Shown: positions 1 to 64,000 of the stretch, one piece after another | Numbering within the stretch: position 1 is the first letter of the stretch | Layout: each line of letters starts with the position of its first letter | Source of the DNA: a virus | Taxonomy: Duplodnaviria; Heunggongvirae; Uroviricota; Caudoviricetes | IMG/VR virus record: IMGVR_UViG_2693429668_000006 | DNA: 64,000 nt | Reading direction: 5' to 3' (one strand) | The notes under the pieces: model-generated | What the model was told of the DNA's origin: nothing | Database searches by the model: none | The model's input: the letters and a program-made list of their open reading frames with translations, nothing else | Made by a program: the position numbers and the translations under genes

Positions 1-42
1 CGAGTATTTTTAGTCATCCTGTTTACCTCTTTCTCAGGAAGT

Positions 43-198
43 TTAGTCTCCAGGATTCCCGGGGCGGTTCACTCTCTCAAATATGGAAACGTCTTCTATT
101 CCTCGAAGAATGGCTAACATTTTGACCAGTTCATTAGCATCCATTTCTTCGAATAAGGCGTTTTGTTCATCAGCTATCGCTTTGCATTTCTTGCACAT
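43..198 (-). CDS. small hypothetical protein (51 aa, CKKCK motif), below ORF-track size cutoff
   Basis: ATG at 198 preceded by the conserved translation-initiation context (GGAAAAACACATG) and class-B motif; stop at 43-45. Confidence 0.3.
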   Translation of the reverse strand: MCKKCKAIADEQNALFEEMDANELVKMLAILRGIEDVSIFERVNRPGNPGD

Positions 199-214
199 GT
201 GTTTTTCCTAATGC

Positions 215-235
215 TTAAACAAGTTGTTTTCTTAT
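215..235 (-). promoter_or_regulatory. class-B palindromic motif TTAAACAAGTTGTTTTCTTAT (candidate operator/promoter)
   Basis: one of 7 near-identical copies 20-45 nt upstream of minus-strand start codons. Confidence 0.4.
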
Positions 236-495
236 TGGCTTTATTGTGATGTGGCATAAAAGGGGAGCAAGCTAAACGTAAAGGTGCAAACTCTCTATTT
301 CGGTCAACGAAACACAAGGGCCATTTGGCCCTTGTCATTAACACGTTGCTTTACGGACTAGCGGATAAGCGAAGTAGATCGCCAGACCAATGAGGACGCC
401 ATCAGAAATGACAGACATCATCTTTCCCGTAAAATCCACCAACACCGCTATCACCAGAAGAGCAATGACGGTCACAAGCCGGAATCTCTCAAGCA

Positions 496-921
496 TTAGA
501 GATAAGCATCCAGTGACAACTGAAGCGCCTGGGCGATCTTTTTCAGCGCCTGCTCTTCTGGTTCATCAATGCCGTCCTGGTCGGCAATATCAAGGCACAG
601 ACACAGTACATCTACTGCATCATCAGTCCCGGCCACATCCGCCAGCTCACGTAAAGCCTGGGCATTAGCACGGCGCGGTGAGGCTTCGTATTGAGCGCGG
701 ATATTGGCGCTCATCTGGGCAATCTCACCAGCAAAAGGAGAAAATGCAGGCAGAGCTGCAATTGTTTTCTCAAGAATGGAAATTTCTTTTGCATCGCATG
801 TACCGTTGGCATAGGAGATCATGTACCCGCCCCACACGGTGGCTTCAACCGCATCACGGTTCTCCATTTTTTTGACTTCGATAACAGCTTTACGAGTTTT
901 CTTTTTGAAGAAACCTAACAT
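496..921 (-). CDS. hypothetical protein (141 aa); weak TerB-like resemblance in acidic C-terminal part
   Basis: ORF with conserved initiation context at 921; motif DQDGIDEPEE; class-B motif upstream. Confidence 0.45.
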   Translation of the reverse strand: MLGFFKKKTRKAVIEVKKMENRDAVEATVWGGYMISYANGTCDAKEISILEKTIAALPAFSPFAGEIAQMSANIRAQYEASPRRANAQALRELADVAGTDDAVDVLCLCLDIADQDGIDEPEEQALKKIAQALQLSLDAYL

Positions 922-945
922 GTGTTTTCCTTTTGCTATTTGTCA

Positions 946-961
946 AAACAAATTGTTTTCT
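946..961 (-). promoter_or_regulatory. class-B palindromic motif AAAACAAATTGTTTTCT
   Basis: AAACAA/TTGTTT inverted repeat upstream of start at 921. Confidence 0.4.
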
Positions 962-1014
962 GGTTACATAAATTGCTTACGCAAAGACGGTCAATGCATA
1001 TGCACTAACAACCG

Positions 1015-1203
1015 TCAGAAATAACCAAGTACCGAACCGACTGGAAAAATAAAAATCCCAACTACACGAGCCAAGGTCATGCCAGCCTGAAACTGGAGAT
1101 CACCTGAGCAAACGAGTTTTATAATGTTGGATACCCAACCGGCGGCCATGAGAGCCAGAATTGCCAGCCAAATTTTCCCAAAGTGATTTGAAAGCCAGTT
1201 CAT
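1015..1203 (-). CDS. small membrane protein (62 aa)
   Basis: hydrophobic ORF, two predicted TM segments. Confidence 0.4.
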   Translation of the reverse strand: MNWLSNHFGKIWLAILALMAAGWVSNIIKLVCSGDLQFQAGMTLARVVGIFIFPVGSVLGYF

Positions 1204-1212
1204 ACAACCACC

Positions 1213-1707
1213 TTAGTCACAACATGATCCTGAGTAACTGGATGAACTTGAGGTATCGCATCCACCGTCATCCCATCCAGAGTGACAGGACGCTCTACTG
1301 GAGTGGTGGTAATTGTCGTCGACGGAGGTGTGGTGATGGATGAACCCGGCATCAAAAGGCTCTGGCCGGCTGGAACGGCTACCGTCGCCAGTGAAACTAT
1401 AATGAGAACGTAGGCCATTGGTTTCAGCCTCTTTCTTTGAAAATTTTCCATTCGAACTGTCCTTGTTGTTTTTCTCCTTCACTAAAGGCCGTGTACTTTT
1501 CGCTTCGCGTGAAGAACCAGAGGCAACAATCGCCCCCACGTTCGCAACAACTGACGCTTGATTATCTAAACGTTCATTCAGCAACCGAACGGTAGTCTCT
1601 AGTTCATCAAGACGTGACATAACACGACCGCTAAACAATTCGGCCAAAATTTGACGTAAAGAACGAGGACGTTTAGTTGCAGAAGTGAAATAGGTTTGAC
1701 GTGCCAT
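1213..1707 (-). CDS. hypothetical protein; N-terminal ~100 aa look coding, 3-prime extent uncertain (overlaps alternative-frame ORF 1200-1451 with signal-peptide-like start)
   Basis: ORF track; basic/coiled N-terminus; low-complexity C-terminus suggests mis-extended frame. Confidence 0.35.
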   Translation of the reverse strand: MARQTYFTSATKRPRSLRQILAELFSGRVMSRLDELETTVRLLNERLDNQASVVANVGAIVASGSSREAKSTRPLVKEKNNKDSSNGKFSKKEAETNGLRSHYSFTGDGSRSSRPEPFDAGFIHHHTSVDDNYHHSSRASCHSGWDDGGCDTSSSSSYSGSCCD

Positions 1708-1855
1708 GTGGACTCCATCCAGTGTCAGAAAGAGTTGCGGCTGGCGATCGCCAGCCGCCTTTCTCGTTCCATCCTGGAACTGTGTCTTACCGACACATTG
1801 TCATCCTGACGCTGATAAGATACATGATTTAAAATGATAGGTAAACACTTACTTA

Positions 1856-2446
1856 CTACTTGTTATAAACAAAACCAATATCTTTCTTGTGAGGCATATC
1901 TGCTGCTGAAAAAGCTGCGATCTTCGCGAGTCGATCACATATTTCATTTTCACGATGCCCGGCGTGACCTTTAACCCACTTCCAGCGAACATTATGTCGA
2001 CTTGCGGCCTCATCCAGACGCTTCCACAGATCAACATTCTTTACCGGTTTTTTGTCAGAAGTCATCCATCCATTGCGTTTCCACCATTTCATCCACTGTG
2101 TCATGCCGTTTTTCAGATACTGGCTATCAGAGTACAAAATAACGTTGCATGGATATTTCAAACGCTCCAGCCCGATAAGTGCCCCCATCATCTCCATGCG
2201 GTTATTGGTGGTGCTATGAAAACCATCTGAGAACTCGCGTTCCTCACCACCATACTGGAGAACTATACCGTAACCGCCCGGGCCACCCGGATTTTTAAGG
2301 CAAGAGCCATCACTGAAGATTTTCACGGTTTTAAGCTGGGGATTGAACTCTACGACAGGCGTTGTGGAATTGGTGCGGGGAGAATTTTTGTTTTTGTCAT
2401 TTTTGCGAGTTTTTGCTTGCGATCGGGCTGGTGTCTTCGTCGTCAT
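1856..2446 (-). CDS. rnhA: ribonuclease HI
   Basis: RNase H domain motifs (FSDGSC..., ...[14 protein letters not shown]); ATG at 2446 with GGAG RBS; longer track ORF start rejected. Confidence 0.85.
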
Positions 2447-3031
2447 ATAAACTCCTGAATCAAGCGCCGCGCCGATTTTTTTTCCTCGCGCGTGCGCACA
2501 CGCGTGCGTGTTAATAATTATTAAAATAAACAAATTACTTCCCAGAACAGGTTTTTATAAACCTGAACTGAACGAACGAAGTGAGTGAAGTTCACCTCGA
2601 ACGAAGTGAGAGGTTGTCTTTTCAGGTAATACTCTCCCAGGGAGGTGAGTACAAAATTTCCTCACCAACCTGGTCGTTTCATAACCTGAAAAGTTATGAC
2701 CTAAGTCTACTGCCAGCTTAGGCTTGGGAAGTTATGGATGACAGCACCCCAGAACCGAGATCTTCCCACACTTTATGAAGGGGAGTACTGGATTCAACCT
2801 CTCGAAACACCCCAGACTCGACAATCATAAAGTGACCCTTGTCTCTGCTCACTTTGGTTCCCCCTTCCCCAACCCCTAAACGGTGCCGGTTCTACGCTGG
2901 TAGTGAGCTTTTTTAAACCTGACGCCAGTGACGCTTACCCCCACCCATCAGGTCGAGCCTCCAATCTACGACTGGAAACTATCAGATCTTAGCACTTACA
3001 ATTCACTTTATGAATAGTTTGTACTTATCTA

Positions 3032-3286
3032 TCATTTCGATTGATTATTTTTTCGACCATGTAGTTGAACATTCAAGGCAAACACCTCGTTGATCAACTC
3101 ACCTAAAAGCTGTTCAACAAGTTCGCGATGCTCCCCAAGATGCAAGCACTTAATTGCCCATTCGTACAAGTTGAAAGCCTGCTCACGATCTTTCATCATT
3201 TCACGAGCCTGGGCCAGAAAATCGCTCTCTACGAGCGCAACGACATTAGTCGGGTATGACATGTTGGTTTCCTTAAAGTGGTTCAT
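3032..3286 (-). CDS. hypothetical protein (84 aa)
   Basis: ORF track, same strand as neighbours. Confidence 0.4.
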   Translation of the reverse strand: MNHFKETNMSYPTNVVALVESDFLAQAREMMKDREQAFNLYEWAIKCLHLGEHRELVEQLLGELINEVFALNVQLHGRKNNQSK

Positions 3287-3368
3287 AAAATCGATTTTAA
3301 AGCGTCTGGGAAGGGGTTCTAGTGGATTCTGTAGTGGTGTTCAGGTCTGGGAGTCTCTGATATAAAAC

Positions 3369-3427
3369 AGCCTGCTTCCGTATATTAATAATTAATATGT
3401 AGTTATTTATATATACAGAAGCAGGCT
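3369..3427 (-). terminator. composite hairpin element: 10-bp GC stem (AGCCTGCTTC/GAAGCAGGCT) around 39-nt AT-rich loop, T-rich tail on minus strand
   Basis: perfect inverted repeat immediately downstream of the stop of gene 3449-4042; second copy at 53541-53599. Confidence 0.5.
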
Positions 3428-3448
3428 AATTACAGACGCCAGAACAAA

Positions 3449-4042
3449 CTAAGCAGCCTTCTTTGATGGTCTTTTTTTCCTGATCACATTCGCAGGATCA
3501 TACCCTCCCAGACTTTTCATGACGTCCAAAGGGATCTTGCTTATAGAGTGCCCAGCGTCCTGACAGAATCCTCGAAAAACAACGAGCATACTGCCACCTG
3601 GGTTGATGTTTACTTCTACCTGACCCAGATTTACGTCAGGCTCGACAAACGCTACGCGGCCACCAGACAGAATAATCGTCTCATTCGCACACTCTGTTGC
3701 ACGCTCATACCACTTTGTATCTAGGGATTGAGGAATTAGCATCACTGTTGTAACTCCACGAGCCTGCTCACGTATAGCCGCATCAATCCAGGGGGAGATT
3801 TTGGAGTAGGGTGGATTGAGGAAGGCAATTGTACCTGGCTGTCCCCATTCAGATTTCAAAGCATCACGCTCAACGCCTATGAAATTAGGCAGCTTTGCAT
3901 TGTCCTTGTTGCAGGCAACGTCAACATCAAATGTCACTCCAAGATAACGTTGAATGGCAGAAAACAGCCAGTCAGGTGTTCTCCAGAGGTCACGAAGAGA
4001 GTTGTCGCGCTTTCGCTGTTTGATTTTTTCGGCTGCAATCAT
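3449..4042 (-). CDS. DNA N6-adenine methyltransferase (phage Dam-like family)
   Basis: NPPY catalytic motif (FLNPPYS), WRTPDWLF N-terminal motif typical of phage N6A-MTases. Confidence 0.65.
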   Translation of the reverse strand: MIAAEKIKQRKRDNSLRDLWRTPDWLFSAIQRYLGVTFDVDVACNKDNAKLPNFIGVERDALKSEWGQPGTIAFLNPPYSKISPWIDAAIREQARGVTTVMLIPQSLDTKWYERATECANETIILSGGRVAFVEPDVNLGQVEVNINPGGSMLVVFRGFCQDAGHSISKIPLDVMKSLGGYDPANVIRKKRPSKKAA

Positions 4043-4052
4043 CTTCTTTCTC

Positions 4053-4073
4053 GATAGGTAAGTATATACCTAT
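4053..4073 (-). promoter_or_regulatory. class-A palindromic motif GATAGGTAAGTATATACCTAT
   Basis: recurrent motif family (13 copies) just upstream of minus-strand genes. Confidence 0.45.
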
Positions 4074-4225
4074 TTTTGCATTTGATTTTATGTCTGGCAA
4101 TCAAATAAAACGCGCCAGAAATGCAAACGAGAAGCTCTCTGGCGCGTTTTTGTGGTGCTGGGTATGTGATTGGCTTACCCAGTACTATAAAGCTCTCTAT
4201 GGGCTTTATTTTAAGTAGGGGAACG

Positions 4226-5035
4226 TCATCCAATAGTGTACTCCGCGACAAACTTCTTAACGATCGGTGATTCTTCGTTCAATGTTAGATTTCCACCGTC
4301 TCTAACGGCAATTCCTGTCGCTGGAAATACAGCCATCATTTGCCCAGCCTGAGTTGACGCAGTGTTAAGCGGATACGGTTTTTCTGGATTGCTCATTAAA
4401 GCAATCTTAATACTATTACTTGTAGCCTTCTTTTCTGTGAGAAGGTGTCTCATGGAAATTACCGTGTAAACACTAATATCTGGACCTCCGCTAAACCAAT
4501 TAAGAAGGTTTAATATCTTATCCTTTGCTTTGACAGGCGCGTTATCGTAAGCGTCTAAGAAAATATCTTTTTCTAAGCCCGCTTTATTGAAAAACGAATC
4601 ATCTTTATCACTTAAAGTAAAACGAGGACCTCTTGCAGTACGCGCTTTTTTATTTGTATTGCTATCATTTGACTGTTGAACTTTTAATTCATCATTAACC
4701 TCAACACACTCTTCAACCTCAATAAATCCCAATTGTTCTGGCTCGTTTTCGGCAGCTTCAACACTTTCAGCGTTAATTACGTTTATAGGCTCATGCGCTA
4801 ACTCCAACTCATTTAAAGCAGAGCTGAAATCACCTGCTTTTTCTTCATTGAACAGTTCTTCGGCAACATCATCAGAACTCATGGCTACGCCAGCATCTAG
4901 GCCGAGCAGCAGATCGTCAATATCATCAGTATTTTCAACCTGTGCAGCTTTTTTTACTGGTTCATCAAGTGATTGCAACATGGCTGTCAGCTCGTCCAGA
5001 TCATCATTTGTCATTACATTTTCAACCGAACTCAT
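4226..5035 (-). CDS. acidic hypothetical protein (269 aa)
   Basis: ORF track; Asp/Glu-rich N-terminal half. Confidence 0.5.
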   Translation of the reverse strand: MSSVENVMTNDDLDELTAMLQSLDEPVKKAAQVENTDDIDDLLLGLDAGVAMSSDDVAEELFNEEKAGDFSSALNELELAHEPINVINAESVEAAENEPEQLGFIEVEECVEVNDELKVQQSNDSNTNKKARTARGPRFTLSDKDDSFFNKAGLEKDIFLDAYDNAPVKAKDKILNLLNWFSGGPDISVYTVISMRHLLTEKKATSNSIKIALMSNPEKPYPLNTASTQAGQMMAVFPATGIAVRDGGNLTLNEESPIVKKFVAEYTIG

Positions 5036-5193
5036 GTAAGTCTCCTTCTGTTTGGTTACATTTGCGTTTCGATGGCTGCATTTTGACTAAACCTATCAGG
5101 CGGAAAAGTATTAAATACAGGCAGAAAATGATTGAAAGGCGACTGTTCTTTAAAAAAAAGCCTACTTTAAACTTTTTAAAGTAGGCTTTTGTT

Positions 5194-5751
5194 TTACACA
5201 ATTTCAGAGGGTAATTTAAAAAATCCGTACTTATTACGTGCCTTAAAGAAGCATTGCATCATTAAGTTTGTGTCATATAAGGCACTATGTGCTTTGGCAT
5301 GATCGTATATAAAGCCAAGAGAGAAGGCCAACTCTTCAAGGCGGGGACGTTTACCGTCTTCTGTGGCCCACAATCCCGATAACATAGTATCTATAACAGG
5401 AACTTCTGGCAGTCTTACTCCATACCCTGAAAACTCGTGTCGAATAAATGGTATATCAAATGCTTCGCCGTTATGAGCAACCCACACACTACATGCCCCC
5501 ATATAAGCGCCAATTTCGCTGGCATGATTTGACAACAAAGGTTCAGCTGCGAGCTGTTCCAATGAAATGCCATGAACGGCTTGAGCTTTCGGATCTATGT
5601 TTCTGCGAGGGTTAAAACGCATCTCCAGACTATCAATATGTCTCTGTGTCTCCAGTTCATAGCGGGTAATTGCGATTTCAATAATTTTATGACCAGCAAG
5701 GAAATCCAGTCCCGTAGACTCGATATCGATGCCTGCAACAATCGTTGTCAT
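5194..5751 (-). CDS. DEDDh 3-prime-5-prime exonuclease (DnaQ-like)
   Basis: Exo I GIDIESTGL, Exo II HNGEAFDIPF, Exo III HSALYDT motifs. Confidence 0.7.
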   Translation of the reverse strand: MTTIVAGIDIESTGLDFLAGHKIIEIAITRYELETQRHIDSLEMRFNPRRNIDPKAQAVHGISLEQLAAEPLLSNHASEIGAYMGACSVWVAHNGEAFDIPFIRHEFSGYGVRLPEVPVIDTMLSGLWATEDGKRPRLEELAFSLGFIYDHAKAHSALYDTNLMMQCFFKARNKYGFFKLPSEIV

Positions 5752-5760
5752 CAGAACTCC

Positions 5761-6180
5761 TTACAACTTCTTAGCGCCCTTAAGTAGTGCGCTACGTACA
5801 AATTGAGCCGCTTTTTTCAAAGTTTCTTCACTGGTTTCACAGACAATCGGATCTTTCCACTTACCTGACGCAGTGTTGAGAATATTGATTTGGTTGCTAT
5901 CCAGACAAACAGAGATATAAAGCACCGTGCCACCAGCCAGCATCAAATGCATAGGAAACAGAGGCTTTTTACTGCCTTCACTGAACTGAGACATGGCGAT
6001 GTTAATGGCTTCACCTACTTGTGCGCCAACAAGCCCCTGCGCAGTTTCGAATATGGCACGAATAGCCAGACGAGCCTCTCGATCGCTCATAAGCGACCGG
6101 GAATGTTCGTCCGCTACACGAATCAAAGCCTCTGTTGTTTTCCGATCCAGTTCATCTTCAAGCAACATTTCACTAAACAT
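5761..6180 (-). CDS. hypothetical protein (139 aa)
   Basis: ORF track. Confidence 0.45.
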   Translation of the reverse strand: MFSEMLLEDELDRKTTEALIRVADEHSRSLMSDREARLAIRAIFETAQGLVGAQVGEAINIAMSQFSEGSKKPLFPMHLMLAGGTVLYISVCLDSNQINILNTASGKWKDPIVCETSEETLKKAAQFVRSALLKGAKKL

Positions 6181-6241
6181 TTTTTATCCTTAACCCATTT
6201 TGAGAGTTTTATTGTCGCAATGTCGAAGAGGCGAACAATTT

Positions 6242-6886
6242 CTAATGAACGGTTACTCGGCCACAGAACCGGTTTTCTATCTTTTCTACAGCGTTATCTA
6301 GCATTCTCATCACTGATCTGGCTCTTGCTTCAACCGTGCGATATCGGTTGGAAACGACGAAGGTTTGCAGATCTCCCCTTTGCGGATGCAGGTGAATTTT
6401 TGTCAGTTCCCCGCACATCAACGCATCAATACGAGCGACATACAGACGGTCTAATGATGCTCGTTGTGATCGCAAGTAATCTCGCTCTGAGAGAGCGACC
6501 CCCGGGCGTAGGCCAGCAATGGCGTTAAAGTTTGAAATAGCAGTTTTGTGGCAAAACTTTTCGATATCGAGGGCTAACTCAATACACCGATCTTCATTTG
6601 TATGGCCGACCAAATCCAACGTGTAGGCCATAACATCAGCAGGTGTGCGATCGATAACAAAGCCTTCAACACCACGTGTAAGTAGCTCTATATGCTTTGC
6701 TATTTCCATTTGAATCTGAAGCCGCTCATATAGAGGCATAGACTCACCTACTCGAACACCGAGGCGGCTCATCAAACTTCCGACACCAGCATCCACGTAA
6801 GGGATTCCGTAATGTTTGTCGATATATTTAGCCAGGGTTGTTTTCCCACTGCCCTGAGCACCAGTGATCCCAATCCGGTAATCCAT
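6242..6886 (-). CDS. P-loop nucleotide kinase-like protein (possible dNMP kinase)
   Basis: Walker A GAQGSGKTT near N-terminus; sits in nucleotide-metabolism block. Confidence 0.5.
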   Translation of the reverse strand: MDYRIGITGAQGSGKTTLAKYIDKHYGIPYVDAGVGSLMSRLGVRVGESMPLYERLQIQMEIAKHIELLTRGVEGFVIDRTPADVMAYTLDLVGHTNEDRCIELALDIEKFCHKTAISNFNAIAGLRPGVALSERDYLRSQRASLDRLYVARIDALMCGELTKIHLHPQRGDLQTFVVSNRYRTVEARARSVMRMLDNAVEKIENRFCGRVTVH

Positions 6887-7362
6887 TACGACCTTCTGTA
6901 TACGATCTGCGAAAAGCCAGGCTCTTCCTCGCTGGCTCGTTGGGTATAAGCTGTTTCAACAGGCACAAAGCCTAAGTTACGCATCATGCTTGCCGGGAAG
7001 AATGCATCGGCGTTTGGTACATCAACGCCGATGTGGGAGAGCCAAATCTCTTCAACATGCGGCATGAATAGCGAGTAAATTTGTTCCCCGCCAATCACCC
7101 ACACAGGCTCTGGTAATCGCAACACATCATCCACACCAGCAGGGTAGAATCCATTTGGTACAAAGCCATGAGAGCGCGTCAAAACGAGGTTATGACGCTC
7201 TGGAAGAGGGCGTTTGAGACTTTCCATCGTTTTACGCCCCATAACGACAGTGGCGTTTTTGGTGAGTCTCTTAAATAGCTTCAGATCGGTAGAACAACGC
7301 CAGGGCAGTTCGTTCGCTATGCCGATCTCATAGTTACGGCCAACAGCAGCGATCATCTTCAT
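6886..7362 (-). CDS. folA: dihydrofolate reductase
   Basis: collinear with E. coli DHFR (IAAVGRN...LPW..DL..FK..T....VVMGRKT..S..RPLP.R.N.VLTR...VIGG..IY). Confidence 0.85.
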   Translation of the reverse strand: MKMIAAVGRNYEIGIANELPWRCSTDLKLFKRLTKNATVVMGRKTMESLKRPLPERHNLVLTRSHGFVPNGFYPAGVDDVLRLPEPVWVIGGEQIYSLFMPHVEEIWLSHIGVDVPNADAFFPASMMRNLGFVPVETAYTQRASEEEPGFSQIVYRRS

Positions 7363-7820
7363 TTGCTCACCTCATAGATGACCGGTCGATGGTGAGAGTC
7401 GGCTAAAGCGGCACGGAGTCGAGGATCGTGCACCAGCGCAGCGATAAGCAGATCGCCTTTATGCTCCGCTAATGTGCGCTTAATATGCTTCTCATAACTG
7501 GTGCCATTCGGTACGAGATGAAGCCAGTCATAATCAACGCCAAAATCTTTCAGCCATCGTTTAGTTGGCGCTTCAAGAGTTTCAGAGCGGCTACTGATAA
7601 GCACCACTTCAGCCCCTGAGCGAGCAAAACCACGCAACATACGGCTGGTGGGGAAAATGAGTTCATCACCGGCAATGAGCTGGCCTGCATCCGCGTCAGA
7701 TACTGATTTACGATGGCTGGCATTTGCCAGCACACCTTCAATTTCGCATAAGACATACATACCTCTTGCCATATCACACCGCCACTGGAACCTTGATCCA
7801 CGGTAGAGGGTCATAGCCAA
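7359..7820 (-). CDS. hypothetical protein; possible HAD-like fold (true start likely internal Met)
   Basis: ORF track; weak HAD-like motif spacing; not confirmed. Confidence 0.35.
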   Translation of the reverse strand: MAMTLYRGSRFQWRCDMARGMYVLCEIEGVLANASHRKSVSDADAGQLIAGDELIFPTSRMLRGFARSGAEVVLISSRSETLEAPTKRWLKDFGVDYDWLHLVPNGTSYEKHIKRTLAEHKGDLLIAALVHDPRLRAALADSHHRPVIYEVSK

Positions 7821-8877
7821 GAATTAAAACCTCGTCCCATTTGAAATCATCCAACTCTGACCATTCATGAGGGAAAATAACGACCGGATCTGAATGCTCT
7901 GGAGCCTGTCGTTTCATTAGCTCACACACACCTTCCATGTGGTTGTTGTACAAATGCACGTCAAAGCCAAAATGCACAAATGCACCGGCCATGTGACCCG
8001 TAATCTTCGCGAGAAAATGAGTGAGAATGCCATAGCCAGCAATATTGAATGGCATACCAACAAAAGTGTCTACGCTACGCTGTACGAGGCAGGAGTTGAG
8101 GATGCGTTTGGGGATTCCAAGTTCATCCAGTTCAGCTTCAGTAACACTGCCGTCCATCTCCAGATCGTATAGCATCTTGGTGTAGATAGACTCGTAACCG
8201 AGGCGACTGTGTTGAAGACCAATGTCAGTTGCCATCGTTAAACGGGTTTCAAAATCCAGCTCACGACTCCACAAAGAGAAGACAAAGTGGCAAGGTGGCA
8301 GTTTCATATCCTCAAGCTCGCCTACGTTCCATGCGTTAAGCATGATGCGACGATCGGTAGGGTTCGTGCGCAGTGTATCGACAATACGCTGTAGCTGATC
8401 GATTTCACGGGACAGCACTACGCGATCTTCACTGATACCCAGGTATCCCTCGACTTTGTACCCGCGTTCACGGAAAGTAGCGATCTTGCTCAGATATTCA
8501 CTATGGCTCACGATGCGGGTATCTTCCCATCGACGCCACTGCTTACCGTAAACCGGCCCCAAATCGCCATTCTCATCGGCCCATGCATCCCAAATCTTAA
8601 CGCCGTTATCCTTGAGAAATTGGATGTTGCCCGTGCCTTTCAGATACCACTCAAGTTCGACAAGTAGTGGCTTAAGATTTACCGCCTTTCCAGAAATAAG
8701 CGGCACAGTCCCACCAGTAAGCATGTAGTAAGAGGGAACGTAGCAGGTGCTTAAAGTACCAGTGCCTGTGCGATCATCAGCCTGCACGCCGCTTTTAAGC
8801 ACCGTCTCAATAACTTTTGCATACGATGCGTTTGTTACCTGACCGTTCGTATGCTCTCGATTCAAAAGGAGTGACAC
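7774..8877 (-). CDS. thyA: thymidylate synthase (GTG start, ~100-aa insertion relative to E. coli ThyA)
   Basis: DRTGTGT, GDLGPVYGKQWR, LPPCH active-site motifs; GAGG RBS before GTG at 8877. Confidence 0.85.
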   Translation of the reverse strand: MSLLLNREHTNGQVTNASYAKVIETVLKSGVQADDRTGTGTLSTCYVPSYYMLTGGTVPLISGKAVNLKPLLVELEWYLKGTGNIQFLKDNGVKIWDAWADENGDLGPVYGKQWRRWEDTRIVSHSEYLSKIATFRERGYKVEGYLGISEDRVVLSREIDQLQRIVDTLRTNPTDRRIMLNAWNVGELEDMKLPPCHFVFSLWSRELDFETRLTMATDIGLQHSRLGYESIYTKMLYDLEMDGSVTEAELDELGIPKRILNSCLVQRSVDTFVGMPFNIAGYGILTHFLAKITGHMAGAFVHFGFDVHLYNNHMEGVCELMKRQAPEHSDPVVIFPHEWSELDDFKWDEVLILGYDPLPWIKVPVAV

Positions 8878-8890
8878 AAAAACCTCACAA

Positions 8891-8913
8891 AGATAAGTAA
8901 TTACTTATTCATC
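8891..8913 (-). promoter_or_regulatory. class-A palindromic motif AGATAAGTAATTACTTATTCATC
   Basis: immediately upstream of thyA RBS. Confidence 0.45.
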
Positions 8914-8954
8914 GTGTGAGTTTACATTCATTGAGAGAACAAGACCAGACAGAT

Positions 8955-8980
8955 AAAAAAATGGTGGCCATAGGCCACCA
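8955..8980 (-). terminator. rho-independent terminator (minus strand)
   Basis: hairpin TGGTGGCC-ATA-GGCCACCA followed on minus strand by T7 run. Confidence 0.6.
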
Positions 8981-9047
8981 AAACGAATAGTCATTCCAGA
9001 GTTTTATTACGCATGTTAAATATACACAGATAGATAACTACCTACAA

Positions 9048-9917
9048 TTATTTTTTGATCATTCCGTACATTGCTGAGGCTTTAGCTTGCTCAACAAAGG
9101 AGGATAAATCGACATCACTATAGGTTGGAGACTTCAGAATCTTTCCATCGGAAATTCGAAAACCGATCATCTTATCGGTGCCATCAGCATGGCGGAATCC
9201 CAGATCTGAAGAGTCGTATTTGCAGTTGGCCACAGCCTGGCGACGTTCCTCAACATCAGCAGGCCATAATTTTGTCATGTTAGACCGATGAATTTCGCCA
9301 ACCAGCTCGACGACATTGATACCGAGGAAATCAGCCAGTCGATAAGTCATCATGCACGCCACATAGATTTTGTTCATTACACGGCGCAGTTCCTGAATCA
9401 GCTCAGAATCCTTAACAGTCTTCTTCTCAAGTTTATCTGCCAGCTCTTCGAGCATACATGACGCCTCACGAGCTTCCTGAAATGGCATTGCCATATCATC
9501 GAAAACAGTGTTACCGGGCACAAAAATTGTCTGCATAAAGCGATCAATGCTCTGTTCCTGCGTGTAATAGGTCATGCCGGTAGAAATACCACCTTTGATG
9601 GCGACCATCGTACCAACACCAACGTATAAAAAGTCGGCCATTGCATCCAGCAGTTGCTCAATATCCCCATTCATTGCGGCTGGAATACCTTCCACTACAG
9701 CTTCTTCATGAATCAGGCTTGCACGGAGACGAAGCAGCTCTGGTGTCGGCATAACGCGTCTCGGATGCTGGAAGAGTTCATGAAACTGATCGACCATCTT
9801 GTAAATACTTTCAGTAGCTACACCATGACCTTCATGCAACTCATATGGTTCTGGCTTAAATCCAATGAGTCGATCGGTGGCAAGTTTCAGGTGGTCAGTC
9901 AGTTTGGTAAAGTTCAT
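9048..9917 (-). CDS. hypothetical protein (289 aa), function unresolved
   Basis: ATG at 9917 (MNFTKL...) with RBS; longer track ORF overlaps nrdB and is rejected. Confidence 0.5.
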   Translation of the reverse strand: MNFTKLTDHLKLATDRLIGFKPEPYELHEGHGVATESIYKMVDQFHELFQHPRRVMPTPELLRLRASLIHEEAVVEGIPAAMNGDIEQLLDAMADFLYVGVGTMVAIKGGISTGMTYYTQEQSIDRFMQTIFVPGNTVFDDMAMPFQEAREASCMLEELADKLEKKTVKDSELIQELRRVMNKIYVACMMTYRLADFLGINVVELVGEIHRSNMTKLWPADVEERRQAVANCKYDSSDLGFRHADGTDKMIGFRISDGKILKSPTYSDVDLSSFVEQAKASAMYGMIKK

Positions 9918-9994
9918 GCTAGTTTTGTTCCTTCTTAATTCTTGTGATCCATTGTGGCCCAGCGTTGCCAGGCCACATAATGCTTTGTATCGGT

Positions 9995-11137
9995 TTACAG
10001 GTCTGCAAACTGGCTTAGAGAAGCCTTGTCCACGGTAGAATCGATCTGACCTACCAGATATGTGCTTTGCTCTGCCTCTTGTGGTGCAATTTGCAGTGTG
10101 TCGGTTAACAACCACTTGTTCATCCAGACCAGCGGATCTGTGGTAACTTCTGGAAATAAAGCCTTCAGGCCAAGACGATTCATAGCCAGATTGGTGCGGT
10201 ATTTTACATAGGTCTTCAGAATATCCGCGTTTAAACCAATCATCGAACCGTCTTTGAAGAGATAGTCTGCCCAGTTCATTTCTTGTTCGGCGACTGATTT
10301 CATGGTGTCGTAAATGACGTTTTCTTCATCAGCAGCAATCTCTTTCCACAATAAACCTTCGCGACCGGTACGCATGAAGCGGATCATGCGTTCAGTTCCT
10401 TCGCAATGCAGAGCTTCATCACGGGCAATAAAGCGCATAATTTTGGTGTTACCCTCAAGCAACTTCCGTTCGCCAAAGGCAAACGTACATGCAAAACTTA
10501 CATAGAAACGGATCGCCTCAAGCGCATTAATGGACACCAACGTGCGGAAAAGCTGACGGTGCAAAGGGTATGGCTCCCAGCCATATTCATTTACGTACAG
10601 ACGTTCAAACTCTTTCTCACCTAACGACTGGCGCTCGCAGGTCATCCTATAAAGCCTGTCATATTCAGCAGAGATACTGATCGCTCGGTTGATGATTTCT
10701 TCATCCGTAACAATACCGTCAAAAACAATACTCGGATCGTCCACCATGCCACGAATAATGTGGGTGTAGCTGCGGCTATGGATAGTCTCAGAGAAAGACC
10801 ATGTTTCAACCCACGTTTCCAGTTCAGGAATAGAGATAAGCGGCAGCAGCGTTGCATTTGGGCTACGTCCCTGAACTGAATCGAGTAACGTTTGATAACG
10901 GAGATTGCTCAGAAAAATGTGACGTTCGTGGTCCCGCAGCTTCGTGTTGAAGTCGATACGATCGCTCGAAATATCAACTTCTTCCGGCCGCCAGAAGAAA
11001 GACAATTGACGTTCAATCAACTTTTCAAAATCACGGTATTTTTGCTGATCGTAACGTGCCACGTTGACAGATTGTCCGAGGAACATAGGCTCTTTGGTTG
11101 CATCATTAGCACCCAAACGGAACGTTGAATATGACAT
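9995..11137 (-). CDS. nrdB: ribonucleotide reductase class Ia beta subunit
   Basis: di-iron/tyrosyl radical region [19 protein letters not shown]; RNR small-subunit length. Confidence 0.85.
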
Positions 11138-11165
11138 GTGTTTTTCCTTTTTCTTTTTTGGTGCG

Positions 11166-11187
11166 TTTAAACAAGTTGTTATCTTAT
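11166..11187 (-). promoter_or_regulatory. class-B palindromic motif TTTAAACAAGTTGTTATCTTAT (plus partial second copy 11191-11200)
   Basis: upstream of nrdB start. Confidence 0.4.
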
Positions 11188-11243
11188 GTGTTTAAACAAG
11201 GCTTACAAATCAAAGAGAAGGTGGGGATATCCCCCACCATATG

Positions 11244-13559
11244 TCAGATTTTGCAGGCTCCGTCGCACTCATCTTCTGGCTCGACGGCTACAGCTTGCGT
11301 CAGTGGATTCTGCGGTTCGTCGTCATCACGCTTTCCTGCCCCATCTCTGGTGTTGTGGTAGTAAAGCGTTTTAACTCCCATCTTGTAGGCGAGAAGCAAA
11401 TCTGACAGTAGCGTCATCATTGGGACTTTATCGCCTTCAAAGCGAGAAGGGTCATAGTTGGTATTGGCTGAAATAGCCTGGTCAAAGAACTTCTGGATGA
11501 TCGCCACCTTTGTCAGATAGCCGCGGTTGTCCGGCATATCCCACAGGTATTCATACTGTTCCTTCAGTTTTTCAAACTCAGGCACGACCATCTTAACGAT
11601 GCCGTCCTTAGAAGATTTCACCGACACCGGGCCACGAGGCGGTTCGATGCCGTTGGTGGAATTAGTGATCTGGCTGGAAGTCTCGCATGGCATTTGTGCC
11701 GTCAGTGTGGAGTTGCGAAGGCCGTATTTTGCAATACGTTCACGCAGTTCTTCCCACGGCATCTTTAACTCAAAGTTGGTTTCGCCACTTTCGTCTAATG
11801 AAGAACGGTAATGGTCGATCGGCAACTGACCAATTGCGTACTTGGTCTGCTCAAACCAGTCACACTCACCTTTTGCTTCAGCAAGTCGGCAGCTGGCATC
11901 AAGAAGGTAATACTGGATAGCTTCGAACGTTTCATGCACCAGTTTATTGCCAGCGGTATCAGAATAACGAACGCCATTCTTTGCCAGGTAATAAGCAAAG
12001 TTGGTTACACCAATTCCCAAGCTACGACGAGCTTTGGCAGGCACTTCGGCTGCCTCCATCGGATAGTCTTGATAATCCAGTAACGAATCCAGTGCAGCAA
12101 CGGCATAGAACGCCACCTCTTTAAGAGACTCCAGTGAACGGATGGCTCCGAGGTTAAAAGCGGATAAAGTGCATAGCGCGATCTCACCGTTCGGGTCGTC
12201 GGTAAATGCCAGTGGACGAGTGGGTAGAGTGATCTCCATGCACAGGTTTGACTGGCGGACAGGTGCAAGAGCAGGAATGAAAGCGCCATGCTCATTAATA
12301 TGATCGACGTTCGCAATATAAATTCGGCCCGTGGACGCTCGTTCCTGCATCAGAGATGAGAACAGCTCAATGGCAGGTACTGACTTCTTGCGAATTGAAT
12401 CATCGGCTTCGTATTTATGGTACAGCTTTTCAAACAGATCCTGGTCTGTGAAGAAGGCTTCGTACATATCAGGCACATCATGCGGGCTGAACAGAGTGAT
12501 GTTCTCGCTTCTGACGAGTCGACGGTACATTAGACGGTTACTCATGACGCCGTAATCAAGATGGCGAACGCGGTTTTCATCAATACCACGGTTATTTTTC
12601 ACCACCAGCAGACTTTCAACTTCAAGATGCCAGATCGGGTAAAACGCTGTTGCTGCGCCACCACGAACACCACCTTGCGAGCAAGATTTAACAGCAGTCT
12701 GGAAATGCTTCAGGAATGGAATAACTCCGGTATGGGTGGCTTCACCATTGCGGATCTCACTGCCCAGCGCACGGATACGGCCAAAACCAATACCAATTCC
12801 AGCACGACGTGAAACGTAGTCGATAATTGCGGCTGAAGCTGCACTAATCCCTTTCAGACTATCGCCAGACTCAATCAGCACACAACTGGAGAACTGACGG
12901 GTTGGAGTACGGACGCCAGCCATGATTGGTGTGGGCAGAGACAGTTTGAACGTACTTGTAACGTCATAGAAACCTTTGACCATCTCCATACGTGTTTTGC
13001 CCGCGCAGTCGTCTTCCCAATTCTGGAACAGACACATGCCCACCAGCATATAGATATGTTGCGGGCCTTCGTGAATCTCACCAGTAACACGGTTTTGAAC
13101 GAGGTATTTGCTTTGCAACTGCACCGTAGCTGCATAGCCAAAAAGATCGTCACGTTTCGGCTTAATGTAATTGCCGAGTTCTTCGATCTCTTCAAACGAA
13201 TAATGTGTCAGCAAATCCTTGTCATAAACGCCCTTGTTAACGTTCTTGACAATGTGTTGGTAGAAGTTCGGATAGTCGTAACGACCGAAGGCATCTTTGC
13301 GGATTTTAAAAATGTTCAGGCGGGCAGCCACCTGTGAGTAATTTGGTGCTTCTGGTGAGATCAAATCAGCGGCAGATTTAACCAAAGCCTCATGCAACTG
13401 GCTGGTGGTAATCCCATCAAAAATGCTGGCCGCAGCTCCCATTGCTACAGCGGATGCGCTTACACCACGAATGCCTTCTACGCCATACATTACGACGCGG
13501 TTGTATTTTTCTTCGGATAACGGCTCTGTTTGGCCGTTACGTTTTACGATGCTTATCAT
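11244..13559 (-). CDS. nrdA: ribonucleotide reductase class Ia alpha subunit
   Basis: 771 aa; C-terminal redox cysteine pair (...ECDGACKI); adjacent to nrdB. Confidence 0.9.
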   Translation of the reverse strand: MISIVKRNGQTEPLSEEKYNRVVMYGVEGIRGVSASAVAMGAAASIFDGITTSQLHEALVKSAADLISPEAPNYSQVAARLNIFKIRKDAFGRYDYPNFYQHIVKNVNKGVYDKDLLTHYSFEEIEELGNYIKPKRDDLFGYAATVQLQSKYLVQNRVTGEIHEGPQHIYMLVGMCLFQNWEDDCAGKTRMEMVKGFYDVTSTFKLSLPTPIMAGVRTPTRQFSSCVLIESGDSLKGISAASAAIIDYVSRRAGIGIGFGRIRALGSEIRNGEATHTGVIPFLKHFQTAVKSCSQGGVRGGAATAFYPIWHLEVESLLVVKNNRGIDENRVRHLDYGVMSNRLMYRRLVRSENITLFSPHDVPDMYEAFFTDQDLFEKLYHKYEADDSIRKKSVPAIELFSSLMQERASTGRIYIANVDHINEHGAFIPALAPVRQSNLCMEITLPTRPLAFTDDPNGEIALCTLSAFNLGAIRSLESLKEVAFYAVAALDSLLDYQDYPMEAAEVPAKARRSLGIGVTNFAYYLAKNGVRYSDTAGNKLVHETFEAIQYYLLDASCRLAEAKGECDWFEQTKYAIGQLPIDHYRSSLDESGETNFELKMPWEELRERIAKYGLRNSTLTAQMPCETSSQITNSTNGIEPPRGPVSVKSSKDGIVKMVVPEFEKLKEQYEYLWDMPDNRGYLTKVAIIQKFFDQAISANTNYDPSRFEGDKVPMMTLLSDLLLAYKMGVKTLYYHNTRDGAGKRDDDEPQNPLTQAVAVEPEDECDGACKI

Positions 13560-13605
13560 GTATCACCAAATAAAGAGGGCCACTAAATATAGTGGCTCAT
13601 GTTAA

Positions 13606-13625
13606 TAGATAAGTACTTACCTATC
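13606..13625 (-). promoter_or_regulatory. class-A palindromic motif TAGATAAGTACTTACCTATC
   Basis: upstream of nrdA. Confidence 0.45.
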
Positions 13626-13632
13626 AATGAAA

Positions 13633-14202
13633 TCAAATGAGAGACTTAAGAACATCGCGCACCTGGCGGAACTGATCTGTTTGCATACCGGTATGGATGG
13701 CAGCCACCGCATCAGCCAAATGTTCGTTTTTGTTCACGAGAACATCCTGTCCAGATTGCTTACGACGCAGCCACGGTGCTTTAGGGTGTTTTTTCGTAGC
13801 CCACTGGATAATCTCTTCTTTCGATGTAGTAAGTTTATTGCCGACAAAATGCTTGATTTCGTTTGGAGTAACCTGGATCAATGGCTTATCCACACACGCA
13901 AGTACACCGATACAAATACCGTAAGACGTCTGCGAACGAGAGTTTTGGCTCCCAACCGGTAGCTCACAAAAAACCATATTTGCCTTATCAATGATTGGCT
14001 TCGCAACACGCCATATTTCACTGGCGCGGCGCAGATCGTCACTGTTCACACGAACGGTCTTTTTGTTACTCCCCGCTTTAGTCTCAACAAGAGTAAGGCC
14101 GTGAATCTCAAGTTCGTCCGTTTCAAGGTCTAAAGTGCCCACAGCAAGCCCAAAGTTGCTCATAGAGGGATCAACACCAACTACGCTGATTTTTTTACTC
14201 AT
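13633..14202 (-). CDS. RuvC-like Holliday junction resolvase
   Basis: N-terminal VVGVDPS (cf. RuvC ILGIDPG), MVFCELPVG, C-terminal HLADAVAAIHTG (cf. RuvC ADAADALAIA). Confidence 0.55.
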   Translation of the reverse strand: MSKKISVVGVDPSMSNFGLAVGTLDLETDELEIHGLTLVETKAGSNKKTVRVNSDDLRRASEIWRVAKPIIDKANMVFCELPVGSQNSRSQTSYGICIGVLACVDKPLIQVTPNEIKHFVGNKLTTSKEEIIQWATKKHPKAPWLRRKQSGQDVLVNKNEHLADAVAAIHTGMQTDQFRQVRDVLKSLI

Positions 14203-14211
14203 ATAGTCTCC

Positions 14212-14955
14212 TTACCATGTTCCCCATATAGGGTTTTCCAATAATCTCGCCTCCAACGAATTGGCTACTATTGCCGTTTGCAACGTTGGTTGGGGATAGT
14301 TTGCAAAGTCTGAATACTCATTTTCCTGCGTGACACGTTTATCTGCGGCATGTTTAACACCACTTGCTATGAAATGACGCATGATGCCCAATAGCCTCCG
14401 ACTGTCTGCACTATCGTTTGCTAAAACATGAGGGAGCTGAAGTTCGATTTCTACCATTTCTCCATACTTACCAACAAACTGTAGTTTGTCCGCACTGTAC
14501 TTTTTATCCCTCCTTTGGATAAGGAAACCAGTAAAAGCATCACCTGGCGATGCCAAACTATCCACCCGCTTATTGGCAAGTCGAATAAGGTTCGTGAAAG
14601 CCATACAGTGATGCGCACCCATTCCCCCAAAGAACCCTTCGCTATTAATGTTAAGATCTTCAGTTTCATGGGATGCAATAAACCCAGGCCCGACGTTGGG
14701 AAGATATCCCCCCTCAACAAAAGGATTAATCAGGATCGGCGCAATACATCCAGGTGGTAGTGATTTCAAACTTTGCATCAATGGCGTCTCGGATATTAGA
14801 CCAAGCAACGCGGCGAATTGTACTCCGTCAATATTGTTGCTGCCCCACAGAATACGTGGAGCCGCACCATTGGAAGTATGCCCATTGATCAGTTTTATCG
14901 ACTGCATCACTGCAAATACCTGCAAAAACTGCGAGCGGCTTAATTTAAACGACAT
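14212..14955 (-). CDS. hypothetical protein (247 aa)
   Basis: ORF track; upstream of sbcC-like gene. Confidence 0.45.
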   Translation of the reverse strand: MSFKLSRSQFLQVFAVMQSIKLINGHTSNGAAPRILWGSNNIDGVQFAALLGLISETPLMQSLKSLPPGCIAPILINPFVEGGYLPNVGPGFIASHETEDLNINSEGFFGGMGAHHCMAFTNLIRLANKRVDSLASPGDAFTGFLIQRRDKKYSADKLQFVGKYGEMVEIELQLPHVLANDSADSRRLLGIMRHFIASGVKHAADKRVTQENEYSDFANYPQPTLQTAIVANSLEARLLENPIWGTW

Positions 14956-16861
14956 AGCTGCGCCCCTCTTTAACTTCCAGCGTAATAGTTTCCCGGAACC
15001 ATGACTTCATCTCTTTATGGGAGATAATCAGCACAGTACCTCGCTCGCGAGCTTTGGACTCCAGAATACCCATGAGGCGTTCAAGACCGGCTGTATCGAG
15101 TGCATCGTCAATTTCGTCGCCGATAAACAAATCGATGTTTTTACTCGCCCGGTTACTAACCAGATCCTGCAATGCCAAAGAACACGCAATGCGAACCTTC
15201 CGCTTCTCACCACCAGAGAGGGTCTGGAACGACTTACTTGAACCTTTCTTCTGCACACTAATGTTGAATTTGTCGCGATACTCACCTTTTTTAGTGACAT
15301 CCATCGTCGACCACTCAGCAGTAATATTCCCGTCAGACAACGTATTGAGATACTCGGCAGTGCGTGTATTCAGGAAAGGCGTAACAGACGTCAAAATATG
15401 AGAACGCACCCCGGCAGGAGAGTAGACCTGACGAGCTTTTTCCAATAGCAACGTTTGTTCCTGAATAGCCTTCAACTCATCTTTTAAGGACTTGAAGGTA
15501 GACTTACTGGATACCAAGTTATCTTCGTGTCTGGCGATAAGAGCAATAAACGGATTAATCTCTTTTGATATACGATCGACCTCAGTACGAGCACGAGTCA
15601 CAAGAGACTCAATAGCAACAACCTCCTTCTCACGATGACGCAAAGATGAGAGTTGTTTCGTAAGCTCTTCAATCCGGGCAATGATAGCCGTTACATCAGG
15701 TGTCGTTTTAACAAGGGCAGACTCAATGCTTAACGCTTTCTCAAGATTCGTTTTGTGTTTAGCCATTGCCTCTGCAAGTGTCTTCGCCTGACCAATTTCC
15801 TGACGTGCTTGTTCAATGAAATTCTCCTTCACCGTTGATAGATCTTCTTCGCAGTAGGCTTTGCCACAAGTAGGGCATGGTGATCCTACTTTAGTACCAA
15901 CCTCTTCTGCTTTGGTCTTAAAATTGCGCGCGCGGCTCATTGCATCAGCCTGACTATTTTCTGTAGCTTTGATGCTTGCCCGAATATCAGTTATCGCACC
16001 ACGAACTTTGAGCAACTTGGCGTCATGTTCTTCTTTTGAGGCTAACTTTTTGCGCTCACTTTCGATTGCCTTCTCGGTATCACGTATCTGTTCGGGAAGA
16101 GTGCGGATCTCAAGTTCAACTTCCGTTAACTCAACTTCGGCACTGGCCAGCCCAGCCAGGGCATCGTCATAACGTTTAGAACGCTCTTGCTCCCATGATT
16201 CAGAGGAGGCTTTCGCTGACTCAATTTCTGACTGTGTTGCCTCAATGGTCGAGATTGTCGACTCCAATTTGGTTTTAACCACATCCATACGTGCGGCAGC
16301 TGCATTAGCTCGCTCACGAGCAATAGCGTAGGCGCGTGTCAGTCTGTCAACGCCAGCGGCTTCTTCTACGATGGTTTTGAGGTTTTTGTCGGACATTCCA
16401 GGTAAATCTGGCATAGCTTCTTGGCTCGCATAGATGGAAGCCATGAAAACCTCTTTAGATGCACCGATCAGACGCTCGACGAACTCCTGCGTCAGCGCAT
16501 CTTTGCCTTTCGTCATATCGCCATCTTCACCACGAACGATAAGACGATTTTTGAACTCTTTGTGTTTACGGTGACGAATGATTGCGTATCTCTTGCCTTC
16601 ATCCTCGATGGTTACTGCAACACGACAGTTCTTTTCATGGTCGGTAGACAACACATCGTCACCCTTCACACCATGAGCTGTTTCGCCATAAAGACACCAC
16701 ATCAGGCTATTCATTAGAGTTGACTTTCCAGAGCCATTACTTGATGCGGAACTATCATCACTATTAACACCCTGAATAAGCACTAAACCACGCTGATCTA
16801 ACTCGACCTCCGCGCTGGCGATAGCCATAAAATTCTCAACCTGGAGCTTTAAAAACTTCAT
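14945..16861 (-). CDS. sbcC: SbcC/Rad50-like recombination ATPase
   Basis: Walker A ...NGSGKST, zinc hook CPTCG within coiled coil, signature LSGGEKRKV, Walker B DEIDDALD. Confidence 0.8.
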   Translation of the reverse strand: MKFLKLQVENFMAIASAEVELDQRGLVLIQGVNSDDSSASSNGSGKSTLMNSLMWCLYGETAHGVKGDDVLSTDHEKNCRVAVTIEDEGKRYAIIRHRKHKEFKNRLIVRGEDGDMTKGKDALTQEFVERLIGASKEVFMASIYASQEAMPDLPGMSDKNLKTIVEEAAGVDRLTRAYAIARERANAAAARMDVVKTKLESTISTIEATQSEIESAKASSESWEQERSKRYDDALAGLASAEVELTEVELEIRTLPEQIRDTEKAIESERKKLASKEEHDAKLLKVRGAITDIRASIKATENSQADAMSRARNFKTKAEEVGTKVGSPCPTCGKAYCEEDLSTVKENFIEQARQEIGQAKTLAEAMAKHKTNLEKALSIESALVKTTPDVTAIIARIEELTKQLSSLRHREKEVVAIESLVTRARTEVDRISKEINPFIALIARHEDNLVSSKSTFKSLKDELKAIQEQTLLLEKARQVYSPAGVRSHILTSVTPFLNTRTAEYLNTLSDGNITAEWSTMDVTKKGEYRDKFNISVQKKGSSKSFQTLSGGEKRKVRIACSLALQDLVSNRASKNIDLFIGDEIDDALDTAGLERLMGILESKARERGTVLIISHKEMKSWFRETITLEVKEGRSYVV

Positions 16862-17090
16862 ATAACACCTCTGATACCGTGTGTTAGCTTTTGGCCTTCT
16901 TTCAATCTGAACTCCGTATGCGCCGGGAAGGATCTGCGCCTCAATACGCCTTTTCTTGTTAACCTTCCAAGATAAAACGCTACGGGATTTCCTTGTGGCG
17001 GGGAGGGCTTGTGAAACATCACCGTCTGGCCTCGTTCAAGTCTTTTCATCGTGATGGCAAAGTCTCGAAAGCTCCCATAACGACTTTGCT

Positions 17091-18176
17091 TCACACAGCC
17101 TCCGAACTCTCCGCTTCGGTGAGGATTTCCTGACACAAAATATCCAATTTGCTCAGATCAAATCCGCCGTCAGTATCGTGGACAATCTTGCAATAAGCAG
17201 ATACCGACTCTCCCAGGCTATCGATTTTGCTGGTTTCAGTTGTGCTGGCTGTCCCTTCCATCATTGATGACTTACGGATGAAGTTGCACACGACACCTTT
17301 TGCACCCATTGTTTTGAGGATGTTCTGGTACTTAATGCCTTCTTCATCGTTCTCAATTACGGCGCGGAAACGCACGTAGTTGCCGCGAATTTGGTCATCA
17401 GCAACATCATCTTCCAGGTTAATGAATTTAGGCGCACTGGTTTCGTAGTGACTGAAACTGCCGTCCGGGTTTACGATCATGTAGCCAGCCAGAGATCCAA
17501 CATCTCCCCAATTTTGATGAGTCAGTGCACCGACACTGATAACTCCAGGAATGACCTCTTTGTGGTTGTGGTAATGCCCACTAAGCACGAGACGAAAGCC
17601 GATATCCTTTAACTCCTGCGCATCGATACCGACGTCAGGCATTGTTGGAATGGCTTTGTTAATGGATGTATGGATAACAACGTCATGATTATCACCTTCT
17701 ACGCTCTTACGTAATGCTTTCAGATCGCTGATAAGCTCCGCATGATTGTTACGCCAGCTAATCAGGTGGACAGTCACATCACCAATTTTTATTGAGTGTG
17801 GGCGCTTGCCACATACGATTACCACGCCGATAGAACTCAGCGATGCTGCTGCGTTGGCGCTATATACTGAATCGTTGGTTTCAAGATCGTGATTACCGGC
17901 CAGCATTACTACTGTCAGATCAAGCTCGTTGATAATCCACTTGTACGTTTCAGTTACGTAATGCAAAACAGAAGGGGACACAGTTCCTCGGACGTGAAAT
18001 GTATCACCGGCAACCAACATGTACTTACAACCGGCCTTCTTCATGGCGATGGCTGCTTCTTTCGTTGCTTCCAACTGTATTTCAAGTCTGGAGTTAAGCC
18101 CCTCAGCGTTCGTCGTGGAGAACGCATCCCATTTGTGGTAGTGGCAGTCAGAAATGACGCCGTATGGCAAAGTCAT
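17091..18176 (-). CDS. sbcD: SbcD/Mre11-like nuclease (calcineurin-like phosphoesterase)
   Basis: metallophosphatase motifs GDTFH, GNHD, GHYH; paired with sbcC. Confidence 0.8.
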   Translation of the reverse strand: MTLPYGVISDCHYHKWDAFSTTNAEGLNSRLEIQLEATKEAAIAMKKAGCKYMLVAGDTFHVRGTVSPSVLHYVTETYKWIINELDLTVVMLAGNHDLETNDSVYSANAAASLSSIGVVIVCGKRPHSIKIGDVTVHLISWRNNHAELISDLKALRKSVEGDNHDVVIHTSINKAIPTMPDVGIDAQELKDIGFRLVLSGHYHNHKEVIPGVISVGALTHQNWGDVGSLAGYMIVNPDGSFSHYETSAPKFINLEDDVADDQIRGNYVRFRAVIENDEEGIKYQNILKTMGAKGVVCNFIRKSSMMEGTASTTETSKIDSLGESVSAYCKIVHDTDGGFDLSKLDILCQEILTEAESSEAV

Positions 18177-18288
18177 GTATTTTTCCTTTGTGGTTATTTT
18201 GATACAAATTCTAAGAGCAATGAGGAGGTAAACAACTATGCATAACGGTATGTTAGGAATGAAACGAGCGCCTTAATATACAAAATTT

Positions 18289-18312
18289 ATAAGTAAGTAT
18301 ATACCTATTTAT
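18289..18312 (-). promoter_or_regulatory. class-A palindromic motif ATAAGTAAGTATATACCTATTTATC
   Basis: upstream of sbcD. Confidence 0.4.
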
Positions 18313-18430
18313 CGTGGCGCAACTTTGCTTGTCTGTATGACTAAAAATAAGACAGGATCACTGTAGAACGCTATGAGAGCTATTTTGAGGGGGCGTAGAT
18401 TCTATCTACGCCAATATACGATCTGGAGGG

Positions 18431-19075
18431 TTACAGCGCGTCAGTGGGCTTTTTACGCGCTGCGTTTATGCTTATGACGCCAGCTTTTGGACGTGGGTCA
18501 ACAAGGTTAAGCTCTTCTTCGCTGTGGTATTCGAGGTCGAACTCACGTTTTACATGTCTGATGTAGATTGCGGTGAGCAGGCTATCTTTGGTCAGAAAGT
18601 GTCCGTAGGATTTGCGGATCACTTCTTCTACTTTCTCGATTTTCTCACCACCCATACAGAGATGATTAAACCGGCTGTGTTTCCGCAACATTTCGTCTAC
18701 TGGGCCTGAGTAAACCTTGTCTACTTTCCCAAAACGGATGATTTTCCCTGTGTCTGCGGATACGAGGCAAATCAGCTTGTCTGGTGATAAACGATCTCGC
18801 CACGTCACACCTGAACGGAGTGTGTTGAAGTAGGGAGCATCCAATCCGATGATCGGTTTACGAAATGCGAGTAATGGAACGTACCTGATGCAACTGTTTA
18901 AATGAAAATTCACACCAGCCTTATCAAGTTTAATTCTGGTTTCGTAGATCGGGCACTTCGCCGCTATACCGCAGATGTCACAAAGCAACTTCTGCTTATT
19001 CAGGTTGGAATTTGATTCGATAGTGTAGGAGCCGTCTTCAAGACGACGAACCCAGCGCGTGCGTTTTAGATCCAT
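18431..19075 (-). CDS. hypothetical protein (214 aa)
   Basis: ORF track. Confidence 0.45.
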   Translation of the reverse strand: MDLKRTRWVRRLEDGSYTIESNSNLNKQKLLCDICGIAAKCPIYETRIKLDKAGVNFHLNSCIRYVPLLAFRKPIIGLDAPYFNTLRSGVTWRDRLSPDKLICLVSADTGKIIRFGKVDKVYSGPVDEMLRKHSRFNHLCMGGEKIEKVEEVIRKSYGHFLTKDSLLTAIYIRHVKREFDLEYHSEEELNLVDPRPKAGVISINAARKKPTDAL

Positions 19076-19274
19076 ATGTCATTTTTCTGTGATTGTTAGC
19101 CGAGGCAACGATAACCCACCAGGTGCGCCGAAGGTAGTAAATGCCTGTTTTAATTATTCACATATCCACAGGATAGATCCTAATAAAGAGATCCATAGAT
19201 AGATCCTTATATAGATCAAATAAGATCCCCGATCGCTGTAAGCCGCGCCACGACTGGTCTGAAGTCATGTTCAT

Positions 19275-19376
19275 GTATGCTGTCAGCGGTAATTGATAGT
19301 CTGTCAGCGGTTCACCGTATGCTGCCAACTGTTTTTGGTATTCTGTCAGCGGCAAATCAAGTATGCTGTCAGCGGT
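19275..19376. repeat. upstream iteron array: 5 copies of ~16-bp GTATGCTGTCAGCGGT (some degenerate)
   Basis: copies at 19275, 19295, 19317, 19338, 19361. Confidence 0.75.
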
Positions 19377-19396
19377 TGAATGACAAAGGTGTCCAC

Positions 19397-20491
19397 ATGT
19401 CCACAAAAAATAAAAAAGGTAAAAATAACAAAGAAGTAGAAGATAACATCGACAACTTTGAAGAAGGTTCCCTTGAATTGTACACAGGGGAACTTGTCCC
19501 TAATAGCAACAATACAGTCCAACCAATTGCGTTGATGCGACTGGGGTTGTTCGTCCCCACGCTTAAGGGAACAAAATACAGTAAACGTAACAAGCCAAAT
19601 GAGATCGATGCTTCAAAGGAGCTTGTCCAGCTCGAAGTAGCCCGTTCTGAAGGCTATTCCGATATCAAGATAACCGGTCCTCGCCTGGACATGGATCATG
19701 ATTTCAAAACGTGGGTGGGCGTTGTGCGTTCGCTGGCAGAATACGGCGAACCTAATGGTCGTGTCGAGTTAAGCATCACGAAATTTGCGAAGTTTTGTGG
19801 CTATCCATCGTCACAGATCCGCAAAACACTCCGCGACCGGCTTACAAACAGTCTTTTGAAGATCATGCGTACAACTCTGTCTTTCCAGAGAACGTATGAA
19901 GAAAAGAACGTCGACGGCTCTAACAAGATCTCGCTTCTGATGGTGCACCTCATCAATAGCGTGGACTACAACGAGCAGAAAGATACGGTGGTGTTCTATG
20001 CAGAACCGAAGCTGGCCGAACTATATCGCTTTGACCATAAGGTTCTTTTGCAGTTAAAGGTTATCAATAAGCTACCACGCAAAGAAACAGCACAGGCTCT
20101 GTACACCTTCATCGAAAGTCTTCCAACCAAGCCTGCGCCGGTATCGCTTGCTCGATTGCGTGCGCGACTCAATTTGAGTAGCAGGAATGTCAGCTCGCAG
20201 AATCAGACTATACGTAACGGCTTAAAAGCTCTCCAAGATTTGGGCTATCTCGAATACAGCGAGATTAAGCGTGGGCGGTCGATCTATATCCAGATTCACA
20301 GCCGCAATCCAAAACTCAAAGTCGCACCGCCAAAACCTGAAGACATCGAACCCAAAAAACCAGATGAGAAAGCCGGGGAAATTGATGCCAAACAGAACAT
20401 TATCAATAAGATAACCGAACTTTCGCAGAATTTGACGCCTGAAAATATCAAGATGATTGAGATCCTTTCCAATAGTCTCAAACTGCTTTGA
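19397..20491 (+). CDS. repA: iteron-associated replication initiator (RepA-like), 364 aa
   Basis: plus-strand gene bracketed by iterons; ATG at 19397 with RBS; longer track ORF starting inside iterons rejected. Confidence 0.6.
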   Translation: MSTKNKKGKNNKEVEDNIDNFEEGSLELYTGELVPNSNNTVQPIALMRLGLFVPTLKGTKYSKRNKPNEIDASKELVQLEVARSEGYSDIKITGPRLDMDHDFKTWVGVVRSLAEYGEPNGRVELSITKFAKFCGYPSSQIRKTLRDRLTNSLLKIMRTTLSFQRTYEEKNVDGSNKISLLMVHLINSVDYNEQKDTVVFYAEPKLAELYRFDHKVLLQLKVINKLPRKETAQALYTFIESLPTKPAPVSLARLRARLNLSSRNVSSQNQTIRNGLKALQDLGYLEYSEIKRGRSIYIQIHSRNPKLKVAPPKPEDIEPKKPDEKAGEIDAKQNIINKITELSQNLTPENIKMIEILSNSLKLL

Positions 20492-20608
20492 TATGCTGTC
20501 AGCGGTGAAATGTATGCTATCAGCGGCTATTTTTCTGAAAAGTATGCTGTGAACGGTTAAAGATATGCTACCAGCGGTATAGTGAGATAAACGTATGCTG
20601 TGAGCGGT
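20491..20608. repeat. downstream iteron cluster 1 (5 copies)
   Basis: copies at 20491, 20512, 20542, 20563, 20593 with alternating 21/30-bp spacing; first overlaps rep stop codon. Confidence 0.75.
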
Positions 20609-20768
20609 AAATCATCTATCACCACTCAATGCTCTTTTATACCTCCCCAGTGGTTACTAACCTCGAAGAGTGCATTCCATATAGGTTTGCGCTCACTAAC
20701 ATTCTATTCCCATTGCGCTGATTACTTGTAGTGAAAGGTATTTATTGCCTGCTGCTCCCTGATAGAAC

Positions 20769-21023
20769 GTATGCTGTCAGCGGTGTTTTATTGAGGAATT
20801 TTTGTTTGGATATGCTATCAGCGGTAATTAATGGCATATGTCAGACCTTCGTATGCTGCCAGCGGTAATTTTGTTCTGGTTATACCCATACCGGTACACA
20901 TTATTCATGCAATGTCTTAAGTATGCTGTCAGCGGTAAAAAATCGAGTAAAGTATGCTGTGAGCGGTGAGATAGACTCTCGATATGCTATCAGCGGCAGT
21001 TGATTGTGTATGCTGTCAGCGGT
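20769..21023. repeat. downstream iteron cluster 2 (7 copies)
   Basis: copies at 20769, 20810, 20851, 20921, 20952, 20982, 21008. Confidence 0.75.
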
Positions 21024-21070
21024 GACGACTATGAAATATGACTGCGGAACGTGCCGCAGTCAGTTTGCAT

Positions 21071-21283
21071 TTAGTGTATTTTCTTCAACAGACCCCAAAG
21101 TGTTCCGGCTTTTGTAGTCAGTTTTCCTGTTTCTGGATCGTACATACGCCATTCACGCCGCTGGTGGACGATATACCCATCTTCACGTTCCAGACGCTCA
21201 AGAATGCCAGGCTGCTTGAAACCCTTAGCACGCCAGTATCCGCTTGTTTTCTCGATTTCCAGACCTGCCAGTGTTAATGCCAT
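21071..21283 (-). CDS. hypothetical protein (70 aa)
   Basis: ORF track; ATGA-type overlap with upstream gene. Confidence 0.35.
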   Translation of the reverse strand: MALTLAGLEIEKTSGYWRAKGFKQPGILERLEREDGYIVHQRREWRMYDPETGKLTTKAGTLWGLLKKIH

Positions 21284-21618
21284 TATCCAACCTCCTTGCA
21301 GTCATCGAAAAGGTAGCTTTGCTGAGAAGCGTGAACGCCATAGAAGCCCTTGTATTTGTTGTATACGAAGTGGTCTTCTCCGACGCCGGTTAATTTGCCA
21401 TTACGATTTGTGAGATATGGGGATGACAACACTCGATCGTCACGCACAACATAGAACTGGTCGCCGCTGTCTACGACCATCGCTCCATATGGTGCTTTTA
21501 TGACGTCGGTAAGAGCGCCATTCTTAACGTCGGCTACAGACATTTCACACTGATAAACAGTGGTGTCGGCCACAACGATCGAAGAAAGGAACAACAGCGC
21601 GAATGGGATGGCCTTCAT
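21283..21618 (-). CDS. secreted hypothetical protein (signal peptide)
   Basis: N-terminal MKAIPFALLFLSSIVVA signal-like sequence. Confidence 0.45.
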   Translation of the reverse strand: MKAIPFALLFLSSIVVADTTVYQCEMSVADVKNGALTDVIKAPYGAMVVDSGDQFYVVRDDRVLSSPYLTNRNGKLTGVGEDHFVYNKYKGFYGVHASQQSYLFDDCKEVG

Positions 21619-21794
21619 GCTGCCACCTCTTTGATTACATCAAATGCTGAATTAAATACGAGCACGATAGCCAAAGCGTTTATGACTACGTCGTGCACCG
21701 GGGAAAAGACTTTACGAATGACACCAGTGAAAATGCAGTCGATGACAAAAGCTATTGAAACGATGAGTAACAAGTATTCAATAAAAATCTTCAT
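21615..21794 (-). CDS. small membrane protein (59 aa), below ORF-track cutoff
   Basis: hydrophobic ORF with stop/start overlap to downstream gene; class-A-like motif at 21795-21817 upstream. Confidence 0.35.
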   Translation of the reverse strand: MKIFIEYLLLIVSIAFVIDCIFTGVIRKVFSPVHDVVINALAIVLVFNSAFDVIKEVAA

Positions 21795-21833
21795 GATAGG
21801 TAGATACTAACTTATATAAATTTTACTGTAAAC

Positions 21834-22109
21834 TCACTCAAAAGTGCTGATGCTTAAAATACGCTCAAGATGTTCGGCATCTTCATCACTGATTTGTTGA
21901 GTCTCTTCTACGTACCAACAGTTGCCGTTATGCCAACAAACACCATCATCATCAACCATCACTGAATCAGCGTCATGACCTGTATATTCAACGAGAATAC
22001 GCTGGATCAGCGCGTCAGTTTCTTCGTCGTTAAGGCCATCGGCTTTGACCATAAAAAGCGGAAACACGTCATAGACAGTGCTGGTAACGATTCGAACTAA
22101 AACTCTCAT
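21834..22109 (-). CDS. hypothetical protein (91 aa)
   Basis: conserved initiation context at 22109. Confidence 0.45.
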   Translation of the reverse strand: MRVLVRIVTSTVYDVFPLFMVKADGLNDEETDALIQRILVEYTGHDADSVMVDDDGVCWHNGNCWYVEETQQISDEDAEHLERILSISTFE

Positions 22110-22164
22110 GTGTTTTTCCTTTTGTGGTTAGTGTTTACTTATTTTGTTAGTTATGAATAGGCGA

Positions 22165-22590
22165 TCAATCTTCTTGTTTAGGGAAAAACTGTTCAATAAC
22201 TCTGTCAACGGCTGTGTCTATATGGAGTAGATGCCACACAACCATATCTTTGCTTCCCATGCCTTGTGTGAATATCACGTCATACTTACGCCATGCGCAG
22301 TGGAACCAATATGCTGAGTCATCAATTGGTAAATCCTCTCCCGCCTCTTTGAAGTATTTCAGCAGCATTGCCTGCTCTGCCGTTGGCGTTGGACCTATTT
22401 CCTGAGCGTACATACGGATGAATCGCTGCCAGTCTGTCTCGTCGGGGGTTGGATCTGGTGGGGTCATTTCTGCGATAGCGTTTCGTAGCTGATGCGCCCA
22501 ATCAGGTTCAGGAAAGCCTTTTGCTACTTCATCATCAATAACATCCAGAGCCACGTTTGCGGCATCGTAGAGTTTCTTAATAGCTGCCAT
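22165..22590 (-). CDS. hypothetical protein (141 aa)
   Basis: ORF track; class-B motif upstream. Confidence 0.45.
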   Translation of the reverse strand: MAAIKKLYDAANVALDVIDDEVAKGFPEPDWAHQLRNAIAEMTPPDPTPDETDWQRFIRMYAQEIGPTPTAEQAMLLKYFKEAGEDLPIDDSAYWFHCAWRKYDVIFTQGMGSKDMVVWHLLHIDTAVDRVIEQFFPKQED

Positions 22591-22602
22591 GTTTTCTTAT
22601 CC

Positions 22603-22626
22603 TTTTAAACAAATTGTTTTCTTAAT
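22603..22626 (-). promoter_or_regulatory. class-B palindromic motif TTTTAAACAAATTGTTTTCTTAAT
   Basis: upstream of gene starting at 22590. Confidence 0.4.
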
Positions 22627-22681
22627 AAGATAATTGCGATAAAAAAGGCGTCCAACTGGACGCCTGAACTTTTTAGGGGAG

Positions 22682-23512
22682 TTATTTCACTGTAATGAAA
22701 GGAGTGTTAGCCCCTTGAGTCATGTACTGCGGTAACTGGCCATTCCATTTATTGATGGCTTCCAGTTCCATAACGTTCGGGTTTTGACGCAGAGCTTCAC
22801 CGCGCAGACGAATGGCGTCTGCTTCTGCTTGCGCACGAGCACGGATAGCATCAGCTTCACCATTAGCCTGTTCACGTAGCATATTCGCCTCAGCTTTACG
22901 TTGTTCAACTTCCTGCTGACGTTGCAGAGTACGCTGGTTAGCCGTTACTTTGGCGTTAATAGATTCAATGACAGTTTTTGGGTAATCAGGCTTTCCAACC
23001 CATGACAGGCTCAGTACCTCAATACCAACCGGAGACATCTCTTTCTGAATATCTTTCAGTGCGTTGTCCAGCAATTGTGCCTTACCACCGTCGATAAATG
23101 AGTCAGTGGTCATACGGCTGGCCAAACGGTTTAGAGAGTCGGCAATTTTCTGACGCAGATCTGATTCGGTGATATCGTCTACGCCTTTGCGATAGGTCTG
23201 GAACACCGTCGTTACCTTGTCACGATTAACCAGATACGCAACGCCAATTTTGTGACCAATAGCAGTACCGTCACTCATCTGGAATGTGAACGGCTCGTCG
23301 TAGGTCTTTATTTGTTTGAAGGTCGGGAATACGTAAAGTTCGGTGTTAAGACCTGTCCATTGGCGACCAACGCCAACCACTTCACCAATCCCTTTGTCTT
23401 CACCTAATTTGTTTACTTTGATGCCAACGTATCCAGGCTCCACGCGATCACAGCCAGTAAGACCCATTGTGCAAATAGCCGCCAGAGCAACTGCAAGTAA
23501 ACCTTTCTTCAT
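22682..23512 (-). CDS. SPFH/band-7 domain lipoprotein
   Basis: lipobox LTGC after signal peptide; SPFH-like core; C-terminal Ala/Glu/Arg/Gln-rich coiled coil. Confidence 0.55.
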   Translation of the reverse strand: MKKGLLAVALAAICTMGLTGCDRVEPGYVGIKVNKLGEDKGIGEVVGVGRQWTGLNTELYVFPTFKQIKTYDEPFTFQMSDGTAIGHKIGVAYLVNRDKVTTVFQTYRKGVDDITESDLRQKIADSLNRLASRMTTDSFIDGGKAQLLDNALKDIQKEMSPVGIEVLSLSWVGKPDYPKTVIESINAKVTANQRTLQRQQEVEQRKAEANMLREQANGEADAIRARAQAEADAIRLRGEALRQNPNVMELEAINKWNGQLPQYMTQGANTPFITVK

Positions 23513-23515
23513 TAC

Positions 23516-23716
23516 TTATTTCCCCTTTGCTTTGATTAATGAGTTGATAAACTTACGACCAGCAATAAGACCGATTACAGGAGCACCAAAACCAACGACA
23601 ACTCCAAACATGACGGCTAAATCACTCTTGGTAGAAATCAGCGACGGAACCAGTAAACCGTAGATGAGAGCCACTGAAAGGCCTGTGGCTACTGCCAATA
23701 GATAGATTTTGATCAT
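23516..23716 (-). CDS. small membrane protein (66 aa)
   Basis: two hydrophobic segments; immediately upstream of SPFH gene. Confidence 0.4.
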   Translation of the reverse strand: MIKIYLLAVATGLSVALIYGLLVPSLISTKSDLAVMFGVVVGFGAPVIGLIAGRKFINSLIKAKGK

Positions 23717-23745
23717 GTGTTTTCCTATGTGGTTGTTATGTGAAA

Positions 23746-23768
23746 ATAATAAGTAAGTACTTATATAT
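23746..23768 (-). promoter_or_regulatory. class-A palindromic motif AATAATAAGTAAGTACTTATATAT
   Basis: upstream of 23716 start. Confidence 0.45.
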
Positions 23769-23807
23769 TTTCAAGAGATAAAAAGGCGTCCTGTGGACGC
23801 CTTGTGT

Positions 23808-26147
23808 TTACTCTTCTACTGACTCGGTGGGGTTGTCTTTTGCTCTTCGGTCGTCGATTGCCTGCAAAGCCGCAATGATTTCAGCCAGTGGCTTCTCCCG
23901 ATACATCTCGACGATCTGCGATTTGGTGTATTTCTTGTCACCAATTTCAACTCGCCCGCTGGCGTTCTTTGGCAGGTATCCTTCTTCCAGCATGTACTCG
24001 ACGAGCGATTCGATAACGTCGAGGCCACGAGTAGGATCGAAGTAGAATTTCCAGGTGCATTTGCCATACGGTGGTGCAACTTTGTTTTTGATGCATTCTG
24101 CGCCTACGTCCTGGCCGATCTTCTCTTTACCATCCTTCATCACCGATGCACCAAGACGGATACGTACAGAAGCGTAGAACTTCGGTGAATCTCCACCTGG
24201 CGACGTAGTAGGGTCGCCAAACATTACACCGATTTTTGTGCGAACCTGATTCAAGAAGATGATGCAGGCGTTGTATTTGCGTGCCCACAAAGCCAGAGTA
24301 GGGAAGTTCGCACTCGTCGCACGAGCCAGTGCCGTATTGTCGTTCATGTTTAGCTGATCTTTGTCTTTGGCTGTGCCTTCAGCCATCTTTTCGAACTTCT
24401 CGGCTTTGGAGTTCGGAACCATAGACGCAAGAGAGTCAGCCACGATACAGATAGGTGCTGATTCGGGGATAAGCTCTTCATCACGAACCAATTTAAGTAT
24501 TGTGCCGATCAACTCTACAGAGTCTTCGAAGGTATCTGGCTGCTTGTATACCCACTGACCGTCATCCTCATCTGCGTTCAGGCCATTGGCTACAGCCAGG
24601 CCAACGTCAAAACTGTTTTCATGATCGAGGAATACCGCCAGACCATCTTGTTTTTGAGCGGAGATCATCGCTGCTGTTGCAAGGAATGTGTTGTGGCTGA
24701 TAATCCCGTTAGACCAGAAAGAGTGTGTTTCCGGCATCGCTACGTCGAACGTTGGTGCTTCACCTTCCTCAATAGCCACGACTTCGTCGTAGAACAAGTT
24801 AGAGCCAATTACCGCTGCCAGTTGTGCAAACAGATGCTCGTTAAAACGATTCTTTCTGCCAATGAAGGAGACATAGATTTCTCGCAGTTTGTCTATTCCG
24901 ACACGATCGCCGCGGCCAATAACGTGGTCTACCAGAGCGTAGTCTTCACGGGTGGTCTTGGTGAGCGACTCGTAGAGTGATTTCACTAAGCCGCTGATGT
25001 GCGGAACATAGCCTGAGTAAGTGCGGTCAAAACCAATGTCCCGTTTGGTTGCCACTGATAAACGTGCCGGAGATTCGAAACCAATCGTTGACAGAAAAAG
25101 GTCGTAATTAGAGCCACTGAATGACAGCCGGTAATATGTATTTTCATAACCCGCGACGTGTTTTTCAGAGATAGTTGACGTAATCCCCAGATTCAGGAGC
25201 ATGAGGCGAATTTGCTGTAGCAGCAGCCCACTCGCGCTCACAACCTCAATGCAGCGACCATCATTGACGTGGCATTCCAGCTCAAAGTAGCCGCGAAGGA
25301 ATGCAATTTGAGCCTCGCTATTGGCGCGACGCACACTCAACGGAACCTGCTTGCCAGCAGCTTTCTCATACTCCAGACCATATTCTTTAAAAAGCAGCGA
25401 ACGCACCTCTTTGCTAAACAGCACATGGTCTTCCGAGCCGTTATGTTTTCTCGTAACTGGCATCTTGTCTGATACCAGCGAAATGAGGCGGTAGTACTCA
25501 TCCTTGATGAAAGGATCTGTGTTAGAAAAATTCACTGAATTTTCAGAGGCCACGTATCCGTCAGCAATTAAATAGCCCATCAGTTTTGCGATATTGGCAT
25601 CCAGGTGCTGATCGCCGAATTGATGTGTGCCAACCATTGAAGGAATCGTGTCGCCTACACTGATTTTTTCAGCATGTCGCCAGACGACATTACCTAAGTC
25701 GTCAACCACACGGATTGGGTGACGGAACGTAGCCTCGATATAACCGCCTGATGCCAGCTTAATACGCTTGAATTTGCGACGGTTGTTCCATGTCAGGTGT
25801 GAGGTCTTCTCTATCACGCCATTTTCATTGATGAGTCCAACGTTATGCTCTACATCGCGAGTAGTGCATGTCGCTTTGTACCCTTCAATCTCAAACAACT
25901 CTTTCACTGTTACCATTCCACGCTCCGTCAGCAGCATGGTGTCTGCGGTAACACATTTCCCCGCGCTTGGTGGCCCGAATACTTCTACGATACGACCACA
26001 TGGGAAACCGCCATCGTAACGACCGGAAATAGCTTTGTTTAACGGAGGAAAGCCTGTGTCAATCCAATGAGTTACTTTCTGAATTTCGTCGTTGCTACCG
26101 ATTTTCTTTTTCAGAGCAAGTGCCAGTGCGGATTTTCCTTTTGCCAT
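23808..26147 (-). CDS. recA: RecA-like recombinase precursor interrupted by an intein
   Basis: exteins (64 + 293 aa) carry RecA motifs GRIVEVFGPPSAGK|TF, FLDHENSFD, IIFLNQVR; insertion inside Walker A. Confidence 0.8.
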   Translation of the reverse strand: MAKGKSALALALKKKIGSNDEIQKVTHWIDTGFPPLNKAISGRYDGGFPCGRIVEVFGPPSAGKCVTADTMLLTERGMVTVKELFEIEGYKATCTTRDVEHNVGLINENGVIEKTSHLTWNNRRKFKRIKLASGGYIEATFRHPIRVVDDLGNVVWRHAEKISVGDTIPSMVGTHQFGDQHLDANIAKLMGYLIADGYVASENSVNFSNTDPFIKDEYYRLISLVSDKMPVTRKHNGSEDHVLFSKEVRSLLFKEYGLEYEKAAGKQVPLSVRRANSEAQIAFLRGYFELECHVNDGRCIEVVSASGLLLQQIRLMLLNLGITSTISEKHVAGYENTYYRLSFSGSNYDLFLSTIGFESPARLSVATKRDIGFDRTYSGYVPHISGLVKSLYESLTKTTREDYALVDHVIGRGDRVGIDKLREIYVSFIGRKNRFNEHLFAQLAAVIGSNLFYDEVVAIEEGEAPTFDVAMPETHSFWSNGIISHNTFLATAAMISAQKQDGLAVFLDHENSFDVGLAVANGLNADEDDGQWVYKQPDTFEDSVELIGTILKLVRDEELIPESAPICIVADSLASMVPNSKAEKFEKMAEGTAKDKDQLNMNDNTALARATSANFPTLALWARKYNACIIFLNQVRTKIGVMFGDPTTSPGGDSPKFYASVRIRLGASVMKDGKEKIGQDVGAECIKNKVAPPYGKCTWKFYFDPTRGLDVIESLVEYMLEEGYLPKNASGRVEIGDKKYTKSQIVEMYREKPLAEIIAALQAIDDRRAKDNPTESVEE
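24690..25955 (-). mobile_element. intein (422 aa) with LAGLIDADG homing-endonuclease domain
   Basis: starts Cys (CVTADTML...), ends ...SHN followed by Thr; LAGLIDADG-type motifs LMGYLIADGYV and AFLRGYFELE. Confidence 0.8.
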
Positions 26148-26149
26148 GA

Positions 26150-26422
26150 TCAGGCTCCTTTTGTTTCGTTGATTCGTTTTAAAGCGGCGGATTCGTCTAA
26201 TACAATCGCATCGTGATTAAGGAGTCTGGATACACGAGCGAGGATTTTTACGACCTGCTCGCTGACTAATCCAAACTCGCGATCTGTCGCTTTCATTCCG
26301 GCAGCGCCTAGAATTGACGGCAGTGCGATGACAGCGTACTCACCGTGATAAAAGACAATCTCTTTTGCCAGTTGGGTGGGGGTGGTTGTAGCGCCATTAA
26401 TAATCGATTTAAGCATTAGCAA
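26150..26422 (-). CDS. hypothetical protein (90 aa)
   Basis: ORF track. Confidence 0.4.
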   Translation of the reverse strand: MLMLKSIINGATTTPTQLAKEIVFYHGEYAVIALPSILGAAGMKATDREFGLVSEQVVKILARVSRLLNHDAIVLDESAALKRINETKGA

Positions 26423-27411
26423 TACCTTTCGAATGGAAGAACAAACACTTCAAGGTCTTCAAGGAACGAACGGAAATTCAGCTCGTAGCACAGTTGCTCG
26501 AATGCTTTCACGTCACGATTGCCTTTGATTGTTTCGATTTCGGTAGGCGGAAACTTCGTCTCAATCAGGTTCATTAGCGTGATGTTTCTCTTGAACGCTT
26601 CGAGCATTCGACAGCCTGTTTTCTCGTTGAAGGCATTCTTCGCTAGTTTGTTGAAGGCGGTCTTATGACGCCCTTTATTAACCACGATTGAGCCGTCGTT
26701 GATGCCGCGTACCATCGTTGCGACACTTCCCCATTCATGCAGCAGCTCTTTCGCACCGCCAGCACCAATGCCTCCAACACCGCTAATGTTGTCCGAGTTA
26801 TCGCCTTGTAATGCTTTTGCTTCCAAAAATGCGCGAGGCGTGGCGAATCCTGTCAGCTCCGCAAATTGCTCAAAATTAACCTGCTTGTTTTTGGCGTCTT
26901 CACGCAGGCTTACCCAGCTTACGTTTTCACGAACTAACTGAAGCCAGTCGCTATCGCCTGTTAACAGATAGATGTGTTCAACGGTTGGCTGCGGTGCCAT
27001 GCGGGATACCAGCAGCCCGGCCAGATCATCCGCTTCTGCATCTTTTGCAATGAGTTGGGTAACTCCAAGCGCGGTCATCATTTTGAGGATGTATGGCTTC
27101 TGGATAGCAAAGCCTTCCTTCATCTTTTTCATATCAGGATCGTCGTCGCGATTTGCTTTGTAGTCCGGGTAAAAGTCGCGACGCTTGTCACTAAATCCAT
27201 CCCAAAGAATCATAGGTCGGGCATGGAGGATGGAGGCATAACGACGGACGTTCTTAACAAAGCCGAAAGCAGCCTGTACTTCCATTTCGCCGTTGTGCAA
27301 TTTGTCAGATTGTTGGTGGTAATAACCCAGGCTATTGCCATCTACGAAGAGATAATTCACCGGTACATTCCTTCCAAAAAGTAAGGCGTCCGTAGACGCC
27401 TTACTGGTCAC
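26416..27411 (-). CDS. 5-prime-3-prime exonuclease / flap endonuclease (FEN family)
   Basis: N-terminal YLFVDGNSLGY, acidic cluster DAEADDLAG, H3TH-like C-terminal region. Confidence 0.75.
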   Translation of the reverse strand: MTSKASTDALLFGRNVPVNYLFVDGNSLGYYHQQSDKLHNGEMEVQAAFGFVKNVRRYASILHARPMILWDGFSDKRRDFYPDYKANRDDDPDMKKMKEGFAIQKPYILKMMTALGVTQLIAKDAEADDLAGLLVSRMAPQPTVEHIYLLTGDSDWLQLVRENVSWVSLREDAKNKQVNFEQFAELTGFATPRAFLEAKALQGDNSDNISGVGGIGAGGAKELLHEWGSVATMVRGINDGSIVVNKGRHKTAFNKLAKNAFNEKTGCRMLEAFKRNITLMNLIETKFPPTEIETIKGNRDVKAFEQLCYELNFRSFLEDLEVFVLPFERYC

Positions 27412-27420
27412 GTAATGGGA

Positions 27421-28449
27421 TTACAGAGAGTCCAGCTCTCTCAGTAGGTCATCCAGACCTTCATCTTCCGTCGCAGATGCGGCTGCTACAGATGTCGCTG
27501 CGACTGCTTCAGACTCTTTGACTGATACTGCAACGGCAGCGGAACTTGCTTCTGGTTTAAATTCAGTTTCAACGGCACGGAGGATTTCTTCATCAACCAG
27601 ACTGGTTGGTTCAGAAGCCGGTGTGTGCGCGGTTGCTACAGCCGTCGCTCCTTCTGTATGACCAGTGACAGAGCCAAATCCAGGTAGTGCCGCAGCCGAT
27701 GTTTTCGCGGTTGAGGAAATTGCTGGTGCAGATGCTGCGGCAGTTGGTGCAGCGATGCCAATCAGACGACCCATAGTGCGAACTGTCGACAGAAGACGAG
27801 TTTCATCAGCCTGATTTGCGTATGCGATCAGATCATGCTGGGTGTTCCAGAATTTATCTTCGATATCGCCTTTGTAGACTTTACGCTTAGGCGAGACGTC
27901 ATATTTGGTATCGCGACCAGAGCCAGTACGTTTAATCAGGAATGCGTAGCCTTCCTCTTTGCTCAGTGGATTGCCGATATCATCAGCGATGTCTTCGGTG
28001 ATTGCTTTGCAGATATCATCGAATACAGTAGACGGCAGCTCGATTAACTGGCATTTCTCAGCATCTGCGAAATCCTCACGAGCAGAAAGAATGCCGTTGA
28101 CCAGGTAGCGAGGAGTGGCACGCATTTGACCGATGCGTTCTTCCATTGCTTTGTTACCCTTGTGACGAGCGCGACCTTCCATAACCATTTCGCATAGCTG
28201 ACAAGCGCGACCGTGAGTATGTTGCTCACAAATATAAGCGTTGGTTGCTTCTTTACCTTCCTCGTTCTGATACTTAACGTAGTGCATACCGAAAGTCTGG
28301 AAGAACTTACCGTTTGGGTCGTCTTTATTCGGGAAGATGCGGATATAGTTGACGCCGTCTTTTAAGCGAGTCAGATCAACGTTGTTGCCACGTTTGGCGG
28401 CAATGTCTTCACGAGTTTTGTTAAGCAAATCAAGTAATGTCTTAGACAT
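27421..28449 (-). CDS. single-stranded DNA-binding protein, T4 gp32-like
   Basis: VNYIRIFPNKDD... collinear with gp32 core; H/C zinc-ligand cluster (CEQHTHGRACQLC); acidic C-terminal tail (DEGLDDLLRELDSL). Confidence 0.6.
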   Translation of the reverse strand: MSKTLLDLLNKTREDIAAKRGNNVDLTRLKDGVNYIRIFPNKDDPNGKFFQTFGMHYVKYQNEEGKEATNAYICEQHTHGRACQLCEMVMEGRARHKGNKAMEERIGQMRATPRYLVNGILSAREDFADAEKCQLIELPSTVFDDICKAITEDIADDIGNPLSKEEGYAFLIKRTGSGRDTKYDVSPKRKVYKGDIEDKFWNTQHDLIAYANQADETRLLSTVRTMGRLIGIAAPTAAASAPAISSTAKTSAAALPGFGSVTGHTEGATAVATAHTPASEPTSLVDEEILRAVETEFKPEASSAAVAVSVKESEAVAATSVAAASATEDEGLDDLLRELDSL

Positions 28450-28532
28450 GTGTTTCTCCTTGTTGTGATTTGGCCGATGGCGCTATGCGCGTTGGGCTTT
28501 CGTTCATTCGTGGCTCTTTCGAGCTGTTAAAT

Positions 28533-28560
28533 GATAGATCAGTACTTACTTATTATCTAT
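28533..28560 (-). promoter_or_regulatory. class-A palindromic motif GATAGATCAGTACTTACTTATTATCTAT
   Basis: upstream of SSB gene. Confidence 0.45.
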
Positions 28561-28566
28561 CAAAAA

Positions 28567-28998
28567 TCAACGGGGAGTAATAAAGCGTTCAGAGCCTAAT
28601 CGCTCTAATTCAACGATGGCCATCTTTGACGCCTGAACGATCATGTCTCGGCGATGCGAAAAGGCGGCGACAGCATGTTTGTATATGTCTGCGATGTGCC
28701 GTGCTTCATCCAACTTCTGCCGTTTAGACAGATACTGTGGGTTTGTTTTAACCTTAGCGTCCAGTACAGACTCGTTGAACTTAATGCCGTTCATACTCAA
28801 GTTCTTACGCTCTGTGTCGTATAGCTTTGCTTCAACAGCTTCAAGGTTAAGTTTTGCCTCTGCGACATCTCGATCTGCCTGCGCTAGTTTTGACCCATAC
28901 TCCATTAAAAGCCGTGGCTGTTTACGCCATACTTCCTCAAGGTTGTCGCGGTCGAACTCCAGATCGGCCATGATTTTAGAAAAAATATCAGTGTTCAC
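28567..28998 (-). CDS. hypothetical coiled-coil protein (143 aa); possible UvsY-like mediator
   Basis: size and position next to SSB/recombinase genes only. Confidence 0.35.
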   Translation of the reverse strand: MNTDIFSKIMADLEFDRDNLEEVWRKQPRLLMEYGSKLAQADRDVAEAKLNLEAVEAKLYDTERKNLSMNGIKFNESVLDAKVKTNPQYLSKRQKLDEARHIADIYKHAVAAFSHRRDMIVQASKMAIVELERLGSERFITPR

Positions 28999-29253
28999 TC
29001 TAATAGGTTCCTACTTATAAAATCTGTATCAATTATATCAAACAGAGAACGGGTTTATGGCGTCATGTCAACTTTGTTCAGGGGAAAAATATTGAGATCA
29101 CCGAAGATAATTAGTTGTCTTATTTTGGTAAGCTGTGCTGACCATCTTTAGGTCACATACATGAGATGGATGGGGGTGTGGCATGAACGGATGAAATTCA
29201 GTCGCCGTTGACAGATGTCAACACTGTGAATAGAATACTATTATCGGAGGCGA

Positions 29254-29478
29254 ATGAAGCAACATCCGAATAAGCATATTCAAGCAGCCATTGACTATGC
29301 ATTAAGTAAAGGCTGGATCTGGGTAGCAGCTGGTGGTGCTGCACATTGTTTTTGCAGACTGCGATGCGGTAATCCAGAAGGTGAACACAAAACTCACCAA
29401 ATGAGCGTATGGTCGACTCCGGGTAATCCCGAAAACCATGCCAAACAGATCAAACGAATGGTTGATCGTTGTAAATGA
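29254..29478 (+). CDS. small hypothetical protein (74 aa); possible HicA-like toxin
   Basis: plus-strand island; His/Cys-containing basic protein; weak pattern only. Confidence 0.3.
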   Translation: MKQHPNKHIQAAIDYALSKGWIWVAAGGAAHCFCRLRCGNPEGEHKTHQMSVWSTPGNPENHAKQIKRMVDRCK

Positions 29479-29538
29479 TTTCAAGGCGGCATTAGCCGCC
29501 TTTTGCAGAAACTGTCCAACTATCTTCAAAGGAAAACT

Positions 29539-30102
29539 ATGGCGCTTTATAACTTCACTCTGACGCTCTCAGGCGTATCGTATGAGACGGAAGGACTGGA
29601 AGACGCGCTGTACCAAAACGGCTGTGACGATGCGCTAATTTGCGCATATGGAAACTCCGTCTATGTAGAATTTGACCGCGAAGCACAATCACTTGATGCA
29701 GCTATCGCATCTGCGGTCGACAATATTGAATCAGCCGGTATCGGTGCAATTGTTGAATCCGTCGACTCGGCTCTTGTGGGCTTAAGCGATATCGCGGAAC
29801 TGACAGACCTGTCTCGCCAGGCAGTGGCGTTGCTCAAAGACGGTAAGCGCGGAAGCGGCGACTTCCCTTGCCCTGTACAACGCATAAAAGGCCAGTCTCC
29901 TCTCTGGGATTGGGCTGATGTGGCTGAATGGCTCATGAATAACGGACGACTTAAAGAGGGCGATCAAATTGTCCAAAATGCCCGAACTTTGAGTAAATGG
30001 AATCTGGCGCTTCGAAACAGCGTCTCGAAAGATTTCAACGAAATAGAGCAAATTGCGGAGAAACTGATTAAACGCCGCAAAGATATTGCGAAATGCGCAT
30101 AA
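29539..30102 (+). CDS. hypothetical protein with C-terminal HTH-like segment; possible HicB-like antitoxin
   Basis: ATG at 29539 with RBS; C-terminal ...LSRQAVALLKDG...WADVAEWL helix-turn-helix-like pattern. Confidence 0.35.
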   Translation: MALYNFTLTLSGVSYETEGLEDALYQNGCDDALICAYGNSVYVEFDREAQSLDAAIASAVDNIESAGIGAIVESVDSALVGLSDIAELTDLSRQAVALLKDGKRGSGDFPCPVQRIKGQSPLWDWADVAEWLMNNGRLKEGDQIVQNARTLSKWNLALRNSVSKDFNEIEQIAEKLIKRRKDIAKCA

Positions 30103-30431
30103 TGATGCCCGCCAATTGGCGGGCATCTGTTCTCTGTAAAGGTGTCTGGCATCGTCTGGTTCGTTAACGTTTACTAAACCAATGGTGACAAAAATTAGTT
30201 ATCTTTGAAAAATAAAGGTTGCATGAAAAGAAGGGGTATGCGTTAATAGCATCGTTGGTTTGCAAGACAGACCTTATGTAAGCAGTTTTAGTAAAGCAGT
30301 CTCAGTTCAGTGTTATCTTCTGATTTCCCTTCTTCGTGAGTCTCCTCCTTAAGTGCCTAAGTAAGTCCCAATCTATACAGATCAAATTCTCGCCGCACTA
30401 TGTGGCTCACAAAATTAAGAAGGTAATATCT

Positions 30432-30647
30432 ATGTCTAATAAAATGACTGGTTTAGTAAAATGGTTTAACTCTGATAAAGGCTTTGGCTTTATTTCTCCT
30501 GCTGATGGCAGTAAAGATGTTTTTGTACATTTTTCGGCAATTCAGAGTAATAATTTCCGCACTTTGGAAGAAGGCCAGCAGGTCGAATTCTCTATCGAGA
30601 ATGGGGCTAAAGGCCCAGCAGCAGCAAATGTCGTTGCTCTAAGCTGA
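30432..30647 (+). CDS. cold-shock protein (CspA family, 71 aa)
   Basis: RNP1/RNP2 motifs KGFGFI and VFVHF; GLVKWFN start; ~190-nt leader upstream. Confidence 0.85.
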
Positions 30648-30925
30648 TTCAACGCTGATGATCCTCATTTCTACAATAACGAAGACGGTGTAAGCCTGAG
30701 TGGATAGATTTGTAGGATTGTACAAGTTGAATAAATTAGCATGGTAAGGCCATGCTAATTAAATCGACACAACGGCCAGTTTATTCCATAAAAGTGAATT
30801 GCCCATTGTGGCGAAATGCGGGGTTGCCGCATGAATAGTCAAAGGCAGAAGCTAACTGCCGGCATGGCAAAACAAAGTGCGTAAGAGGAGTGACTTCCTC
30901 AACAAGCGCCATAATTCTTTATAAA

Positions 30926-30950
30926 CCCGCCAACAGGCGGGTTTTCTTTA
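30926..30950 (+). terminator. rho-independent terminator
   Basis: hairpin CCCGCC-AACA-GGCGGG followed by TTTTCTTT; between convergent csp and dnaE. Confidence 0.6.
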
Positions 30951-33900
30951 TTACTTATTTATTGTCTCCGCGATATCAGCCAGAATGGCCTCCAGTCGCT
31001 CTCCTTCTTCCGGTCGGAAGTACAGGATATTCGGGTTAAATCCGTAGAAGACGGTTGCATCAAGCTCTGGGAAGTACTCCTTACGACCAATCAGATCTGA
31101 TGGTTTACTCTTATTGTTAAATAGTGCGGTTGAACGACTACCACACGTCAAAATGTAGGTTGGTCGTACAAGATTAATTTCTTCCCGCATAAAGTCTGTG
31201 AACTGGCCTATCTCGTCTTTGGTATAGTCTTTCTCTTTGTCCTTAACCTTCTTACAAACACCCGTGACATAAAGATCGCCCATGCGCAGATCTCCAACTG
31301 TCAGTAGTTTTGCCTTAAAGTCGTCGTATCCGTTCTCCATGAAGTAGCCGGTACGAGCGTCATTGCCGTTCGCATTGTCCAGAATGATCATGATTTTGGG
31401 TTTAATACCAATAGTCGGGCGTATCAACTCCTCACCCAAGCCCATTTCAGCCGCCATACGTGTCATGAGTACGTTGATTTCGGCAGAACGCTTAGGATTC
31501 ATTTCGAACGGACGTGATGCTTTAACAGCGTCAATGATGAGATTGCCCATCAGCTCAGCCTGGTCGCGCAGTCGTTCAGGATCAGTTGCTGGCAGACTGC
31601 CTGGCTCAATTGACGCAAAAGCCCCTACTTTATGAAGCGACTCGCGTACACGACTGTTACATGCACGCTTCTCGACCGCTTCATCGAATTGTGCCACTGA
31701 CTCGAATTTGCCACCAACTTTCTCACGCGCACGCATAATTGCCTGACAACCATTTTCAGAACAGCCTTTCACAGCAGAGAATGGCGCATACAGTGCCTGA
31801 CTGCCGTCTTCGAGTGTGCGGATCTCAATTCGGTTAGATGACACATTAACGTCTGGTGGCAATACGCGAATGCCATAGGTCAGCGCATCCTTCACCAGCC
31901 CCTGATGCTTATCCTCGCCCAGAATGGTGAGCGCAGCTGCGAAGAACTCAGCAGGGTAGTGCGTCTTTAGCCACATAGACTGATAACTGATTAAAGAATA
32001 AGAAACGGAGTGTGATTTATTGAACTGATAGGCTCCGTTTTTCTCAAATGCGGTCCAGATCTCCTTCGCTTTCATCTCTGATAGCCCTGGATGTGACGCT
32101 GTAACGCGTACTGCGTTTATAGGTAGTTTTGCGCCGTGCTCAAGTGCCTCTTCGACAGTTTTCAGAGTTCCGTCTTCGCATTTAAAATGTTCCGCACGGT
32201 GAATGCGCTGTGTAGTGCCATCTTCCAGCTCAACGTCTATCCAGCCAGCTTGAGCCTGAACGATGAACTTCTCGCCCATGCTCTTCATTTTTTCCATGTT
32301 CTTCTTACCGATTGCGGAACGCACAGCGTCAGCTTCAGCCATTGTGAAGCCGGCAAGCAATCGAGTCGCGTTCATCGTCTGTTCCTGATAGAGAATCACG
32401 CCATTTGTTTCCGCGGTAAGTTCATCAAGAACGGGGTGTAATGATTCCGGCGTCATAAAGCCTTTGGCGACAGAAACATAGTCATCCAACATGCCTGATT
32501 GAATTGGCCCCGGCCGGAAGAGCGCAGTTGTAGCGACGACCGTTTTAAAGCTCATTGGCTCAATTCCACCACCTAAATCTTTAAGCAGCTTGCGCATTGG
32601 GCCTGATTCAAGCTGGAAAACACCTTGAGTGTACCCAGCAGCAAAACCATCCAGCACCTTGCGATCTTCAAGAGAAATGGCATCAAGATTGATATCTTCA
32701 CCTGTGTTCTCTTTTATGTAGCGTTTTGCACTATCGAGCAAATCGAGAGTTGCCAGGCCAAGCACGTCCAGCTTAATTAGGCCCATAGCCTCGCAGTAAC
32801 GCTTGTCAAATGCGATACAACGCGCGTCACCACGGCGCTCAACCGGTGTACGTTCTGTCAGAGGAACACCTGCTACGATCATCCCTGCCGCATGTCTACC
32901 AAAGCCACGCATAAGGCTTTGTAACTTGCAGGCTGCATTGAATGCATCAGGATATTTTGTTGCGTATTTGTCGAGACTTGCCAGTTGTTCGCGCAGTTCT
33001 TCCAATGGAAGGCTATCATCCTCAGCGTTCTTCAGTTCTTTTGATACCGCCATATCTGCGGACTCCACACCATAAATACGAGCGGTGTCACGTAGTGCAG
33101 AGGCTGCGCCCAGGTAGGTGAAGTTCGGAATGCCTGCAACGTAATCTTCGCCGTAGCGTTCATTCAGATACTCGATCACCTCATGGCGACGTGCCTGGCT
33201 GAAGTCCAAATCCGCATCTGGCAAGTCGAGACGCTCAGGGTTGATGAAACGTTCAAACAGAAGACCGTGACGGATAGGGTCGACGTTGGTTATGCCTATG
33301 CACCATGCCACCAAAGAGCCAGCGGAGGAACCACGACCAGGCCCGACAGGAATGCCAGTTTCACGGCTGTGATTCATCAGATCGCGTACCATCAGGAAGT
33401 AACCACAAAATCCCAGGCGAGTAAGCGTGTCCATTTCGTACTTAAGTCGCTCAACATAAACCCTGTTCTCAGAAGCCGGTGGTGTGTATCCAAACTCTTT
33501 TGTGGTAAGACGTTTACGCAGCCCTGCAACAGCCAGTTTCATCAGCGTTGCAGGTTCGTCGTCTGCCATCTTGGGCAGTGCTGGTGGCAATTCATGCCAG
33601 CGCCATGTACAGGCTTCGATAATGGAGTCCTGCGTTGTTGAGGCCATTGCAGCTGTTACCGGCACATCCATGCGAACGGAGAAGGCTTTAAGCGCCTCAA
33701 GGAGATGGCGGCGACCATTGACGGCGTTATCTCGCTGGTGGGGTATACGCAGACGATGCGGCTGGTCGATTTTTATGTTGTTCGTAACCATGTGCGCAAT
33801 GTCTTTAATGTCTGCATCGTCGATCGATTCGTAATAAGCGGGATAGAACGCTACTGGCTCTATTTTCAGTGCGCTGGCTACTTTCATCGCTCGGACGTTA

Positions 33901-34469
33901 ATCTGGTCGTAGAATGGGGTAGGGTGCGGATAAACCACGCTATAGAAGTTGTCTTTCCCGCCCGCTGTAATCAGTGAGCTTATGATTTTTGCAAAATCGT
34001 TGCGTTGGAACACGCTACCGATGTCGGAAGTGAGCAGGATGATGTTGCCTTTGGCATATGTAGAAACCAACTGTTCGAGCGAGAGACGCGGTACAAAGTA
34101 GAACTGTTCTCGTGTGTTGGCCACCGTCATTAGTTCGCAGATGTCGCGATATCCTTGCTCATTTTTAATTAGAGCGGTAAACGAGTAGTTACGTCCCCGC
34201 TCTAATGATTCCATACATCTCATAGATTCTTTAGCAAGTTTAGCCCGGTGCTCGTATGTGGGATCATCAACGATATTTAGTTTCACACCACAAATAACCG
34301 CCATGTCGTCACCAGCGGCACGTTGTAGTGGAATAACACTCGCAATATTCATGCTATCTGCTGAAATTACAGCGGTGTAGCCAGCTTCTCTGGCAATCTT
34401 CACCGCGTTTTCTGCTTTTAGAGCCGACTCCCCAAGTGAGAAGTCAGTTCGAACCATCAGTGCTTTCAT
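30951..34469 (-). CDS. dnaE: DNA polymerase III alpha subunit (DnaE-type, PHP domain N-terminus)
   Basis: 1172 aa; Pol III alpha core (GPGRGSSAGSLVAWCIGITNVDP), degenerate PHP N-terminus; ATG at 34467-34469. Confidence 0.8.
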   Translation of the reverse strand: MKALMVRTDFSLGESALKAENAVKIAREAGYTAVISADSMNIASVIPLQRAAGDDMAVICGVKLNIVDDPTYEHRAKLAKESMRCMESLERGRNYSFTALIKNEQGYRDICELMTVANTREQFYFVPRLSLEQLVSTYAKGNIILLTSDIGSVFQRNDFAKIISSLITAGGKDNFYSVVYPHPTPFYDQINVRAMKVASALKIEPVAFYPAYYESIDDADIKDIAHMVTNNIKIDQPHRLRIPHQRDNAVNGRRHLLEALKAFSVRMDVPVTAAMASTTQDSIIEACTWRWHELPPALPKMADDEPATLMKLAVAGLRKRLTTKEFGYTPPASENRVYVERLKYEMDTLTRLGFCGYFLMVRDLMNHSRETGIPVGPGRGSSAGSLVAWCIGITNVDPIRHGLLFERFINPERLDLPDADLDFSQARRHEVIEYLNERYGEDYVAGIPNFTYLGAASALRDTARIYGVESADMAVSKELKNAEDDSLPLEELREQLASLDKYATKYPDAFNAACKLQSLMRGFGRHAAGMIVAGVPLTERTPVERRGDARCIAFDKRYCEAMGLIKLDVLGLATLDLLDSAKRYIKENTGEDINLDAISLEDRKVLDGFAAGYTQGVFQLESGPMRKLLKDLGGGIEPMSFKTVVATTALFRPGPIQSGMLDDYVSVAKGFMTPESLHPVLDELTAETNGVILYQEQTMNATRLLAGFTMAEADAVRSAIGKKNMEKMKSMGEKFIVQAQAGWIDVELEDGTTQRIHRAEHFKCEDGTLKTVEEALEHGAKLPINAVRVTASHPGLSEMKAKEIWTAFEKNGAYQFNKSHSVSYSLISYQSMWLKTHYPAEFFAAALTILGEDKHQGLVKDALTYGIRVLPPDVNVSSNRIEIRTLEDGSQALYAPFSAVKGCSENGCQAIMRAREKVGGKFESVAQFDEAVEKRACNSRVRESLHKVGAFASIEPGSLPATDPERLRDQAELMGNLIIDAVKASRPFEMNPKRSAEINVLMTRMAAEMGLGEELIRPTIGIKPKIMIILDNANGNDARTGYFMENGYDDFKAKLLTVGDLRMGDLYVTGVCKKVKDKEKDYTKDEIGQFTDFMREEINLVRPTYILTCGSRSTALFNNKSKPSDLIGRKEYFPELDATVFYGFNPNILYFRPEEGERLEAILADIAETINK

Positions 34470-34653
34470 GTGTTTTTACCTTTATGGTTTTTTTGATTTT
34501 GTCATTGGGGAAGCCTACGAACTTCCCATACATCGAAATCGCAACTTCTTTTGCTGATTGGTGACAATCGGGCTTGTCTGGACATACCAGACAAGCCTTA
34601 CCAGTTTCAGAAGCAGCGATAAGAGAGCCGAAACATCCTTTACGCACGATCAA
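34444..34653 (-). CDS. small Cys-rich hypothetical protein (69 aa)
   Basis: ORF track; CLVCPDKPDC cluster; overlaps dnaE start by 26 nt. Confidence 0.3.
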   Translation of the reverse strand: MIVRKGCFGSLIAASETGKACLVCPDKPDCHQSAKEVAISMYGKFVGFPNDKIKKTIKVKTHESTDGSN

Positions 34654-35885
34654 CCAAATATTTTTTGAACAACTTCACGAGCCGCTTGTGCAGAAGCTGA
34701 AGGGAGTTTGTTAATGAAAGAACGCTCAATACCTGTCACAAAGTCGCCTCGCATCATTCCAATCTTGGCCGACAACAAAAGTTCACGAGGGCCAATTGGC
34801 TGACTGATAAGGTGTTCTTCGTATCCATCGCGAACGATACCGGCAAACTTAACCATCTTTTCTGCGTATTCATCCACGATACCGGCATTTATCAACATGT
34901 TGATCTCTGCCTCTTTGCTCATGTATTTCACATTCGAAACGATGCCAAAACGCGAAAAGTTCGCGGCGTTCTGGATGTTTGTACCCTGGTACAAGCCGGT
35001 TTCATCACCAGATCCGTTCGTGTTGCCAGTGCCAATGAAAGCAAACCGTTCATGCGGAGTAATGCGACGCCATTCTGGAGTCGCCTCTTTGATGACCAAC
35101 GCTTCACCTTCCAGCACTGGCTGATACACGCCAAGAATCTGTGGAAACGCAAAGTCGTATTCATCCGCGAGGTAAACCCAGCCATGCTTCATTGCGAGCG
35201 CAAGCAAGCCAGGCTCGAAATACGTAGAGCCATCACGCGCCAGAATTTGCCCCGTAACATGTGCCTCTTCCATTGATGCTGTATGTTGGGCACGGATCAA
35301 CGGACGATTGAGCAAAGCACATAGTTGTGTAGGCAATGACGATTTGCCTGTTCCTGCATGACCCCACAAATAGCCAGGTATGCCAAGTTCAAGCATCATG
35401 AAAATGTCTTTGATCAGTTCGAAGTCGCCATATACGTAGCCCTTCTTCACTTCTGGAACGAACTCTGGAAACGGCGTATTGACGTTGACGCTAACCATGA
35501 GCGGCGTCCCACGTTTTGTTCCGAGTTCTTTCACCGTTACATTTAGCAGTTCGTGAGCTGCGACCAGATCTGTCTTGTACTCAACTGTGCCTGTGTAGCC
35601 TGGGCTACTGGTCACGCCAGATGATTTGGCCATTTCGCTTTTTTGCTCGGCACGTTTAGCTTGAATTGCATCAAGTGCCTTTTTCGATAGCGTTGGTTCA
35701 TCTGGAAACTGCGTTGTGTACATTTTCAGTACGGTGTCAGGATCGGCATCTTTTACTGACTCAGGAATGCCCTCGCAATTACCATTGGCTACATGGGACT
35801 TAAAATAGTGAAATGATTTGCCGCACCACTTGCAAACAAGGTAATCAGAAGGATTTTTATCATTTTGCAGTGCAGTAGTAGTCAT
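34650..35885 (-). CDS. AAA+ ATPase (MoxR/CobS-like) with N-terminal zinc-finger-like segment
   Basis: Walker A GHAGTGKSS, Walker B-like VYLADEYD; N-terminal CKWCG...C. Confidence 0.65.
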   Translation of the reverse strand: MTTTALQNDKNPSDYLVCKWCGKSFHYFKSHVANGNCEGIPESVKDADPDTVLKMYTTQFPDEPTLSKKALDAIQAKRAEQKSEMAKSSGVTSSPGYTGTVEYKTDLVAAHELLNVTVKELGTKRGTPLMVSVNVNTPFPEFVPEVKKGYVYGDFELIKDIFMMLELGIPGYLWGHAGTGKSSLPTQLCALLNRPLIRAQHTASMEEAHVTGQILARDGSTYFEPGLLALAMKHGWVYLADEYDFAFPQILGVYQPVLEGEALVIKEATPEWRRITPHERFAFIGTGNTNGSGDETGLYQGTNIQNAANFSRFGIVSNVKYMSKEAEINMLINAGIVDEYAEKMVKFAGIVRDGYEEHLISQPIGPRELLLSAKIGMMRGDFVTGIERSFINKLPSASAQAAREVVQKIFG

Positions 35886-35942
35886 GCGCTTTTCCTTTGT
35901 TCTCTAATGAGCGTTCAAGTTCTTATATAAATATACCATTAA

Positions 35943-35964
35943 CTATGGTAAGTAGTTACTTATC
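35943..35964 (-). promoter_or_regulatory. class-A palindromic motif CTATGGTAAGTAGTTACTTATC
   Basis: upstream of AAA+ gene. Confidence 0.45.
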
Positions 35965-35980
35965 ATTAAGGCTGTTTTAA

Positions 35981-38089
35981 TTACTTCAAAATGATACGAG
36001 ATAGTTCAGTAACTACAGATGAACCAAGACTATCAACACTAGTTACCAGGGCATGATTTGCGTAAAATCTCTCCGGTGCATCAGTCATGATGCCAATTGC
36101 CATCAAATCAATGTCAGTCTGCGTTTCAATTTGCTTCGTAACCGAACGCAAATGGGCGTCAAAACCTCTCCCAACAGCCCACGGCGCGCCATCACTCAGA
36201 ACAAGCATGATCTTCCTGTCCTCCAAGCGACCGGAAAATAACGATGCAAGGCTGGCTATGCTTTCACCATCCACGTTATTAAGAAGTGGGAATGTGTAGC
36301 CTACGCACCCCATACGTGAGCGAACTTCGCGAGAATTTGCTTTTTCATTCCAATTTTTGATGATAGGTAGCATTAAAGATTCAAAGCGAGAGAACTCATA
36401 TTTGATAGCCTTAAGTTCTCCTGCTGCCATATGACTGCCAAATGTAGTGAAGCCGGTGATAATGTTGGGAACATTTATTCGATCAAGTGCATCGGCGATG
36501 GTATATGCACTTGCAAGAGCTAGTTTTATCGTTTCGCCACTCATTGAACCCGATAAATCAATCACTTGTTGAACACAGGCGTTAACGGCTTTAGATTCTT
36601 CTTTTTTACGAAACACGCGATCATCATTCATTGTTAATCTGTAGATACTTGAACCATGAATGCGCCCCCGACGCTGGCCAGGTATAAACTGAACTCTGTT
36701 TCTGCTTGCTATTGCACGTTCCAGGTCTTTTGCCAGCGTCGACGAAACACCTGACGAAAGGTGCTTTTCAATATATTTGTCGAAGAGCTGGTTGCCTTCA
36801 GGAACGATGCGATAACGGCTGATTGGATATCCACCTAAATCAATATCGGAGAATGTTTTAATAAGCCGTTTGATATGGGCTTCTGCCTGATCAATCGAGC
36901 CGATGAAGTCGTATGAGCGATTGTATGGCCTGTATTCGCTTTTCGAGCTTTCTGTTAACTCGCTTTTAATCGTTTCGGATAGCGCATCTTCTGTCATGCC
37001 TCCGACTTCATCTTCCATGCTATCCAACTCCTCTAAAGCCTCTTCCAGACTCATTTTTGACGGAGTTGGAATGTCTGAAGAGCCGTCTTCTGTCGATTTT
37101 CTTTTTTCGTGGTCAGTGGTAAATGATTCTGACGCCGCGTTATCAGAAGCACCAGAATCTGATACCTCTTTATCATTTTCTGTATCATCGAATATTGTTT
37201 CTGATGATTCAGAATTATCTGAATCATCACTGTCGTTATTATCATGTTTGTACTTACTGTGTGATTCTGATTTGATAGATTTGTGATTATCTAACGCTGA
37301 GGGTGTCTCATGATCTTCGTTGTCTTCATTGTTTTCTCCAGAGGCATCCGTCTGGTCAGCGTCTGAAGGATCGGAAGTTTTTCCCGGAGCTGACTCCTTA
37401 CCTTTGCTTTCACTTTCAGTGTCTTTGAGGATCTTAGCTATGGTCGCAGCCACCTTTACACAATCCTCGGTGCAAGACATGTTACGCACGGCCACATCGA
37501 TACCATGTTCTTTTAATAATGAAATTGGTTTCTCAATGACAGGCCAATATTCATCCATGAAATCTACGAACGGTGCTTGGCCATCCCAGGCTCTTACAAC
37601 CGGACAGAGAAAGAAGTTTAGAAAAAGCGCGCGCTGATCTTTGCCACAATAAGCAATAGCCTCTGAAGCCTTTGTTTTAAAGACTTTTTCGATTATAAGG
37701 CGCTGAGTTGCCATCAGATTACGTCTTGTTCCGTTAAAGACCTGACCCATTTTTCGCTCGATGAACACGTCTTCTAAGGCATTCCATAGCGACCAGGAAG
37801 GAACGCGTCCTTTTTCTCTCATTTTGTTGGACACACGAATATCGGTAAACAAAATGTGAGCAACCTCATGATCGAGAAATCCGCGCACAGCATTCATCAA
37901 TGCCGGTGTTGCGTTATCCGGGATTGATGGGATGTTTACGAGAATTGGCTCTCCATCATCGTTATAGCGTACATAAGCGTCGTCCCCTCGTTCTGCAACA
38001 GGGATGTTTTTACCTGAAAGGAGAGCGACTACTCGTTTTACACTGTCACGGAAGTCCTGAACCTCTTTGATGGAACGTTTTTTAGACAT
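35981..38089 (-). CDS. von Willebrand factor A (VWA) domain protein (CobT-like partner of AAA+ ATPase)
   Basis: C-terminal MIDAS motif DLSGSMSG; long acidic Ser/Asp-rich linker. Confidence 0.6.
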   Translation of the reverse strand: MSKKRSIKEVQDFRDSVKRVVALLSGKNIPVAERGDDAYVRYNDDGEPILVNIPSIPDNATPALMNAVRGFLDHEVAHILFTDIRVSNKMREKGRVPSWSLWNALEDVFIERKMGQVFNGTRRNLMATQRLIIEKVFKTKASEAIAYCGKDQRALFLNFFLCPVVRAWDGQAPFVDFMDEYWPVIEKPISLLKEHGIDVAVRNMSCTEDCVKVAATIAKILKDTESESKGKESAPGKTSDPSDADQTDASGENNEDNEDHETPSALDNHKSIKSESHSKYKHDNNDSDDSDNSESSETIFDDTENDKEVSDSGASDNAASESFTTDHEKRKSTEDGSSDIPTPSKMSLEEALEELDSMEDEVGGMTEDALSETIKSELTESSKSEYRPYNRSYDFIGSIDQAEAHIKRLIKTFSDIDLGGYPISRYRIVPEGNQLFDKYIEKHLSSGVSSTLAKDLERAIASRNRVQFIPGQRRGRIHGSSIYRLTMNDDRVFRKKEESKAVNACVQQVIDLSGSMSGETIKLALASAYTIADALDRINVPNIITGFTTFGSHMAAGELKAIKYEFSRFESLMLPIIKNWNEKANSREVRSRMGCVGYTFPLLNNVDGESIASLASLFSGRLEDRKIMLVLSDGAPWAVGRGFDAHLRSVTKQIETQTDIDLMAIGIMTDAPERFYANHALVTSVDSLGSSVVTELSRIILK

Positions 38090-38106
38090 GGCTAATCCTT
38101 TGTTAT

Positions 38107-38124
38107 GAAAACAAATTATTTACT
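38107..38124 (-). promoter_or_regulatory. class-B-like motif GAAAACAAATTATTTACT (degenerate)
   Basis: upstream of VWA gene start. Confidence 0.3.
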
Positions 38125-38187
38125 AGTGTGTTTAATGTAGCACTGCGCGAACAGGGAACTAAGCCATTCGCGCAGGGAGAAGAGGGG

Positions 38188-38400
38188 TTAACAGATTCTG
38201 ACGGCTAAAGACCCGGAGCCGGTATTGAGAAGCGTGAAGCGTTTGTTGTTAAGTTCGAATATAAAGCCAGTTGTGTCATTCACACCAACCTGAATCTGCT
38301 CATTCGGTAGATCGGTGAGGATGTCAGCTACACACTCATCAGCTAATTTCTGTACGTGTCCGATCTCAAGAGCGATTAGGCTGGAAATAGTGGTGTTCAT
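38188..38400 (-). CDS. hypothetical protein (70 aa)
   Basis: ORF track. Confidence 0.35.
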   Translation of the reverse strand: MNTTISSLIALEIGHVQKLADECVADILTDLPNEQIQVGVNDTTGFIFELNNKRFTLLNTGSGSLAVRIC

Positions 38401-38651
38401 TCAATCAATCCATTCTAACTTATACTATGGTAAGGAATACTACTAAAATCTATATCAATACTGAATACATTCATATCATATGCAAGTTGATTTTCTTACC
38501 TGTTTTGGGCTAATTTTTCTCCGTGCAATGGCCTTTAACCGGTCTTTTAAGTGCCTATCGAAAAAAATGATAATAGCTTTACAACCCTAACCTTTGATGT
38601 AATATCGGTAAGCACTTACCAGAGAGAATTGAACGCGCAAAGGTTGTAACC

Positions 38652-39038
38652 ATGTCTGATAACAAGATTGAATTTATAGAAAGTCGCTACGCTGCTTTTA
38701 TCGCAGGGTTGATTGAATCCTCACCTATGAGCCAGGCCCAGATAGCCAAAACAATTGGGTATAAAAACGCCAACAACCTTTCTTTAATTAAAAGCGGCAA
38801 AATTCCTTTGCCTATCGATAAGGTTCGTCCGCTGGCGCTGGCACTGGGCATTGAGCCAAGTCGTCTTATGATGATGGTGCTGGAAGAACGCCAACCCGAA
38901 CTCGCAGCATTTTTATACAAAGAAGGCACTGCTCCTCTTAACGAGGACGAAAAACAGGTTCTTGCTGCATATAACGAGCGATTCGGTAAAGAGAAAGGCG
39001 CATCACAAAAGGTTGTTGAGGCCATAAAGTCTCTATGA
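38652..39038 (+). CDS. HTH DNA-binding regulator (XRE-like)
   Basis: helix-turn-helix segment SQAQIAKTIGYKNANNLSLIKSGK. Confidence 0.5.
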   Translation: MSDNKIEFIESRYAAFIAGLIESSPMSQAQIAKTIGYKNANNLSLIKSGKIPLPIDKVRPLALALGIEPSRLMMMVLEERQPELAAFLYKEGTAPLNEDEKQVLAAYNERFGKEKGASQKVVEAIKSL

Positions 39039-40136
39039 AAAATTTACACGAATAAGCTCTGTTGATAGACGATCTCCCTTAAATTTGTGGTCAATTTCGT
39101 CTAAATCCGGTTGCTCTACGATTGATGCGATGTACGTCGAGAAACTTTCTAAGGCGTCTCGCATCTCGTCCATATAATCGTGCCGGTCGTAGACCCGATC
39201 TATCCCCTCAAGACTGTGGTTCATGATTTTACGTGATACCTCCTGGCTTATGCCTAATGCTGGGAAGTAACTACGCGCAGTACGGCGCAAATCTCGGGGT
39301 GTAAATGGCTCAAGCTCCATCAGTTCTGGTCGTTCCAGAATACGACGTAATGCCTGGGCTATTGCCACTTTAGACATAGGAAGGTCTTTCCCGATTTTTT
39401 TATTCGAAGGCACGAGCCACTGGCTGTCTTTACCATATTCGAACAACTCTTCAATACAAGTGCGCATTAATGAGCTTAAAGGCAGAGAATGCTCACGGGC
39501 AGATTTGTTCCTCTTGCCTTGATTCCAAACCCCACGCTTAAGATTGAACTCACTTTTTTTAGCCCGCAGTACTTCGTCAGGTCGTCTTGCGGATACAAGA
39601 CATAGCCTGGCCGCCCATTTTGTACCAGCGCACACATTGAAGTAGTCCCATATATTCCAGAACACCCATACCTCTGCGTCGGTCAGCTTCCGCTCGCGAG
39701 GTGTGGGCTTTGCGCCACCGGCAACTTTGTTAAGTGACATATCGTTTAACGGTGACACGTCTATCATCCCCTGGAAGGCGCACCAGCTAAGGAACTGCTT
39801 CATCAGAGAGAAAACGCGGCGGCCCATAACAATTTTGCCATCCAGTATTAGTGGGTTGACCAGTTGGTTCACCATGAACCTATTAATGTCACTTACTTTT
39901 ACATCGGCAATGTGCGGCAAAACATGTATCAAAATACAATGAACAGCGATCTCTGGCCGACGTCTGGTTATCAGCAGAGATAAGCGAGTGAATAACATGA
40001 ATGCGTCCGAGAATCTCATGTCATTGCTGACCTGGGAGATCATAACGGCCTGCATTTGAGATGCTCTTTCGAGATACTCTATCGCCTCTTTTGAGGTGTT
40101 CTCCGCAGCGCGTGCTCTGTCAAAGCTATTTTTCAT
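39033..40136 (-). CDS. tyrosine recombinase / integrase family protein
   Basis: C-terminal catalytic region TPRDLRRTARSY (box II) and NHSLEGIDRVYDRH (His...Tyr); ARRPDEV box I-like. Confidence 0.65.
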   Translation of the reverse strand: MKNSFDRARAAENTSKEAIEYLERASQMQAVMISQVSNDMRFSDAFMLFTRLSLLITRRRPEIAVHCILIHVLPHIADVKVSDINRFMVNQLVNPLILDGKIVMGRRVFSLMKQFLSWCAFQGMIDVSPLNDMSLNKVAGGAKPTPRERKLTDAEVWVFWNIWDYFNVCAGTKWAARLCLVSARRPDEVLRAKKSEFNLKRGVWNQGKRNKSAREHSLPLSSLMRTCIEELFEYGKDSQWLVPSNKKIGKDLPMSKVAIAQALRRILERPELMELEPFTPRDLRRTARSYFPALGISQEVSRKIMNHSLEGIDRVYDRHDYMDEMRDALESFSTYIASIVEQPDLDEIDHKFKGDRLSTELIRVNFS

Positions 40137-40346
40137 ATGACAATCACCGAGTTACGCCGATGCACTGTATAAGTAAACAGTATATTAGGCATAGATTCTT
40201 ATAGGATCAAGAGTAAAAGTAACTCATTTTCAGCAATGATTCCATACATAGTAGGTATGGAATCATTTAGCCGTTGTTTTTTGAATTTTAAGGGAACCAA
40301 GCGTGAGTTTGGTGGGAACAAAAACGGCTCCTGTGAGCCGTTAAAA

Positions 40347-40592
40347 TTAGAGAGTGGTGACGTATGCAGCCAGTTCTGTGTATCCGCCAATCGGTTGGCC
40401 ATCGATCAGTACCTGGGGGATAGTCTCTACCGGTTTGCCAACAATTTCGCTAAGTTTTTCCTTATCGATACCGGCAGTGGTGATGTCGATGTACTCATAA
40501 TCACCATAGCCGTGTCCCTTTAGTTGTTTCGCCAGCTCGACCGCACGTTTGCAATATGAGCAGTTATCTCGTCCGTAGATAACGATAGTCAT
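40347..40592 (-). CDS. glutaredoxin-like protein (NrdC/NrdH-like)
   Basis: IYGRDNCSYC redox motif, thioredoxin-fold length, ...DGQPIGGY. Confidence 0.7.
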   Translation of the reverse strand: MTIVIYGRDNCSYCKRAVELAKQLKGHGYGDYEYIDITTAGIDKEKLSEIVGKPVETIPQVLIDGQPIGGYTELAAYVTTL

Positions 40593-40648
40593 GTTTACCT
40601 CATAATAATTATGTGTTACTTAACCAGAAAATAAATATTACTATAAAA

Positions 40649-40670
40649 GATAGGTAAGTAAAAACCTATT
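40649..40670 (-). promoter_or_regulatory. class-A palindromic motif GATAGGTAAGTAAAAACCTATT
   Basis: upstream of glutaredoxin gene. Confidence 0.45.
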
Positions 40671-40731
40671 TAATGTCTGCAATACATCGTAAACTTGCCT
40701 GTTAATCACAACTTAATTTAGTTAATATTTA

Positions 40732-42060
40732 ATGCAACTAACAATGGTAAGTACGAGAGCATACATGCCTGTTTTTATTTCTGTTGCAATTCTAATGTTT
40801 TCCATAATAATTTTGTTTTTAGGTTTACTACTTGAGCCATTTCAAGATTGGAAGGTTACAGACCAAATTGCTGTATTGAGTAGTTTTATAACGACAGCGG
40901 CTTTTTGTGCAACAGCGTGGAACGCCTATGAAGCAAGAAAAAGTGCAAAGGCAGCACTGGAGGCCGTTAGGATAACTACCGATTCATTGATTGAGATGAG
41001 AAAAAATTCTTTCAAAGAATGGTTTGACACTTTATTAAATCAGCATGATGAGTTGTACAATAATGTCATACCAATCATTGAACAGACAAAAAAACAATTT
41101 AATAAAAATGAAATGCATTCGTTTTTTTATCCATTGGTAAGAAAGCATGAGGTTATTCAGTACATAAAACATATTACCAATATATTAGTCTATGTAGATA
41201 ACCGATTTTACATAGATGGAAATTGTTTTGATGAAAAAATGGAATATATTATTCAATTGAGTGGAAAAATACCACCGCAAATGAAGTTGGTTATTGCAGT
41301 TTTTGGATTGGACATCGATTCTCGTGAACCGCTGGATTCAAAAAAACTGTATGCTTTATTAAATAAATATGATTTTTTCAAAGATGAAATATTCTTTGAT
41401 GATGCTTATTCAAGCATGCCTGAAGTAGAGCTATTTATAAAGGATAGATTTGATAAAATATTTAAAACCAAGATGTTAAAATACTTTTGGAACGTGATTA
41501 AGGAATATTATTCTCAAGTTGAAGTCAAAGAAATCTGGGTGGTTCGTCGTCCGCAAGTTGCTTCATCGGTATTAATGAACTACCAAACACCATTATCTGG
41601 TTTAATTGATGATTATTTTAAAAATTTGCCAAATGAGGTAAAGAGCATTTTTGATGAAGCACTAAAAAAAGCTAATGATAGTGTTACGTCTATTGATGAC
41701 TATATTCATCGTTTGATCGGTTGCAGAGTCGCGTCGATTTCAGAGCATGTCCATTTCGAAAGTGAAATACTGAGTAGTGAAAAGGATGTGAAGGATATGA
41801 TTAAAAATTACATAGAGCAAAGAAAAACTGGAAAAAATGCGGTAAATCTTGGGCAGTTATATTTCTCGAGTGAGTCAGATGTAATTACAGGTGATCAGTT
41901 GAGTGATGCGATCGATGAATATGAGAAAAAGTTGGCACTTATGGCAATAAACGATAATGATGATAGTGATAACCTATTGTGCCATATCTATATTAAATCA
42001 TGTGAGATAGTTGATGAATATAAGCGTGAAACATTAAAATTGGGCGAGTACGCACAATAG
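40732..42060 (+). CDS. AT-rich membrane-anchored hypothetical protein (442 aa)
   Basis: N-terminal TM helix (and possible second), large K/E/D-rich soluble domain, markedly AT-rich codon usage, opposite strand to backbone. Confidence 0.55.
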   Translation: MQLTMVSTRAYMPVFISVAILMFSIIILFLGLLLEPFQDWKVTDQIAVLSSFITTAAFCATAWNAYEARKSAKAALEAVRITTDSLIEMRKNSFKEWFDTLLNQHDELYNNVIPIIEQTKKQFNKNEMHSFFYPLVRKHEVIQYIKHITNILVYVDNRFYIDGNCFDEKMEYIIQLSGKIPPQMKLVIAVFGLDIDSREPLDSKKLYALLNKYDFFKDEIFFDDAYSSMPEVELFIKDRFDKIFKTKMLKYFWNVIKEYYSQVEVKEIWVVRRPQVASSVLMNYQTPLSGLIDDYFKNLPNEVKSIFDEALKKANDSVTSIDDYIHRLIGCRVASISEHVHFESEILSSEKDVKDMIKNYIEQRKTGKNAVNLGQLYFSSESDVITGDQLSDAIDEYEKKLALMAINDNDDSDNLLCHIYIKSCEIVDEYKRETLKLGEYAQ

Positions 42061-42311
42061 GTTGTGCAGATTCGAAGCCTCTTTAAATTTTGCGCTGAAA
42101 ATTGTTATTTTACGGTAAGTAACGCTGTTTTCAGCGCATAAATGTCAGTGAATAATTTGATGCTTGCTGTAACGATGGTACGCTACGTAAAATCCGATAT
42201 TTATGAGACTGATTGCAGGTAAGGACTTACATAGCGCACAAAAATTGCTGATACCAGATGCAATATATGTTTAATGTCAAATTTTAGATAGGGGCGTATA
42301 CGCCCCTGTCA

Positions 42312-42866
42312 TTATTTTATTTTATCTTCTTCTAAACGAGAAAATTTAAATTGTTTATCGGTGATGGTGAGTAGTGTTACACCTTCCTTTTCGTGTAAAA
42401 GACCGGCACCGTTTGACACCATAATCAATCTATCCTTCCCTCGAAAGATTTCATAATATTTACCAGCTCCACAAGTTTTAGTTTCAATACAGTCCATGCC
42501 AGATACTGCTTCTCTGTTAAAAACACGATCTTTTGTAGCAACGGGTTTTCCGTACTCCTTTGTCAGCATTTCACTTATCTGGATGAATGTATACTTACCA
42601 ACATTACTGGTTAATGACATTTCGACTTTTCCGTCGATCAGGTTGCCATTCGTATGCGGTTCTTTTTCAGTCGGACTATTTTTATCTTGAAGAATAAACA
42701 CTTCAACATTTTGTGTTAGCTTCTTGAATTGGGCTTTATAATTTTGTTCAAGTTCACTTTTATCTTTGCCTATTAACGTTAATTCATCTATTTCAGATTC
42801 GTTACACCCTGTTAGTGTTAACGCAATTATTAGAGATGCGAAAATATTGAGATGGCACTTCTTCAT
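42312..42866 (-). CDS. lipoprotein (184 aa)
   Basis: signal peptide with lipobox LTGC; AT-rich. Confidence 0.55.
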   Translation of the reverse strand: MKKCHLNIFASLIIALTLTGCNESEIDELTLIGKDKSELEQNYKAQFKKLTQNVEVFILQDKNSPTEKEPHTNGNLIDGKVEMSLTSNVGKYTFIQISEMLTKEYGKPVATKDRVFNREAVSGMDCIETKTCGAGKYYEIFRGKDRLIMVSNGAGLLHEKEGVTLLTITDKQFKFSRLEEDKIK

Positions 42867-42982
42867 TAATTTGTCTCCATGTTTAACTGCTGCGATCTAA
42901 TCAGGAACATGAAGGCAGTCTAACGCTGCCTCGGATCAAAGCGATAAAACGATACGTGAATATAACTAAGTGTCAACAAATC

Positions 42983-43005
42983 AAAAAAGGGGCCGAAGCC
43001 CCTTT
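42983..43005 (-). terminator. rho-independent terminator downstream of tRNA cluster
   Basis: hairpin GGGGC-CGAA-GCCCC with A6 on plus strand (T6 on minus strand). Confidence 0.6.
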
Positions 43006-43159
43006 GAATTTTGCGCTGAAAAAAGTGTTGCTAGGATGTTAGCAAGCTATGGTTAAGAACGTCTGCCGTAATTGTCTATCACAGCGTTGAGCGGTCTGGT
43101 TTATGTTAGCGGAGTCTTAATCTGGTTGATTAAAAGGCCAAACCGCTCAACGCTGTGTC

Positions 43160-43246
43160 TGGCGGAGAGTAATGGAATCGAACCATCATCGTTTGCACAA
43201 TGGGACGGTTTTCAAGACCGCTTGAGCACCATGCTCCCTACTCTCC
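43160..43246 (-). tRNA. tRNA-Ser (anticodon UGA)
   Basis: 87-nt cloverleaf with encoded CCA, anticodon loop CUUGAAA, long variable arm, T-loop TTCGATT. Confidence 0.8.
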
Positions 43247-43540
43247 AATTGTGTTGTGTGCTCCGTTTCGTGGAGCTAACGGCGGGTGATCAGACCGCAC
43301 CAGGTTGGACGTATTTCAGCGTTATGCTGTTGCAAGAGAGCCAAATTGTGATGGCCGGTGCTGATCTCCGGCATTGCCTACGTTAGCGGCCTTCAGGCAG
43401 TTCATCCGCTTGCTTCTACGTCGCACATCAGCCTGTGCATTCACCACAATGTTGAGAACACTGGTTGTCACGCTGCAACGCAACATTATATTCATAAATT
43501 GGGATATGAACCCGTTACGCCAATGTTCTCAATATTATGT

Positions 43541-43616
43541 TGGTGCCGGTTAACGGACTTGAACCGCTGGCCATTTGCTTACAAAGCGACTGCTCTACCA
43601 ACTGAGCTAAACCGGC
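43541..43616 (-). tRNA. tRNA-Thr (anticodon UGU), two mismatches in anticodon stem
   Basis: 76 nt; acceptor/D/T arms canonical; loop TTTGTAA; possibly pseudo-tRNA. Confidence 0.6.
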
Positions 43617-43620
43617 AATT

Positions 43621-43707
43621 TGGTGGGGAGTGATGGAGTCGAACCACCCGAGTCGCAATGACAGTAGATTTACAGTCTACACCGCTACCTCTACGGACTA
43701 ACTCCCC
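43621..43707 (-). tRNA. tRNA-Tyr (anticodon GUA)
   Basis: 87 nt; anticodon arm GTAGA-CTGTAAA-TCTAC; long variable arm. Confidence 0.8.
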
Positions 43708-43712
43708 TAAAT

Positions 43713-43787
43713 TGGCGATGGTGGGTGGATTCGAACCACCGATCAGTTGGTTAACAGCCAACTGCTCTACCGCTGAGCTACACCATC
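43713..43787 (-). tRNA. tRNA-Asn (anticodon GUU)
   Basis: 75 nt; anticodon arm GTTGG-CTGTTAA-CCAAC; T-arm GGTGG-TTCGAAT-CCACC. Confidence 0.85.
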
Positions 43788-44545
43788 AATTCAGCACTGC
43801 CAGTATTTATTACTCAGCAGTGCCAATCGCGGCGGTGTTAGTTTTTGCCAATAAACGCACCGCTACTTGCACTTTTCGTTAGTGCCAGACGTTTTCGACT
43901 TCGCTCAATAGAAGGCAAAATCTTTAAGTAGATGATGTTTCTGAGGACAGCACCTACTTTGTAATTTACATAATGCGGTGTATGGAATCATTTGTTGTGA
44001 AAACAGGCACCAATGGCAACAGTGGTTAAACCTACACAACAATCCTGTCTTCACAACGTTGAGGCCACTACCCCGATTGAATGTTTGCCCAACATGTTAC
44101 ATATCAACGTTCGCCAGTATCTCTGTGAATAGAACCTTAGAATTGATAAAAATGTAATGGCCTCAACGTTGTGTGCTGGCTAACCATACCAGCCGGGCTA
44201 CGTCGCCGCTTTTTAACCCAGTATAAACGACATAATTGAACAAAATGACGTAACAGGATGGGCGGTCAGTGGCTAAGAATCCGGGAGTGATATGGAGTTG
44301 GAAATATACCGACCGCCCATTCTGTTACTTCATCGGAGAGGGCATGGGTGGTGCCGTATCATGCCCTCTCCTGCGTTCTGCAATCACACTCGCTCAGTGT
44401 GTCCCATTTCGGTAACGAGGCTGGAAACTGACCTCGCTGGTGTTTGGCTTATTAGGCTACTGCCAGATAGACTTCTTCGTTTGCACTTGTATTTAAGTTC
44501 AAACAGTCGCGTCTCAACGAAAACAAAGCCATCTTATACATAAAA

Positions 44546-44567
44546 GATAAGTAAGTAAATACTTATC
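44546..44567 (-). promoter_or_regulatory. class-A palindromic motif GATAAGTAAGTAAATACTTATC
   Basis: upstream (minus-strand sense) of the structured noncoding region and tRNA cluster. Confidence 0.4.
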
Positions 44568-44576
44568 GTGATGTTT

Positions 44577-44867
44577 TTATTCGGTTGTGACTTTTTTGAT
44601 CATGGCCACTCTACGATCAGGTGTTCTTGTGATGGTTGCAGTGAATCGTTTCGCTTGGATAGTAATGGTTTCGTTCTCCTTAAGTTGCCCGTAGCGAGTT
44701 TCCACCAGGGTGCCAAGACGCCACAGGCAATCATCGATACGTTTATGACTGGCAAATTTAATCAGCAGCAGTTTTACGACTAACTGACCTACGTAAAAGG
44801 CGAATCCGACTCCAGTCGCGATGAAATAGTGTACCAACCACCAGTCCCAAGAAGTTAAATTGCTCAT
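44577..44867 (-). CDS. membrane protein (96 aa)
   Basis: N-terminal hydrophobic helices. Confidence 0.4.
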   Translation of the reverse strand: MSNLTSWDWWLVHYFIATGVGFAFYVGQLVVKLLLIKFASHKRIDDCLWRLGTLVETRYGQLKENETITIQAKRFTATITRTPDRRVAMIKKVTTE

Positions 44868-45012
44868 TTTCTCACCTTTGTTTCATGAATTACCCGATAC
44901 ACACGCTTTCCGATGCACAGTGTTTTGGTTTTAAGTTCCTGCTTAATTAAGTCACGACAGATGCCGAAGCCGATAAGGAAACCAGCCATAAAAGCTAATG
45001 AGATGTATGGAA

Positions 45013-45228
45013 TCATTCTAACGCTCCTGATTCTACTAATTGCTGTAGCAATACTTTCCCTTTATCAGTTAACTGGTAGTTGGCCGAGCACCACGTTTCA
45101 GAAACGTTTGCAACCAACCCTAACCGCTCTAACTTAGCCCGCGTTTTAGGCTTCCAGTACTCAGGGAACTCCGGCCACTTACTGATTTCATGAAGCGTTT
45201 CCTTCTCCCGCTTACTTAATACGATCAT
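45013..45228 (-). CDS. hypothetical protein (71 aa)
   Basis: ORF track. Confidence 0.4.
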   Translation of the reverse strand: MIVLSKREKETLHEISKWPEFPEYWKPKTRAKLERLGLVANVSETWCSANYQLTDKGKVLLQQLVESGALE

Positions 45229-45387
45229 CCTTAATCTCCTTCACTGTGTGGGTTATTTCTACAATGCGATAAATACGACCGCGTCGTTCTATAACACCGC
45301 TTTTAATGTAGTCATTGATGCAACTGGACATCACCACAATACCGATTAAAAAACCAACCGCTAAAAATGCAATCATCCAGCCGAGCA

Positions 45388-46710
45388 TCATTCTTTATCT
45401 CCGATTCGATCTTCTGTATCGCGTAAGCAACGCGGCCATTTCAGTCGTGGGTGGCGTAAGCTGCCGTCCGGTGTTTTCTCGTGACAATGAACCTCAACAA
45501 TACGACCACGGTACTTCTCTTTGTTGTTCCAGATCTCGTCCAGATATTTATGCTTAATGCCGCTCGCACGAACAATCACACCGTTTTCAAGGCGAATAAC
45601 AATTTTTCCAAGCGTGTTGGCAAAACCAGAGTCCGGGTCGCCCGACTCAAAGTCGATAATTTCACCATCTTCTGAATCTTCGTCTTTTAACTTCCACCAG
45701 CTGCGGGTACGTTTAAACTCGTAAACAGAGTTCGGATCTTTGCCCATCTCCCCTTCTTCGTTATCGTCAAGGCGTTTCATGAAGCGTTCGATGAAGTCTT
45801 CGTGGCTATGGATGATATAGAACGGATGCAGGTGAATGTCTTGTGTGTAGCCTTCACTGCGATCGTTTTTGAACAACGCCACGAGAATAGCCAGGCGCTC
45901 TTTCAGCTTCATACCTGTCTTTGCATACTCTTTGGATTTAGCCTGTGCCCGCCATTCCGGTAGGAAGAAGTCGAAAACATGATAAATAGCGCCAATTGCC
46001 TGCACGTTCTTTTTGCGCAATGCAGATACGGACTGGTTAAATGAACCGGCTGTTCCTTCACCATCGAAGAAGATGTGTTTGTGGCCTGAAAGTTTGCCTA
46101 ATTCGAGCATTGCTGGCTTTAGGTGATCGAGAGACGTGATTGGATTACCAGTACGAGAAAGGAAGTTAACCTCTTCCTCGTCAACAATAACCTCGCAAAT
46201 TACTCGCAAACCATCGAGCTTAAGACTGCCAATCATCGGCCATTTTGCTTTAGGGTTTGGCTTGAAGGGGTATTTGTCGCCTTTTTCTTTATACGGTGAC
46301 GCCAGCTGCACCTCGAATTTCGGAATGGGATTTTCAAAAACCTTGTTGCATAGGCTAATCCCAACACCCGCTTTCGGGTCTTTTAAGAGGAAACGACGGA
46401 ACACGTCCTGCCCATCGGCGCACATTGACGCCACGATAGACTCAACAGCAGCTATTGCTGCGTTCCCCGTCAGCTCGCGAGAGGCCAGCTTATTCAGTAC
46501 ATCAATGGCTTTTTCGTCACTTGGGACGGACTCACTAAGCGGCTCTGCCACTTTGTATTTCTTTACCCCAAAACGGATGAAAGGGTTGAGCATCAATGAA
46601 ACCATGCTTTGTTCAAAGTCATCCATGTTGGCCAATGCCTCTTTTTTTGCATTGGTTCCCATAGCTTTCATTTCGTCCAGCTTATGCTTAAGTGCGATCA
46701 ACTTTTTCAT
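45388..46710 (-). CDS. ATP-dependent DNA ligase
   Basis: adenylation motif I KLDGLR; 440 aa. Confidence 0.8.
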   Translation of the reverse strand: MKKLIALKHKLDEMKAMGTNAKKEALANMDDFEQSMVSLMLNPFIRFGVKKYKVAEPLSESVPSDEKAIDVLNKLASRELTGNAAIAAVESIVASMCADGQDVFRRFLLKDPKAGVGISLCNKVFENPIPKFEVQLASPYKEKGDKYPFKPNPKAKWPMIGSLKLDGLRVICEVIVDEEEVNFLSRTGNPITSLDHLKPAMLELGKLSGHKHIFFDGEGTAGSFNQSVSALRKKNVQAIGAIYHVFDFFLPEWRAQAKSKEYAKTGMKLKERLAILVALFKNDRSEGYTQDIHLHPFYIIHSHEDFIERFMKRLDDNEEGEMGKDPNSVYEFKRTRSWWKLKDEDSEDGEIIDFESGDPDSGFANTLGKIVIRLENGVIVRASGIKHKYLDEIWNNKEKYRGRIVEVHCHEKTPDGSLRHPRLKWPRCLRDTEDRIGDKE

Positions 46711-47177
46711 TGTTGTTTTGCCTCCATATGTTGATCGATTTGCTCATGTGTTTCTTTTGTTGTTTCTTCAATCAACGCCGCATACACGTCAGTGATCGCT
46801 GTTTGTGATGTGGCGCTCTTCTTAACCATGCTATTAATCATTACACTGTCACGTTTTCGTTTTATAGTTCTGGCTTGTTTATTCCGTTCTTCAACCTCCT
46901 TAATGAGTGCGGTCATATCTTCGAAATACAGAGATTCTCCTTTACGAATCTCTTCAACCATCATTTTTAACGCCTTGCATTTGCCTGCTTTAATAGCGGT
47001 TGCGCACGACTGGAAAGACGTTCGAGGAAGACGGTTTTCTTTGAAGGCAAGAATGGTGTGCTGGCAAACGGAGTAGCTGCAATATGCCGACTCACCGTTT
47101 ATCTTTACTTCCTCACAACGAAGTGAATAACCGTTATTTCCTGAAATAGAAGGGACTTTTGACAAATCAGCTTTCAC
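46707..47177 (-). CDS. hypothetical protein (156 aa), Cys-containing N-terminal region
   Basis: ORF track. Confidence 0.45.
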   Translation of the reverse strand: MKADLSKVPSISGNNGYSLRCEEVKINGESAYCSYSVCQHTILAFKENRLPRTSFQSCATAIKAGKCKALKMMVEEIRKGESLYFEDMTALIKEVEERNKQARTIKRKRDSVMINSMVKKSATSQTAITDVYAALIEETTKETHEQIDQHMEAKQQ

Positions 47178-47244
47178 AATTACCGCCAGAAATAATCTTG
47201 TGCTTACCTATCATTATTTGCGTAAAAAACGACACACAGAGAGC

Positions 47245-48027
47245 TTACCAACTTCCCCAGCTAATCATCTTGCGCTGATCGCTTTCTAAGCGATAGGGGG
47301 CAAGAAGCTCTGTGACATGATTGGTGGCGTATGATTTGGCCTCTTGCTCTATCATCGGTAATTCGTTAGCAATCCTGACCATCTTCCCAGCAAATTCCGC
47401 CATTACGCCATCACACGCCTTACCCGCATCAACAATGATATGCACAAGATCCAACTGGCTTTTGCACATGTCCCAAAGAGTCGAATATTCGCTCTCCCTG
47501 ATTAGGTTTACAGCATCATTAGCCCCTTTATTAATCAAAACCTCCAACAGATTTGTCGGGGTGACGAAATCGGCTTTCAGAGACAATGTTGGTTCAGCTT
47601 TTACCGACAGCAAGTAATCTTCAAAGTTTTGCTTGTCTTCCAGCAAAGCTAAACTACGCATAGCTCGAATTGATTCTCGAATAACGGCTTCAATATGTTC
47701 GTCACCTGGAGGACAGATAATGGTATCTGTATAGATGACTCTGCCATCAAACCACGCCCCAACCTGCACTTTTAGAGTTCGTAAGTTTTCTTTGCGTACA
47801 AAAACAACTAATGCAGAACGTCGTGCATGTGCAGGTTCGCCCCATACGCACAACTTAACCTTCAGATAAGGTAGCCCCGGTAGAGGGATCTCGACCAAAC
47901 GAGTGGCGATATGATCCATTGCCGTATTGACGGCTTTTTCAATGATGTCTAGCCGATTGCTCTCGCTGATTTCTAAACCAGTTTTATCAATGATGTTGCA
48001 GGCTAATCTCTTAATTTCTTCTTTCAT
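47245..48027 (-). CDS. hypothetical protein (260 aa)
   Basis: ORF track; class-A motif upstream. Confidence 0.5.
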   Translation of the reverse strand: MKEEIKRLACNIIDKTGLEISESNRLDIIEKAVNTAMDHIATRLVEIPLPGLPYLKVKLCVWGEPAHARRSALVVFVRKENLRTLKVQVGAWFDGRVIYTDTIICPPGDEHIEAVIRESIRAMRSLALLEDKQNFEDYLLSVKAEPTLSLKADFVTPTNLLEVLINKGANDAVNLIRESEYSTLWDMCKSQLDLVHIIVDAGKACDGVMAEFAGKMVRIANELPMIEQEAKSYATNHVTELLAPYRLESDQRKMISWGSW

Positions 48028-48068
48028 ACCAACTCCTAGCTAACGGATGAAAGTATTCTTACAAAAAC

Positions 48069-48089
48069 TTAAGTATGTATCTACTTATC
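48069..48089 (-). promoter_or_regulatory. class-A palindromic motif TTAAGTATGTATCTACTTATC
   Basis: upstream of gene starting at 48027. Confidence 0.4.
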
Positions 48090-48152
48090 ATTTTAGGTGC
48101 AATAGTTCTTTATACTAAGATGCCGGGCATATCCTCAGCCCAGCATTCACCT

Positions 48153-48566
48153 TTAATGAGCTACAGCCTCACTGTTGCACATCTTTCTGTAGACCTGCTT
48201 ATAACGCTGTAAATCATGAGGATCATTAGGTGCCAACGACTTCGATAGGATTTTGTATACCACCCCTTTTGAAAACATGCCCTTTGGCTTCATTTCGAGT
48301 TCAACAACATATGAGTGATAGCCCACGTATGCACCAAAGCCATTTTTGGCGTTTAATTCACCACACACAAAGCCTGTCACACTCCCATCATCATGATCAG
48401 TCCTGACAAACTTATCTTTCCTAAACATCACCGACGTGGGATCTTTCATATCATCCGCAATTGCCTGTTGGCCCAGAGTAATAGCCTTCTCGTCTGTAGG
48501 CTTACACCCAACTAATGCAAACAACGACAATAAAGCACCTGTTAAAATCAACTTCTTTTTGCGCAT
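48153..48566 (-). CDS. lipoprotein (137 aa)
   Basis: signal peptide with lipobox LVGC. Confidence 0.5.
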   Translation of the reverse strand: MRKKKLILTGALLSLFALVGCKPTDEKAITLGQQAIADDMKDPTSVMFRKDKFVRTDHDDGSVTGFVCGELNAKNGFGAYVGYHSYVVELEMKPKGMFSKGVVYKILSKSLAPNDPHDLQRYKQVYRKMCNSEAVAH

Positions 48567-48793
48567 TTTGACTTCCCTTTATTTATATTTATCGTAGGTA
48601 TTAGTTAACCAAAACACGAGCCGTGTCACAATAATTCCATAGCTCATTATTTCCATCAGTGATTAATATCACATCAACTTTACAGTTCATAAATTATCAA
48701 AGCTGACAGATTAACTAAATTTAAGTACCCTTTTCGCACACTTGACGCTTGCCGCGTCTAAACTGTTCATCCTATATCAACAGAACATAAAAT

Positions 48794-50047
48794 ATGAAAC
48801 TCATAAAACCTTCATCGTTGCTGGCATTAGCTTTGCTTTTCGGCCCTGGATACGTTAACGCAGATAATAAACAAACGCTGATCGACGCCGCCACCGCAGG
48901 AGATACCACAGCACAAAGTGCGTTAGGGACAAATTATTTGGATGGGGCTAATGGCTTTGATGAGGATTTAGTAGAGGCCAAGAAGTGGATCGATCTCGCC
49001 GCAGAAAAGGGAGATAAAGTAGCATATTATGCGCTTGGGGTTATGTACACAATTGGGAAGGGAGTAGATAAAGATCTAAATAAGGCCGTTGAGTACTACA
49101 AACTAGCAGGAAATGCTCGCAACGGCAGTGCTTACCATAATCTTGCCGTTATATACGAACGAGGTTGGACTGGAAAGGAGGACCCAGAAGCTGCTTTAAA
49201 ATATCACAAACTAGCAGTAGAAGCTGGTGATATACCTTCGCTTGCCTATATGGGATATTTATATCAATACGGTAAGGGAGTTCCGAAAGATTACAAGAAA
49301 GCATTTAAATCTTATAAAAAGGCTGCGGATAGTGGAAATGCCGCAGGAATGTATGGGCTAGGCTCTATGTACGACGATGGTGTTGCTGTTAAGCGCAACA
49401 ATAAAGAGGCAATTAAGTGGTACTTGAAAGCAGCTGAATTAGGAAATAATAACGCCATGAGCGCGCTTGGATACAAGTTGATGCATGGAGAAGGTATAAA
49501 AAAAGACTATTCGAAGGCCAGAAGTCTTTTAGAACAAGCAATCAGCTTAGGAAATGATTATGCCATGAACCACCTTGGTTACATGTATCTTAAGGGATTG
49601 GGCGTCAAACAGGATTATCGGAAAGCATCAGAGCTTTACCAAGCTGCTTGCGATAAAGATGACGAAACGGGCTGCGAAAACGTTGCTGCAATGAAAGCAA
49701 AAGGTACGTTCCGTTCGCCTTCAAAACAGCAAAATGCCAAATCTGACACTCAGCGACTTATTGCTAAATCCATTGATAAAGGCGTTAACGCAACATTTAC
49801 CTGGCAGGGTGATGATGCCGTCTTCACCGCTAATGATGGCAAAGTTGACTGCACCTTCTTGAAGGATTTTTCAGAGAAAGGAGGCAATCTGGCTACCTCG
49901 TTTGTTTGCACCGATAACGTTCAAATCATCCTGAAGCAATTCAGAGATACCAAGAATGCCTACCTCGCGGTAATGACTGACAACTTCAACACAGAAGTTA
50001 AATCATTTTCGGTCAATGTTTACGTGACTAATACTGGTTCAAACTAA
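48794..50047 (+). CDS. secreted Sel1-repeat (TPR-like) protein
   Basis: signal peptide; tandem ~36-aa Sel1-like repeats (A..LG.MY..G.GV.KD...A..WY.KAA). Confidence 0.65.
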   Translation: MKLIKPSSLLALALLFGPGYVNADNKQTLIDAATAGDTTAQSALGTNYLDGANGFDEDLVEAKKWIDLAAEKGDKVAYYALGVMYTIGKGVDKDLNKAVEYYKLAGNARNGSAYHNLAVIYERGWTGKEDPEAALKYHKLAVEAGDIPSLAYMGYLYQYGKGVPKDYKKAFKSYKKAADSGNAAGMYGLGSMYDDGVAVKRNNKEAIKWYLKAAELGNNNAMSALGYKLMHGEGIKKDYSKARSLLEQAISLGNDYAMNHLGYMYLKGLGVKQDYRKASELYQAACDKDDETGCENVAAMKAKGTFRSPSKQQNAKSDTQRLIAKSIDKGVNATFTWQGDDAVFTANDGKVDCTFLKDFSEKGGNLATSFVCTDNVQIILKQFRDTKNAYLAVMTDNFNTEVKSFSVNVYVTNTGSN

Positions 50048-51220
50048 TGCTGCTATACCTTTTACCTTGCTTAAAAGTTCAAGCTGTCGTGAGTAAGGTT
50101 TTGCGCAATAGTAGGCTTTGATAATCTGCCCCGGTGTCGCATCGCCGGGGTCGAGTCCTTCCTCGCCCAAACACGCAACTTTGACATTAAGACCAATACT
50201 GGTCAGTCGCCTGGCTGCGGCCATCGTGTTTCGTATAGCTTGCTTTTCACTATCCCACATCATGATCACATTACGTAATCCACGCGCCTTGAGCGTCAGG
50301 AACGCGCCCAACTGATCTTCTGCATCCTGAGTGGTGTTGCCAGATAGATGCATCCCGAACGTTCCTATTGGCTCCACGTAATCACGTAATGTTTCTTCGT
50401 CGAAAATAGCTCGTTTGACCCCCATAACATCGAACGCACCCTCACAGACAACTACAGTCTGTTTGCCGACTGCATTATGGCCGTTGTAGAGAAATTTACC
50501 TGAAGCTGGAAGCTGCATAGGAAAGAGGTAGCGGCGTTCTGCTGTACCGGTAATGTCTCGTCCCTGAAATGTCTTCATTACCCCATCCAGATCGTAAACC
50601 GGTATCAGTATTCGCATATCGAATATCTGCCCTTTTACCTGATCTGTATACGGATCTACATAAGCGTGCTTGCCTTCGACGCAGTATCGTAGGTCAAAAT
50701 ACTTTGCCATTTCAGGTGATATGTTTCGTTCAACCAGATAGTCTGGAAGACGGCCATCTATAGGAAGCTCGTAATGACGAGGGAGTGCAACTGGCCCCTC
50801 TAACTCGACTGTGCTTGCAAGCACTAGCTCTTCTTTCTTTGGTGTCCACCCCTGGGAAAGAAGAGCGTTCTGCACATATTCCTCGAACTGTCGTCGTGAT
50901 TTACCGCTGTAGTGCTTGAGGAAGACCAGCTTATTGAACTGAATCTCTTCGGGATGATCACCAGCGAAGCATTTGCCGACGCCACTGGTCAGATTGAAAT
51001 ATACCTTCCAGTTGGAGCTGCCGCATACCGGACACTCTTTGATATTCACTTCACGACCGCGAGCACTCACGCCTCCACGTCGATAAACGATACCTTCAGT
51101 ATCCAACCATTGTTCAAAATCTAATTCGGCAATTAGCTCTTTCAGCTCGCTCACGATAATTCCACTTTTAACAGGCAATATTGTGACCAACCTAAATGTT
51201 GATATAACATAAAGGCTCAT
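50039..51220 (-). CDS. DnaG-like DNA primase (zinc finger + TOPRIM)
   Basis: zinc-binding CPVCGSSNW...GKCFAGDH; TOPRIM VVVCEGAFDVMG / MWDSEK; ATG at 51220 with conserved initiation context. Confidence 0.7.
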   Translation of the reverse strand: MSLYVISTFRLVTILPVKSGIIVSELKELIAELDFEQWLDTEGIVYRRGGVSARGREVNIKECPVCGSSNWKVYFNLTSGVGKCFAGDHPEEIQFNKLVFLKHYSGKSRRQFEEYVQNALLSQGWTPKKEELVLASTVELEGPVALPRHYELPIDGRLPDYLVERNISPEMAKYFDLRYCVEGKHAYVDPYTDQVKGQIFDMRILIPVYDLDGVMKTFQGRDITGTAERRYLFPMQLPASGKFLYNGHNAVGKQTVVVCEGAFDVMGVKRAIFDEETLRDYVEPIGTFGMHLSGNTTQDAEDQLGAFLTLKARGLRNVIMMWDSEKQAIRNTMAAARRLTSIGLNVKVACLGEEGLDPGDATPGQIIKAYYCAKPYSRQLELLSKVKGIAALV

Positions 51221-51301
51221 GTGTTTTTCTTTTGTGGTTTGGCAAAAGAAAAGTTGTTTCACCAATGAATCAAGCGTGGAGGTGTTCTCCACGCTTATTT
51301 T

Positions 51302-52642
51302 TTAGGTAACGTCTAAGATTCGCTCAATGAAGCGCATTTGTTCGAGGTTTTGTTTAACGCGAATGCTGATCCCTCCCTGCTGGTTACGTGAACCGGCAAA
51401 GTAGAGACGAGCCTCTCCTTTCGCTTCTTCTTCTTCGGTTTTGTTGATCGTTATTACCAGGTCAGCAATACGTACTTTTTCGATGTTGTCGGCAGCGTGC
51501 ATCATTGTGGCAACTTCTGACGCGCCACCTTCACGGTTTGTCTGCGATGCCGTGATCCCAGCAACGTTATGCTTGTCATAAAGAGCACGTAAATCGGTGT
51601 AGATACTACGAATGTTGGCGCGATCATCACGAAGGTCATAACTGGCACGCATCAAATCTGCGTAGTCGACAACAACCATGTCAGGCACCATGCCGTTGGC
51701 TTTCATGCTGTTAAGCATACGGTCCAGATCTGCCGGTGACATACTTCCTGACGGACGCTCAACAACCCACAAACTACCAATCCCCTTAGAGGCTCCCAAC
51801 TCTGCCAACTTACGATGAACTTCATCGCGCCGTTCCACCAACTTGGACATTTCCGTCTCCGACAATCTTGCATCAAAACGGTCGGACAAAATGTTGGTGT
51901 GAACCTCCAGCGAGAGATACAGAACATTGTAGCCAGCAAGCGTTGCGTTTATGGAAAACTCGCCCATTGCGGTCGATTTACCGGATTTAGCGAACCCCAT
52001 GAAGAGCACCATTTCGCGCTTTGCCCAGCCTTTTTGGTACAGCAACCTATCGAGAAGAGGGAGTCCAGTTGTAATACTGTTTGGTACATACTCCTCTGAA
52101 GCCTCATATTCACGCGCTTTCAATCGCTCACTTGCGGAGGTGTAGTAGTCATAGATTCCGGTCGCTTCGTTCGATCCAATCTGCTGAACCTTGGCCATGA
52201 TTGCCATCGCCCCCTGAAAGTCGCCCTTCTCTTTCAGTTCAGCAGCCTTAATCAGAGCATCATCAAACGCTACGCTTTTTGCGAAGGTTGATACCTGGTC
52301 AACCATGTACGAGGTATCGGACAATTTTTCTGCAAGGATGCGCTTAAACGCAACAACAACATCGGCGAATAGTTCCTCACGGATAGTCTTATCGCGTTTC
52401 GCACGCTTAAGCATATCCAGAATTGCAGATGAAGAGGGCGCGCTCTTGTACATACGGTAATAGCCCGAAACCATATTAACCAATATGGCATTGGCCGCAT
52501 TGGCAAATTGGCTAGGCACAACCAGATCTCCCGCACGAGTAAGAAACTCGTGATCACGACAAAAATATGCCGTCAGTCTGTTCTGGAAATCTTCATCAAA
52601 CTCTTCGGACAGCCCGCGTCCTGTATGGCAAAGTTCGGTCAT
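51302..52642 (-). CDS. DnaB-family replicative helicase
   Basis: Walker A GFAKSGKST, RecA-like C-terminal domain, 446 aa. Confidence 0.75.
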   Translation of the reverse strand: MTELCHTGRGLSEEFDEDFQNRLTAYFCRDHEFLTRAGDLVVPSQFANAANAILVNMVSGYYRMYKSAPSSSAILDMLKRAKRDKTIREELFADVVVAFKRILAEKLSDTSYMVDQVSTFAKSVAFDDALIKAAELKEKGDFQGAMAIMAKVQQIGSNEATGIYDYYTSASERLKAREYEASEEYVPNSITTGLPLLDRLLYQKGWAKREMVLFMGFAKSGKSTAMGEFSINATLAGYNVLYLSLEVHTNILSDRFDARLSETEMSKLVERRDEVHRKLAELGASKGIGSLWVVERPSGSMSPADLDRMLNSMKANGMVPDMVVVDYADLMRASYDLRDDRANIRSIYTDLRALYDKHNVAGITASQTNREGGASEVATMMHAADNIEKVRIADLVITINKTEEEEAKGEARLYFAGSRNQQGGISIRVKQNLEQMRFIERILDVT

Positions 52643-52655
52643 GTGCTTTCCTTTG

Positions 52656-52680
52656 TTTTTTAAACAAATTGTTTTCTAGT
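52656..52680 (-). promoter_or_regulatory. class-B palindromic motif TTTTTTAAACAAATTGTTTTCTAGT
   Basis: upstream of helicase start. Confidence 0.4.
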
Positions 52681-52685
52681 ATTAG

Positions 52686-53426
52686 TTAATTAGATAGGGG
52701 ATCAATAAACCGCCGTGCTTCTTCCAGTTCTTCTGGAAAGTGGGCGGAAATAAGGCGCTCTGGAACGATTTCCATTAGCCAGATAGCGGAGAAAATTGCG
52801 CGTATGCGCTTACTGCGAGGGATGGTGCGCAAACGCTCCAGAATCCACTCAAAATAGCTTTCCTGAATCGGGTTGAACTGCATGTCTCCCATATGCTTAA
52901 AGCTAACCAGAGAGTCATCCAGACGGGTTGTTGCGCGTCTGGCTAATTTCTCTTCAAATATCTCAATCAGTTCTGGCTGCCACAAATGCTGTGGGCGAGG
53001 CAGCTTGTCCCACAGACGTCGTGCAGCTGCGGAAAGAACAGTGGAGATAAAGTAGTCGTATGAGCAGCAATAGCGATCCGCAAACTGGCGTGCTTTCCAT
53101 AGCGACGTTTTATTAGCAGTCGACAACTCCTGATAAGGCAAGCGTTTTAACCCGGTGGTGAACGGAGCTGTTTCAAAGTGTTCACGACCGTGCGTCAGCA
53201 TGATATTTGAGTACTGACGTTTGTATGCCTCCGTAAACAGACAGGTGGCCATGAGAGGATGCATATCGCGGTAATCAAACCACTTCGTCTCAAACAGTTC
53301 AGCCTCGTCTTTGCAGCGCGACAAACCAATGTTTTCAGCAACCCACTTGTCCATAACAGCGGTATTCCACTCTGTCATGAAGTCGTACTGGTCGTTGTCG
53401 ATGGTATCGAAAAAGATTTGGCTCAT
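52686..53426 (-). CDS. hypothetical protein (246 aa)
   Basis: ATG at 53426 with AGGTGA RBS (track GTG start at 53435 rejected). Confidence 0.5.
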   Translation of the reverse strand: MSQIFFDTIDNDQYDFMTEWNTAVMDKWVAENIGLSRCKDEAELFETKWFDYRDMHPLMATCLFTEAYKRQYSNIMLTHGREHFETAPFTTGLKRLPYQELSTANKTSLWKARQFADRYCCSYDYFISTVLSAAARRLWDKLPRPQHLWQPELIEIFEEKLARRATTRLDDSLVSFKHMGDMQFNPIQESYFEWILERLRTIPRSKRIRAIFSAIWLMEIVPERLISAHFPEELEEARRFIDPLSN

Positions 53427-53437
53427 GTGGCTCACCT

Positions 53438-53459
53438 GGTAGGTAGTTACTTACTTATC
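53438..53459 (-). promoter_or_regulatory. class-A palindromic motif GGTAGGTAGTTACTTACTTATC
   Basis: immediately upstream of 53426 start. Confidence 0.45.
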
Positions 53460-53540
53460 ACAATGAGCGGATGATAGCGACTGGTGGCAGTTTTTGGAAG
53501 TGGAAACGGAAGGGACTTGTTCTGGTGGGTGTCTTTAAAA

Positions 53541-53599
53541 GACCTGCTTCTGTATATACAAATAATAAGTAACTTATTAAATACATACGGAAGCAGGTC
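53541..53599 (-). terminator. composite hairpin element: 10-bp stem GACCTGCTTC/GAAGCAGGTC around 39-nt AT-rich loop
   Basis: second copy of the element at 3369-3427; directly downstream of KAP-like NTPase stop. Confidence 0.5.
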
Positions 53600-53607
53600 A
53601 TAATCTA

Positions 53608-55314
53608 TTAATGATTGAGTATTTTATTAACACGCAGCTTATTAAGTGTTGATTTTGAAGCAACTTCCTCCAAAGCTTCTATTGCTTTATCAGTGATGCT
53701 CTTCTGTTCGTCTGTCGGGTGTTGCATACCCTTGAACTTGAGCATAGTCTCTTCTACTAAATTCAAAGCATCCTGATCACAGGATAATATCCAGTTTACG
53801 TAATCATCTTTAGAAAAACTGTTAAGAATATTCACATCACTATGGTTAAATCTTCCACCAGCTATTTTTTTTATAATTTTATCTAAGTTATAGTCATCTG
53901 GATTTCTATCTTTCAATTTTTTTTCAATTCTGAAACCTAATTCTTCATTTCCGAAGATCTCTACTCGCAAAGAATTAAATGTAGCATACGCATTGTCTTT
54001 ATTAACAAAAGCATCTGCATATGCCTCTATAATATTATTACAATCTCTATCCAATTTGATTAGGACATTTATTAAACCTACGAACTGTCCAATTGGTATA
54101 CGCAACAGACTATCGTTAATTACGCGCTCAATTTGAAAAATAAACTCTGATTCATTATCTTTAAAAGAGTTTCTAAAAACATCCCAAATTTTATAAACCT
54201 CACATAAAACCCTATTATCTCTATATTGTTCATTTTTTTCTTTTATTATATTTAGAATATTGCTTTCAGAAGACACATAACCGTTCTTAAGGTAAAAATC
54301 TATATCATCATCGAAAGCACTTTCTGCTCGTTCATAAATAATATCAAGGCTATTAACAAATGAATATACAGAGTTAACTTCTTCCTTTTCATCTTTATCA
54401 TCTAACATATAGTCGAATGCATGTATATTTTTGATTGACTCCTTAAATGAAGCATAATCAACGCTAGGAACACCAAAATAGTAAACCACTGAAAATAAGA
54501 CCAATCTATTAATAAAACTTTCTCTAACCTTATCCTCTGCTAACTTTAGCACATCTCTAAATATAACTAGAGATGATTTTATTTTATTTAATATTCTAAT
54601 GTTTTTGATGTTTAAATCATTTGCTAGGTTTTTTAACAAAAGAAAATCAGGGTCAGTCTCATAAAAAACTTTTCTTAAGTTTTTCTCAGGCGTGGGATCG
54701 TATTTTATTTCCACATCAATTATTTTTTCTCTATACTCTAAAAACTGTTGTTGTGCAGTTTCTTCATGTAAGTTATCTTCATTTAATATTAGAACAACCT
54801 TGCAATTTTTTCTTCTTGCCAACTCATCAATTACCCCCATAATCTCTTTAATTTCTAGCGCACTACCTTTTCGTTCAATATCATCAATGCAAACCAAATA
54901 ATTATTAACAAATTTATACTCAAGAGATGACAGCAGATTATCAGTTTTGAACCCAAAAAAATCGTTCTTTCCAAAATGTATTAAAAATTTTGACAAGGAG
55001 TTGTATTTCAACCATCCCCAAAACCCATTTCTATAACGAATCATAGTTCGATCCGTTTCAGATAAAATCAGTTCTTTATATTTCTTTTCATTAATTGGTG
55101 TGGCACAATGATAAAGAGCTTTTTTAATGTCTCCAATAGAATTTATTCCAAACAAAGAAACATATGAATATGCATTAAAATCTAATTTTTTAGAATGTTT
55201 AGTATAAAAGCTATTCCAATAATGCGTTTTACCTACTCCCCAATTTCCTTTTATGACAGCAACCCGATGATCTGAGTCCAAAAAATTTTTTAAAAATACT
55301 TCTATCGATTCCAT
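53608..55314 (-). CDS. KAP-family-like P-loop NTPase (568 aa), AT-rich accessory gene
   Basis: Walker A GNWGVGKT (GxWGxGK[ST]), Walker B LVCIDDIERK (hhhhDD[LI][DE]R); strongly AT-rich. Confidence 0.55.
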   Translation of the reverse strand: MESIEVFLKNFLDSDHRVAVIKGNWGVGKTHYWNSFYTKHSKKLDFNAYSYVSLFGINSIGDIKKALYHCATPINEKKYKELILSETDRTMIRYRNGFWGWLKYNSLSKFLIHFGKNDFFGFKTDNLLSSLEYKFVNNYLVCIDDIERKGSALEIKEIMGVIDELARRKNCKVVLILNEDNLHEETAQQQFLEYREKIIDVEIKYDPTPEKNLRKVFYETDPDFLLLKNLANDLNIKNIRILNKIKSSLVIFRDVLKLAEDKVRESFINRLVLFSVVYYFGVPSVDYASFKESIKNIHAFDYMLDDKDEKEEVNSVYSFVNSLDIIYERAESAFDDDIDFYLKNGYVSSESNILNIIKEKNEQYRDNRVLCEVYKIWDVFRNSFKDNESEFIFQIERVINDSLLRIPIGQFVGLINVLIKLDRDCNNIIEAYADAFVNKDNAYATFNSLRVEIFGNEELGFRIEKKLKDRNPDDYNLDKIIKKIAGGRFNHSDVNILNSFSKDDYVNWILSCDQDALNLVEETMLKFKGMQHPTDEQKSITDKAIEALEEVASKSTLNKLRVNKILNH

Positions 55315-55365
55315 TGGTGTCTATCCTTCAACTCATATATTGGGCGTAACAAACGCCCAATATAA

Positions 55366-55725
55366 TCACCCTTTCTTCATCAACTCGCGTTTAATTTCAT
55401 CGGTACGCATCGTGACATCGGCAGCTGTGATCGCCTCGTTAAGTTTCACGATGTCCTCGATTTCCTGCGGTGTCTTCTCCGCAAGATGGAAAATAGCAGC
55501 ACGAATCACGTCAGAACGAGTGAACTTCTCGAAGCGAGGGATGAACTTCATCATCTCCAGCAGTTCGAAGTATTCGTCCTCCAGTGACATTGTGCGGCTT
55601 TTAATTTTCTCTTTGCCACGAGTCGGGCGTCCCTGTGGTCTGACTGGTTGGCGCAAAGGAGTTGTGTTCTTAGCCGGTGCATCAGGCTCTTTGCGCTTTG
55701 CTAGGTCACCCATTTTCATGGACAT
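55366..55725 (-). CDS. small partition partner protein (ParG/ParB-like candidate, 119 aa)
   Basis: translationally coupled downstream of parA; basic N-terminus. Confidence 0.4.
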   Translation of the reverse strand: MSMKMGDLAKRKEPDAPAKNTTPLRQPVRPQGRPTRGKEKIKSRTMSLEDEYFELLEMMKFIPRFEKFTRSDVIRAAIFHLAEKTPQEIEDIVKLNEAITAADVTMRTDEIKRELMKKG

Positions 55726-56393
55726 TATTCTTCTTCCTCCAGACTCAACAGATAATCTACAAATTCTTCAAACTCGGCTTCCGCCTTTTTGTCGCGCTCG
55801 CTACCGGTCATTTCAAAGATAGAACGACCAGACTCTTCCGCATCATCATAGACGTTGCGGTTATATAGATTGACTGGCGCAGACTCGATGCCAAACGTCT
55901 CAACAATCTCTTTAGCCGCCAGAATGCGAGACACTTGTGATGGCAAAGCCGGGCACTGGTTCATGACCGCGCGGACCTTCACTTTATCGTTTACATTACG
56001 AACATTGTCGATAATAGGATCGATGTCACGCAGAGATTTCAAATCACGACGCTTAGGACGAAGCGGGATAATGATAACGTCGGCCATCAGCATCGCTTGT
56101 CGCTGAATTTCGGAGTCAAAGCCACCAGCATCTACCACTACAAACTCAGCTCTACCCTGAAGCGATTTTAGGTGCTTAATGATGTCATCCTGAACGTATG
56201 CAAAAGGAATCAGCTCAAGGTCTTCGTTCTGTCGACGGTCTTCACACCAGCTTGTTGTCGTGCGCTGAATATCTATATCAGTGATATAAACCTTCTTCTT
56301 CTTTTTGACTTTCAGGCAAACGGCAATTTGCTGGGCAACGGTGGATTTGCCAGGCCCGCCCTTTGTGCCGCCAACCACAAAGATCTTGGTCAT
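55725..56393 (-). CDS. parA: ParA-family partition ATPase
   Basis: deviant Walker A VVGGTKGGPGKST; 222 aa small-ParA size. Confidence 0.8.
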   Translation of the reverse strand: MTKIFVVGGTKGGPGKSTVAQQIAVCLKVKKKKKVYITDIDIQRTTTSWCEDRRQNEDLELIPFAYVQDDIIKHLKSLQGRAEFVVVDAGGFDSEIQRQAMLMADVIIIPLRPKRRDLKSLRDIDPIIDNVRNVNDKVKVRAVMNQCPALPSQVSRILAAKEIVETFGIESAPVNLYNRNVYDDAEESGRSIFEMTGSERDKKAEAEFEEFVDYLLSLEEEE

Positions 56394-56425
56394 TGGAGAG
56401 TTCCCTTTGCGTCTATTATTATCGT

Positions 56426-56450
56426 CTGAAACAACTTGTTTTCTTATATG
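56426..56450 (-). promoter_or_regulatory. class-B palindromic motif CTGAAACAACTTGTTTTCTTATATG
   Basis: upstream of parA. Confidence 0.4.
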
Positions 56451-56711
56451 TGATATAGCCTAAATGCCTACGGCTACGGTGTAAAGGTTAAATGGTAGGT
56501 TGTGGTTAACAATTGGCAATCATAGCTTGTATTTGTCTGTTGAAAAAAGTAACAATGACCTCTATATTACAAGTACGGTGATATGCCGTACACAATTTGA
56601 TAATGCACACGTAATGGGCTATAGCCTTTTAAAGTAATTTTTGAGTCGAAAACTCAGTTTGAACAGAGGAGATTGATGGCCTTCCTACATCACGGCCATC
56701 AGGAGGAATAC

Positions 56712-56981
56712 ATGTCAGCACTAAAAAAGCAGCGCATCGATTTGAGATTAACCGATGACGATAAAAGCATCATCGAGGAAGCTGCCGCAATGTCTAACCA
56801 GAGCATTACTCAGTTTATGGTTAGCAGTGCATCTGAACGTGCCGTGAAAGTTATAGAGCAACACCGTAGACTAGTTCTGAATGAAGAATCCTGGAATCTG
56901 GTTATGGACGCTATAAGCAATCCTCCGGCACCGAACGACAAGCTGAAACGAGCTGCTGATCGTCTGAAAAGCATGGAGTAG
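56712..56981 (+). CDS. tacA: TacA-like antitoxin (DUF1778, RHH)
   Basis: ATG at 56712 after AGGAGG RBS; typical TacA N-terminus MSALKKQRIDLRLTDDDKSIIEEAAA. Confidence 0.7.
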   Translation: MSALKKQRIDLRLTDDDKSIIEEAAAMSNQSITQFMVSSASERAVKVIEQHRRLVLNEESWNLVMDAISNPPAPNDKLKRAADRLKSME

Positions 56982-56988
56982 TTTACTC

Positions 56989-57510
56989 GTGAGCAATACA
57001 ACGATAGAGATTTTCTCTGGAGAGAAAGATTATGATCTAAACGGTTTTGATTGCGGCGAAGAGTCACTAAACGCCTTTTTAGCCAACCACTTAAAAAGGC
57101 AGCATGAGGGAAAAATTCTTCGTGCTTATGTGCTTTGCACTCAAGAAGAAAGGCCAAAAGTGTTAGGATATTACACTTTGTCAGGTAGTTGTTTTGAAAA
57201 GGAGTCCTTACCTTCAAGAAGCAAACAAAAGAAGGTTCCTTATCGGAATGTTCCAAGTGTTACTTTGGGTAGGCTGGCTTTGGACAAGTCCCTTCAAGGT
57301 CAAGGATTTGGCTCAATGCTTGTAACACATGCAATGCGCGTTGTGTACAATGCATCTCTTGCTGTAGGCATTCATGGACTTTTCGTTGAGGCGTTAAATG
57401 ACAAAGCCAAGGCGTTTTATAAAAGTTTAGGCTTTATCCAGCTGGTTGGTAACAACGAGCGTTCTTTGTTCTATCCTACAAAATCTATCGAAAAATTGTT
57501 CGAAGAATAA
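56989..57510 (+). CDS. tacT: GNAT acetyltransferase toxin (TacT-like)
   Basis: GTG start 8 nt after tacA stop; GNAT acetyl-CoA motif (RLALDKSLQGQGFGSMLV). Confidence 0.7.
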   Translation: MSNTTIEIFSGEKDYDLNGFDCGEESLNAFLANHLKRQHEGKILRAYVLCTQEERPKVLGYYTLSGSCFEKESLPSRSKQKKVPYRNVPSVTLGRLALDKSLQGQGFGSMLVTHAMRVVYNASLAVGIHGLFVEALNDKAKAFYKSLGFIQLVGNNERSLFYPTKSIEKLFEE

Positions 57511-57542
57511 TGTGTTCCCCTCATTTGAGGGGAACTTCGACA

Positions 57543-57758
57543 TCACCAACCACAAACCCTCTCTCCCATCGTATTGTGAAAAAGGATTTGGCGTTCGGTT
57601 TCTTCAGTCATTACATCATTATTGCTGATATAGATAGGCTCAGCCCCATCGCAGAACAACACGCTGGCTGTTTGTGGTTTAATGACGCACCCACTTATCA
57701 TACAACTCACGATGAACGGCAGAAGCATCTTTCTGACGTATTTTACTGCTCGTCTCAT
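57543..57758 (-). CDS. o-spanin (Rz1-like lipoprotein), embedded out of frame in i-spanin gene
   Basis: signal + lipobox MISGC; overlaps 57679-57930 in another frame. Confidence 0.45.
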   Translation of the reverse strand: MRRAVKYVRKMLLPFIVSCMISGCVIKPQTASVLFCDGAEPIYISNNDVMTEETERQILFHNTMGERVCGW

Positions 57759-57930
57759 TCACCACTTTCACTGTGTTTTGAAGTCGTTTTCTGTCTTCCT
57801 GTTTTGCCTTCTCTTCCATTGCTCGTCGCGCCGCATTCCCGCCCATCGTGTAAGCGCCGACAAGAACGAAAAGAACGGCAGCCAGCGTAATCAAAGCAAC
57901 TTTTAGCTTTGTCATCAGGCTGCCTAGCAT
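57679..57930 (-). CDS. i-spanin (Rz-like)
   Basis: N-terminal TM helix then charged coiled-coil. Confidence 0.5.
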   Translation of the reverse strand: MLGSLMTKLKVALITLAAVLFVLVGAYTMGGNAARRAMEEKAKQEDRKRLQNTVKVVNETSSKIRQKDASAVHRELYDKWVRH

Positions 57931-57931
57931 A

Positions 57932-58651
57932 TTAGACCATCCCTTTCTGGTGTTTTCTTACCTGCGACCAGGCAATGAATCCTGCCACAACAATAGTGGC
58001 AATACCGAAGATGATGCGTACTGTATCCCCGCTAGAGATATGACCTTGTGCTTTATCCATAGCAGCGGAAACCTGCGGCATAACATCGGCCAGCTGCGCC
58101 AGACCAATACCTGCTGTAACAGTTGCGCCTGCGGTTTCTTTAGTTACAGGAACAGCCTTCACGGTTTTCACCGGCTTAACAACGCCAGCTCGACGCAGAC
58201 CTTCCTCAATAACTTCTGCCGCATACCAGGTGTTCAGCGTTTTTAGCGGGCCTCGGCCATTCTCGTGGCGAATGATTGCCTCAACCAAAGGTCGAAGGAT
58301 GTCGTAATCATGCAGATCGATGATCATGTCTGCGGTTACACCAACGGCTTTAGACACCTCATTAATGTAGGCGTCAGTATTGTTTTCATTCGGCGGTGCC
58401 CAGCGTTCAATAACTTCACGAATGGTATCGATACTTGTGCCGTCTTTTGCGCGACGTTTATCGTGGTAGGTAATTAGAGTCACCGCCAGCGCACGAATCC
58501 CCCAAACAGGGTCTTTAAACGTGCAAAAGCGCGGTTCGTCTGGATTCGCAACCAGACCTTGCCACGGTGATCCTTTATCAAGATTACCGGGGTTATTATT
58601 ACGAATGCCTCTCGGAGTCTTCATCCTTGATCTCCTGTTATTGCAGTCCAT
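57932..58651 (-). CDS. putative lysin (peptidoglycan hydrolase candidate) with C-terminal hydrophobic segment
   Basis: position between holin-like and spanin genes; IRNNNPGNL motif; call is contextual. Confidence 0.4.
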   Translation of the reverse strand: MDCNNRRSRMKTPRGIRNNNPGNLDKGSPWQGLVANPDEPRFCTFKDPVWGIRALAVTLITYHDKRRAKDGTSIDTIREVIERWAPPNENNTDAYINEVSKAVGVTADMIIDLHDYDILRPLVEAIIRHENGRGPLKTLNTWYAAEVIEEGLRRAGVVKPVKTVKAVPVTKETAGATVTAGIGLAQLADVMPQVSAAMDKAQGHISSGDTVRIIFGIATIVVAGFIAWSQVRKHQKGMV

Positions 58652-58961
58652 TTTTTACGCCATACGCGGCTAACCCCAAAAGCAGTGCAGTAATAATGAA
58701 CGACGTTATTTTAGAAACAATGCCGCCAAAGAACCCACTGGAGATGGAATCTAACCGGTTAAGGAGCTTGTCCAGGTTGGAGTGTTGAATACTATGTTGC
58801 GCCGGGGTCATATCACCAAAGTAGGTTTTCAGCTGATCATTGACCTCCTGGCCAATTTCTTCACGTAGCTCTTTGCCTAATTTGCCAACAACCTCCCGAG
58901 CAACGATCGCGGCAATACGCTCAACTTGCTCTGTTGTAACGCCCGCCATCTCGTTCGACAT
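58638..58961 (-). CDS. holin-like small membrane protein
   Basis: 107 aa, C-terminal TM helix; first gene of lysis cassette. Confidence 0.4.
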   Translation of the reverse strand: MSNEMAGVTTEQVERIAAIVAREVVGKLGKELREEIGQEVNDQLKTYFGDMTPAQHSIQHSNLDKLLNRLDSISSGFFGGIVSKITSFIITALLLGLAAYGVKNGLQ

Positions 58962-59022
58962 GTTTTCCTCCGTGAAAAGTCAAATCGGGATGGCGGATTT
59001 ATATCACACTTCTCCTTTTAAT

Positions 59023-59047
59023 TGTAGGTATATACTTACCTACCTAT
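59023..59047 (-). promoter_or_regulatory. class-A palindromic motif TGTAGGTATATACTTACCTACCTAT
   Basis: upstream of lysis cassette. Confidence 0.45.
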
Positions 59048-59164
59048 ACATATACCGTTTAACGGTTGTTCATATTCGCATCTAGTAACTCACTAATATA
59101 TCCCTATGATTGCGGCTGTGAAATCGCATTTTTAAACCACACAGCCATATAAATAATGTCTAAA

Positions 59165-62100
59165 TCAGTTACTTGTTGCCCCAACAGTACCTGCAAATTT
59201 CAGCCATTGACCTGACGGACTTCTATTACTACGGTAGTGATAAACGAGGATTGCGTTTGTAATCCCACCATAGTCAGCTTTGTGTGACGTCGTTAAACGA
59301 ATTGTATAATCACCGTTAGGTAGATTAAAAACTTCGATTATAGATTCTGCTAATTCTACAGCACCAAATCCCGTTATATTGTTGATACTGCCAGCATTGA
59401 ATCCCATAGCATCGCCAAAGCCAATCCAATAACTTTTGCTAAACGCCCCATTTGATTTTAGGTGGCTAATGAATGCGGACAAGCTCATGCCCATATCCCC
59501 ACCTGAAACAGAGGAAGTTCGCACAGTCATACTTGGAAGAGCACTGCTCTTCACATAGGAACTTAGAAGGTTTGTTACCTCTGTTTTCGTGTAAGCATTA
59601 AGGTTAGCCGCAGTCAAAGTTATATCGGCAGAGCCATCAAACGCCACACCAGCAATTTTCCTTGCTGTCTGCAATTTTGTGGCGGTTGCGGCATTACCAG
59701 TAGTGTTCTGGTTCCCATCTGCATTCACACCTGGAATGCTGTCTTTTTTAGTATATATCTGAGTCCAGTCCTCTTCGAACCCATAGCCATCACGTGATGA
59801 ACGGTAATACAATCCACCATTTTTATAATGCGCTCGGATTTGGAGAGTCCGACAACTACCTACGCCTATATAAAAATTTGCAACGATATAAGAATCCCCG
59901 GAGCGTGTAACATTATACGCACCTGATTCGGCATTCCACGGGACCGCACCACTAGCATCGGCATAAGTTCCAGTAGCGCGTCGAGCAAAAGCAGATACAT
60001 TTGCAGCTGTTAGTGTTATATCAGCAGAACCATCAAAAGACACGCCGCTTATTTTTCTAGCAGTTTGCAACTTCGTAGCTGTTGAAGCATTACCGTTCAA
60101 ACTACCATTTACGCCACCAGTAACATTTAGTCCATTACCAATGGACACAGCACCGCTGGTATTATTAATTGTAATAGGTCGCAAACCGTTCCATGAACCT
60201 AATGTGTCTCCTGATGCTGTTAGCATGAAATATGTGTTCGATCCATCATTACGGATAAAGAACCCAAAGCTACCGTAAGCAATGCGGAAACCATTTGCAT
60301 ATTTTGAAACGATCTCACCAGAAGACGTTAATCCGCCAGTTAACGCTCCTCCAGATAGTGGTAAAGCTCCGACATCAGCCGCAGTAGGCTTGTTTTTAGT
60401 GTTATACGCTCTGCGCCATCCTGGTGAATAGCTCGTCCCGTTAAATACATAGATAAACTCCGCATTAGTGAGAGCACCAGAGACACTCGCCGTTGTGGCC
60501 GTTGTTATACGGATCGTATAATTGTTTGAGCTACTACCGTTATTAAATACCTCTATAACAGCTCCTGCTAATGGAATAACGCCACAACCAGTTTCACTAT
60601 TTGGTATGGTTGCACTATTGGCATAGGCCCACGCACATCGAGCAATCCATGACTTTGTGTTAAATGCTCCATTATTTTGCAATAACGTCACTAACTGTGC
60701 TGTTGTTATTGCTCCGCCATTACTTCCTGTAGTTAACCAACCAGTAGGAGATGCCGGGCAACCTATATTTGCTGGCGACAAGGAAATATTTGCCGAGCCG
60801 TCAAACGACACCCCATTGATAGTACGCGCAGTCTGCAACTTCGTAGCAGTAGCCGCGTTGCCCGTTGTATTCTGATTACCAGTCGTATTAACACCTGGCA
60901 AATTAATATTCGCAGTACCATCAAAGCTCACGCCGCCGATAGTTCTTGCCGTCTGAAGTTTTGTAGCAGTTGCAGCATTACCAGTGGTGTTCTGATTACC
61001 CGTAGTGTTTACACCTGGAAGGTTAATATTTGCAGAACCGTCGAAAACAACTCCACCGATAGATCTTGCCGTCTGCAATTTCGTGGCTGTACTTGCATTA
61101 CCATTCAATGAACCAGTTAATCCACCTGTAACAGACAACGGACCTGAAACTGTTCCTCCGGTTGTTGGCAGTGCTCCAATATCTGATGGTGTAGGTTTCT
61201 GATGTGAGCTATACATCGTATAAACAACACCATCGGTAACGCTGGAAGGCTTACTCGCTGAATATGTTGGCGAGGTATAAATAGAAACTGTCGCATTTGC
61301 AGTACAATCCCAATGGATATTTACACGAGTCGCATAATTGCCAATCTCAACGTAAATATCATATGTATCGCCGGATGTGTTGATCCAGGCGAAATTCGTT
61401 AATCCGACAGCTGTACGCTTCCACAAAGCACCTGTAATCCCTTTGGGGTTTCCATTGCCTGCTCGTAGAACCAGTTCTGAAATGCCTGCCTGATGTGGGG
61501 AGCCGACGTTGTAACCAGCGCCACCAATCAATGCGATGTAAACGATGGAACTCGCTTGTGGCATGGTAACCGTAGCCAGTTTGAACCACCCTGCCCCGCC
61601 AGAGAAAGACATCGTTACTGAATTTAAAGTACCAATATCTTTCGGCGTTAATGTGATATCCGCAGTCAGTGCTTTACCGTTAACTTTTCGGTTAGATGGC
61701 ACCCTGCTATTCGCATTGTCATTGGCTGCTTTAACTGCTTTTGGCGTTGCGGCCAGCGATTCACTGGTGCTGTCGACAGCACTGCTAAGTTTCACAACAC
61801 CTTTAGTTGTAAGGCTTGCGTCTTCCATCGCAACTGCACCGGCAATCTCTTCAGCACGATCAGCAGCAGCTTCCGCACGGGTCGCAGCGGATTCAGCAGC
61901 AGTTTTGCTCTGAGATGCTGCCGTCGCACTGCCTGCCGCCTCTGTTGCTTTCGTGGATGCCGTCGTGGCACTGCCCTTCGCTGCTGACGCCTGTCTGGTC
62001 GCCTCATCTTTTGAAGCAGACGCAGATGATGCCGATGACGCCGCCGAACTGGCGGACGATGCGGCAGCCGTTTTTGAGGATTCTGCGCTGGTTTCCGACG

Positions 62101-63190
62101 CTTTCGCGTTCGTTTCGGATGTCTTCGCTGCGGAAGCAGACCTCGCTGCTGCGCTAGCCTGTTCAGTGGCTTCGCCAGCCTTCGTTGTGGCTGTTGAAGC
62201 AGACGATGCGGCACTTTCTGCCGATTTTCCGGCGGCGGTGGCACTGGCTGAGGCCTGCCCGGCACTTGTTGACGCGGCACTGGCAGACGACGCAGCCGCT
62301 GTTTTTGAGCCTGCCGCAGCTGAGGCACTCTGTGCTGCTGCCGTCTCAGAAGACTTAGCGTTCGTCTCGGACGTTTTTGCCGCCTTCGCGGAATTGCCTG
62401 CCGCTGTTGCCGAGGAGGCTGCACTACTGGCGCTCAAGGATGCGTTCGTTTCTGATGATTTCGCTGCCTCTTTTGAGGCCGCCGCATCCCGGGCTGAGGT
62501 GGCAGCTTCTGACGCTTTCGTGGTCGCGGTGGATGCAGAAGTGGCTGCTGATTGTTGTGACGCTGCGGCATTCGTTTCAGATTTTTTCGCAGCAGTTGCA
62601 CTCGCACTTGCGGCACTTTGTGAGGATGCCGCAGCGGATGCACTTTGAGACGCTTGAGAGGCTTTTTCTCCAGCGGTATTGGCGCTTTCTGCTGCTGCGG
62701 CAGCACTGGCCGCTGCCTCACGAGCTTTGTCGCCAGCAGCATCAATCGCGTCAGTGTTATTTTTATACCACTCAACGTTTTCGTTGTGCTCGTTGACGAT
62801 CTGCATTAGCGGCTTAACGGTTACTTCTGTACCGTCTTCACGCTCGATTGTCACCTCATCCAGAGCAGTCAACCAACTGCGCATAGACTTGGAATCAGCC
62901 GACATACGCGACATTAGTGCTGTAAAGCGCGCGCTAAACTGTGTTAAGTCGCCTTCATAGGTCGTAATGATTCGGCACGGAACCTCAGACTGAGTTTCGC
63001 CGGTATAAGGTTCTGAGAGAACAATATTCGTATCGCTTATTACGCGCTTGATCTCATACAGCTTATTGTCGGGGCCAATGACGATCATCCCCGGCAACAC
63101 ACCATTAGCTGTTACGTTCCAGGCTGTCCCTGCCCCAACCAGAGTATTGCTACCCTGTGTAAATGTGATAGTACCTTCCCTGTACCACAT
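59165..63190 (-). CDS. tail fiber protein (1341 aa) with Ala/Ser-rich coiled region and T4 gp34/gp37-type fiber repeats
   Basis: ~200-aa Ala/Ser/Thr/Lys low-complexity segment; repeated GNASTATKLQTAR.I.GV.FDGSA.I.L units (>=5). Confidence 0.8.
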   Translation of the reverse strand: MWYREGTITFTQGSNTLVGAGTAWNVTANGVLPGMIVIGPDNKLYEIKRVISDTNIVLSEPYTGETQSEVPCRIITTYEGDLTQFSARFTALMSRMSADSKSMRSWLTALDEVTIEREDGTEVTVKPLMQIVNEHNENVEWYKNNTDAIDAAGDKAREAAASAAAAAESANTAGEKASQASQSASAAASSQSAASASATAAKKSETNAAASQQSAATSASTATTKASEAATSARDAAASKEAAKSSETNASLSASSAASSATAAGNSAKAAKTSETNAKSSETAAAQSASAAAGSKTAAASSASAASTSAGQASASATAAGKSAESAASSASTATTKAGEATEQASAAARSASAAKTSETNAKASETSAESSKTAAASSASSAASSASSASASKDEATRQASAAKGSATTASTKATEAAGSATAASQSKTAAESAATRAEAAADRAEEIAGAVAMEDASLTTKGVVKLSSAVDSTSESLAATPKAVKAANDNANSRVPSNRKVNGKALTADITLTPKDIGTLNSVTMSFSGGAGWFKLATVTMPQASSIVYIALIGGAGYNVGSPHQAGISELVLRAGNGNPKGITGALWKRTAVGLTNFAWINTSGDTYDIYVEIGNYATRVNIHWDCTANATVSIYTSPTYSASKPSSVTDGVVYTMYSSHQKPTPSDIGALPTTGGTVSGPLSVTGGLTGSLNGNASTATKLQTARSIGGVVFDGSANINLPGVNTTGNQNTTGNAATATKLQTARTIGGVSFDGTANINLPGVNTTGNQNTTGNAATATKLQTARTINGVSFDGSANISLSPANIGCPASPTGWLTTGSNGGAITTAQLVTLLQNNGAFNTKSWIARCAWAYANSATIPNSETGCGVIPLAGAVIEVFNNGSSSNNYTIRITTATTASVSGALTNAEFIYVFNGTSYSPGWRRAYNTKNKPTAADVGALPLSGGALTGGLTSSGEIVSKYANGFRIAYGSFGFFIRNDGSNTYFMLTASGDTLGSWNGLRPITINNTSGAVSIGNGLNVTGGVNGSLNGNASTATKLQTARKISGVSFDGSADITLTAANVSAFARRATGTYADASGAVPWNAESGAYNVTRSGDSYIVANFYIGVGSCRTLQIRAHYKNGGLYYRSSRDGYGFEEDWTQIYTKKDSIPGVNADGNQNTTGNAATATKLQTARKIAGVAFDGSADITLTAANLNAYTKTEVTNLLSSYVKSSALPSMTVRTSSVSGGDMGMSLSAFISHLKSNGAFSKSYWIGFGDAMGFNAGSINNITGFGAVELAESIIEVFNLPNGDYTIRLTTSHKADYGGITNAILVYHYRSNRSPSGQWLKFAGTVGATSN

Positions 63191-63232
63191 GTTGAATATG
63201 CTCCTTGATTTGGCGGGTTATCCTTGCCCGCC

Positions 63233-63253
63233 ATTAAGTAAATACTTACCTAT
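63233..63253 (-). promoter_or_regulatory. class-A palindromic motif ATTAAGTAAATACTTACCTAT
   Basis: upstream of tail-fiber gene, followed by 5-prime-UTR hairpin and AAGGAG RBS. Confidence 0.45.
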
Positions 63254-63283
63254 TTTTACCGATATAAAATTTTTTTTCCACCA

Positions 63284-63994
63284 TCACAGACGGCCAATTC
63301 TTACTCGTAGGACGTTGTTATCGTCATAAACGTCAATCCGCTGACCATTTATAACCAATCTCCCATTGCCGCCGCTATTACCGTTGATCTCAAGCGTTCC
63401 ATTTTTGCCGAACCGCCATCCAGATCTACCGCTAACAAAATTGGTAGATTGCAGATCGCCTACTTTTGCATTGGTGATTGTGCCATCCTTGATATACGCT
63501 CCATTCATATAGGCGATACTGTTTTCGATAACAAATGGCGTTGTGATCTTCCCGTTAACAGAGTTGACCAAACCAAACCTGTCCGCCTGAACCAAAAACT
63601 GAGATAGCCCAGTGGTGTCAATACCAAGCGCAATACCGGCAACATACTTCTGCCCTCCGCTCGTTGAAGTCTCCATTTTCAACGTCCACGCGGTTGATAC
63701 TTTTTTGTTGGTATCAGCAATAGCTGTTGCCTGCTGTTGAATTGTCGCGGTATTTCCATCCACCTCTGCTTTCAGAGTATCGATTCGCCCACTCAGAGCA
63801 TTATCTGCCTGCGTTCTCGCTGTCGTTTCAGTTGTGACCGCCGCAGAAATGTTGGCTGCTGTTTGAGACTCTAAGTTTGTGATTTGAGTCGCCAATGCAG
63901 CATCTTGCTCTGTACGCGTTTTCGTTTCGGTTGCTACAGCCGCTTTAATATCCTCTTTGTATTGAGAGGTCAGCTTGGTGATCTGAGACGACAA
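63284..63994 (-). CDS. tail fiber/tail tip protein, C-terminal part (gene probably continues beyond window end)
   Basis: coiled Thr/Ala/Gln-rich segment then beta-rich C-terminus; only 6 nt remain upstream. Confidence 0.5.
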   Translation of the reverse strand: MSSQITKLTSQYKEDIKAAVATETKTRTEQDAALATQITNLESQTAANISAAVTTETTARTQADNALSGRIDTLKAEVDGNTATIQQQATAIADTNKKVSTAWTLKMETSTSGGQKYVAGIALGIDTTGLSQFLVQADRFGLVNSVNGKITTPFVIENSIAYMNGAYIKDGTITNAKVGDLQSTNFVSGRSGWRFGKNGTLEINGNSGGNGRLVINGQRIDVYDDNNVLRVRIGRL

Positions 63995-64000
63995 CGCCGA

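Follow-up and report, generated by a model that had tools for sequence, protein, structure and literature searches.

The class B palindrome (AAACAAnTTGTTT, 13 bases), dispersed over an SSU5/pHCM2-type phage-plasmid of E. coli, is most likely a repressor binding site, since it is strictly conserved in related elements and closely follows promoters whose genes stay silent in the plasmid state. The stretch of DNA analysed here (64,000 nt, hereafter the window) is 98% identical to the phage Cyrano. Judging from sequence comparisons, we lean towards the view that class B is a promoter-proximal double-stranded DNA operator for a conserved repressor encoded by the element itself, the protein adjacent to parA being the likeliest binder. 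By analogy, class B most likely joins an already known kind of arrangement, the dispersed operator set of a phage-plasmid.

Phage-plasmids of the SSU5/pHCM2 type are widespread (about 800 records in the plasmid collection, from Klebsiella, E. coli, Enterobacter and Salmonella Typhi (pHCM2), with pMT1 of Y. pestis as a degenerate member), and they can carry resistance genes (PMC9600943). In the literature searched, no description of their lysogeny control was found. An invariant class B operator would provide a map of the regulon, a handle for finding the repressor (DNA pull-down or ChIP) and a sequence signature by which these elements can be recognised. A further outcome is the testable hypothesis that the partition module participates in lytic-gene silencing.

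Copies of class B in the window and in related elements

The window was scanned for AAACAANTTGTTT with at most one mismatch and with dinucleotide shuffles as controls. Seven matches were obtained against 0.48 expected (shuffle maximum 3), which bears out the seven copies reported in the first-pass annotation, whose start coordinates lie within a few bases of the measured cores (Table 1). A 23-nt weight matrix built solely from the SSU5, Klebsiella and Cronobacter genomes picks out the same seven sites and, in addition, two borderline matches (Markov expectation 1.4), and the full 21-mer with at most three mismatches is found in five copies against 0.02 expected. The description of the core as a perfect inverted repeat holds for five of the seven copies, those at 11169 and 38109 deviating by one mismatch each. 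All seven are written on the plus strand in a single orientation, and the genes behind them lie on the minus strand. The distance from the palindrome centre to the ATG is 23–42 nt, in agreement with the 20–45 nt given previously. Class B extends over the 13-bp palindrome, or over 16–19 bp if the AGA flank is counted. The CYRAN_87 homologue behind copy 1, listed earlier as a small ORF, is truncated by an IS629 end at window positions 1–72.

Table 1. Class B sites, neighbouring control elements and genes discussed in the text (window coordinates)
Feature	Position	Strand	Remarks
Class B copy 1, perfect	217..229	-	Gene-strand reading ATAAGAAAACAACTTGTTTAA; upstream of ATG at 198, CYRAN_87 homologue
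Putative promoter TTGCTC-16-CACAAT, CYRAN_87 homologue	243..270	-	-10 ends 13 nt before palindrome
Terminator-like hairpin	314..335	-	Upstream of class B copy 1, gene strand
Class B copy 2, perfect	946..958	-	Upstream of TerB/TciA-like gene 496-921
Class B copy 3, 1 mismatch	11169..11181	-	Between nrdA terminator and nrdB (9995-11137)
Terminator-like hairpin after nrdA	11220..11238	-	T-tract ~29 nt before start of copy 3
Class B copy 4, perfect	22607..22619	-	Between terminator and CYRAN_58-like gene 22165-22590
Terminator-like hairpin, then T-run	22646..22665	-	Directly upstream of copy 4
Class B copy 5, 1 mismatch	38109..38121	-	Upstream of VWA/CobT-like gene 35981-38089
Predicted extended -10 (TGc-TACATT), VWA gene	38134..38142	-	Ends 12 nt before palindrome
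GGTAAGTGCTTACC palindrome, class A/C family	38610..38623	.	~30 nt upstream of HTH start codon
HTH protein, CYRAN_45 homologue	38652..39038	+	Binder proposed in the first-pass annotation; lysogen-expressed; link to class B unlikely
Class B copy 6, perfect	52662..52674	-	Upstream of DnaB-like helicase gene 51302-52642
Putative weak -10 (TCTAAT), helicase gene	52689..52694	-	Ends 14 nt before palindrome
Best candidate binder (119 aa), CYRAN_29 homologue	55366..55725	-	Immediately downstream of parA
Small ParA-type partition ATPase (222 aa)	55725..56393	-	First gene of the lysogen-expressed class-B-headed operon
Class B copy 7, perfect	56429..56441	-	parA leader (parA 55725-56393)
Predicted sigma-70 promoter, par operon	56457..56485	-	-35 TTTACA 56480-56485, 17-nt spacer, -10 TAGGCT 56457-56462

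Cyrano, SSU5 and the Klebsiella and Cronobacter relatives carry 15–20 copies per genome, and class B is the most frequent exact palindrome in these four genomes (9, 11, 11 and 7 exact copies). SSU5 has 20 copies. All 18 copies in Cyrano follow the orientation of the genes, and 15 are fully intergenic in a genome with an intergenic share of 13% (P = 3e-11). Class B is kept at orthologous promoters despite diverged flanks and is conserved as a footprint in at least six lineages; a further Klebsiella lineage retains it at the parA and helicase promoters within unrelated flanks. When the 230-nt region upstream of parA is aligned across six lineages, class B and the promoter form the only conserved block, the -35 element TTTACA of the par promoter being common to only the four closer lineages. 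Its sequence is the same in the elements from Escherichia, Salmonella, Klebsiella, Cronobacter and Yersinia, and the variant sites carry single-arm changes with no compensation. According to palindrome counts, the Providencia plasmid, too distant to be informative, has neither class B nor a shared architecture. In the 34.6 kb examined of a Moellerella (Morganellaceae) relative, a half-conserved site is located near parA and none at the helicase and VWA promoters; the core of the 55366–55725 protein is kept, an ambiguous point that counts against the preferred reading.

Promoter geometry and expression in the lysogen

Across 69 sites the -10 weight-matrix score shows a sharp peak for a hexamer ending 14–15 nt upstream of class B (mean -1.6 against about -5 elsewhere) and a minor peak at +37. 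Many early promoters read TGnGATAAT. The distance from class B to the -10 element is fixed, whereas the distance to the ATG varies. Since the -10-like hexamer ends 14–15 nt upstream, the palindrome would occupy about +8 to +20 with respect to the predicted start sites; a few copies beyond the window cover the -35 region instead, with a centre at about -38. Class B sites abut predicted promoters of lytic genes and precede early, middle and late (terS) units. A simple consensus promoter scan called no promoter at any of the seven window sites, and the weight-matrix calls made there (Table 1) are to be taken as weaker evidence. The nrdB, CYRAN_58-like and TerB sites (three of the seven) show only poor sigma-70 matches at the expected spacing.

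Expression values were taken from published RNA-seq of an LF82 lysogen carrying the Cyrano prophage (S1 table). The first genes behind class B are at background level (median 7.6, background 9.8), and the par operon is the only class-B-headed operon expressed in the lysogen (50–89).

In the proposed mechanism, the class B operator would directly follow sigma-70-type promoters, its centre at about +14 to +16, and would head approximately 16 transcription units, which comprise early genes, genes for replication and nucleotide metabolism, the terS leader and the par operon. A dimeric, highly conserved repressor, encoded by the element and present in the plasmid (prophage) state, could bind there and block initiation or promoter escape. 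It would work beside a second, lineage-variable operator family (class A/C), probably that of the HTH repressor encoded beside the integrase. The protein encoded at 55366–55725 would regulate the par promoter, from which it is itself expressed, and shut down the remaining class B promoters. The excess, orientation, intergenic location and conservation of class B, its fixed spacing to -10 elements and the silence of the genes behind it are observed, whereas the transcription start positions, the repression through class B and most of all the binder are inferred. The idea of operators for a prophage repressor, put forward in the first-pass annotation, gains from the fixed -10 spacing, the footprint conservation and the silence in the lysogen, but the HTH protein proposed there as the binder is not supported (see below).

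Silence in the lysogen would be equally predicted by activator dependence. Class B could belong to a promoter peculiar to the phage, or be the target of an activator or appropriator such as the winged-helix-like CYRAN_123 (76–89% conserved and silent in the lysogen), with a lytic-only start at or in the palindrome. The constant orientation to genes, the asymmetric flank, the location of several sites after terminators with no credible sigma-70 promoter and the occurrence of the motif ahead of units of all three temporal classes are in line with this. However, many sites have a near-consensus extended -10 14 nt upstream, which places the palindrome outside the classical activator positions, and the flank information is low (0.3–0.8 bit per position). 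The par promoter is a normal TTTACA-17-TAGGCT promoter active in the lysogen, and a phage RNA polymerase is annotated in neither Cyrano nor SSU5. Such a promoter or activator site is considered unlikely.

Candidate binding proteins

The best candidate for the class B binder, as far as sequence can indicate, is the 119-aa product of 55366–55725. This protein is favoured because its gene follows that of a small ParA and is expressed in the lysogen, its putative DNA-reading segments are invariant, and class B is present at its own promoter, where no other operator-like element is conserved. A basic disordered N-terminal tail precedes IKSRTMSLEDEY...FTRSDVIRAAI, and these segments stay invariant or nearly so across the family, down to 27–48% identity.

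The 222-aa ParA has no N-terminal DNA-binding domain; it matches Pfam MipZ, AAA_31 and CbiA above the cut-offs, PHROG 164 (ParA-like), and NCBIfam ParA_partition with E = 2e-33, which is below the cut-off of that model. Its 119-aa partner has no ParB domain, which sets the par operon apart from type Ia (SopA/SopB). Type Ib is defined by a ribbon-helix-helix (RHH) partner, a fold not confirmed for the 119-aa protein. Type Ib centromeres are normally repeat arrays; upstream of parA a single palindrome was found and no repeat array. The Cyrano genes that do encode a ParB domain, C119 and C120, show no expression above background in the lysogen.

The plasmid pMT1 carries six class B copies and lacks the partner of ParA. 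Considered as a natural experiment on this partner, it proved uninformative, being a recent, degenerate derivative; the retention of class B there counts only weakly against the partner as the binder because the derivation is recent. Another candidate, CYRAN_117 (92 aa, lysogen-expressed, RHH-like pattern), was downgraded. A class B copy with two mismatches lies on its first codons and is not conserved in SSU5, Klebsiella, Cronobacter and pMT1, and its putative DNA-reading strand is variable.

Binding of class B by the HTH repressor 38652–39038, as the first-pass annotation had suggested, appears quite improbable. This protein gives a weak HTH_19/phrog_8 regulator match, its gene occurs in approximately 865 SSU5-like plasmids, always beside the integrase, and the Cyrano homologue (CYRAN_45) is expressed in the lysogen (96 against the background of 9.8). 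One class B copy (38109) is located about 500 bp from the gene. The gene is missing from SSU5, a phage isolated as lytic, a point that speaks for the proposal, yet SSU5 has 20 class B copies. The divergent control region of the HTH gene itself has no class B; it carries GGTAAGTGCTTACC, with GGTAAGT(G/A)CTTAC(C/T) at this place in Cyrano, Klebsiella and pMT1, and this palindrome is likely the autoregulatory operator of the HTH protein. The recognition helix differs between lineages (52–56% overall identity), whereas class B does not. The palindrome family that does vary between lineages, and is changed in Cronobacter, is the class A-related GGTAAGTnCTTACC family, of which GGTAAGTGCTTACC is a member.

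With the ParA partner as the class B binder, a wider scheme could be suggested, tentatively and with considerable reserve. Lytic genes might be silenced by two separate dispersed operator systems, one lineage-specific (class A/C, with the integrase-linked HTH repressor) and one universal (class B, with the ParA partner). The partition module would then have a second role, keeping about 16 promoters of early, replication and packaging genes silent throughout the element, and its sites would serve as a dispersed centromere. If true, the choice between lysis and lysogeny would be coupled directly to plasmid segregation and copy state.

Host factors, RNA and known systems

A host (enterobacterial) DNA-binding protein exploited by the element might also recognise class B, although we give this a low probability. 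The complete invariance of the palindrome from Escherichia to Yersinia elements, together with its absence from the Providencia plasmid and its near absence from the Moellerella relative, would fit such a protein. It would not account for the par operon being the only one to remain active, and we know of no E. coli regulator with the class B consensus, which counts against it. A genome-collection scan for GAAAACAANTTGTTTTC is uninformative on this point, the matches listed coming from scattered unrelated taxa.

Action of class B in RNA, as a processing site or as a 5'-UTR operator for a translational repressor, is very improbable, even though, with the predicted start sites, the leader transcript would contain the motif and CYRAN_114 (encoded outside the window) matches Pfam Flag1_repress (FljA) with E = 1e-80, FljA-like proteins being known to stop translation of fliC mRNA (PMC2652032). 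The FljA-type operator was rejected on RNA folding (MFE -0.6 to -5.5 kcal/mol, z -1.9 to +0.06, arms mostly unused), on the spacing, which is fixed to the -10 and not to the start codon, and on the E. coli fliC leader, which has no class B-like sequence; moreover, copies at about -38 would fall outside the leader, single-arm variants are not compensated, and expression of CYRAN_114 in the lysogen is weak (18).

The preferred reading, a dispersed set of repressor operators, resembles the C1 system of P1, reportedly described in the P1 genome paper (Lobocka et al. 2004, cited in PMC11652158), in that one motif is found at many plasmid-prophage promoters and the genes behind it are off in the lysogen. 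The comparison with P1-type elements made previously stands as an analogy of architecture and nothing beyond it. P1 operators are asymmetric 17-mers bound by a C1 monomer. Class B, unlike them, is a symmetric palindrome, no C1-like protein is present among the candidates checked, and the lytic promoters of SSU5-type elements are split between two distinct palindrome families. The lac O1 operator is likewise palindromic and has its centre shortly past the +1 position of a sigma-70 promoter. Class B would share this promoter-proximal placement, whereas lac O1, with no sequence or protein relationship to it, serves a single operon and class B a genome-wide regulon.

If the parA-adjacent protein binds class B, the SopB sites of N15 would be the closest precedent. 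Palindromic sites of the N15 partition protein (IR1-4) are dispersed through the phage-plasmid genome (PMC7205306), and their coupling to phage gene expression is named in the title of Ravin et al. 2008, as cited in PMC11652158. N15 has a type Ia SopA/SopB system with GTGCGACCnnGGTCGCAC sites at four places, whereas the window element has a small ParA, a 119-aa partner and 15–20 sites at a fixed promoter-proximal position.

The omega protein of pSM19035 is a small, self-repressing protein encoded beside a small ParA, has a flexible N-terminal tail and, as a global regulator, also represses other promoters. ParG and parH of TP228 are described in PMC3130281. Like omega and ParG, the 119-aa protein is small, adjacent to a small ParA and provided with a flexible N-terminal tail, and repression of the own promoter is a feature of both omega and ParG. 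Omega and ParG recognise short repeats set in arrays (heptads or tetramer boxes), whereas each class B promoter has just one palindrome.

Distribution and conservation of the class B palindrome

By megablast the window is placed in the SSU5/pHCM2 phage-plasmid group, with 98% identity to Escherichia phage Cyrano (pLF82) across most of its length and about 77–82% to Salmonella phage SSU5. Further relatives are hundreds of non-mobilizable plasmids of ~110 kb in E. coli, Klebsiella, Enterobacter and Salmonella. It matches Cyrano 81.4–21.7 kb collinearly in reversed orientation, apart from a few replaced segments, and its minus strand carries almost all genes.

Class B is a recurrent 13-bp palindrome (AGAAAACAAnTTGTTTTCT; gene-strand form ATAAGAAAACAAnTTGTTTAA). 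A search with AAACAAnTTGTTT at no more than one mismatch gives 7 matches in the window versus 0.48 expected, which confirms the seven dispersed copies reported upstream of minus-strand start codons by the first-pass annotation. A weight matrix trained on other genomes only recovers the same seven sites plus two borderline matches, such extras being at about chance level. The class B centres lie 23–42 nt upstream of the start codons originally named. What was called the 'small ORF' at 215 corresponds to the 5' end of a homologue of the Cyrano gene CYRAN_87, cut by an IS629 end; this homologue is truncated, since Cyrano homology begins only at base 70.

The genome-wide scan that had been suggested as a check finds 18 copies in Cyrano, every one in gene orientation; 15 are fully intergenic, while the intergenic share of the genome is 13% (P = 3e-11). 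The units behind them are the terS leader, parA, helicase, VWA, nrdB and TerB-like genes and a cluster of small early genes (93–98.5 kb). When exact 6-N-6 palindromes of any sequence are tallied without bias, class B ranks first in Cyrano (9 copies), in SSU5 (11) and in one plasmid each of Klebsiella (11) and Cronobacter (7 in 100 kb). A more divergent Klebsiella lineage keeps it at the parA and helicase promoters within unrelated flanks, and in Y. pestis pMT1 it is present wherever orthologous regions survive. It was not found in a Providencia plasmid and is nearly absent from the examined part of a Moellerella relative.

The terS leader, which lies beyond the window (Cyrano sequence piece L001, 57–125; likewise SSU5 and pMT1), carries two class B copies at a spacing of 25 bp; a GC-rich terminator-like hairpin and a T-run come next, ahead of the gene for the small terminase subunit. 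This arrangement suggests that the late operon is under repression plus antitermination.

Features of the window, with the two palindrome families and predicted promoters
Feature	Position	Details
Class B copies	starts 217, 946, 11169, 22607, 38109, 52662, 56429	all in plus-strand writing
Class A/C sites 1–7	4057–4070, 8894–8907, 13608–13621, 18294–18307, 23750–23763, 28539–28552, 35947–35962	spacing variants exist
Class A/C sites 8–13	38607–38623 (HTH gene promoter), 44552–44565, 48074–48087, 53440–53453, 59025–59040, 63235–63250	spacing variants exist
parA promoter (predicted)		TTTACA-17-TAGGCT
VWA gene promoter (predicted)		TGc-TACATT
HTH gene	38652–39038	CYRAN_45 homologue
parA partner gene	55366–55725	119 aa; CYRAN_29 homologue
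IS629 (IS3 family) end	1–72	93–100% identity to Stx phage copies
Replication-initiator region	19263–21071	404-aa ORF at 19277–20491, versus Cyrano RepA
Low-GC segment (about 0.35)	40603–42982	not in Cyrano; 442-aa and 184-aa ORFs
tRNA genes, gene strand	43160–43787	Ser-tga, Thr-tgt, Tyr-gta, Asn-gtt
Segment adjoining primase gene	48088–50064	417-aa plus-strand ORF
Low-GC segment	53604–55365	not in Cyrano; directly 3' of par operon; 568-aa KAP-family P-loop NTPase

Promoter anatomy and expression in the lysogen

When all sites are aligned on the palindrome, T..A is conserved ~14 nt upstream, and many early-region sites read TGnGATAAT-N13-palindrome. A -10 matrix scored at every offset (69 sites, five genomes) peaks sharply with the hexamer ending 14–15 nt upstream of class B; a second, small peak at +37 represents class B sites over the -35 region instead. 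The usual distance from -10 to +1 is 7 nt, so the palindrome would span about +8 to +20. At one early promoter the -10 is bracketed by two copies 51 bp apart. Promoter matches are moderate at the CYRAN_87 and helicase sites and only poor at the nrdB, CYRAN_58-like and TerB sites. Intrinsic-terminator-like hairpins directly precede three class B sites.

The palindrome keeps a fixed distance to the -10 but not to the start codon, which points to a function at the level of DNA and RNA polymerase. If class B is a repressor operator, good sigma-70 promoters whose only common neighbouring element is this palindrome should be silent. In the per-gene RNA-seq of the Cyrano plasmid prophage (LF82 study, S1 table, PMC9928086), genes that come first after a class B site show a median normalised count of 7.6, versus 9.8 for the prophage background, although the early region has extended -10 promoters close to consensus. 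Only the par operon departs from this, with counts of 50 for parA, 89 for the gene after it and 55 for the third. The original proposal of prophage-state repressor operators fits the silence of downstream genes, and an operon that is autoregulated by the class B repressor would be expected to stand out in this way.

Alternatively, class B could be a phage-specific promoter or activator site, possibly at the weak-promoter sites, although its placement at +8 to +20 of the strong promoters conflicts with this. Binding by a host factor is also possible, and a check by one genome scan was uninformative. An RNA-level operator, prompted by the FljA-family protein CYRAN_114, is disfavoured by the variable start-codon spacing, by class B copies outside leaders, and by the lack of a folding signal and of any resemblance in the fliC leader.

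The FljA-family protein (Pfam Flag1_repress, E = 1e-80; Cyrano L003 780–1301, beyond the window; also SSU5_121) shows 57–78% conservation between lineages. Translation of host flagellin may be repressed by it; if true, this would be a lysogenic-conversion trait.

Ciprofloxacin induces Cyrano 39-fold. Beyond the window, Cyrano L002 39311–39700 encodes a stand-alone UmuD-like S24 peptidase (129 aa) with strong lysogen expression (148 counts), missing from the SSU5, Klebsiella and Cronobacter relatives, which may be relevant to SOS induction of Cyrano.

Candidate binding proteins

The HTH protein, initially proposed as the class B binder, has a weak HTH match and is expressed in the lysogen; its integrase-adjacent gene occurs in about 865 plasmids. 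Against the proposal, its own divergent control region has no class B copy. Instead, GGTAAGTGCTTACC sits ~30 nt upstream of the gene start and is kept in Klebsiella and pMT1. It belongs to the 'class A' family of the first-pass annotation (class A/C, a second palindrome family of these elements, GGTAAGTACTTACC; full consensus roughly ATAGGTAAGTRCTTACCTAT), which precedes nrdA, thyX, the holin gene, tail genes and others. In Cronobacter the form is TAGGTAG..CTACCTA, with both arms altered at 13/19 sites, and the HTH recognition helix is likewise different; class B does not change between lineages. SSU5 has no HTH gene, yet carries 20 class B copies, which weighs little against the HTH protein as class B binder, given the isolation of SSU5 as a lytic phage. 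Taken together, the own-promoter palindrome, the Cronobacter co-variation and the absence of the gene in SSU5 match the HTH protein better to class A/C, which is likely to be the operator set of an integrase-linked HTH repressor. Since nrdA has class A and nrdB class B, the families do not simply divide the genes by time of expression.

Of the small Cyrano proteins that the lysogen expresses and that all four genomes with class B share, CYRAN_29 (93/91/62% identity) and CYRAN_117 (58/52/36%) stood out; CYRAN_117 was downgraded. CYRAN_29 corresponds to the parA partner, encoded downstream of parA, in which a basic disordered tail is followed by IKSRTMSLEDEY...FTRSDVIRAAI. Homologues with identities as low as 48% keep these segments almost without change, and in members as low as 27% the core residues are invariant or nearly so. 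Across six aligned lineages, the sole conserved block in the 230 nt upstream of parA is the -10 TAGGCT with CACATAAGAAAACAnnTTGTTTTC; the TTTACA -35 is common to the four closer lineages, and no repeat array was found in these regions. Because of the invariant segments, lysogen expression and the conserved class B block at the par promoter, the parA partner is the best candidate binder, though a tentative one. That the partition module serves as a global silencer of lytic genes is conceivable, if somewhat doubtful.

Known systems and variable segments

Class B is filed here as the dispersed repressor-operator regulon of a phage-plasmid, its operator role being putative. The dispersed C1 operators of P1 have the same architecture, but they are asymmetric whereas class B is symmetric. 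If the partition partner binds class B, the dispersed SopB sites of N15 and the omega/ParG-type global repressors would be closer likenesses; unlike N15, the element has no SopB-type ParB, and unlike in omega/ParG systems there is no repeat array. Class B thus differs from each of the three systems in defining features, and no description of these motifs was found in the literature searched.

The replication-initiator region and the segment adjoining the primase gene do not align to Cyrano at the megablast level, which for the former suggests a rep allele different from that of Cyrano. The KAP NTPase segment occupies the CYRAN_30 slot and so resembles a hotspot for variable cargo or defence genes. 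The segment at 40603–42982 stands in place of the region of CYRAN_43, the Cyrano gene with the highest expression in the lysogen (7084 counts), and its two ORFs have no Pfam match. The window has four tRNA genes, against three in the annotation of Cyrano (Asn, Thr, Ser).

Follow-up and report, generated by a model that had tools for sequence, protein, structure and literature searches.

A probable structured noncoding RNA gene upstream of RNase HI in SSU5-like phage-plasmids

The DNA studied here, referred to as the window, is a stretch of 64,000 nucleotides from an SSU5/pHCM2-like phage-plasmid. Over the 1.7 kb around the locus of interest, it shares 98.8% identity with Escherichia phage Cyrano (pLF82) and 78 to 82% with Salmonella phage SSU5 and with Klebsiella phage-plasmids. 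A sequence-only reading had drawn attention to positions 2447 to 3031, a gap without ORFs that carries a GC-rich palindrome and a repeat, and had suggested a noncoding RNA, an origin-like site, or a degraded gene. We asked which of these the gap contains.

The gap is as described. It harbors no ORF of 60 aa or more, only mechanical ORFs of 30 to 46 aa, and the gene downstream of it indeed encodes RNase H, all genes of the locus being read on the minus strand (Table 1). The true start of rnhA is the ATG at 2446, according to the annotation of relatives, and a listed 225-aa ORF (1856 to 2533) is a TTG-extended reading of rnhA. By our own scan, the stretch without ORFs of at least 60 aa covers 498 nt (2534 to 3031). 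The gap had been called unusually long for a spacer, and only one ORF-free stretch of the window, that at 20492 to 21037, is longer. The ORF upstream of it encodes a predicted three-helix protein for which we found no Pfam match, no PDB fold match, and no PHROG function. In SSU5, the locus is embedded in a long row of DNA metabolism genes, all read in one direction (NrdAB, ThyA, DHFR, exonucleases, Dam, and RNase H), that leads to Ant, the anti-repressor gene ant being located four genes downstream.

We next compared the gap with its homologs. Sixty-nucleotide bins over 2550 to 2910 were 95 to 100% identical to eight relatives, in a comparison that took in SSU5, pHCM2, and elements of Klebsiella, Cronobacter, Enterobacter, and Citrobacter; for dam, the small ORF, and rnhA, identity was only 65 to 88%. 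The conserved core measures 421 nt, runs from 2957 to 2537 on the minus strand, and is 95 to 100% identical across six genera, again against 65 to 88% for the flanking genes. BLAST with the gap alone returned 687 PLSDB records, mostly at 80 to 99% identity, and gave 89 to 94% identity to plasmids of Salmonella, Klebsiella, Enterobacter, Cronobacter, and Citrobacter. The adjacent 269-aa gene was found in 694 PLSDB records (518 at 60 to 80% identity) and rnhA in 681 (366 at 60 to 80%). With 687 records versus 694, the element appears to be nearly universal in SSU5-like phage-plasmids. The core is single copy in the window and was present in 232 of 5,426 complete E. coli genomes, nearly always on these plasmids, with two chromosomal places besides. 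Since it is essentially always on these plasmids in E. coli, we could rule out that it is a copy of a host-derived RNA.

More divergent copies were found on contigs whose version of the small ORF is itself divergent. One of them (L254) was at 82% identity, and three others (L084, L158, and L086) were at about 68%. The small-ORF family comprises only 29 clusters, all from Enterobacteriaceae. A metagenome scan via the small ORF added four loci of the L084 clade and retrieved only known clades, and a pattern scan of viral contigs with GATCTYGRTTCTGGGRT returned only known clades and chance matches. Similarly, only 3 of the 64 matches to the 20-mer ACCTCTCACTYCGTTCGAGG in genome contigs were homologs (Buttiauxella and Kluyvera). 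The element thus appears to be restricted to SSU5-like phage-plasmids of Enterobacteriaceae, a narrow family that limits comparative inference. We left out one contig from Logan (SRR8137545, L090): it shows the locus with C-to-T conversion, was apparently assembled from bisulfite-treated reads, and would have given false divergent homologs in the covariation analysis.

Two related contigs (L088 and L089) kept the small ORF but had unrelated sequence in the slot of the conserved core. They belong to a distant relative with 70% aa identity in the small ORF and two RNase H genes downstream. The slot sequence of L088 (3226 to 3938, 713 nt) folds far better than its shuffles (z = -5.8). We considered it as a remote homolog and rejected this, as it had no BLAST or profile similarity to the core, no Rfam match, and no match in the plasmid database; it may be a nonhomologous RNA in the same position.

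An RNAalifold consensus of 35 close relatives contained 153 pairs, with 98.6% of the cells paired. Double changes affected 13 pairs, compared to 2 to 4 in slid controls, and 93 cells were compensated, compared to at most 14. In the alignment of 16 sequences from three clades, down to 68% identity, we obtained 136 pairs in 20 helices (95.7% paired), and 39 of the 136 pairs showed compensatory double changes. This number was 4 to 9 in slid controls and 18.1 ± 2.8 in the shuffle control, none of the 500 shuffles reaching the observed value, and the covariation score was 0.226 versus 0.126. These data show that the gap folds as a three-domain, 20-helix structured RNA kept across three clades. Double changes were found in all three domains, namely in H1 (2 of 3 pairs), P1 (5 of 15), and H3 (3 of 7) of the 5' domain; in H10 (11 of 20), H12 (3 of 7), H15 (5 of 10), and H17 (2 of 11) of the central domain, which is 98 to 100% identical across genera; and in two pairs of H20 in the 3' domain.

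Such high identity could also arise without function if a recent recombinational sweep had spread one allele, and these elements are indeed mosaic, with breakpoints at the tail of the core. The divergent clades, at 82% and 68% identity, nevertheless keep the fold through 39 compensated pairs, and the boundaries of high identity coincide with structural boundaries, so that we regard a sweep as extremely unlikely.

The fold also assigns a strand. The alifold energy was -107.1 kcal/mol for the minus strand and -65.9 kcal/mol for the plus strand, and ribosum scoring gave -260 and -222, respectively. Many invariant G.U pairs of the minus strand would read A.C on the plus strand, and in P1 a U.G pair becomes U-A. 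Both the G.U pairs and the energies favor the minus strand.

Table 1. Positions of the genes, promoter elements, and RNA domains at the locus (numbering of the window)
Feature	Position	Strand	Remarks
RNase HI gene (rnhA)	1856-2446	-	Pfam RNase_H, E = 2e-45; usual, nonobligatory downstream neighbor of the RNA
3' tail	2476-2511	-	Alternating purine/pyrimidine GC tract (2511-2487), GAGG, A8 run (2483-2476)
AU/U-rich linker, UAAUUUGUUUAUUUUAAUAAUUAUU	2512-2536	-	Follows the core; candidate site of 3'-end formation or RNase E site
3' domain	2537-2607	-	Closing helix H18, hairpins H19 and H20; holds the repeats 2573-2585 and 2598-2610
Central domain	2609-2839	-	Closing helix H9; four hairpin arms, H10/11, H12-14, H15, H16/17
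5' domain	2843-2957	-	Closing helix H1, long hairpin P1 (2954-2916), branched arm H3-H8
5'-terminal hairpin P0 (CCAGUC-gua-GAUUGG)	2961-2975	-	Pairing kept, sequence differs per clade; 4 of 7 pairs with double changes
Extended -10, TGcTAAGAT	2986-2994	-	TG at 2994-2993, hexamer at 2991-2986
-35 hexamer, TTCATA	3009-3014	-	TT invariant in an otherwise variable spacer
76-aa ORF (PHROG 5343)	3032-3262	-	Constant upstream neighbor of the RNA
Dam methylase gene	3449-4042	-	Annotated near the gap

The repeat described earlier as tandem belongs to this structure. The 13-nt sequence CGAACGAAGTGAG does occur exactly twice, but the copies are direct repeats with a 25-nt spacing and not strictly tandem. 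No third copy was found in the 64 kb at up to two mismatches, except for one unrelated site. In the main clade, the sequence after the first copy pairs with the second copy to form hairpin H19 (CGAGGUGA/UCACUUCG). The divergent L084 clade lacks the second copy and instead builds a GAGG-GAAA-CCUC hairpin. The repeat is a clade-specific way to build one RNA hairpin and a peripheral feature of the element.

Upstream of the core, the spacer that separates it from the small ORF is only 43 to 60% identical, and within it the motif TG-n-TAnnAT is invariant in all clades (TGaTAAAAT in SSU5, TGcTAACAT in L084 and L086, and TGtTAACAT in L254). It lies 17 nt from a -35 element whose equivalents are TTTAAA in SSU5, TTTACG in Klebsiella, TTTACC in L084, and TTGTTT in L254. 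This conserved motif predicts an extended -10 sigma-70 promoter at 3014 to 2986, the geometry of which would place the transcription start at about 2979 on the minus strand, roughly position 78,528 of Cyrano. The sequence of the -35 region, TTCATAAAGTGA (3003 to 3014), recurs in both strands of helix H10 (2825 to 2835 and 2769 to 2779); this repetition is confined to the E. coli clade, is not conserved in SSU5 or Klebsiella, and may be due to chance.

At the other end, conservation drops at about 2537. Nearly all clades have a U-rich run behind the 3' domain, the weakest being that of Klebsiella, and a GCGCGAG(G/A)-A-rich motif is found in the tail of all clades. The GC palindrome reported earlier is located in this tail: it is present, with overlapping arms at 2487 to 2498 and 2493 to 2504, and sits in a perfectly alternating purine/pyrimidine tract of 25 nt (2487 to 2511), while the longest such run in 50 shuffles was 21 nt (mean, 16). 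The RNA fold of this tract is not superior to that of shuffled sequence (z = -0.26), and its length differs among relatives through 9- to 10-nt deletions and one expansion. A role as terminator or selected hairpin was rejected: whichever strand is read, the U-run is located on the wrong side, and shuffles are not surpassed in folding. The palindrome is peripheral, lying outside the conserved core in the variable 3' tail. We found no canonical intrinsic terminator on the minus strand, and the tail hairpin is at shuffle level, which speaks against a discrete RNA with a defined 3' end.

Is the element transcribed? Expression data were available from a study that re-analyzed RNA-seq of E. coli LF82 carrying Cyrano (OV696614; reads in GEO GSE154648) and that lists CYRAN_81 among the prophage genes expressed in the lysogen, at 12 times the Cyrano background (PMC9928086). 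CYRAN_81, annotated as a "hypothetical protein" of 44 aa (135 nt), corresponds to window positions 2718 to 2852, inside the central domain. The mean normalized count in LB was 117 for this gene, standing for the RNA core, 9.5 for CYRAN_80, the upstream small ORF, and 8.4 for CYRAN_82, the downstream RNase H gene, with log2(FPKM+5) values of 6.8 to 10.35, 3.1 to 5.8, and 2.6 to 5.0, respectively (PMC9928086, S1 Table). For CYRAN_81, log2(FPKM+5) was 6.8 to 6.9 in LB overnight, 9.0 to 9.3 after 1 h and 6.9 after 6 h in medium, and 8.2 to 9.0 after 1 h and 10.3 after 6 h in macrophages, where the neighbors were at about 5 at 6 h (PMC9928086 and its S1 Table). From these tables we calculated that the interval exceeds its neighbors about 13-fold in LB and about 35- to 40-fold inside macrophages, where its level is induced about 11-fold. 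The counts, which are given per annotated gene and not resolved to nucleotide ends or strand, show a discrete and abundant transcript of the lysogen. Since CYRAN_81 is high and both neighbors are low, the RNA would have its own promoter and a 3' end before rnhA. The 76-aa small ORF is not co-expressed with it in the per-gene counts (PMC9928086). We had considered the small-ORF product as a Rop-like partner of the RNA, a comparison that was uninformative given the missing fold match and co-expression. Apart from this expression table, we found no literature on an RNA at this locus in SSU5 or pHCM2.

The authors of that study read CYRAN_81 as a protein "moron," and the RNA nature of the locus went unrecognized (PMC9928086). 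A small-protein gene, or the remnant of a gene, would account for the CDS annotation in Cyrano and for the listing as an expressed moron. This ORF is, however, unannotated in other relatives, and stop-free stretches change frame between relatives, with five to eight frame-breaking indels per clade pair. Substitutions are distributed 55/54/48 over the codon positions, without periodicity, and third positions are as invariant as the others. We therefore give a protein-coding gene or its remnant a minimal probability. On the same observations we reject the degraded gene suggested earlier, as the frame-breaking indels and missing codon periodicity are accompanied by the lack of a conserved ORF and by purifying selection at all positions.

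Of the three suggestions of the sequence-only reading, the noncoding RNA is the one with strong support: the region is better conserved than the flanking genes, its base pairs covary, the strands differ in signal, the promoter is conserved, and published data show expression. The checks it had proposed bear this out in two cases: the lysogen counts place the gap interval well above its neighbors, and homologous regions show a core conserved above the flanking genes with compensatory changes. The third, an Rfam/Infernal scan, left the gap without a match in Rfam 15. The case it had set against an RNA, an unconserved and untranscribed gene remnant, is not what we see, since the region is conserved, expressed, and without coding signature.

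We also considered that the element could be conserved as DNA, as a single-strand initiation signal, a protein-binding site, or Z-DNA. The alternating purine/pyrimidine tract would fit this idea, a C-GAA-G mini-hairpin module in the repeat reads most favorably on the plus strand, and folded single-stranded DNA signals can covary too. But the asymmetry between the strands (numerous G.U pairs would turn into A.C if the opposite one were read), the conserved promoter directly upstream, and the abundance and discreteness of the RNA all point to RNA, and the purine/pyrimidine tract, of variable length, is not part of the conserved core. A DNA-level element is thus highly unlikely.

The RNA and rnhA are not inseparable. 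In four sequences (L008 from Citrobacter, L010, L084, and L259), rnhA was swapped for cargo or other genes and the RNA was retained; the replacements include betT (L010, pE70-A) and unrelated ORFs. In plasmids with rnhA replaced, the tail is kept up to ...AAAAATCG. A recurrent recombination breakpoint lies just past the RNA tail (...GAGG-A-run-TCG) in L008, L010, L084/L258-L261, and L259. Since the breakpoint follows the tail where rnhA is replaced, promoter, RNA, and tail form a unit kept together, independently of rnhA. The position after the tail looks like an accessory-gene slot downstream of a promoter active in lysogeny. In the divergent L084 clade, the second gene downstream of the RNA is Tad2-like (anti-Thoeris; L084, 4605 to 4916), which hints that the neighborhood of the RNA collects anti-defense genes.

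This arrangement bears on the main rival to a trans-acting RNA, which we rank next after it and consider rather unlikely, namely, a cis-acting leader or attenuator. The RNA would then be the 5' leader of a unit running into rnhA and downstream genes (Ant in SSU5). Transcription would be ended early in the lysogen, by the fold of this leader or by a small RNA that processing releases, and the downstream genes would be kept off as by P4 CI RNA and P1 c4 RNA. Indeed, the promoter looks constitutive and is not followed by a terminator before rnhA, the leader is abundant while the downstream genes are silent in the lysogen (a switched-off attenuator would look alike), and the unit heads a variable gene slot. 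Like the immunity RNAs CI of satellite phage P4 and c4 of phage-plasmid P1, it is made constitutively in the lysogen from the head of a unit with silent downstream lytic genes and belongs to a phage-plasmid element, with the SSU5 anti-repressor gene ant four genes downstream. However, those RNAs are antisense RNAs of about 70 to 80 nt with defined complementary targets, while the three-domain core found here, at 421 nt, is constrained at every position and far larger than known attenuators. We found no complementarity above chance to downstream or other window sequences: across the 64 kb, matches of 11 to 13 nt occurred at the chance rate, and none was located in the downstream operon. Rfam gave no match to c4 or another leader, and the L084 clade lacks the repeat/complement/repeat layout reminiscent of P4 seqA-B-C. 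Furthermore, the RNA is invariant while the downstream gene varies (rnhA, betT, or unknown proteins), and we found no constant downstream gene family of the kind that goes with a gene-specific cis-regulatory leader (riboswitch, T-box, or thermometer).

The neighboring RNase H gene raises another possibility, that the RNA is a replication primer or part of a lytic origin, of the ColE1 RNA II or the T4/mitochondrial R-loop type. A G-rich transcript would form an R-loop, RNase H would trim it at the A-run, and a polymerase would extend it. The element resembles ColE1 RNA II in several respects: its size is about 500 nt, it has a promoter of its own and an elaborate fold, it contains G-rich segments (GGGUGGGGG and GGGGUUGGGGAAGGGGG), and it adjoins the RNase HI gene, which supplies the RNase H connection. 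In its tail, an A-run lies beside a GC-rich stretch, and the order GC tract, GAGG, A8, UCGGCGCGGCGC resembles the ColE1 transition site. Unlike for ColE1, we found no RNA I-like antisense gene and no RNAI match on either strand. The replication proteins of the family include DnaQ, DnaB, primase, ligase, and a polymerase of the DnaE type, but not Pol I, for which SSU5 has no gene. Moreover, rnhA is dispensable for retention of the RNA, the L084 clade has not kept the G-runs as runs, and the RNA is abundant in the noninduced lysogen at a copy number of only 5.5. Origin hallmarks are equally lacking in the gap, which shows no GC-skew inflection and no DnaA, IHF, or 13-mer motifs. The origin-like site suggested earlier fails for the same reasons, the gap containing only two repeats, one of them clade specific. 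An iteron- or DnaA-type origin would call for at least three iterons, DnaA boxes, and an AT-rich unwinding element next to a rep gene, a definition that the gap does not fit.

Iterons are instead located about 18 kb from the RNA gene, at 20490 to 21038, where at least 11 copies of an iteron of about 22 nt with the core TATGCTGTCAGCGG form two clusters in a 546-nt ORF-free gap. By approximate synteny only, this array would adjoin the "replication helicase" gene of SSU5, and it is thus probably the plasmid-mode origin or an incompatibility region. Taken with the points above, this makes a primer at the RNA locus very unlikely.

We then compared the element with known RNA families. At the gathering threshold, Rfam 15 matched only cspA and three tRNAs in the whole window, all elsewhere. 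At E ≤ 10, region 2300 to 3200 gave only noise far below gathering scores, and at E ≤ 1 the divergent clades L084, L086, and L254 had no match on the RNA element. The test covered 6S, tmRNA, RNase P, group I and II introns, GOLLD, ROOL, OLE, HEARO, raiA, c4, RNAI, and JUMPstart. Among these, 6S RNA offers a parallel for the missing terminator. In E. coli, ssrS is co-transcribed with ygfA without a canonical terminator between them, and the ends of 6S RNA come from processing; 6S RNA is also abundant, regulated by condition, and much better conserved than neighboring genes. The RNA described here is likewise an abundant, condition-regulated noncoding RNA directly upstream of a protein gene, without a canonical terminator between, so that its ends too would have to arise by processing, and is conserved well above its neighbors. 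In contrast to 6S RNA, it has no Rfam 6S match, is about 2.5 times longer, resides on a phage-plasmid, and forms three multibranched domains instead of a rod with a central bubble. With the large structured RNAs that phages and prophages often carry (GOLLD and ROOL, and also OLE, raiA, and HEARO), it shares a length above 400 nt, several domains, covariation support, and a mobile element as carrier. It has no homology to any of these in Rfam 15, its host range is narrow (Enterobacteriaceae), and it is expressed in lysogeny and is not known to be lysis associated.

With conservation, fold, strand, promoter motif, and discrete lysogen expression shown, we think it probable that the gap is an undescribed structured noncoding RNA gene on the minus strand, acting most likely as a discrete trans-acting RNA. 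In our model, host sigma-70 RNA polymerase would start near 2979 from the extended -10 promoter (3014 to 2986) and read the gene in the same direction as its neighbors. The transcript would open with a protective 5' hairpin and fold into three domains (2957 to 2843, 2839 to 2609, and 2607 to 2537). Its 3' end would form somewhere from the U-rich linker to the GC tract/A-run (about 2536 to 2476), before rnhA, resulting in an RNA of about 445 to 500 nt, depending on the exact ends. It would accumulate in the plasmid state while the surrounding DNA metabolism genes stay silent, and its level would go up inside macrophages. The RNA would act folded and stable, most likely by binding a conserved host or phage factor and not by simple antisense pairing. 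A trans-acting role in the lysogen, be it maintenance, immunity, or host modulation, is what we infer as most likely.

More tentatively, and with somewhat less than even confidence, we suggest that the element represents a new class of large (about 450 to 500 nt), three-domain, trans-acting RNAs that function as RNA only and are expressed in lysogeny, either as an immunity or maintenance regulator or as an RNA "moron," with a folded RNA-protein or catalytic mechanism in place of antisense pairing. As an RNA moron, it could change host physiology, given the about 11-fold induction in macrophages. The locus is among the few transcribed in dormancy, and its signal rises in macrophages, which makes the RNA a candidate for regulating host behavior or the lysogeny/plasmid state. 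Few bacterial or phage noncoding RNAs exceed 400 nt and have complex folds backed by covariation, and every class found to date has been biologically unusual. The one proposed here was previously undescribed and is now misannotated as a hypothetical protein or left unannotated. About 4% of complete E. coli genomes contain an SSU5/pHCM2-type phage-plasmid. Such elements, which often bear resistance cargo, are also present in Salmonella Typhi (pHCM2) and in numerous isolates of Klebsiella and Enterobacter from the clinic.

Several side observations were made during this analysis. The minus-strand sequence ACCTCTCACTTCGTTCGAGG (window 2595 to 2614) had 64 exact matches in one-genome-per-species contigs (L091 to L154), compared to an estimate of about 2 by chance. 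The matches came from unrelated phyla and archaea and were often multicopy and near contig ends. Those outside homologs share a hairpin module of about 25 nt, with sibling variants such as ATTTCGACCGAAGGGAGAAAT; on the other strand it reads as a 5-bp stem, GA-N-C-GAA-G-N'-GA, and the stem again. Forty of 61 were intergenic, the orientation was not fixed, and some copies in Bacilli MAGs lay inside a long ORF. For this module, we found no Rfam family and no literature.

In L254, a long AT-rich hairpin (1336 to 1455) lies upstream of the small ORF and is matched spuriously by models of miRNA precursors from plants and animals. Elsewhere in the window, three tRNA genes are clustered on the minus strand (43544 to 43787). 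Finally, plus-strand positions 30254 to 30672 match the Rfam cspA thermoregulator over its full length (185.7 bits); the phage-plasmid carries a cold shock gene with its RNA thermosensor.

Follow-up and report, generated by a model that had tools for sequence, protein, structure and literature searches.

Long hairpins at operon junctions of an SSU5-like phage-plasmid: probable intrinsic terminators of unusual build

In intrinsic terminators, a short stem (5–14 bp) with a loop of 3–8 nt is typical but not mechanistically required. At tI/sib of phage lambda, read-through turns the terminator hairpin into a longer substrate of RNase III. Integron attC sites carry R''/R' core sites (RYYYAAC/GTTRRRY) and lie in cassette arrays next to the integrase. 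Here we compare with these and other palindromic systems two elements of an SSU5/pHCM2-like phage-plasmid, of which a stretch of 64,000 nt (the window) was analyzed; it is ~98% identical to Escherichia phage Cyrano. Clinical Enterobacteria commonly harbour phage-plasmids of the SSU5/pHCM2/pMT1 type (among 5426 complete E. coli genomes, 216 were positive for the element). These replicons carry defence and resistance cargo, and their regulatory DNA is essentially unannotated. In RefSeq records the element carries no annotated feature, and our literature search, a 2026 preprint of possible relevance aside, did not turn up any account of it.

A family of three palindromes

Two 59-nt palindromes are present in the window. 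Copy 1 (3369–3427, minus strand) is near-perfect and reads AGCCTGCTTC ... GAAGCAGGCT in the letters of the window and AGCCTGCTTCTGTATATATAAATAACTACATATTAATTATTAATATACGGAAGCAGGCT on the coding strand. Copy 2 (53541–53599, minus strand) reads GACCTGCTTC ... GAAGCAGGTC and, on the coding strand, GACCTGCTTCCGTATGTATTTAATAAGTTACTTATTATTTGTATATACAGAAGCAGGTC, with one C.A mismatch. A preliminary description had given the coordinates and sequences of both elements correctly, and the pattern CCTGCTTC-N30-50-GAAGCAGG occurs 2 times in the window compared to 0.00 expected (100 shuffles); all 4 octamers CCTGCTTC in the window fall within the two copies. The 39 nt between the stems, previously taken for a loop, are self-complementary. 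Allowing for a single mismatch or wobble, the arms reach 17–18 nt, and pairing continues into the AT-rich interior, each element being a near-perfect palindrome of 55–59 nt that forms a hairpin of ~24 bp. Since the interior is paired, the earlier objection that a 39-nt loop is atypical for terminators falls. At the base of the stem (CCUGCUUC/GAAGCAGG), 5 out of 8 pairs are G-C, and copy 1 is predicted to fold into 18 contiguous pairs (one U.G among them), topped by an internal loop and a short upper stem of AU pairs. RNA structure prediction, the check proposed at the outset, returned stable hairpins for the coding strand of both copies, with minimum free energies of −30.1 (copy 1) and −28.3 kcal/mol (copy 2) and z-scores of −6.0 and −6.6; 0 of 200 shuffles were as good.

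The copies had been called near-identical. This applies to the arms, but not to the whole regions of 141 nt (element plus ~40 nt of flank on each side), which are 75% identical. Moreover, copy 2 is flipped relative to most relatives, because its plus strand, not its coding strand, matches the copy-2 sequence common among them (53 of 55 positions against L126). A locus identical to window copy 2 (L130) scored 51 flipped versus 33 forward. The C.A mismatch on the coding strand of copy 2 is due to this inversion.

Both elements belong to a family with three members, ~55-base AT-rich palindromes whose positions at operon junctions are shared among SSU5-like phage-plasmids. Using nhmmer with a family profile, we found exactly three copies in the Cyrano genome: site 1 after the Dam methylase (window copy 1), site 2 where the parA/cargo operon gives way to the helicase operon (window copy 2), and site 3 upstream of terS, which lies outside the window. 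The profile detected no further member in the window beyond copies 1 and 2, and a search of the window for half-sites (up to 2 mismatches, paired 20–80 nt apart) gave no other AT-rich or palindromic match. Each of 156 related loci contains one element. When one genome per species was scanned with the pattern, 7 stretches were returned, from Kluyvera, Buttiauxella, Yersinia pestis and one Bacillota MAG contig; outside the Bacillota MAG, the contigs that could be judged, by their size and host, resemble SSU5/pHCM2/pMT1.

A repeated intergenic palindrome that has terminal inverted boxes and is sometimes flipped could be a selfish or neutral repeat (MITE- or REP-like) or the relic of a duplication, functionless for the phage. 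We consider this extremely improbable, as the element always occupies the same three syntenic junctions and never a new one, with one copy per sampled locus and three in Cyrano. Among the contigs judged in the per-species scan, it lay in SSU5/pHCM2/pMT1-like ones only, in E. coli it was confined to plasmids, and compensatory changes maintain its stem (see below). A mobile intergenic repeat was rejected because there are three fixed sites per genome and, in the 5426 E. coli genomes, not one chromosomal occurrence. REP and ERIC palindromes are likewise imperfect, lie in transcribed intergenic DNA, fold in mRNA and can end or stabilise transcripts, but they number tens to hundreds at variable chromosomal sites, whereas the present element has three fixed syntenic sites in one phage-plasmid family.

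Copy 1 follows a gene for a phage Dam-type N6-adenine methyltransferase (3449–4042, minus strand; PF05869, E = 2.5e-38), with 21 nt between the element and the stop codon (3451–3449). On the coding strand, copy 1 is immediately followed by the T-run GTTTTATA (3368–3361, minus strand), and the next gene, encoding a 76-aa protein without a Pfam family (3032–3262, minus strand), has its ATG 106 nt past the element. Copy 2 lies 8 nt behind the stop codon (53610–53608) of a gene for a KAP-family P-loop NTPase (53608–55314, minus strand; PF07693; GC 0.35), which matches the defence candidate PDC-S49 (E = 2e-21). The stem of copy 2 ends in GGTC, followed by the T-run TTTTAAAG (53537–53540, minus strand; TCTTTT at 53542–53537). 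Upstream of the NTPase gene are parA (ParA/MipZ) and a gene for a 119-aa partner (55366–56393, minus strand), whose operon extends across the cargo gene as far as copy 2; the gene downstream of copy 2 encodes a 246-aa protein (52686–53426, minus strand) and is the first of a DnaB-helicase/primase operon. Both elements are thus located 3' of stop codons, as previously noted. The T-rich tract on the minus strand was confirmed, and in the window it follows each element on this coding strand only.

The preliminary description regarded both upstream genes as accessory. This is correct for the KAP NTPase, which is true variable cargo in a single-gene defence slot: PD-T7-5, PDC-S31 and the KAP NTPase matching PDC-S49 were found in the slot at copy 2, and in a relative with an empty slot (L125) the element is still present with the backbone, the 119-aa gene stopping 30 nt ahead of it. 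All relatives, down to 61% identity, retain the Dam methylase, which, judged by this conservation, is a core gene, not cargo. At the 5' arm of copy 2, homology to relatives is lost; together with the inversion of this copy, this is weakly consistent with the recombination hot spot suggested earlier.

The position behind single-gene cargo invites a comparison with integron attC sites, which are also imperfect palindromes with nested inverted repeats at the 3' end of variable single-gene cargo. However, the other two copies of the element follow core genes, its arms CCTGCTTC/GAAGCAGG show no GTTRRRY core, and it stays in place when the slot is empty. Cassette arrays of the attC kind were rejected, given the single copy at every locus.

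Compensatory changes and strand asymmetry

Relatives were retrieved via the flanking proteins, and not via the element itself. Every sampled relative with a flanking protein at least 87% (site 2) or at least 73% (site 1) identical had the element; copy 1 is kept at the same junction in Cyrano, in SSU5 and in the sampled IMG/VR relatives with a methylase at least 73% identical. The proposed comparison with related genomes therefore found the element at the homologous junctions of the sampled close relatives. Compensatory double changes (CCTGCTTT/AAAGCAGG, CCTGCGTC/GACGCAGG and CCTGTTTC/GAAACAGG) were observed at 3 of 9 outer pairs. Distant relatives have the same architecture with other arms, GCCTTGCTCCCATA...TATGGGAGCAAGGC in L284 and AAGCCGTGTTCCCATA...TATCGGAGCACGGCTT in L285; an exact-arm scan for the new arms of L284 found the site-1 copy alone. 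The arm CCTGCTTCYGTATA, on the other hand, is common to all three paralogous sites and to lineages with diverged flanks.

The coding strand is favoured over its complement. Reading the coding strand, G.U/U.G cells outnumber C.A/A.C cells (46 versus 14). Among unique site-1 variants, 19 of 28 have 5 or more T within the 8 nt that follow the stem on the coding strand, compared to 0 of 28 on the other strand; at site 2, the corresponding counts are 35 of 40 and 13 of 40. The site-1 lineages without a T-run are L248, L272-276, L284 and L285. At the terS site, 0 of 30 main-lineage variants have such a run. In NZ_CP155713, a divergent Klebsiella plasmid, the hairpin of the terS site forms on the coding strand only, with three G.U pairs (−17.5 versus −9.9 kcal/mol), and is followed by CUCUCUUUUU. 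The Klebsiella lineage has only a remnant of the right arm at the same junctions, and then a canonical terminator; in an Aeromonas relative, a canonical GC-rich hairpin occupies the same junction.

These data bear on the possibility that the elements function in double-stranded or extruded DNA as protein-binding, origin/unwinding, packaging, or fragile/recombination sites, in which case termination at sites 1 and 2 would be a by-product. By protein-binding sites we mean dispersed centromere-like or global-regulator sites, and by fragile sites a hairpin or cruciform that promotes breaks, cargo exchange and recombination-dependent replication. Consistent with a function in DNA, there are exactly three copies with one consensus and repeated boxes on both sides, and all sites share the same arm. 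The divergent Klebsiella lineage shows a concerted change of this arm, to TATAsAGrGCCAGGC, at each of the three sites, and retains it even at those without a left arm. In an Acinetobacter relative, a nested palindrome lies beside repB and the helicase operon; its CTTGGG/CCCAAG boxes are duplicated, in an arrangement resembling iterons. Nevertheless, a U-run confined to the coding strand, an excess of G.U pairs there, and folding of one strand only as in Klebsiella are not predicted for a site in duplex DNA. Furthermore, the compensatory double changes among close relatives fit pairing rather than half-site recognition, and other lineages have replaced the element by canonical terminators. Taking this and the evidence from the terS copy (see below) together, we consider a DNA-level function quite unlikely.

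A similar distribution, a few palindromes scattered at operon boundaries, is known from the N15 centromere inverted repeats and the RK2 KorB operators, and the present genome encodes ParA and ParB-N-domain proteins. The N15 and RK2 sites are, however, duplex operators of 13–16 bp, whereas the element is a 55-bp AT-rich, hairpin-forming and strand-asymmetric sequence that can be regarded as a candidate binding site only.

Transcription across the hairpins

Published RNA-seq data for the LF82/Cyrano lysogen cover the ortholog of copy 2. Expression values there were 50 for parA, 89 for CYRAN_29, 55 for CYRAN_30 and 6.2 for CYRAN_31, compared to a background of 9.8 (PMC9928086, S1 Table). Hence parA, CYRAN_29 and CYRAN_30 are co-expressed in the lysogen, and across the element the log2 values fall from 8.6–10.4 (CYRAN_30) to 2.6–4.2 (CYRAN_31); we took the floor to be log2(5) = 2.32 because the column is labelled log2p5fpkm (PMC9928086, S1 Table). 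The drop calculated from these data is 60–200-fold and spans a gap of 193 nt, in which the element is the sole strong hairpin seen. As the values are per gene, they do not separate termination from cleavage followed by decay. They are uninformative for copy 1, both sides of which are at background.

Considering the compensatory arms, the G.U pairs and T-run on the coding strand, the drop in Cyrano and the ordinary terminators in divergent relatives, we conclude that copies 1 and 2 are probably long-hairpin factor-independent (intrinsic) terminators of unusual build. The terminator part of the preliminary inference thus agrees with our data: a coding-strand hairpin with a T-run at the 3' end of a gene, the loss of downstream RNA at the Cyrano ortholog, and canonical terminators in distant relatives. 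The drop presumably reflects termination at the U-run and not processing, and copy 1 would be expected to behave like copy 2. In the proposed mechanism, the GC-rich base of the stem (9–10 bp, CCUGCUUC/GAAGCAGG) would be lengthened by AU pairs to the ~24-bp hairpin, and the short U-run on the coding strand would end the transcript. The three paralogous hairpins would then mark operon boundaries of SSU5-like phage-plasmids. Copy 2 would close the operon comprising parA, the 119-aa partner and the cargo (defence) gene, which is expressed in the lysogen, and would shield the repressed helicase/primase operon, itself served by a putative promoter and operator ~40–100 nt further on. Copy 1 may act likewise after the Dam methylase. 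If this is true, copy 2 illustrates how a swappable single-gene defence cargo can be expressed from the partition operon in lysogeny without leaking into the lytic replication genes.

The elements resemble the intrinsic terminators of Enterobacteria in the GC-rich base followed by a U-run on the coding strand, in their place at the 3' end of a transcription unit and in the strong drop at orthologous copy 2. They differ in size and layout: the hairpin of ~24 bp in 55 nt has an AU-rich upper part and an internal loop, in contrast to the short stem and small loop of a typical terminator. A standard consensus terminator scan reports neither copy, because the stem is long (arms of 17–18 nt plus an upper stem, 55–59 nt in total) and contains this AU-rich part and internal loop. 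Moreover, the U-runs comprise only 4 U (GUUUUAUA at copy 1, (GGUC)UUUUAAAG at copy 2) compared to the textbook 7–9. Three copies of the same sequence, outer inverted boxes and one member without a U-run are further differences.

Outer boxes, the terS copy and the region beyond copy 2

The hairpins are flanked by outer inverted boxes, GTCTGGGAG/CTCCCAGAC (TCTGGG/CCCAGA), which together with partly complementary spacers extend the structure to ~115 nt. At copy 1, the 5' box TTCTGGCGTCTG (3434–3445, minus strand) and its inverted 3' partner CTCCCAGACC (3344–3353, minus strand) are predicted to lengthen the hairpin; an extra CCCAGAC is found at 3304–3310, and all 4 CCCAGAC matches of the window fall inside 2811–3513. 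Copy 2 has the 3' box CCACCAGAAC (53518–53527, minus strand), and the cargo gene has taken the place of its 5' partner; the 5' box is also missing in other cargo-bearing variants. In the distant relatives L284 and L285, the outer stem has another sequence (CCGCAGTGT/ACACTGCGG) in the same nested layout. Folds of 115–140 nt have predicted energies of −43 to −57 kcal/mol and include the outer stem at sites 1 and 3. At the terS site, the palindrome is as well conserved as at sites 1 and 2, yet the T-run is absent. The third member being conserved without a T-run, termination is not the whole reason for keeping the family. In addition, a constraint on structure alone does not predict that the arms are identical at three sites, and the outer boxes and spacers are not needed for a terminator.

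These features could be explained if the hairpins were recognised as RNA, instead of or besides acting as terminators, namely as RNase III/retroregulation sites or as sites for an RNA-binding regulator. In the first case, read-through RNA would form an extended duplex of 45–50 bp (through the TCUGGG/CCCAGA outer stem) and be cut, uncoupling the stability of operon segments. In the second, a phage antiterminator or terminator enhancer would bind, which would explain one sequence at three hairpins. The long, near-continuous duplexes predicted at sites 1 and 3, the arrangement of lower stem, internal loop and upper stem, and the intergenic position a few nt after a stop codon agree with such a role, as do the hairpin retained at terS without a U-run, the identical arms at all three sites and the nested layout preserved in L284 and L285. 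In the prediction, the substrate length of RNase III (at least 20 bp of dsRNA) is reached by the 18-bp lower stem plus the upper stem, and by 45–50 bp with the outer stem at sites 1 and 3. Rfam 15 gave no match at or above the gathering score across the whole window; over the elements it returned just miRNA-precursor-like noise (E <= 10), and these sub-threshold matches correspond in shape to RNase III-class substrates. However, termination is the simpler explanation for the 60–200-fold loss of RNA downstream of copy 2, cleavage is a prediction, and no RNA-binding partner is linked to the element. The extended duplex is dispensable at window copy 2, because the 5' outer box is missing there and in other cargo-bearing variants. 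Flipped copies are tolerated, and this speaks against recognition of the RNA in a strict orientation. Altogether, recognition as RNA seems unlikely to us.

Like lambda tI/sib and the intergenic RNase III sites of T7, the elements are intergenic hairpins with lower stem, internal loop and upper stem that occur several times per genome with shared sequence, and the inner hairpin plus outer stem is comparable to the read-through substrate of tI/sib. They differ from both in that they have no sequence similarity to these sites and no Rfam family, the outer stem is absent at window copy 2, and cleavage is hypothetical here.

The terS copy also concerns the DNA-level alternative. The SSU5 record and the co-linear Cyrano record are linearised inside this copy, 134 nt upstream of terS, as might be seen if the element were a packaging or break site; the homology break and the inversion at copy 2 would fit this as well. 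In addition, the phage encodes SbcCD-like, RuvC-like and UvsW/UvsY/gp32-like proteins and two ParB-N-domain proteins. However, other phage records start elsewhere. SSU5 is the only independent record that begins in the element, and contigs from short reads (L127, L140) break there too, as they would be expected to do at a 55-bp repeat. The Terminase_6 type of TerL gives no indication of defined cohesive ends, and GC skew shows no sign change at copy 1 or copy 2, a weak test for phage genomes. A literature search on the termini of SSU5 returned nothing relevant. We know of no LexA box, loxP-like core, protelomerase telRL-like site or IHF site whose spacing or half-sites would fit the element.

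It is also conceivable, though in our view improbable, that the three nested palindromes constitute a dedicated system of cis-elements beyond terminators, which a phage factor or hairpin-specific nucleases would recognise. At the RNA level, the hairpins would terminate transcription in the lysogen and be cut or overridden on lytic read-through, giving sib-like retroregulation at three operon boundaries. At the DNA level, phage SbcCD/RuvC-type enzymes would break the hairpin sites and seed T4-style recombination-dependent replication; the breaks would set the packaging start near terS, and the defence slot at copy 2 would be a recombination hot spot. The common hairpin sequence, the outer boxes and the terS-adjacent copy could reveal a control or recombination element specific to this family.

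Returning to the probable terminator at copy 2, we analyzed the region beyond it. A promoter had been proposed to lie within the loop, but a sigma-70 consensus scan gave none on the coding strand; its only hit, at copy 1, is antisense and weak (9/12). Instead, a promoter-like pair, TTCCAA and TATCAT separated by a 17-nt spacer (53471–53499, minus strand), is located ~40 nt downstream of the hairpin and not inside it. Judged by conservation (the second hexamer is TATCAT or TATGAT in all relatives), it is a candidate promoter of the replication operon. Between this candidate and the ribosome-binding site lies a class-A palindromic motif, GATAAGTAAGTAACTACC (53442–53459, minus strand), which is separate from the hairpin and is a probable repressor operator. 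The class-A motif TAAGTACTTA is over-represented in the window (10 matches compared to 1.65 expected). The class-A-like sequence reported for copy 2 is indeed present at the apex of the hairpin (TAAGTAACTTA, 53566–53576), but its half-sites are one base wider apart than in TAAGTACTTA.

Structure of the two elements

Both elements were found where the preliminary description had placed them, with the sequences read at those coordinates. In copy 1 (3369-3427, minus strand), AGCCTGCTTC at 3369-3378 pairs with GAAGCAGGCT at 3418-3427; in copy 2 (53541-53599, minus strand), GACCTGCTTC at 53541-53550 pairs with GAAGCAGGTC at 53590-53599. The window contains two instances of the pattern CCTGCTTC-N30-50-GAAGCAGG (0.00 expected from 100 shuffles), and all four CCTGCTTC octamers of the window lie inside these copies. 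The 10-bp stem described earlier was recovered, but not the open 39-nt loop: the complementary arms reach 17-18 nt with a single mismatch, and the AT-rich interior also pairs. RNA folding of the coding (minus) strand gave -30.1 kcal/mol (z = -6.0) for copy 1 and -28.3 kcal/mol (z = -6.6) for copy 2, so that each element forms an almost perfect palindrome about 55 nt long. In the predicted layout, a small internal loop separates a long lower stem from a short AU upper stem, which is capped by an apical loop of 3-5 nt.

The neighbouring genes are also on the minus strand. A phage Dam-type methylase gene (PF05869; 3449-4042) lies 5' of copy 1, and a KAP-family NTPase gene (53608-55314) 5' of copy 2, with parA and a 119-aa partner gene further upstream. 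On this strand the distance from the stop codon to the element is 21 nt for copy 1 and 8 nt for copy 2. Each element is followed by GTTTTATA (copy 1) or TCTTTTAAAG (copy 2; the TC still belongs to the stem as its final two bases), and the next start codon comes 106-114 nt further on. Downstream of copy 2 are a 246-aa gene and then the DnaB helicase and primase genes; in relatives from Aeromonas (L378, 3730-4053) and Acinetobacter (L379, 3211-3750), an hfq gene sits between the 246-aa homologue and the helicase gene. The elements had no match in Rfam, and a literature search found no description of them.

Short inverted motifs, the outer boxes, flank the hairpin. Most copies have GTCTGGGAG about 12-14 nt upstream and its complement, CTCCCAGAC(C), 13-20 nt downstream, often followed by more CCAGA boxes. 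Window copy 2 has no 5' box because the cargo gene abuts its arm. The heptamer CCCAGAC occurs four times in the 64-kb window, always within 2811-3513, a stretch of 700 bp that contains copy 1. For the looser YCCAGAM the window gave 48 matches, about twice the 25 expected. When the boxes and their partly complementary spacers were included, site 1 and a third family member upstream of terS (site 3, beyond the window) were predicted to form extended hairpins of 115-140 nt (-43 to -57 kcal/mol). The coding-strand consensus common to the three sites is CCTGCTTC-Y-GTATATATAAATAAYWAAGTNACTTATTAAATATATAC-R-GAAGCAGG.

Conservation at three fixed sites

Compared with Escherichia phage Cyrano (pLF82) and CMS-2020a, the flanks of the elements show 97-99% identity; with Salmonella phage SSU5 they show 77-82%. 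The window belongs to the SSU5/pHCM2-like phage-plasmids. When relatives were searched at the homologous junctions, as had been proposed, the elements were present: Cyrano and SSU5 carry both, and a search of the complete Cyrano genome with a profile made from the elements returned exactly three copies, two at the window sites and one directly upstream of terS. Since relatives were sampled via flanking proteins, the sample was unbiased by the element itself. It was found at site 2 in 80/80 loci, at site 1 in all sampled relatives with a methylase at least 73% identical, and at site 3 in 74 of 75 loci, the exception being a contig that stops just before the site. Every sampled locus held exactly one copy. 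When a single genome was searched for each species, matches to the extended pattern were confined to SSU5/pHCM2/pMT1-like contigs (Kluyvera, Buttiauxella, Yersinia pestis) and one MAG. The copy-2 region was present in 216 of 5426 complete E. coli genomes, on plasmids every time, and the element was annotated in none of these 216. The fixed sites, the single copy per locus and the SSU5/pHCM2/pMT1-like or plasmid-only occurrence make a mobile repeat very unlikely.

Among close relatives, most arm variation preserves pairing. The variants CCTGTTTC, CCTGCTTT and GAAGTAGG lead to G.U pairs, and compensation is full in three pairs (CCTGCTTT/AAAGCAGG, CCTGCGTC/GACGCAGG and CCTGTTTC/GAAACAGG). RNAalifold recovered 9 outer pairs from the 59 unique site-1 and site-2 sequences, with double changes in 3. 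On the coding strand, the same sequences contain 46 G.U/U.G versus 14 C.A/A.C cells, a bias that favours this strand and is only suggestive because the cells are not independent events. Relatives whose methylase is 61-64% identical retain the nested architecture with different sequences; in L284, GCCTTGCTCCCATA...TATGGGAGCAAGGC is nested within CCGCAGTGT/ACACTGCGG, and L285 is similar. Mismatches without compensation were seen at SSU5 site 1, in L235, L219 and L262, and as CCTGCATC at Cyrano site 3.

Aligned with the common copy-2 sequence, window copy 2 agrees at 53 of 55 positions, and only in reverse orientation; an identical copy in another locus (L130) scored 51 flipped versus 33 forward. 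The element can thus flip, and the C.A mismatch of window copy 2 on the coding strand is there because this copy is flipped.

Probable termination and alternative roles

A T-run was scored when a stretch of 8 nt that began 0-2 nt past the stem contained at least 5 T. Such runs were found on the coding strand in 19/28 sequences at site 1 and 35/40 at site 2 (opposite strand, 0/28 and 13/40). At site 3 the counts were 0/30 on the coding and 1/30 on the opposite strand. In RNA-seq of the LF82 lysogen, parA (50), CYRAN_29 (89) and CYRAN_30 (55), the cargo gene directly 5' of Cyrano copy 2, were expressed, while CYRAN_31, directly 3', had a value of 6.2 (background 9.8; PMC9928086, S1 Table). The log2 columns of that table give 8.6-10.4 for CYRAN_30 and 2.6-4.2 for CYRAN_31. 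Taking log2(5) = 2.32 as the floor, from the column label log2p5fpkm, these per-gene values correspond to a 60-200-fold drop over a 193-nt gap. No strong hairpin other than the element (Cyrano 31157-31219) was seen in that gap. Sites 1 and 3 were uninformative, as both flanks are near background.

Copies 1 and 2 share with intrinsic terminators the hairpin, the U-run, the end-of-unit position and, at Cyrano copy 2, the transcript drop; of the features compared, only the short stem and small loop usual in such terminators are lacking. We consider it probable that both are long-hairpin intrinsic terminators, of a repeated, sequence-conserved, AU-rich kind with outer inverted boxes. Of the composite terminator/promoter first suggested, the hairpin, T-run and transcript drop uphold the terminator; the promoter half was not borne out, as a consensus scan of copies 1 and 2 found none inside the hairpin on the coding strand. 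Canonical terminators at the same junctions elsewhere also speak for termination: a divergent Klebsiella lineage (L277-283, plasmid NZ_CP155713) has at sites 1 and 2 only a right-arm remnant followed by a canonical hairpin and T-run, and an Aeromonas relative has a canonical GC-rich hairpin at site 2. At the terS site of NZ_CP155713, a hairpin with three G.U pairs, followed by CUCUCUUUUU, folds only on the coding strand (-17.5 versus -9.9 kcal/mol). Ordinary palindromes resembling bidirectional terminators at 4107-4150 (AAAACGCGCCAGA/TCTGGCGCGTTTT) and 5152-5194 (AAAAAAAAGCCTACTTTAAA/TTTAAAGTAGGCTTTTGTTT) indicate that the genome also employs conventional terminators.

The copy 115-135 nt upstream of terS (Cyrano OV696614, 108340-108379 plus 1-20, L207/L205; ends of SSU5 NC_018843, L289/L288) retains the palindrome and outer boxes and lacks the U-run. 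About 60 nt past it, two AAACAAGTTG repeats and a small canonical terminator precede the terS ribosome-binding site. In the linear Cyrano record this copy is split between the two ends, and the independently sequenced SSU5 record is linearised within the same palindrome, one base left of Cyrano's start. It could be a packaging-related site or merely an assembly break. The SSU5 ends could be physical or, equally, an assembly break in a 55-bp repeat, since short-read contigs also stop inside copy 2 (L127, L140). TerL is of the Terminase_6 type, which favours neither possibility.

Two further readings stand beside termination, which does not account for this U-run-free copy, the arm sequence shared by three paralogous sites or a palindrome in Acinetobacter. 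In the Klebsiella lineage the arm sequence has undergone a concerted change across the three sites, and the right arm persists even where the left is lost. On the Acinetobacter baumannii plasmid NZ_CP149832 (L379, about 2310-2430), a nested palindrome between repB and the helicase operon has duplicated boxes (CTTGGG/CCCAAG; ACTTGGG on the left, CACCCAAGT on the right) around an AT-rich inner hairpin, a layout like iterons plus an AT-rich region. All of this would suit a recognised RNA element, whether for RNase III or sib-like retroregulation or as the site of a phage RNA-binding regulator, which we regard as unlikely. It would also suit a role at the DNA level, as a protein-binding site, a point of hairpin-provoked breakage or recombination, a packaging site or an origin; the strand asymmetries and compensatory changes speak for RNA over DNA, and we rate this role as likewise unlikely.

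Cargo slot, candidate promoters and putative operators

Homology to Cyrano and SSU5 is lost at the 5' arm of copy 2. What lies between the 119-aa gene and the element varies among relatives (L125-L204): there is nothing in L125, and other loci have a KAP NTPase (match to PDC-S49), a DUF2971 protein (match to PDC-S31), PD-T7-5 or small membrane proteins. In the window this interval holds the cargo gene at 53608-55314, whose GC content is 35% (about 45% in the remaining window). The cargo gene of the Cyrano lysogen is expressed together with parA (PMC9928086, S1 Table). The interval is a single-gene defence slot for candidate anti-phage genes; the par operon drives its expression and the hairpin closes it. 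Of the two genes initially called accessory, the KAP NTPase fits this term as variable, low-GC cargo; the methylase is a core gene.

With termination as the preferred reading, copy 2 would close a lysogen-expressed operon of parA, the 119-aa gene and the cargo gene, and would block read-through into the repressed helicase/primase operon; copy 1 would act likewise 3' of the methylase gene. The helicase/primase operon would have its own promoter 3' of copy 2, and one appears to lie at 53499-53471, where a conserved TTCCAA and TATCAT/TATGAT are separated by 17 nt, followed by a palindrome (class-A, 53459-53442) and the ribosome-binding site. Cyrano CYRAN_80, the downstream gene, is slightly above CYRAN_79 in several conditions (PMC9928086, S1 Table), consistent with a promoter 3' of the copy 1 hairpin. 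These intergenic regions can fairly be described as "terminator, then promoter".

The class-A palindrome belongs to a motif around TAAGTACTTA (fuller form roughly ATAAGTAAGTACTTACTTAT or GGTAAGTRCTTACC) that is over-represented in the window (10 matches, 1.65 expected). Sites of this type lie at 8894-8907, 13610-13619, 18289-18312, 23754-23763, 28539-28548, 35949-35958, 38609-38618, 42220-42229, 44556-44565, 53442-53459 and 63239-63248. Most matches are intergenic and sit 5' of minus-strand genes; several fall between a -35-like and a -10-like hexamer, and one immediately precedes an HTH repressor gene (38652-39038). Together they are probably the operators of the prophage repressor. The Aeromonas relative L378 retains a similar AAGTAATTACTTAT.

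Other features were also noted. A full-length match to the Rfam cspA thermoregulator at 30254-30672 on the plus strand (186 bits, gathering score 78) indicates that the phage-plasmid carries a cold-shock-type gene with a regulatory 5' UTR. Outside the window, Cyrano CYRAN_114 (100780-101301, minus strand; L207 780-1301), annotated 'transcriptional regulator', has a strong match (PF03614, E = 1e-80) to the family of FljA, which in Salmonella binds RNA and represses translation of phase-1 flagellin. Three more large inverted repeats, at 43080-43157, 43442-43542 and 44245-44333 (arms 20-26 nt, 83-95% complementary, spacers 37-55 nt), flank a cluster of three tRNA genes at 43544-43787 on the minus strand.
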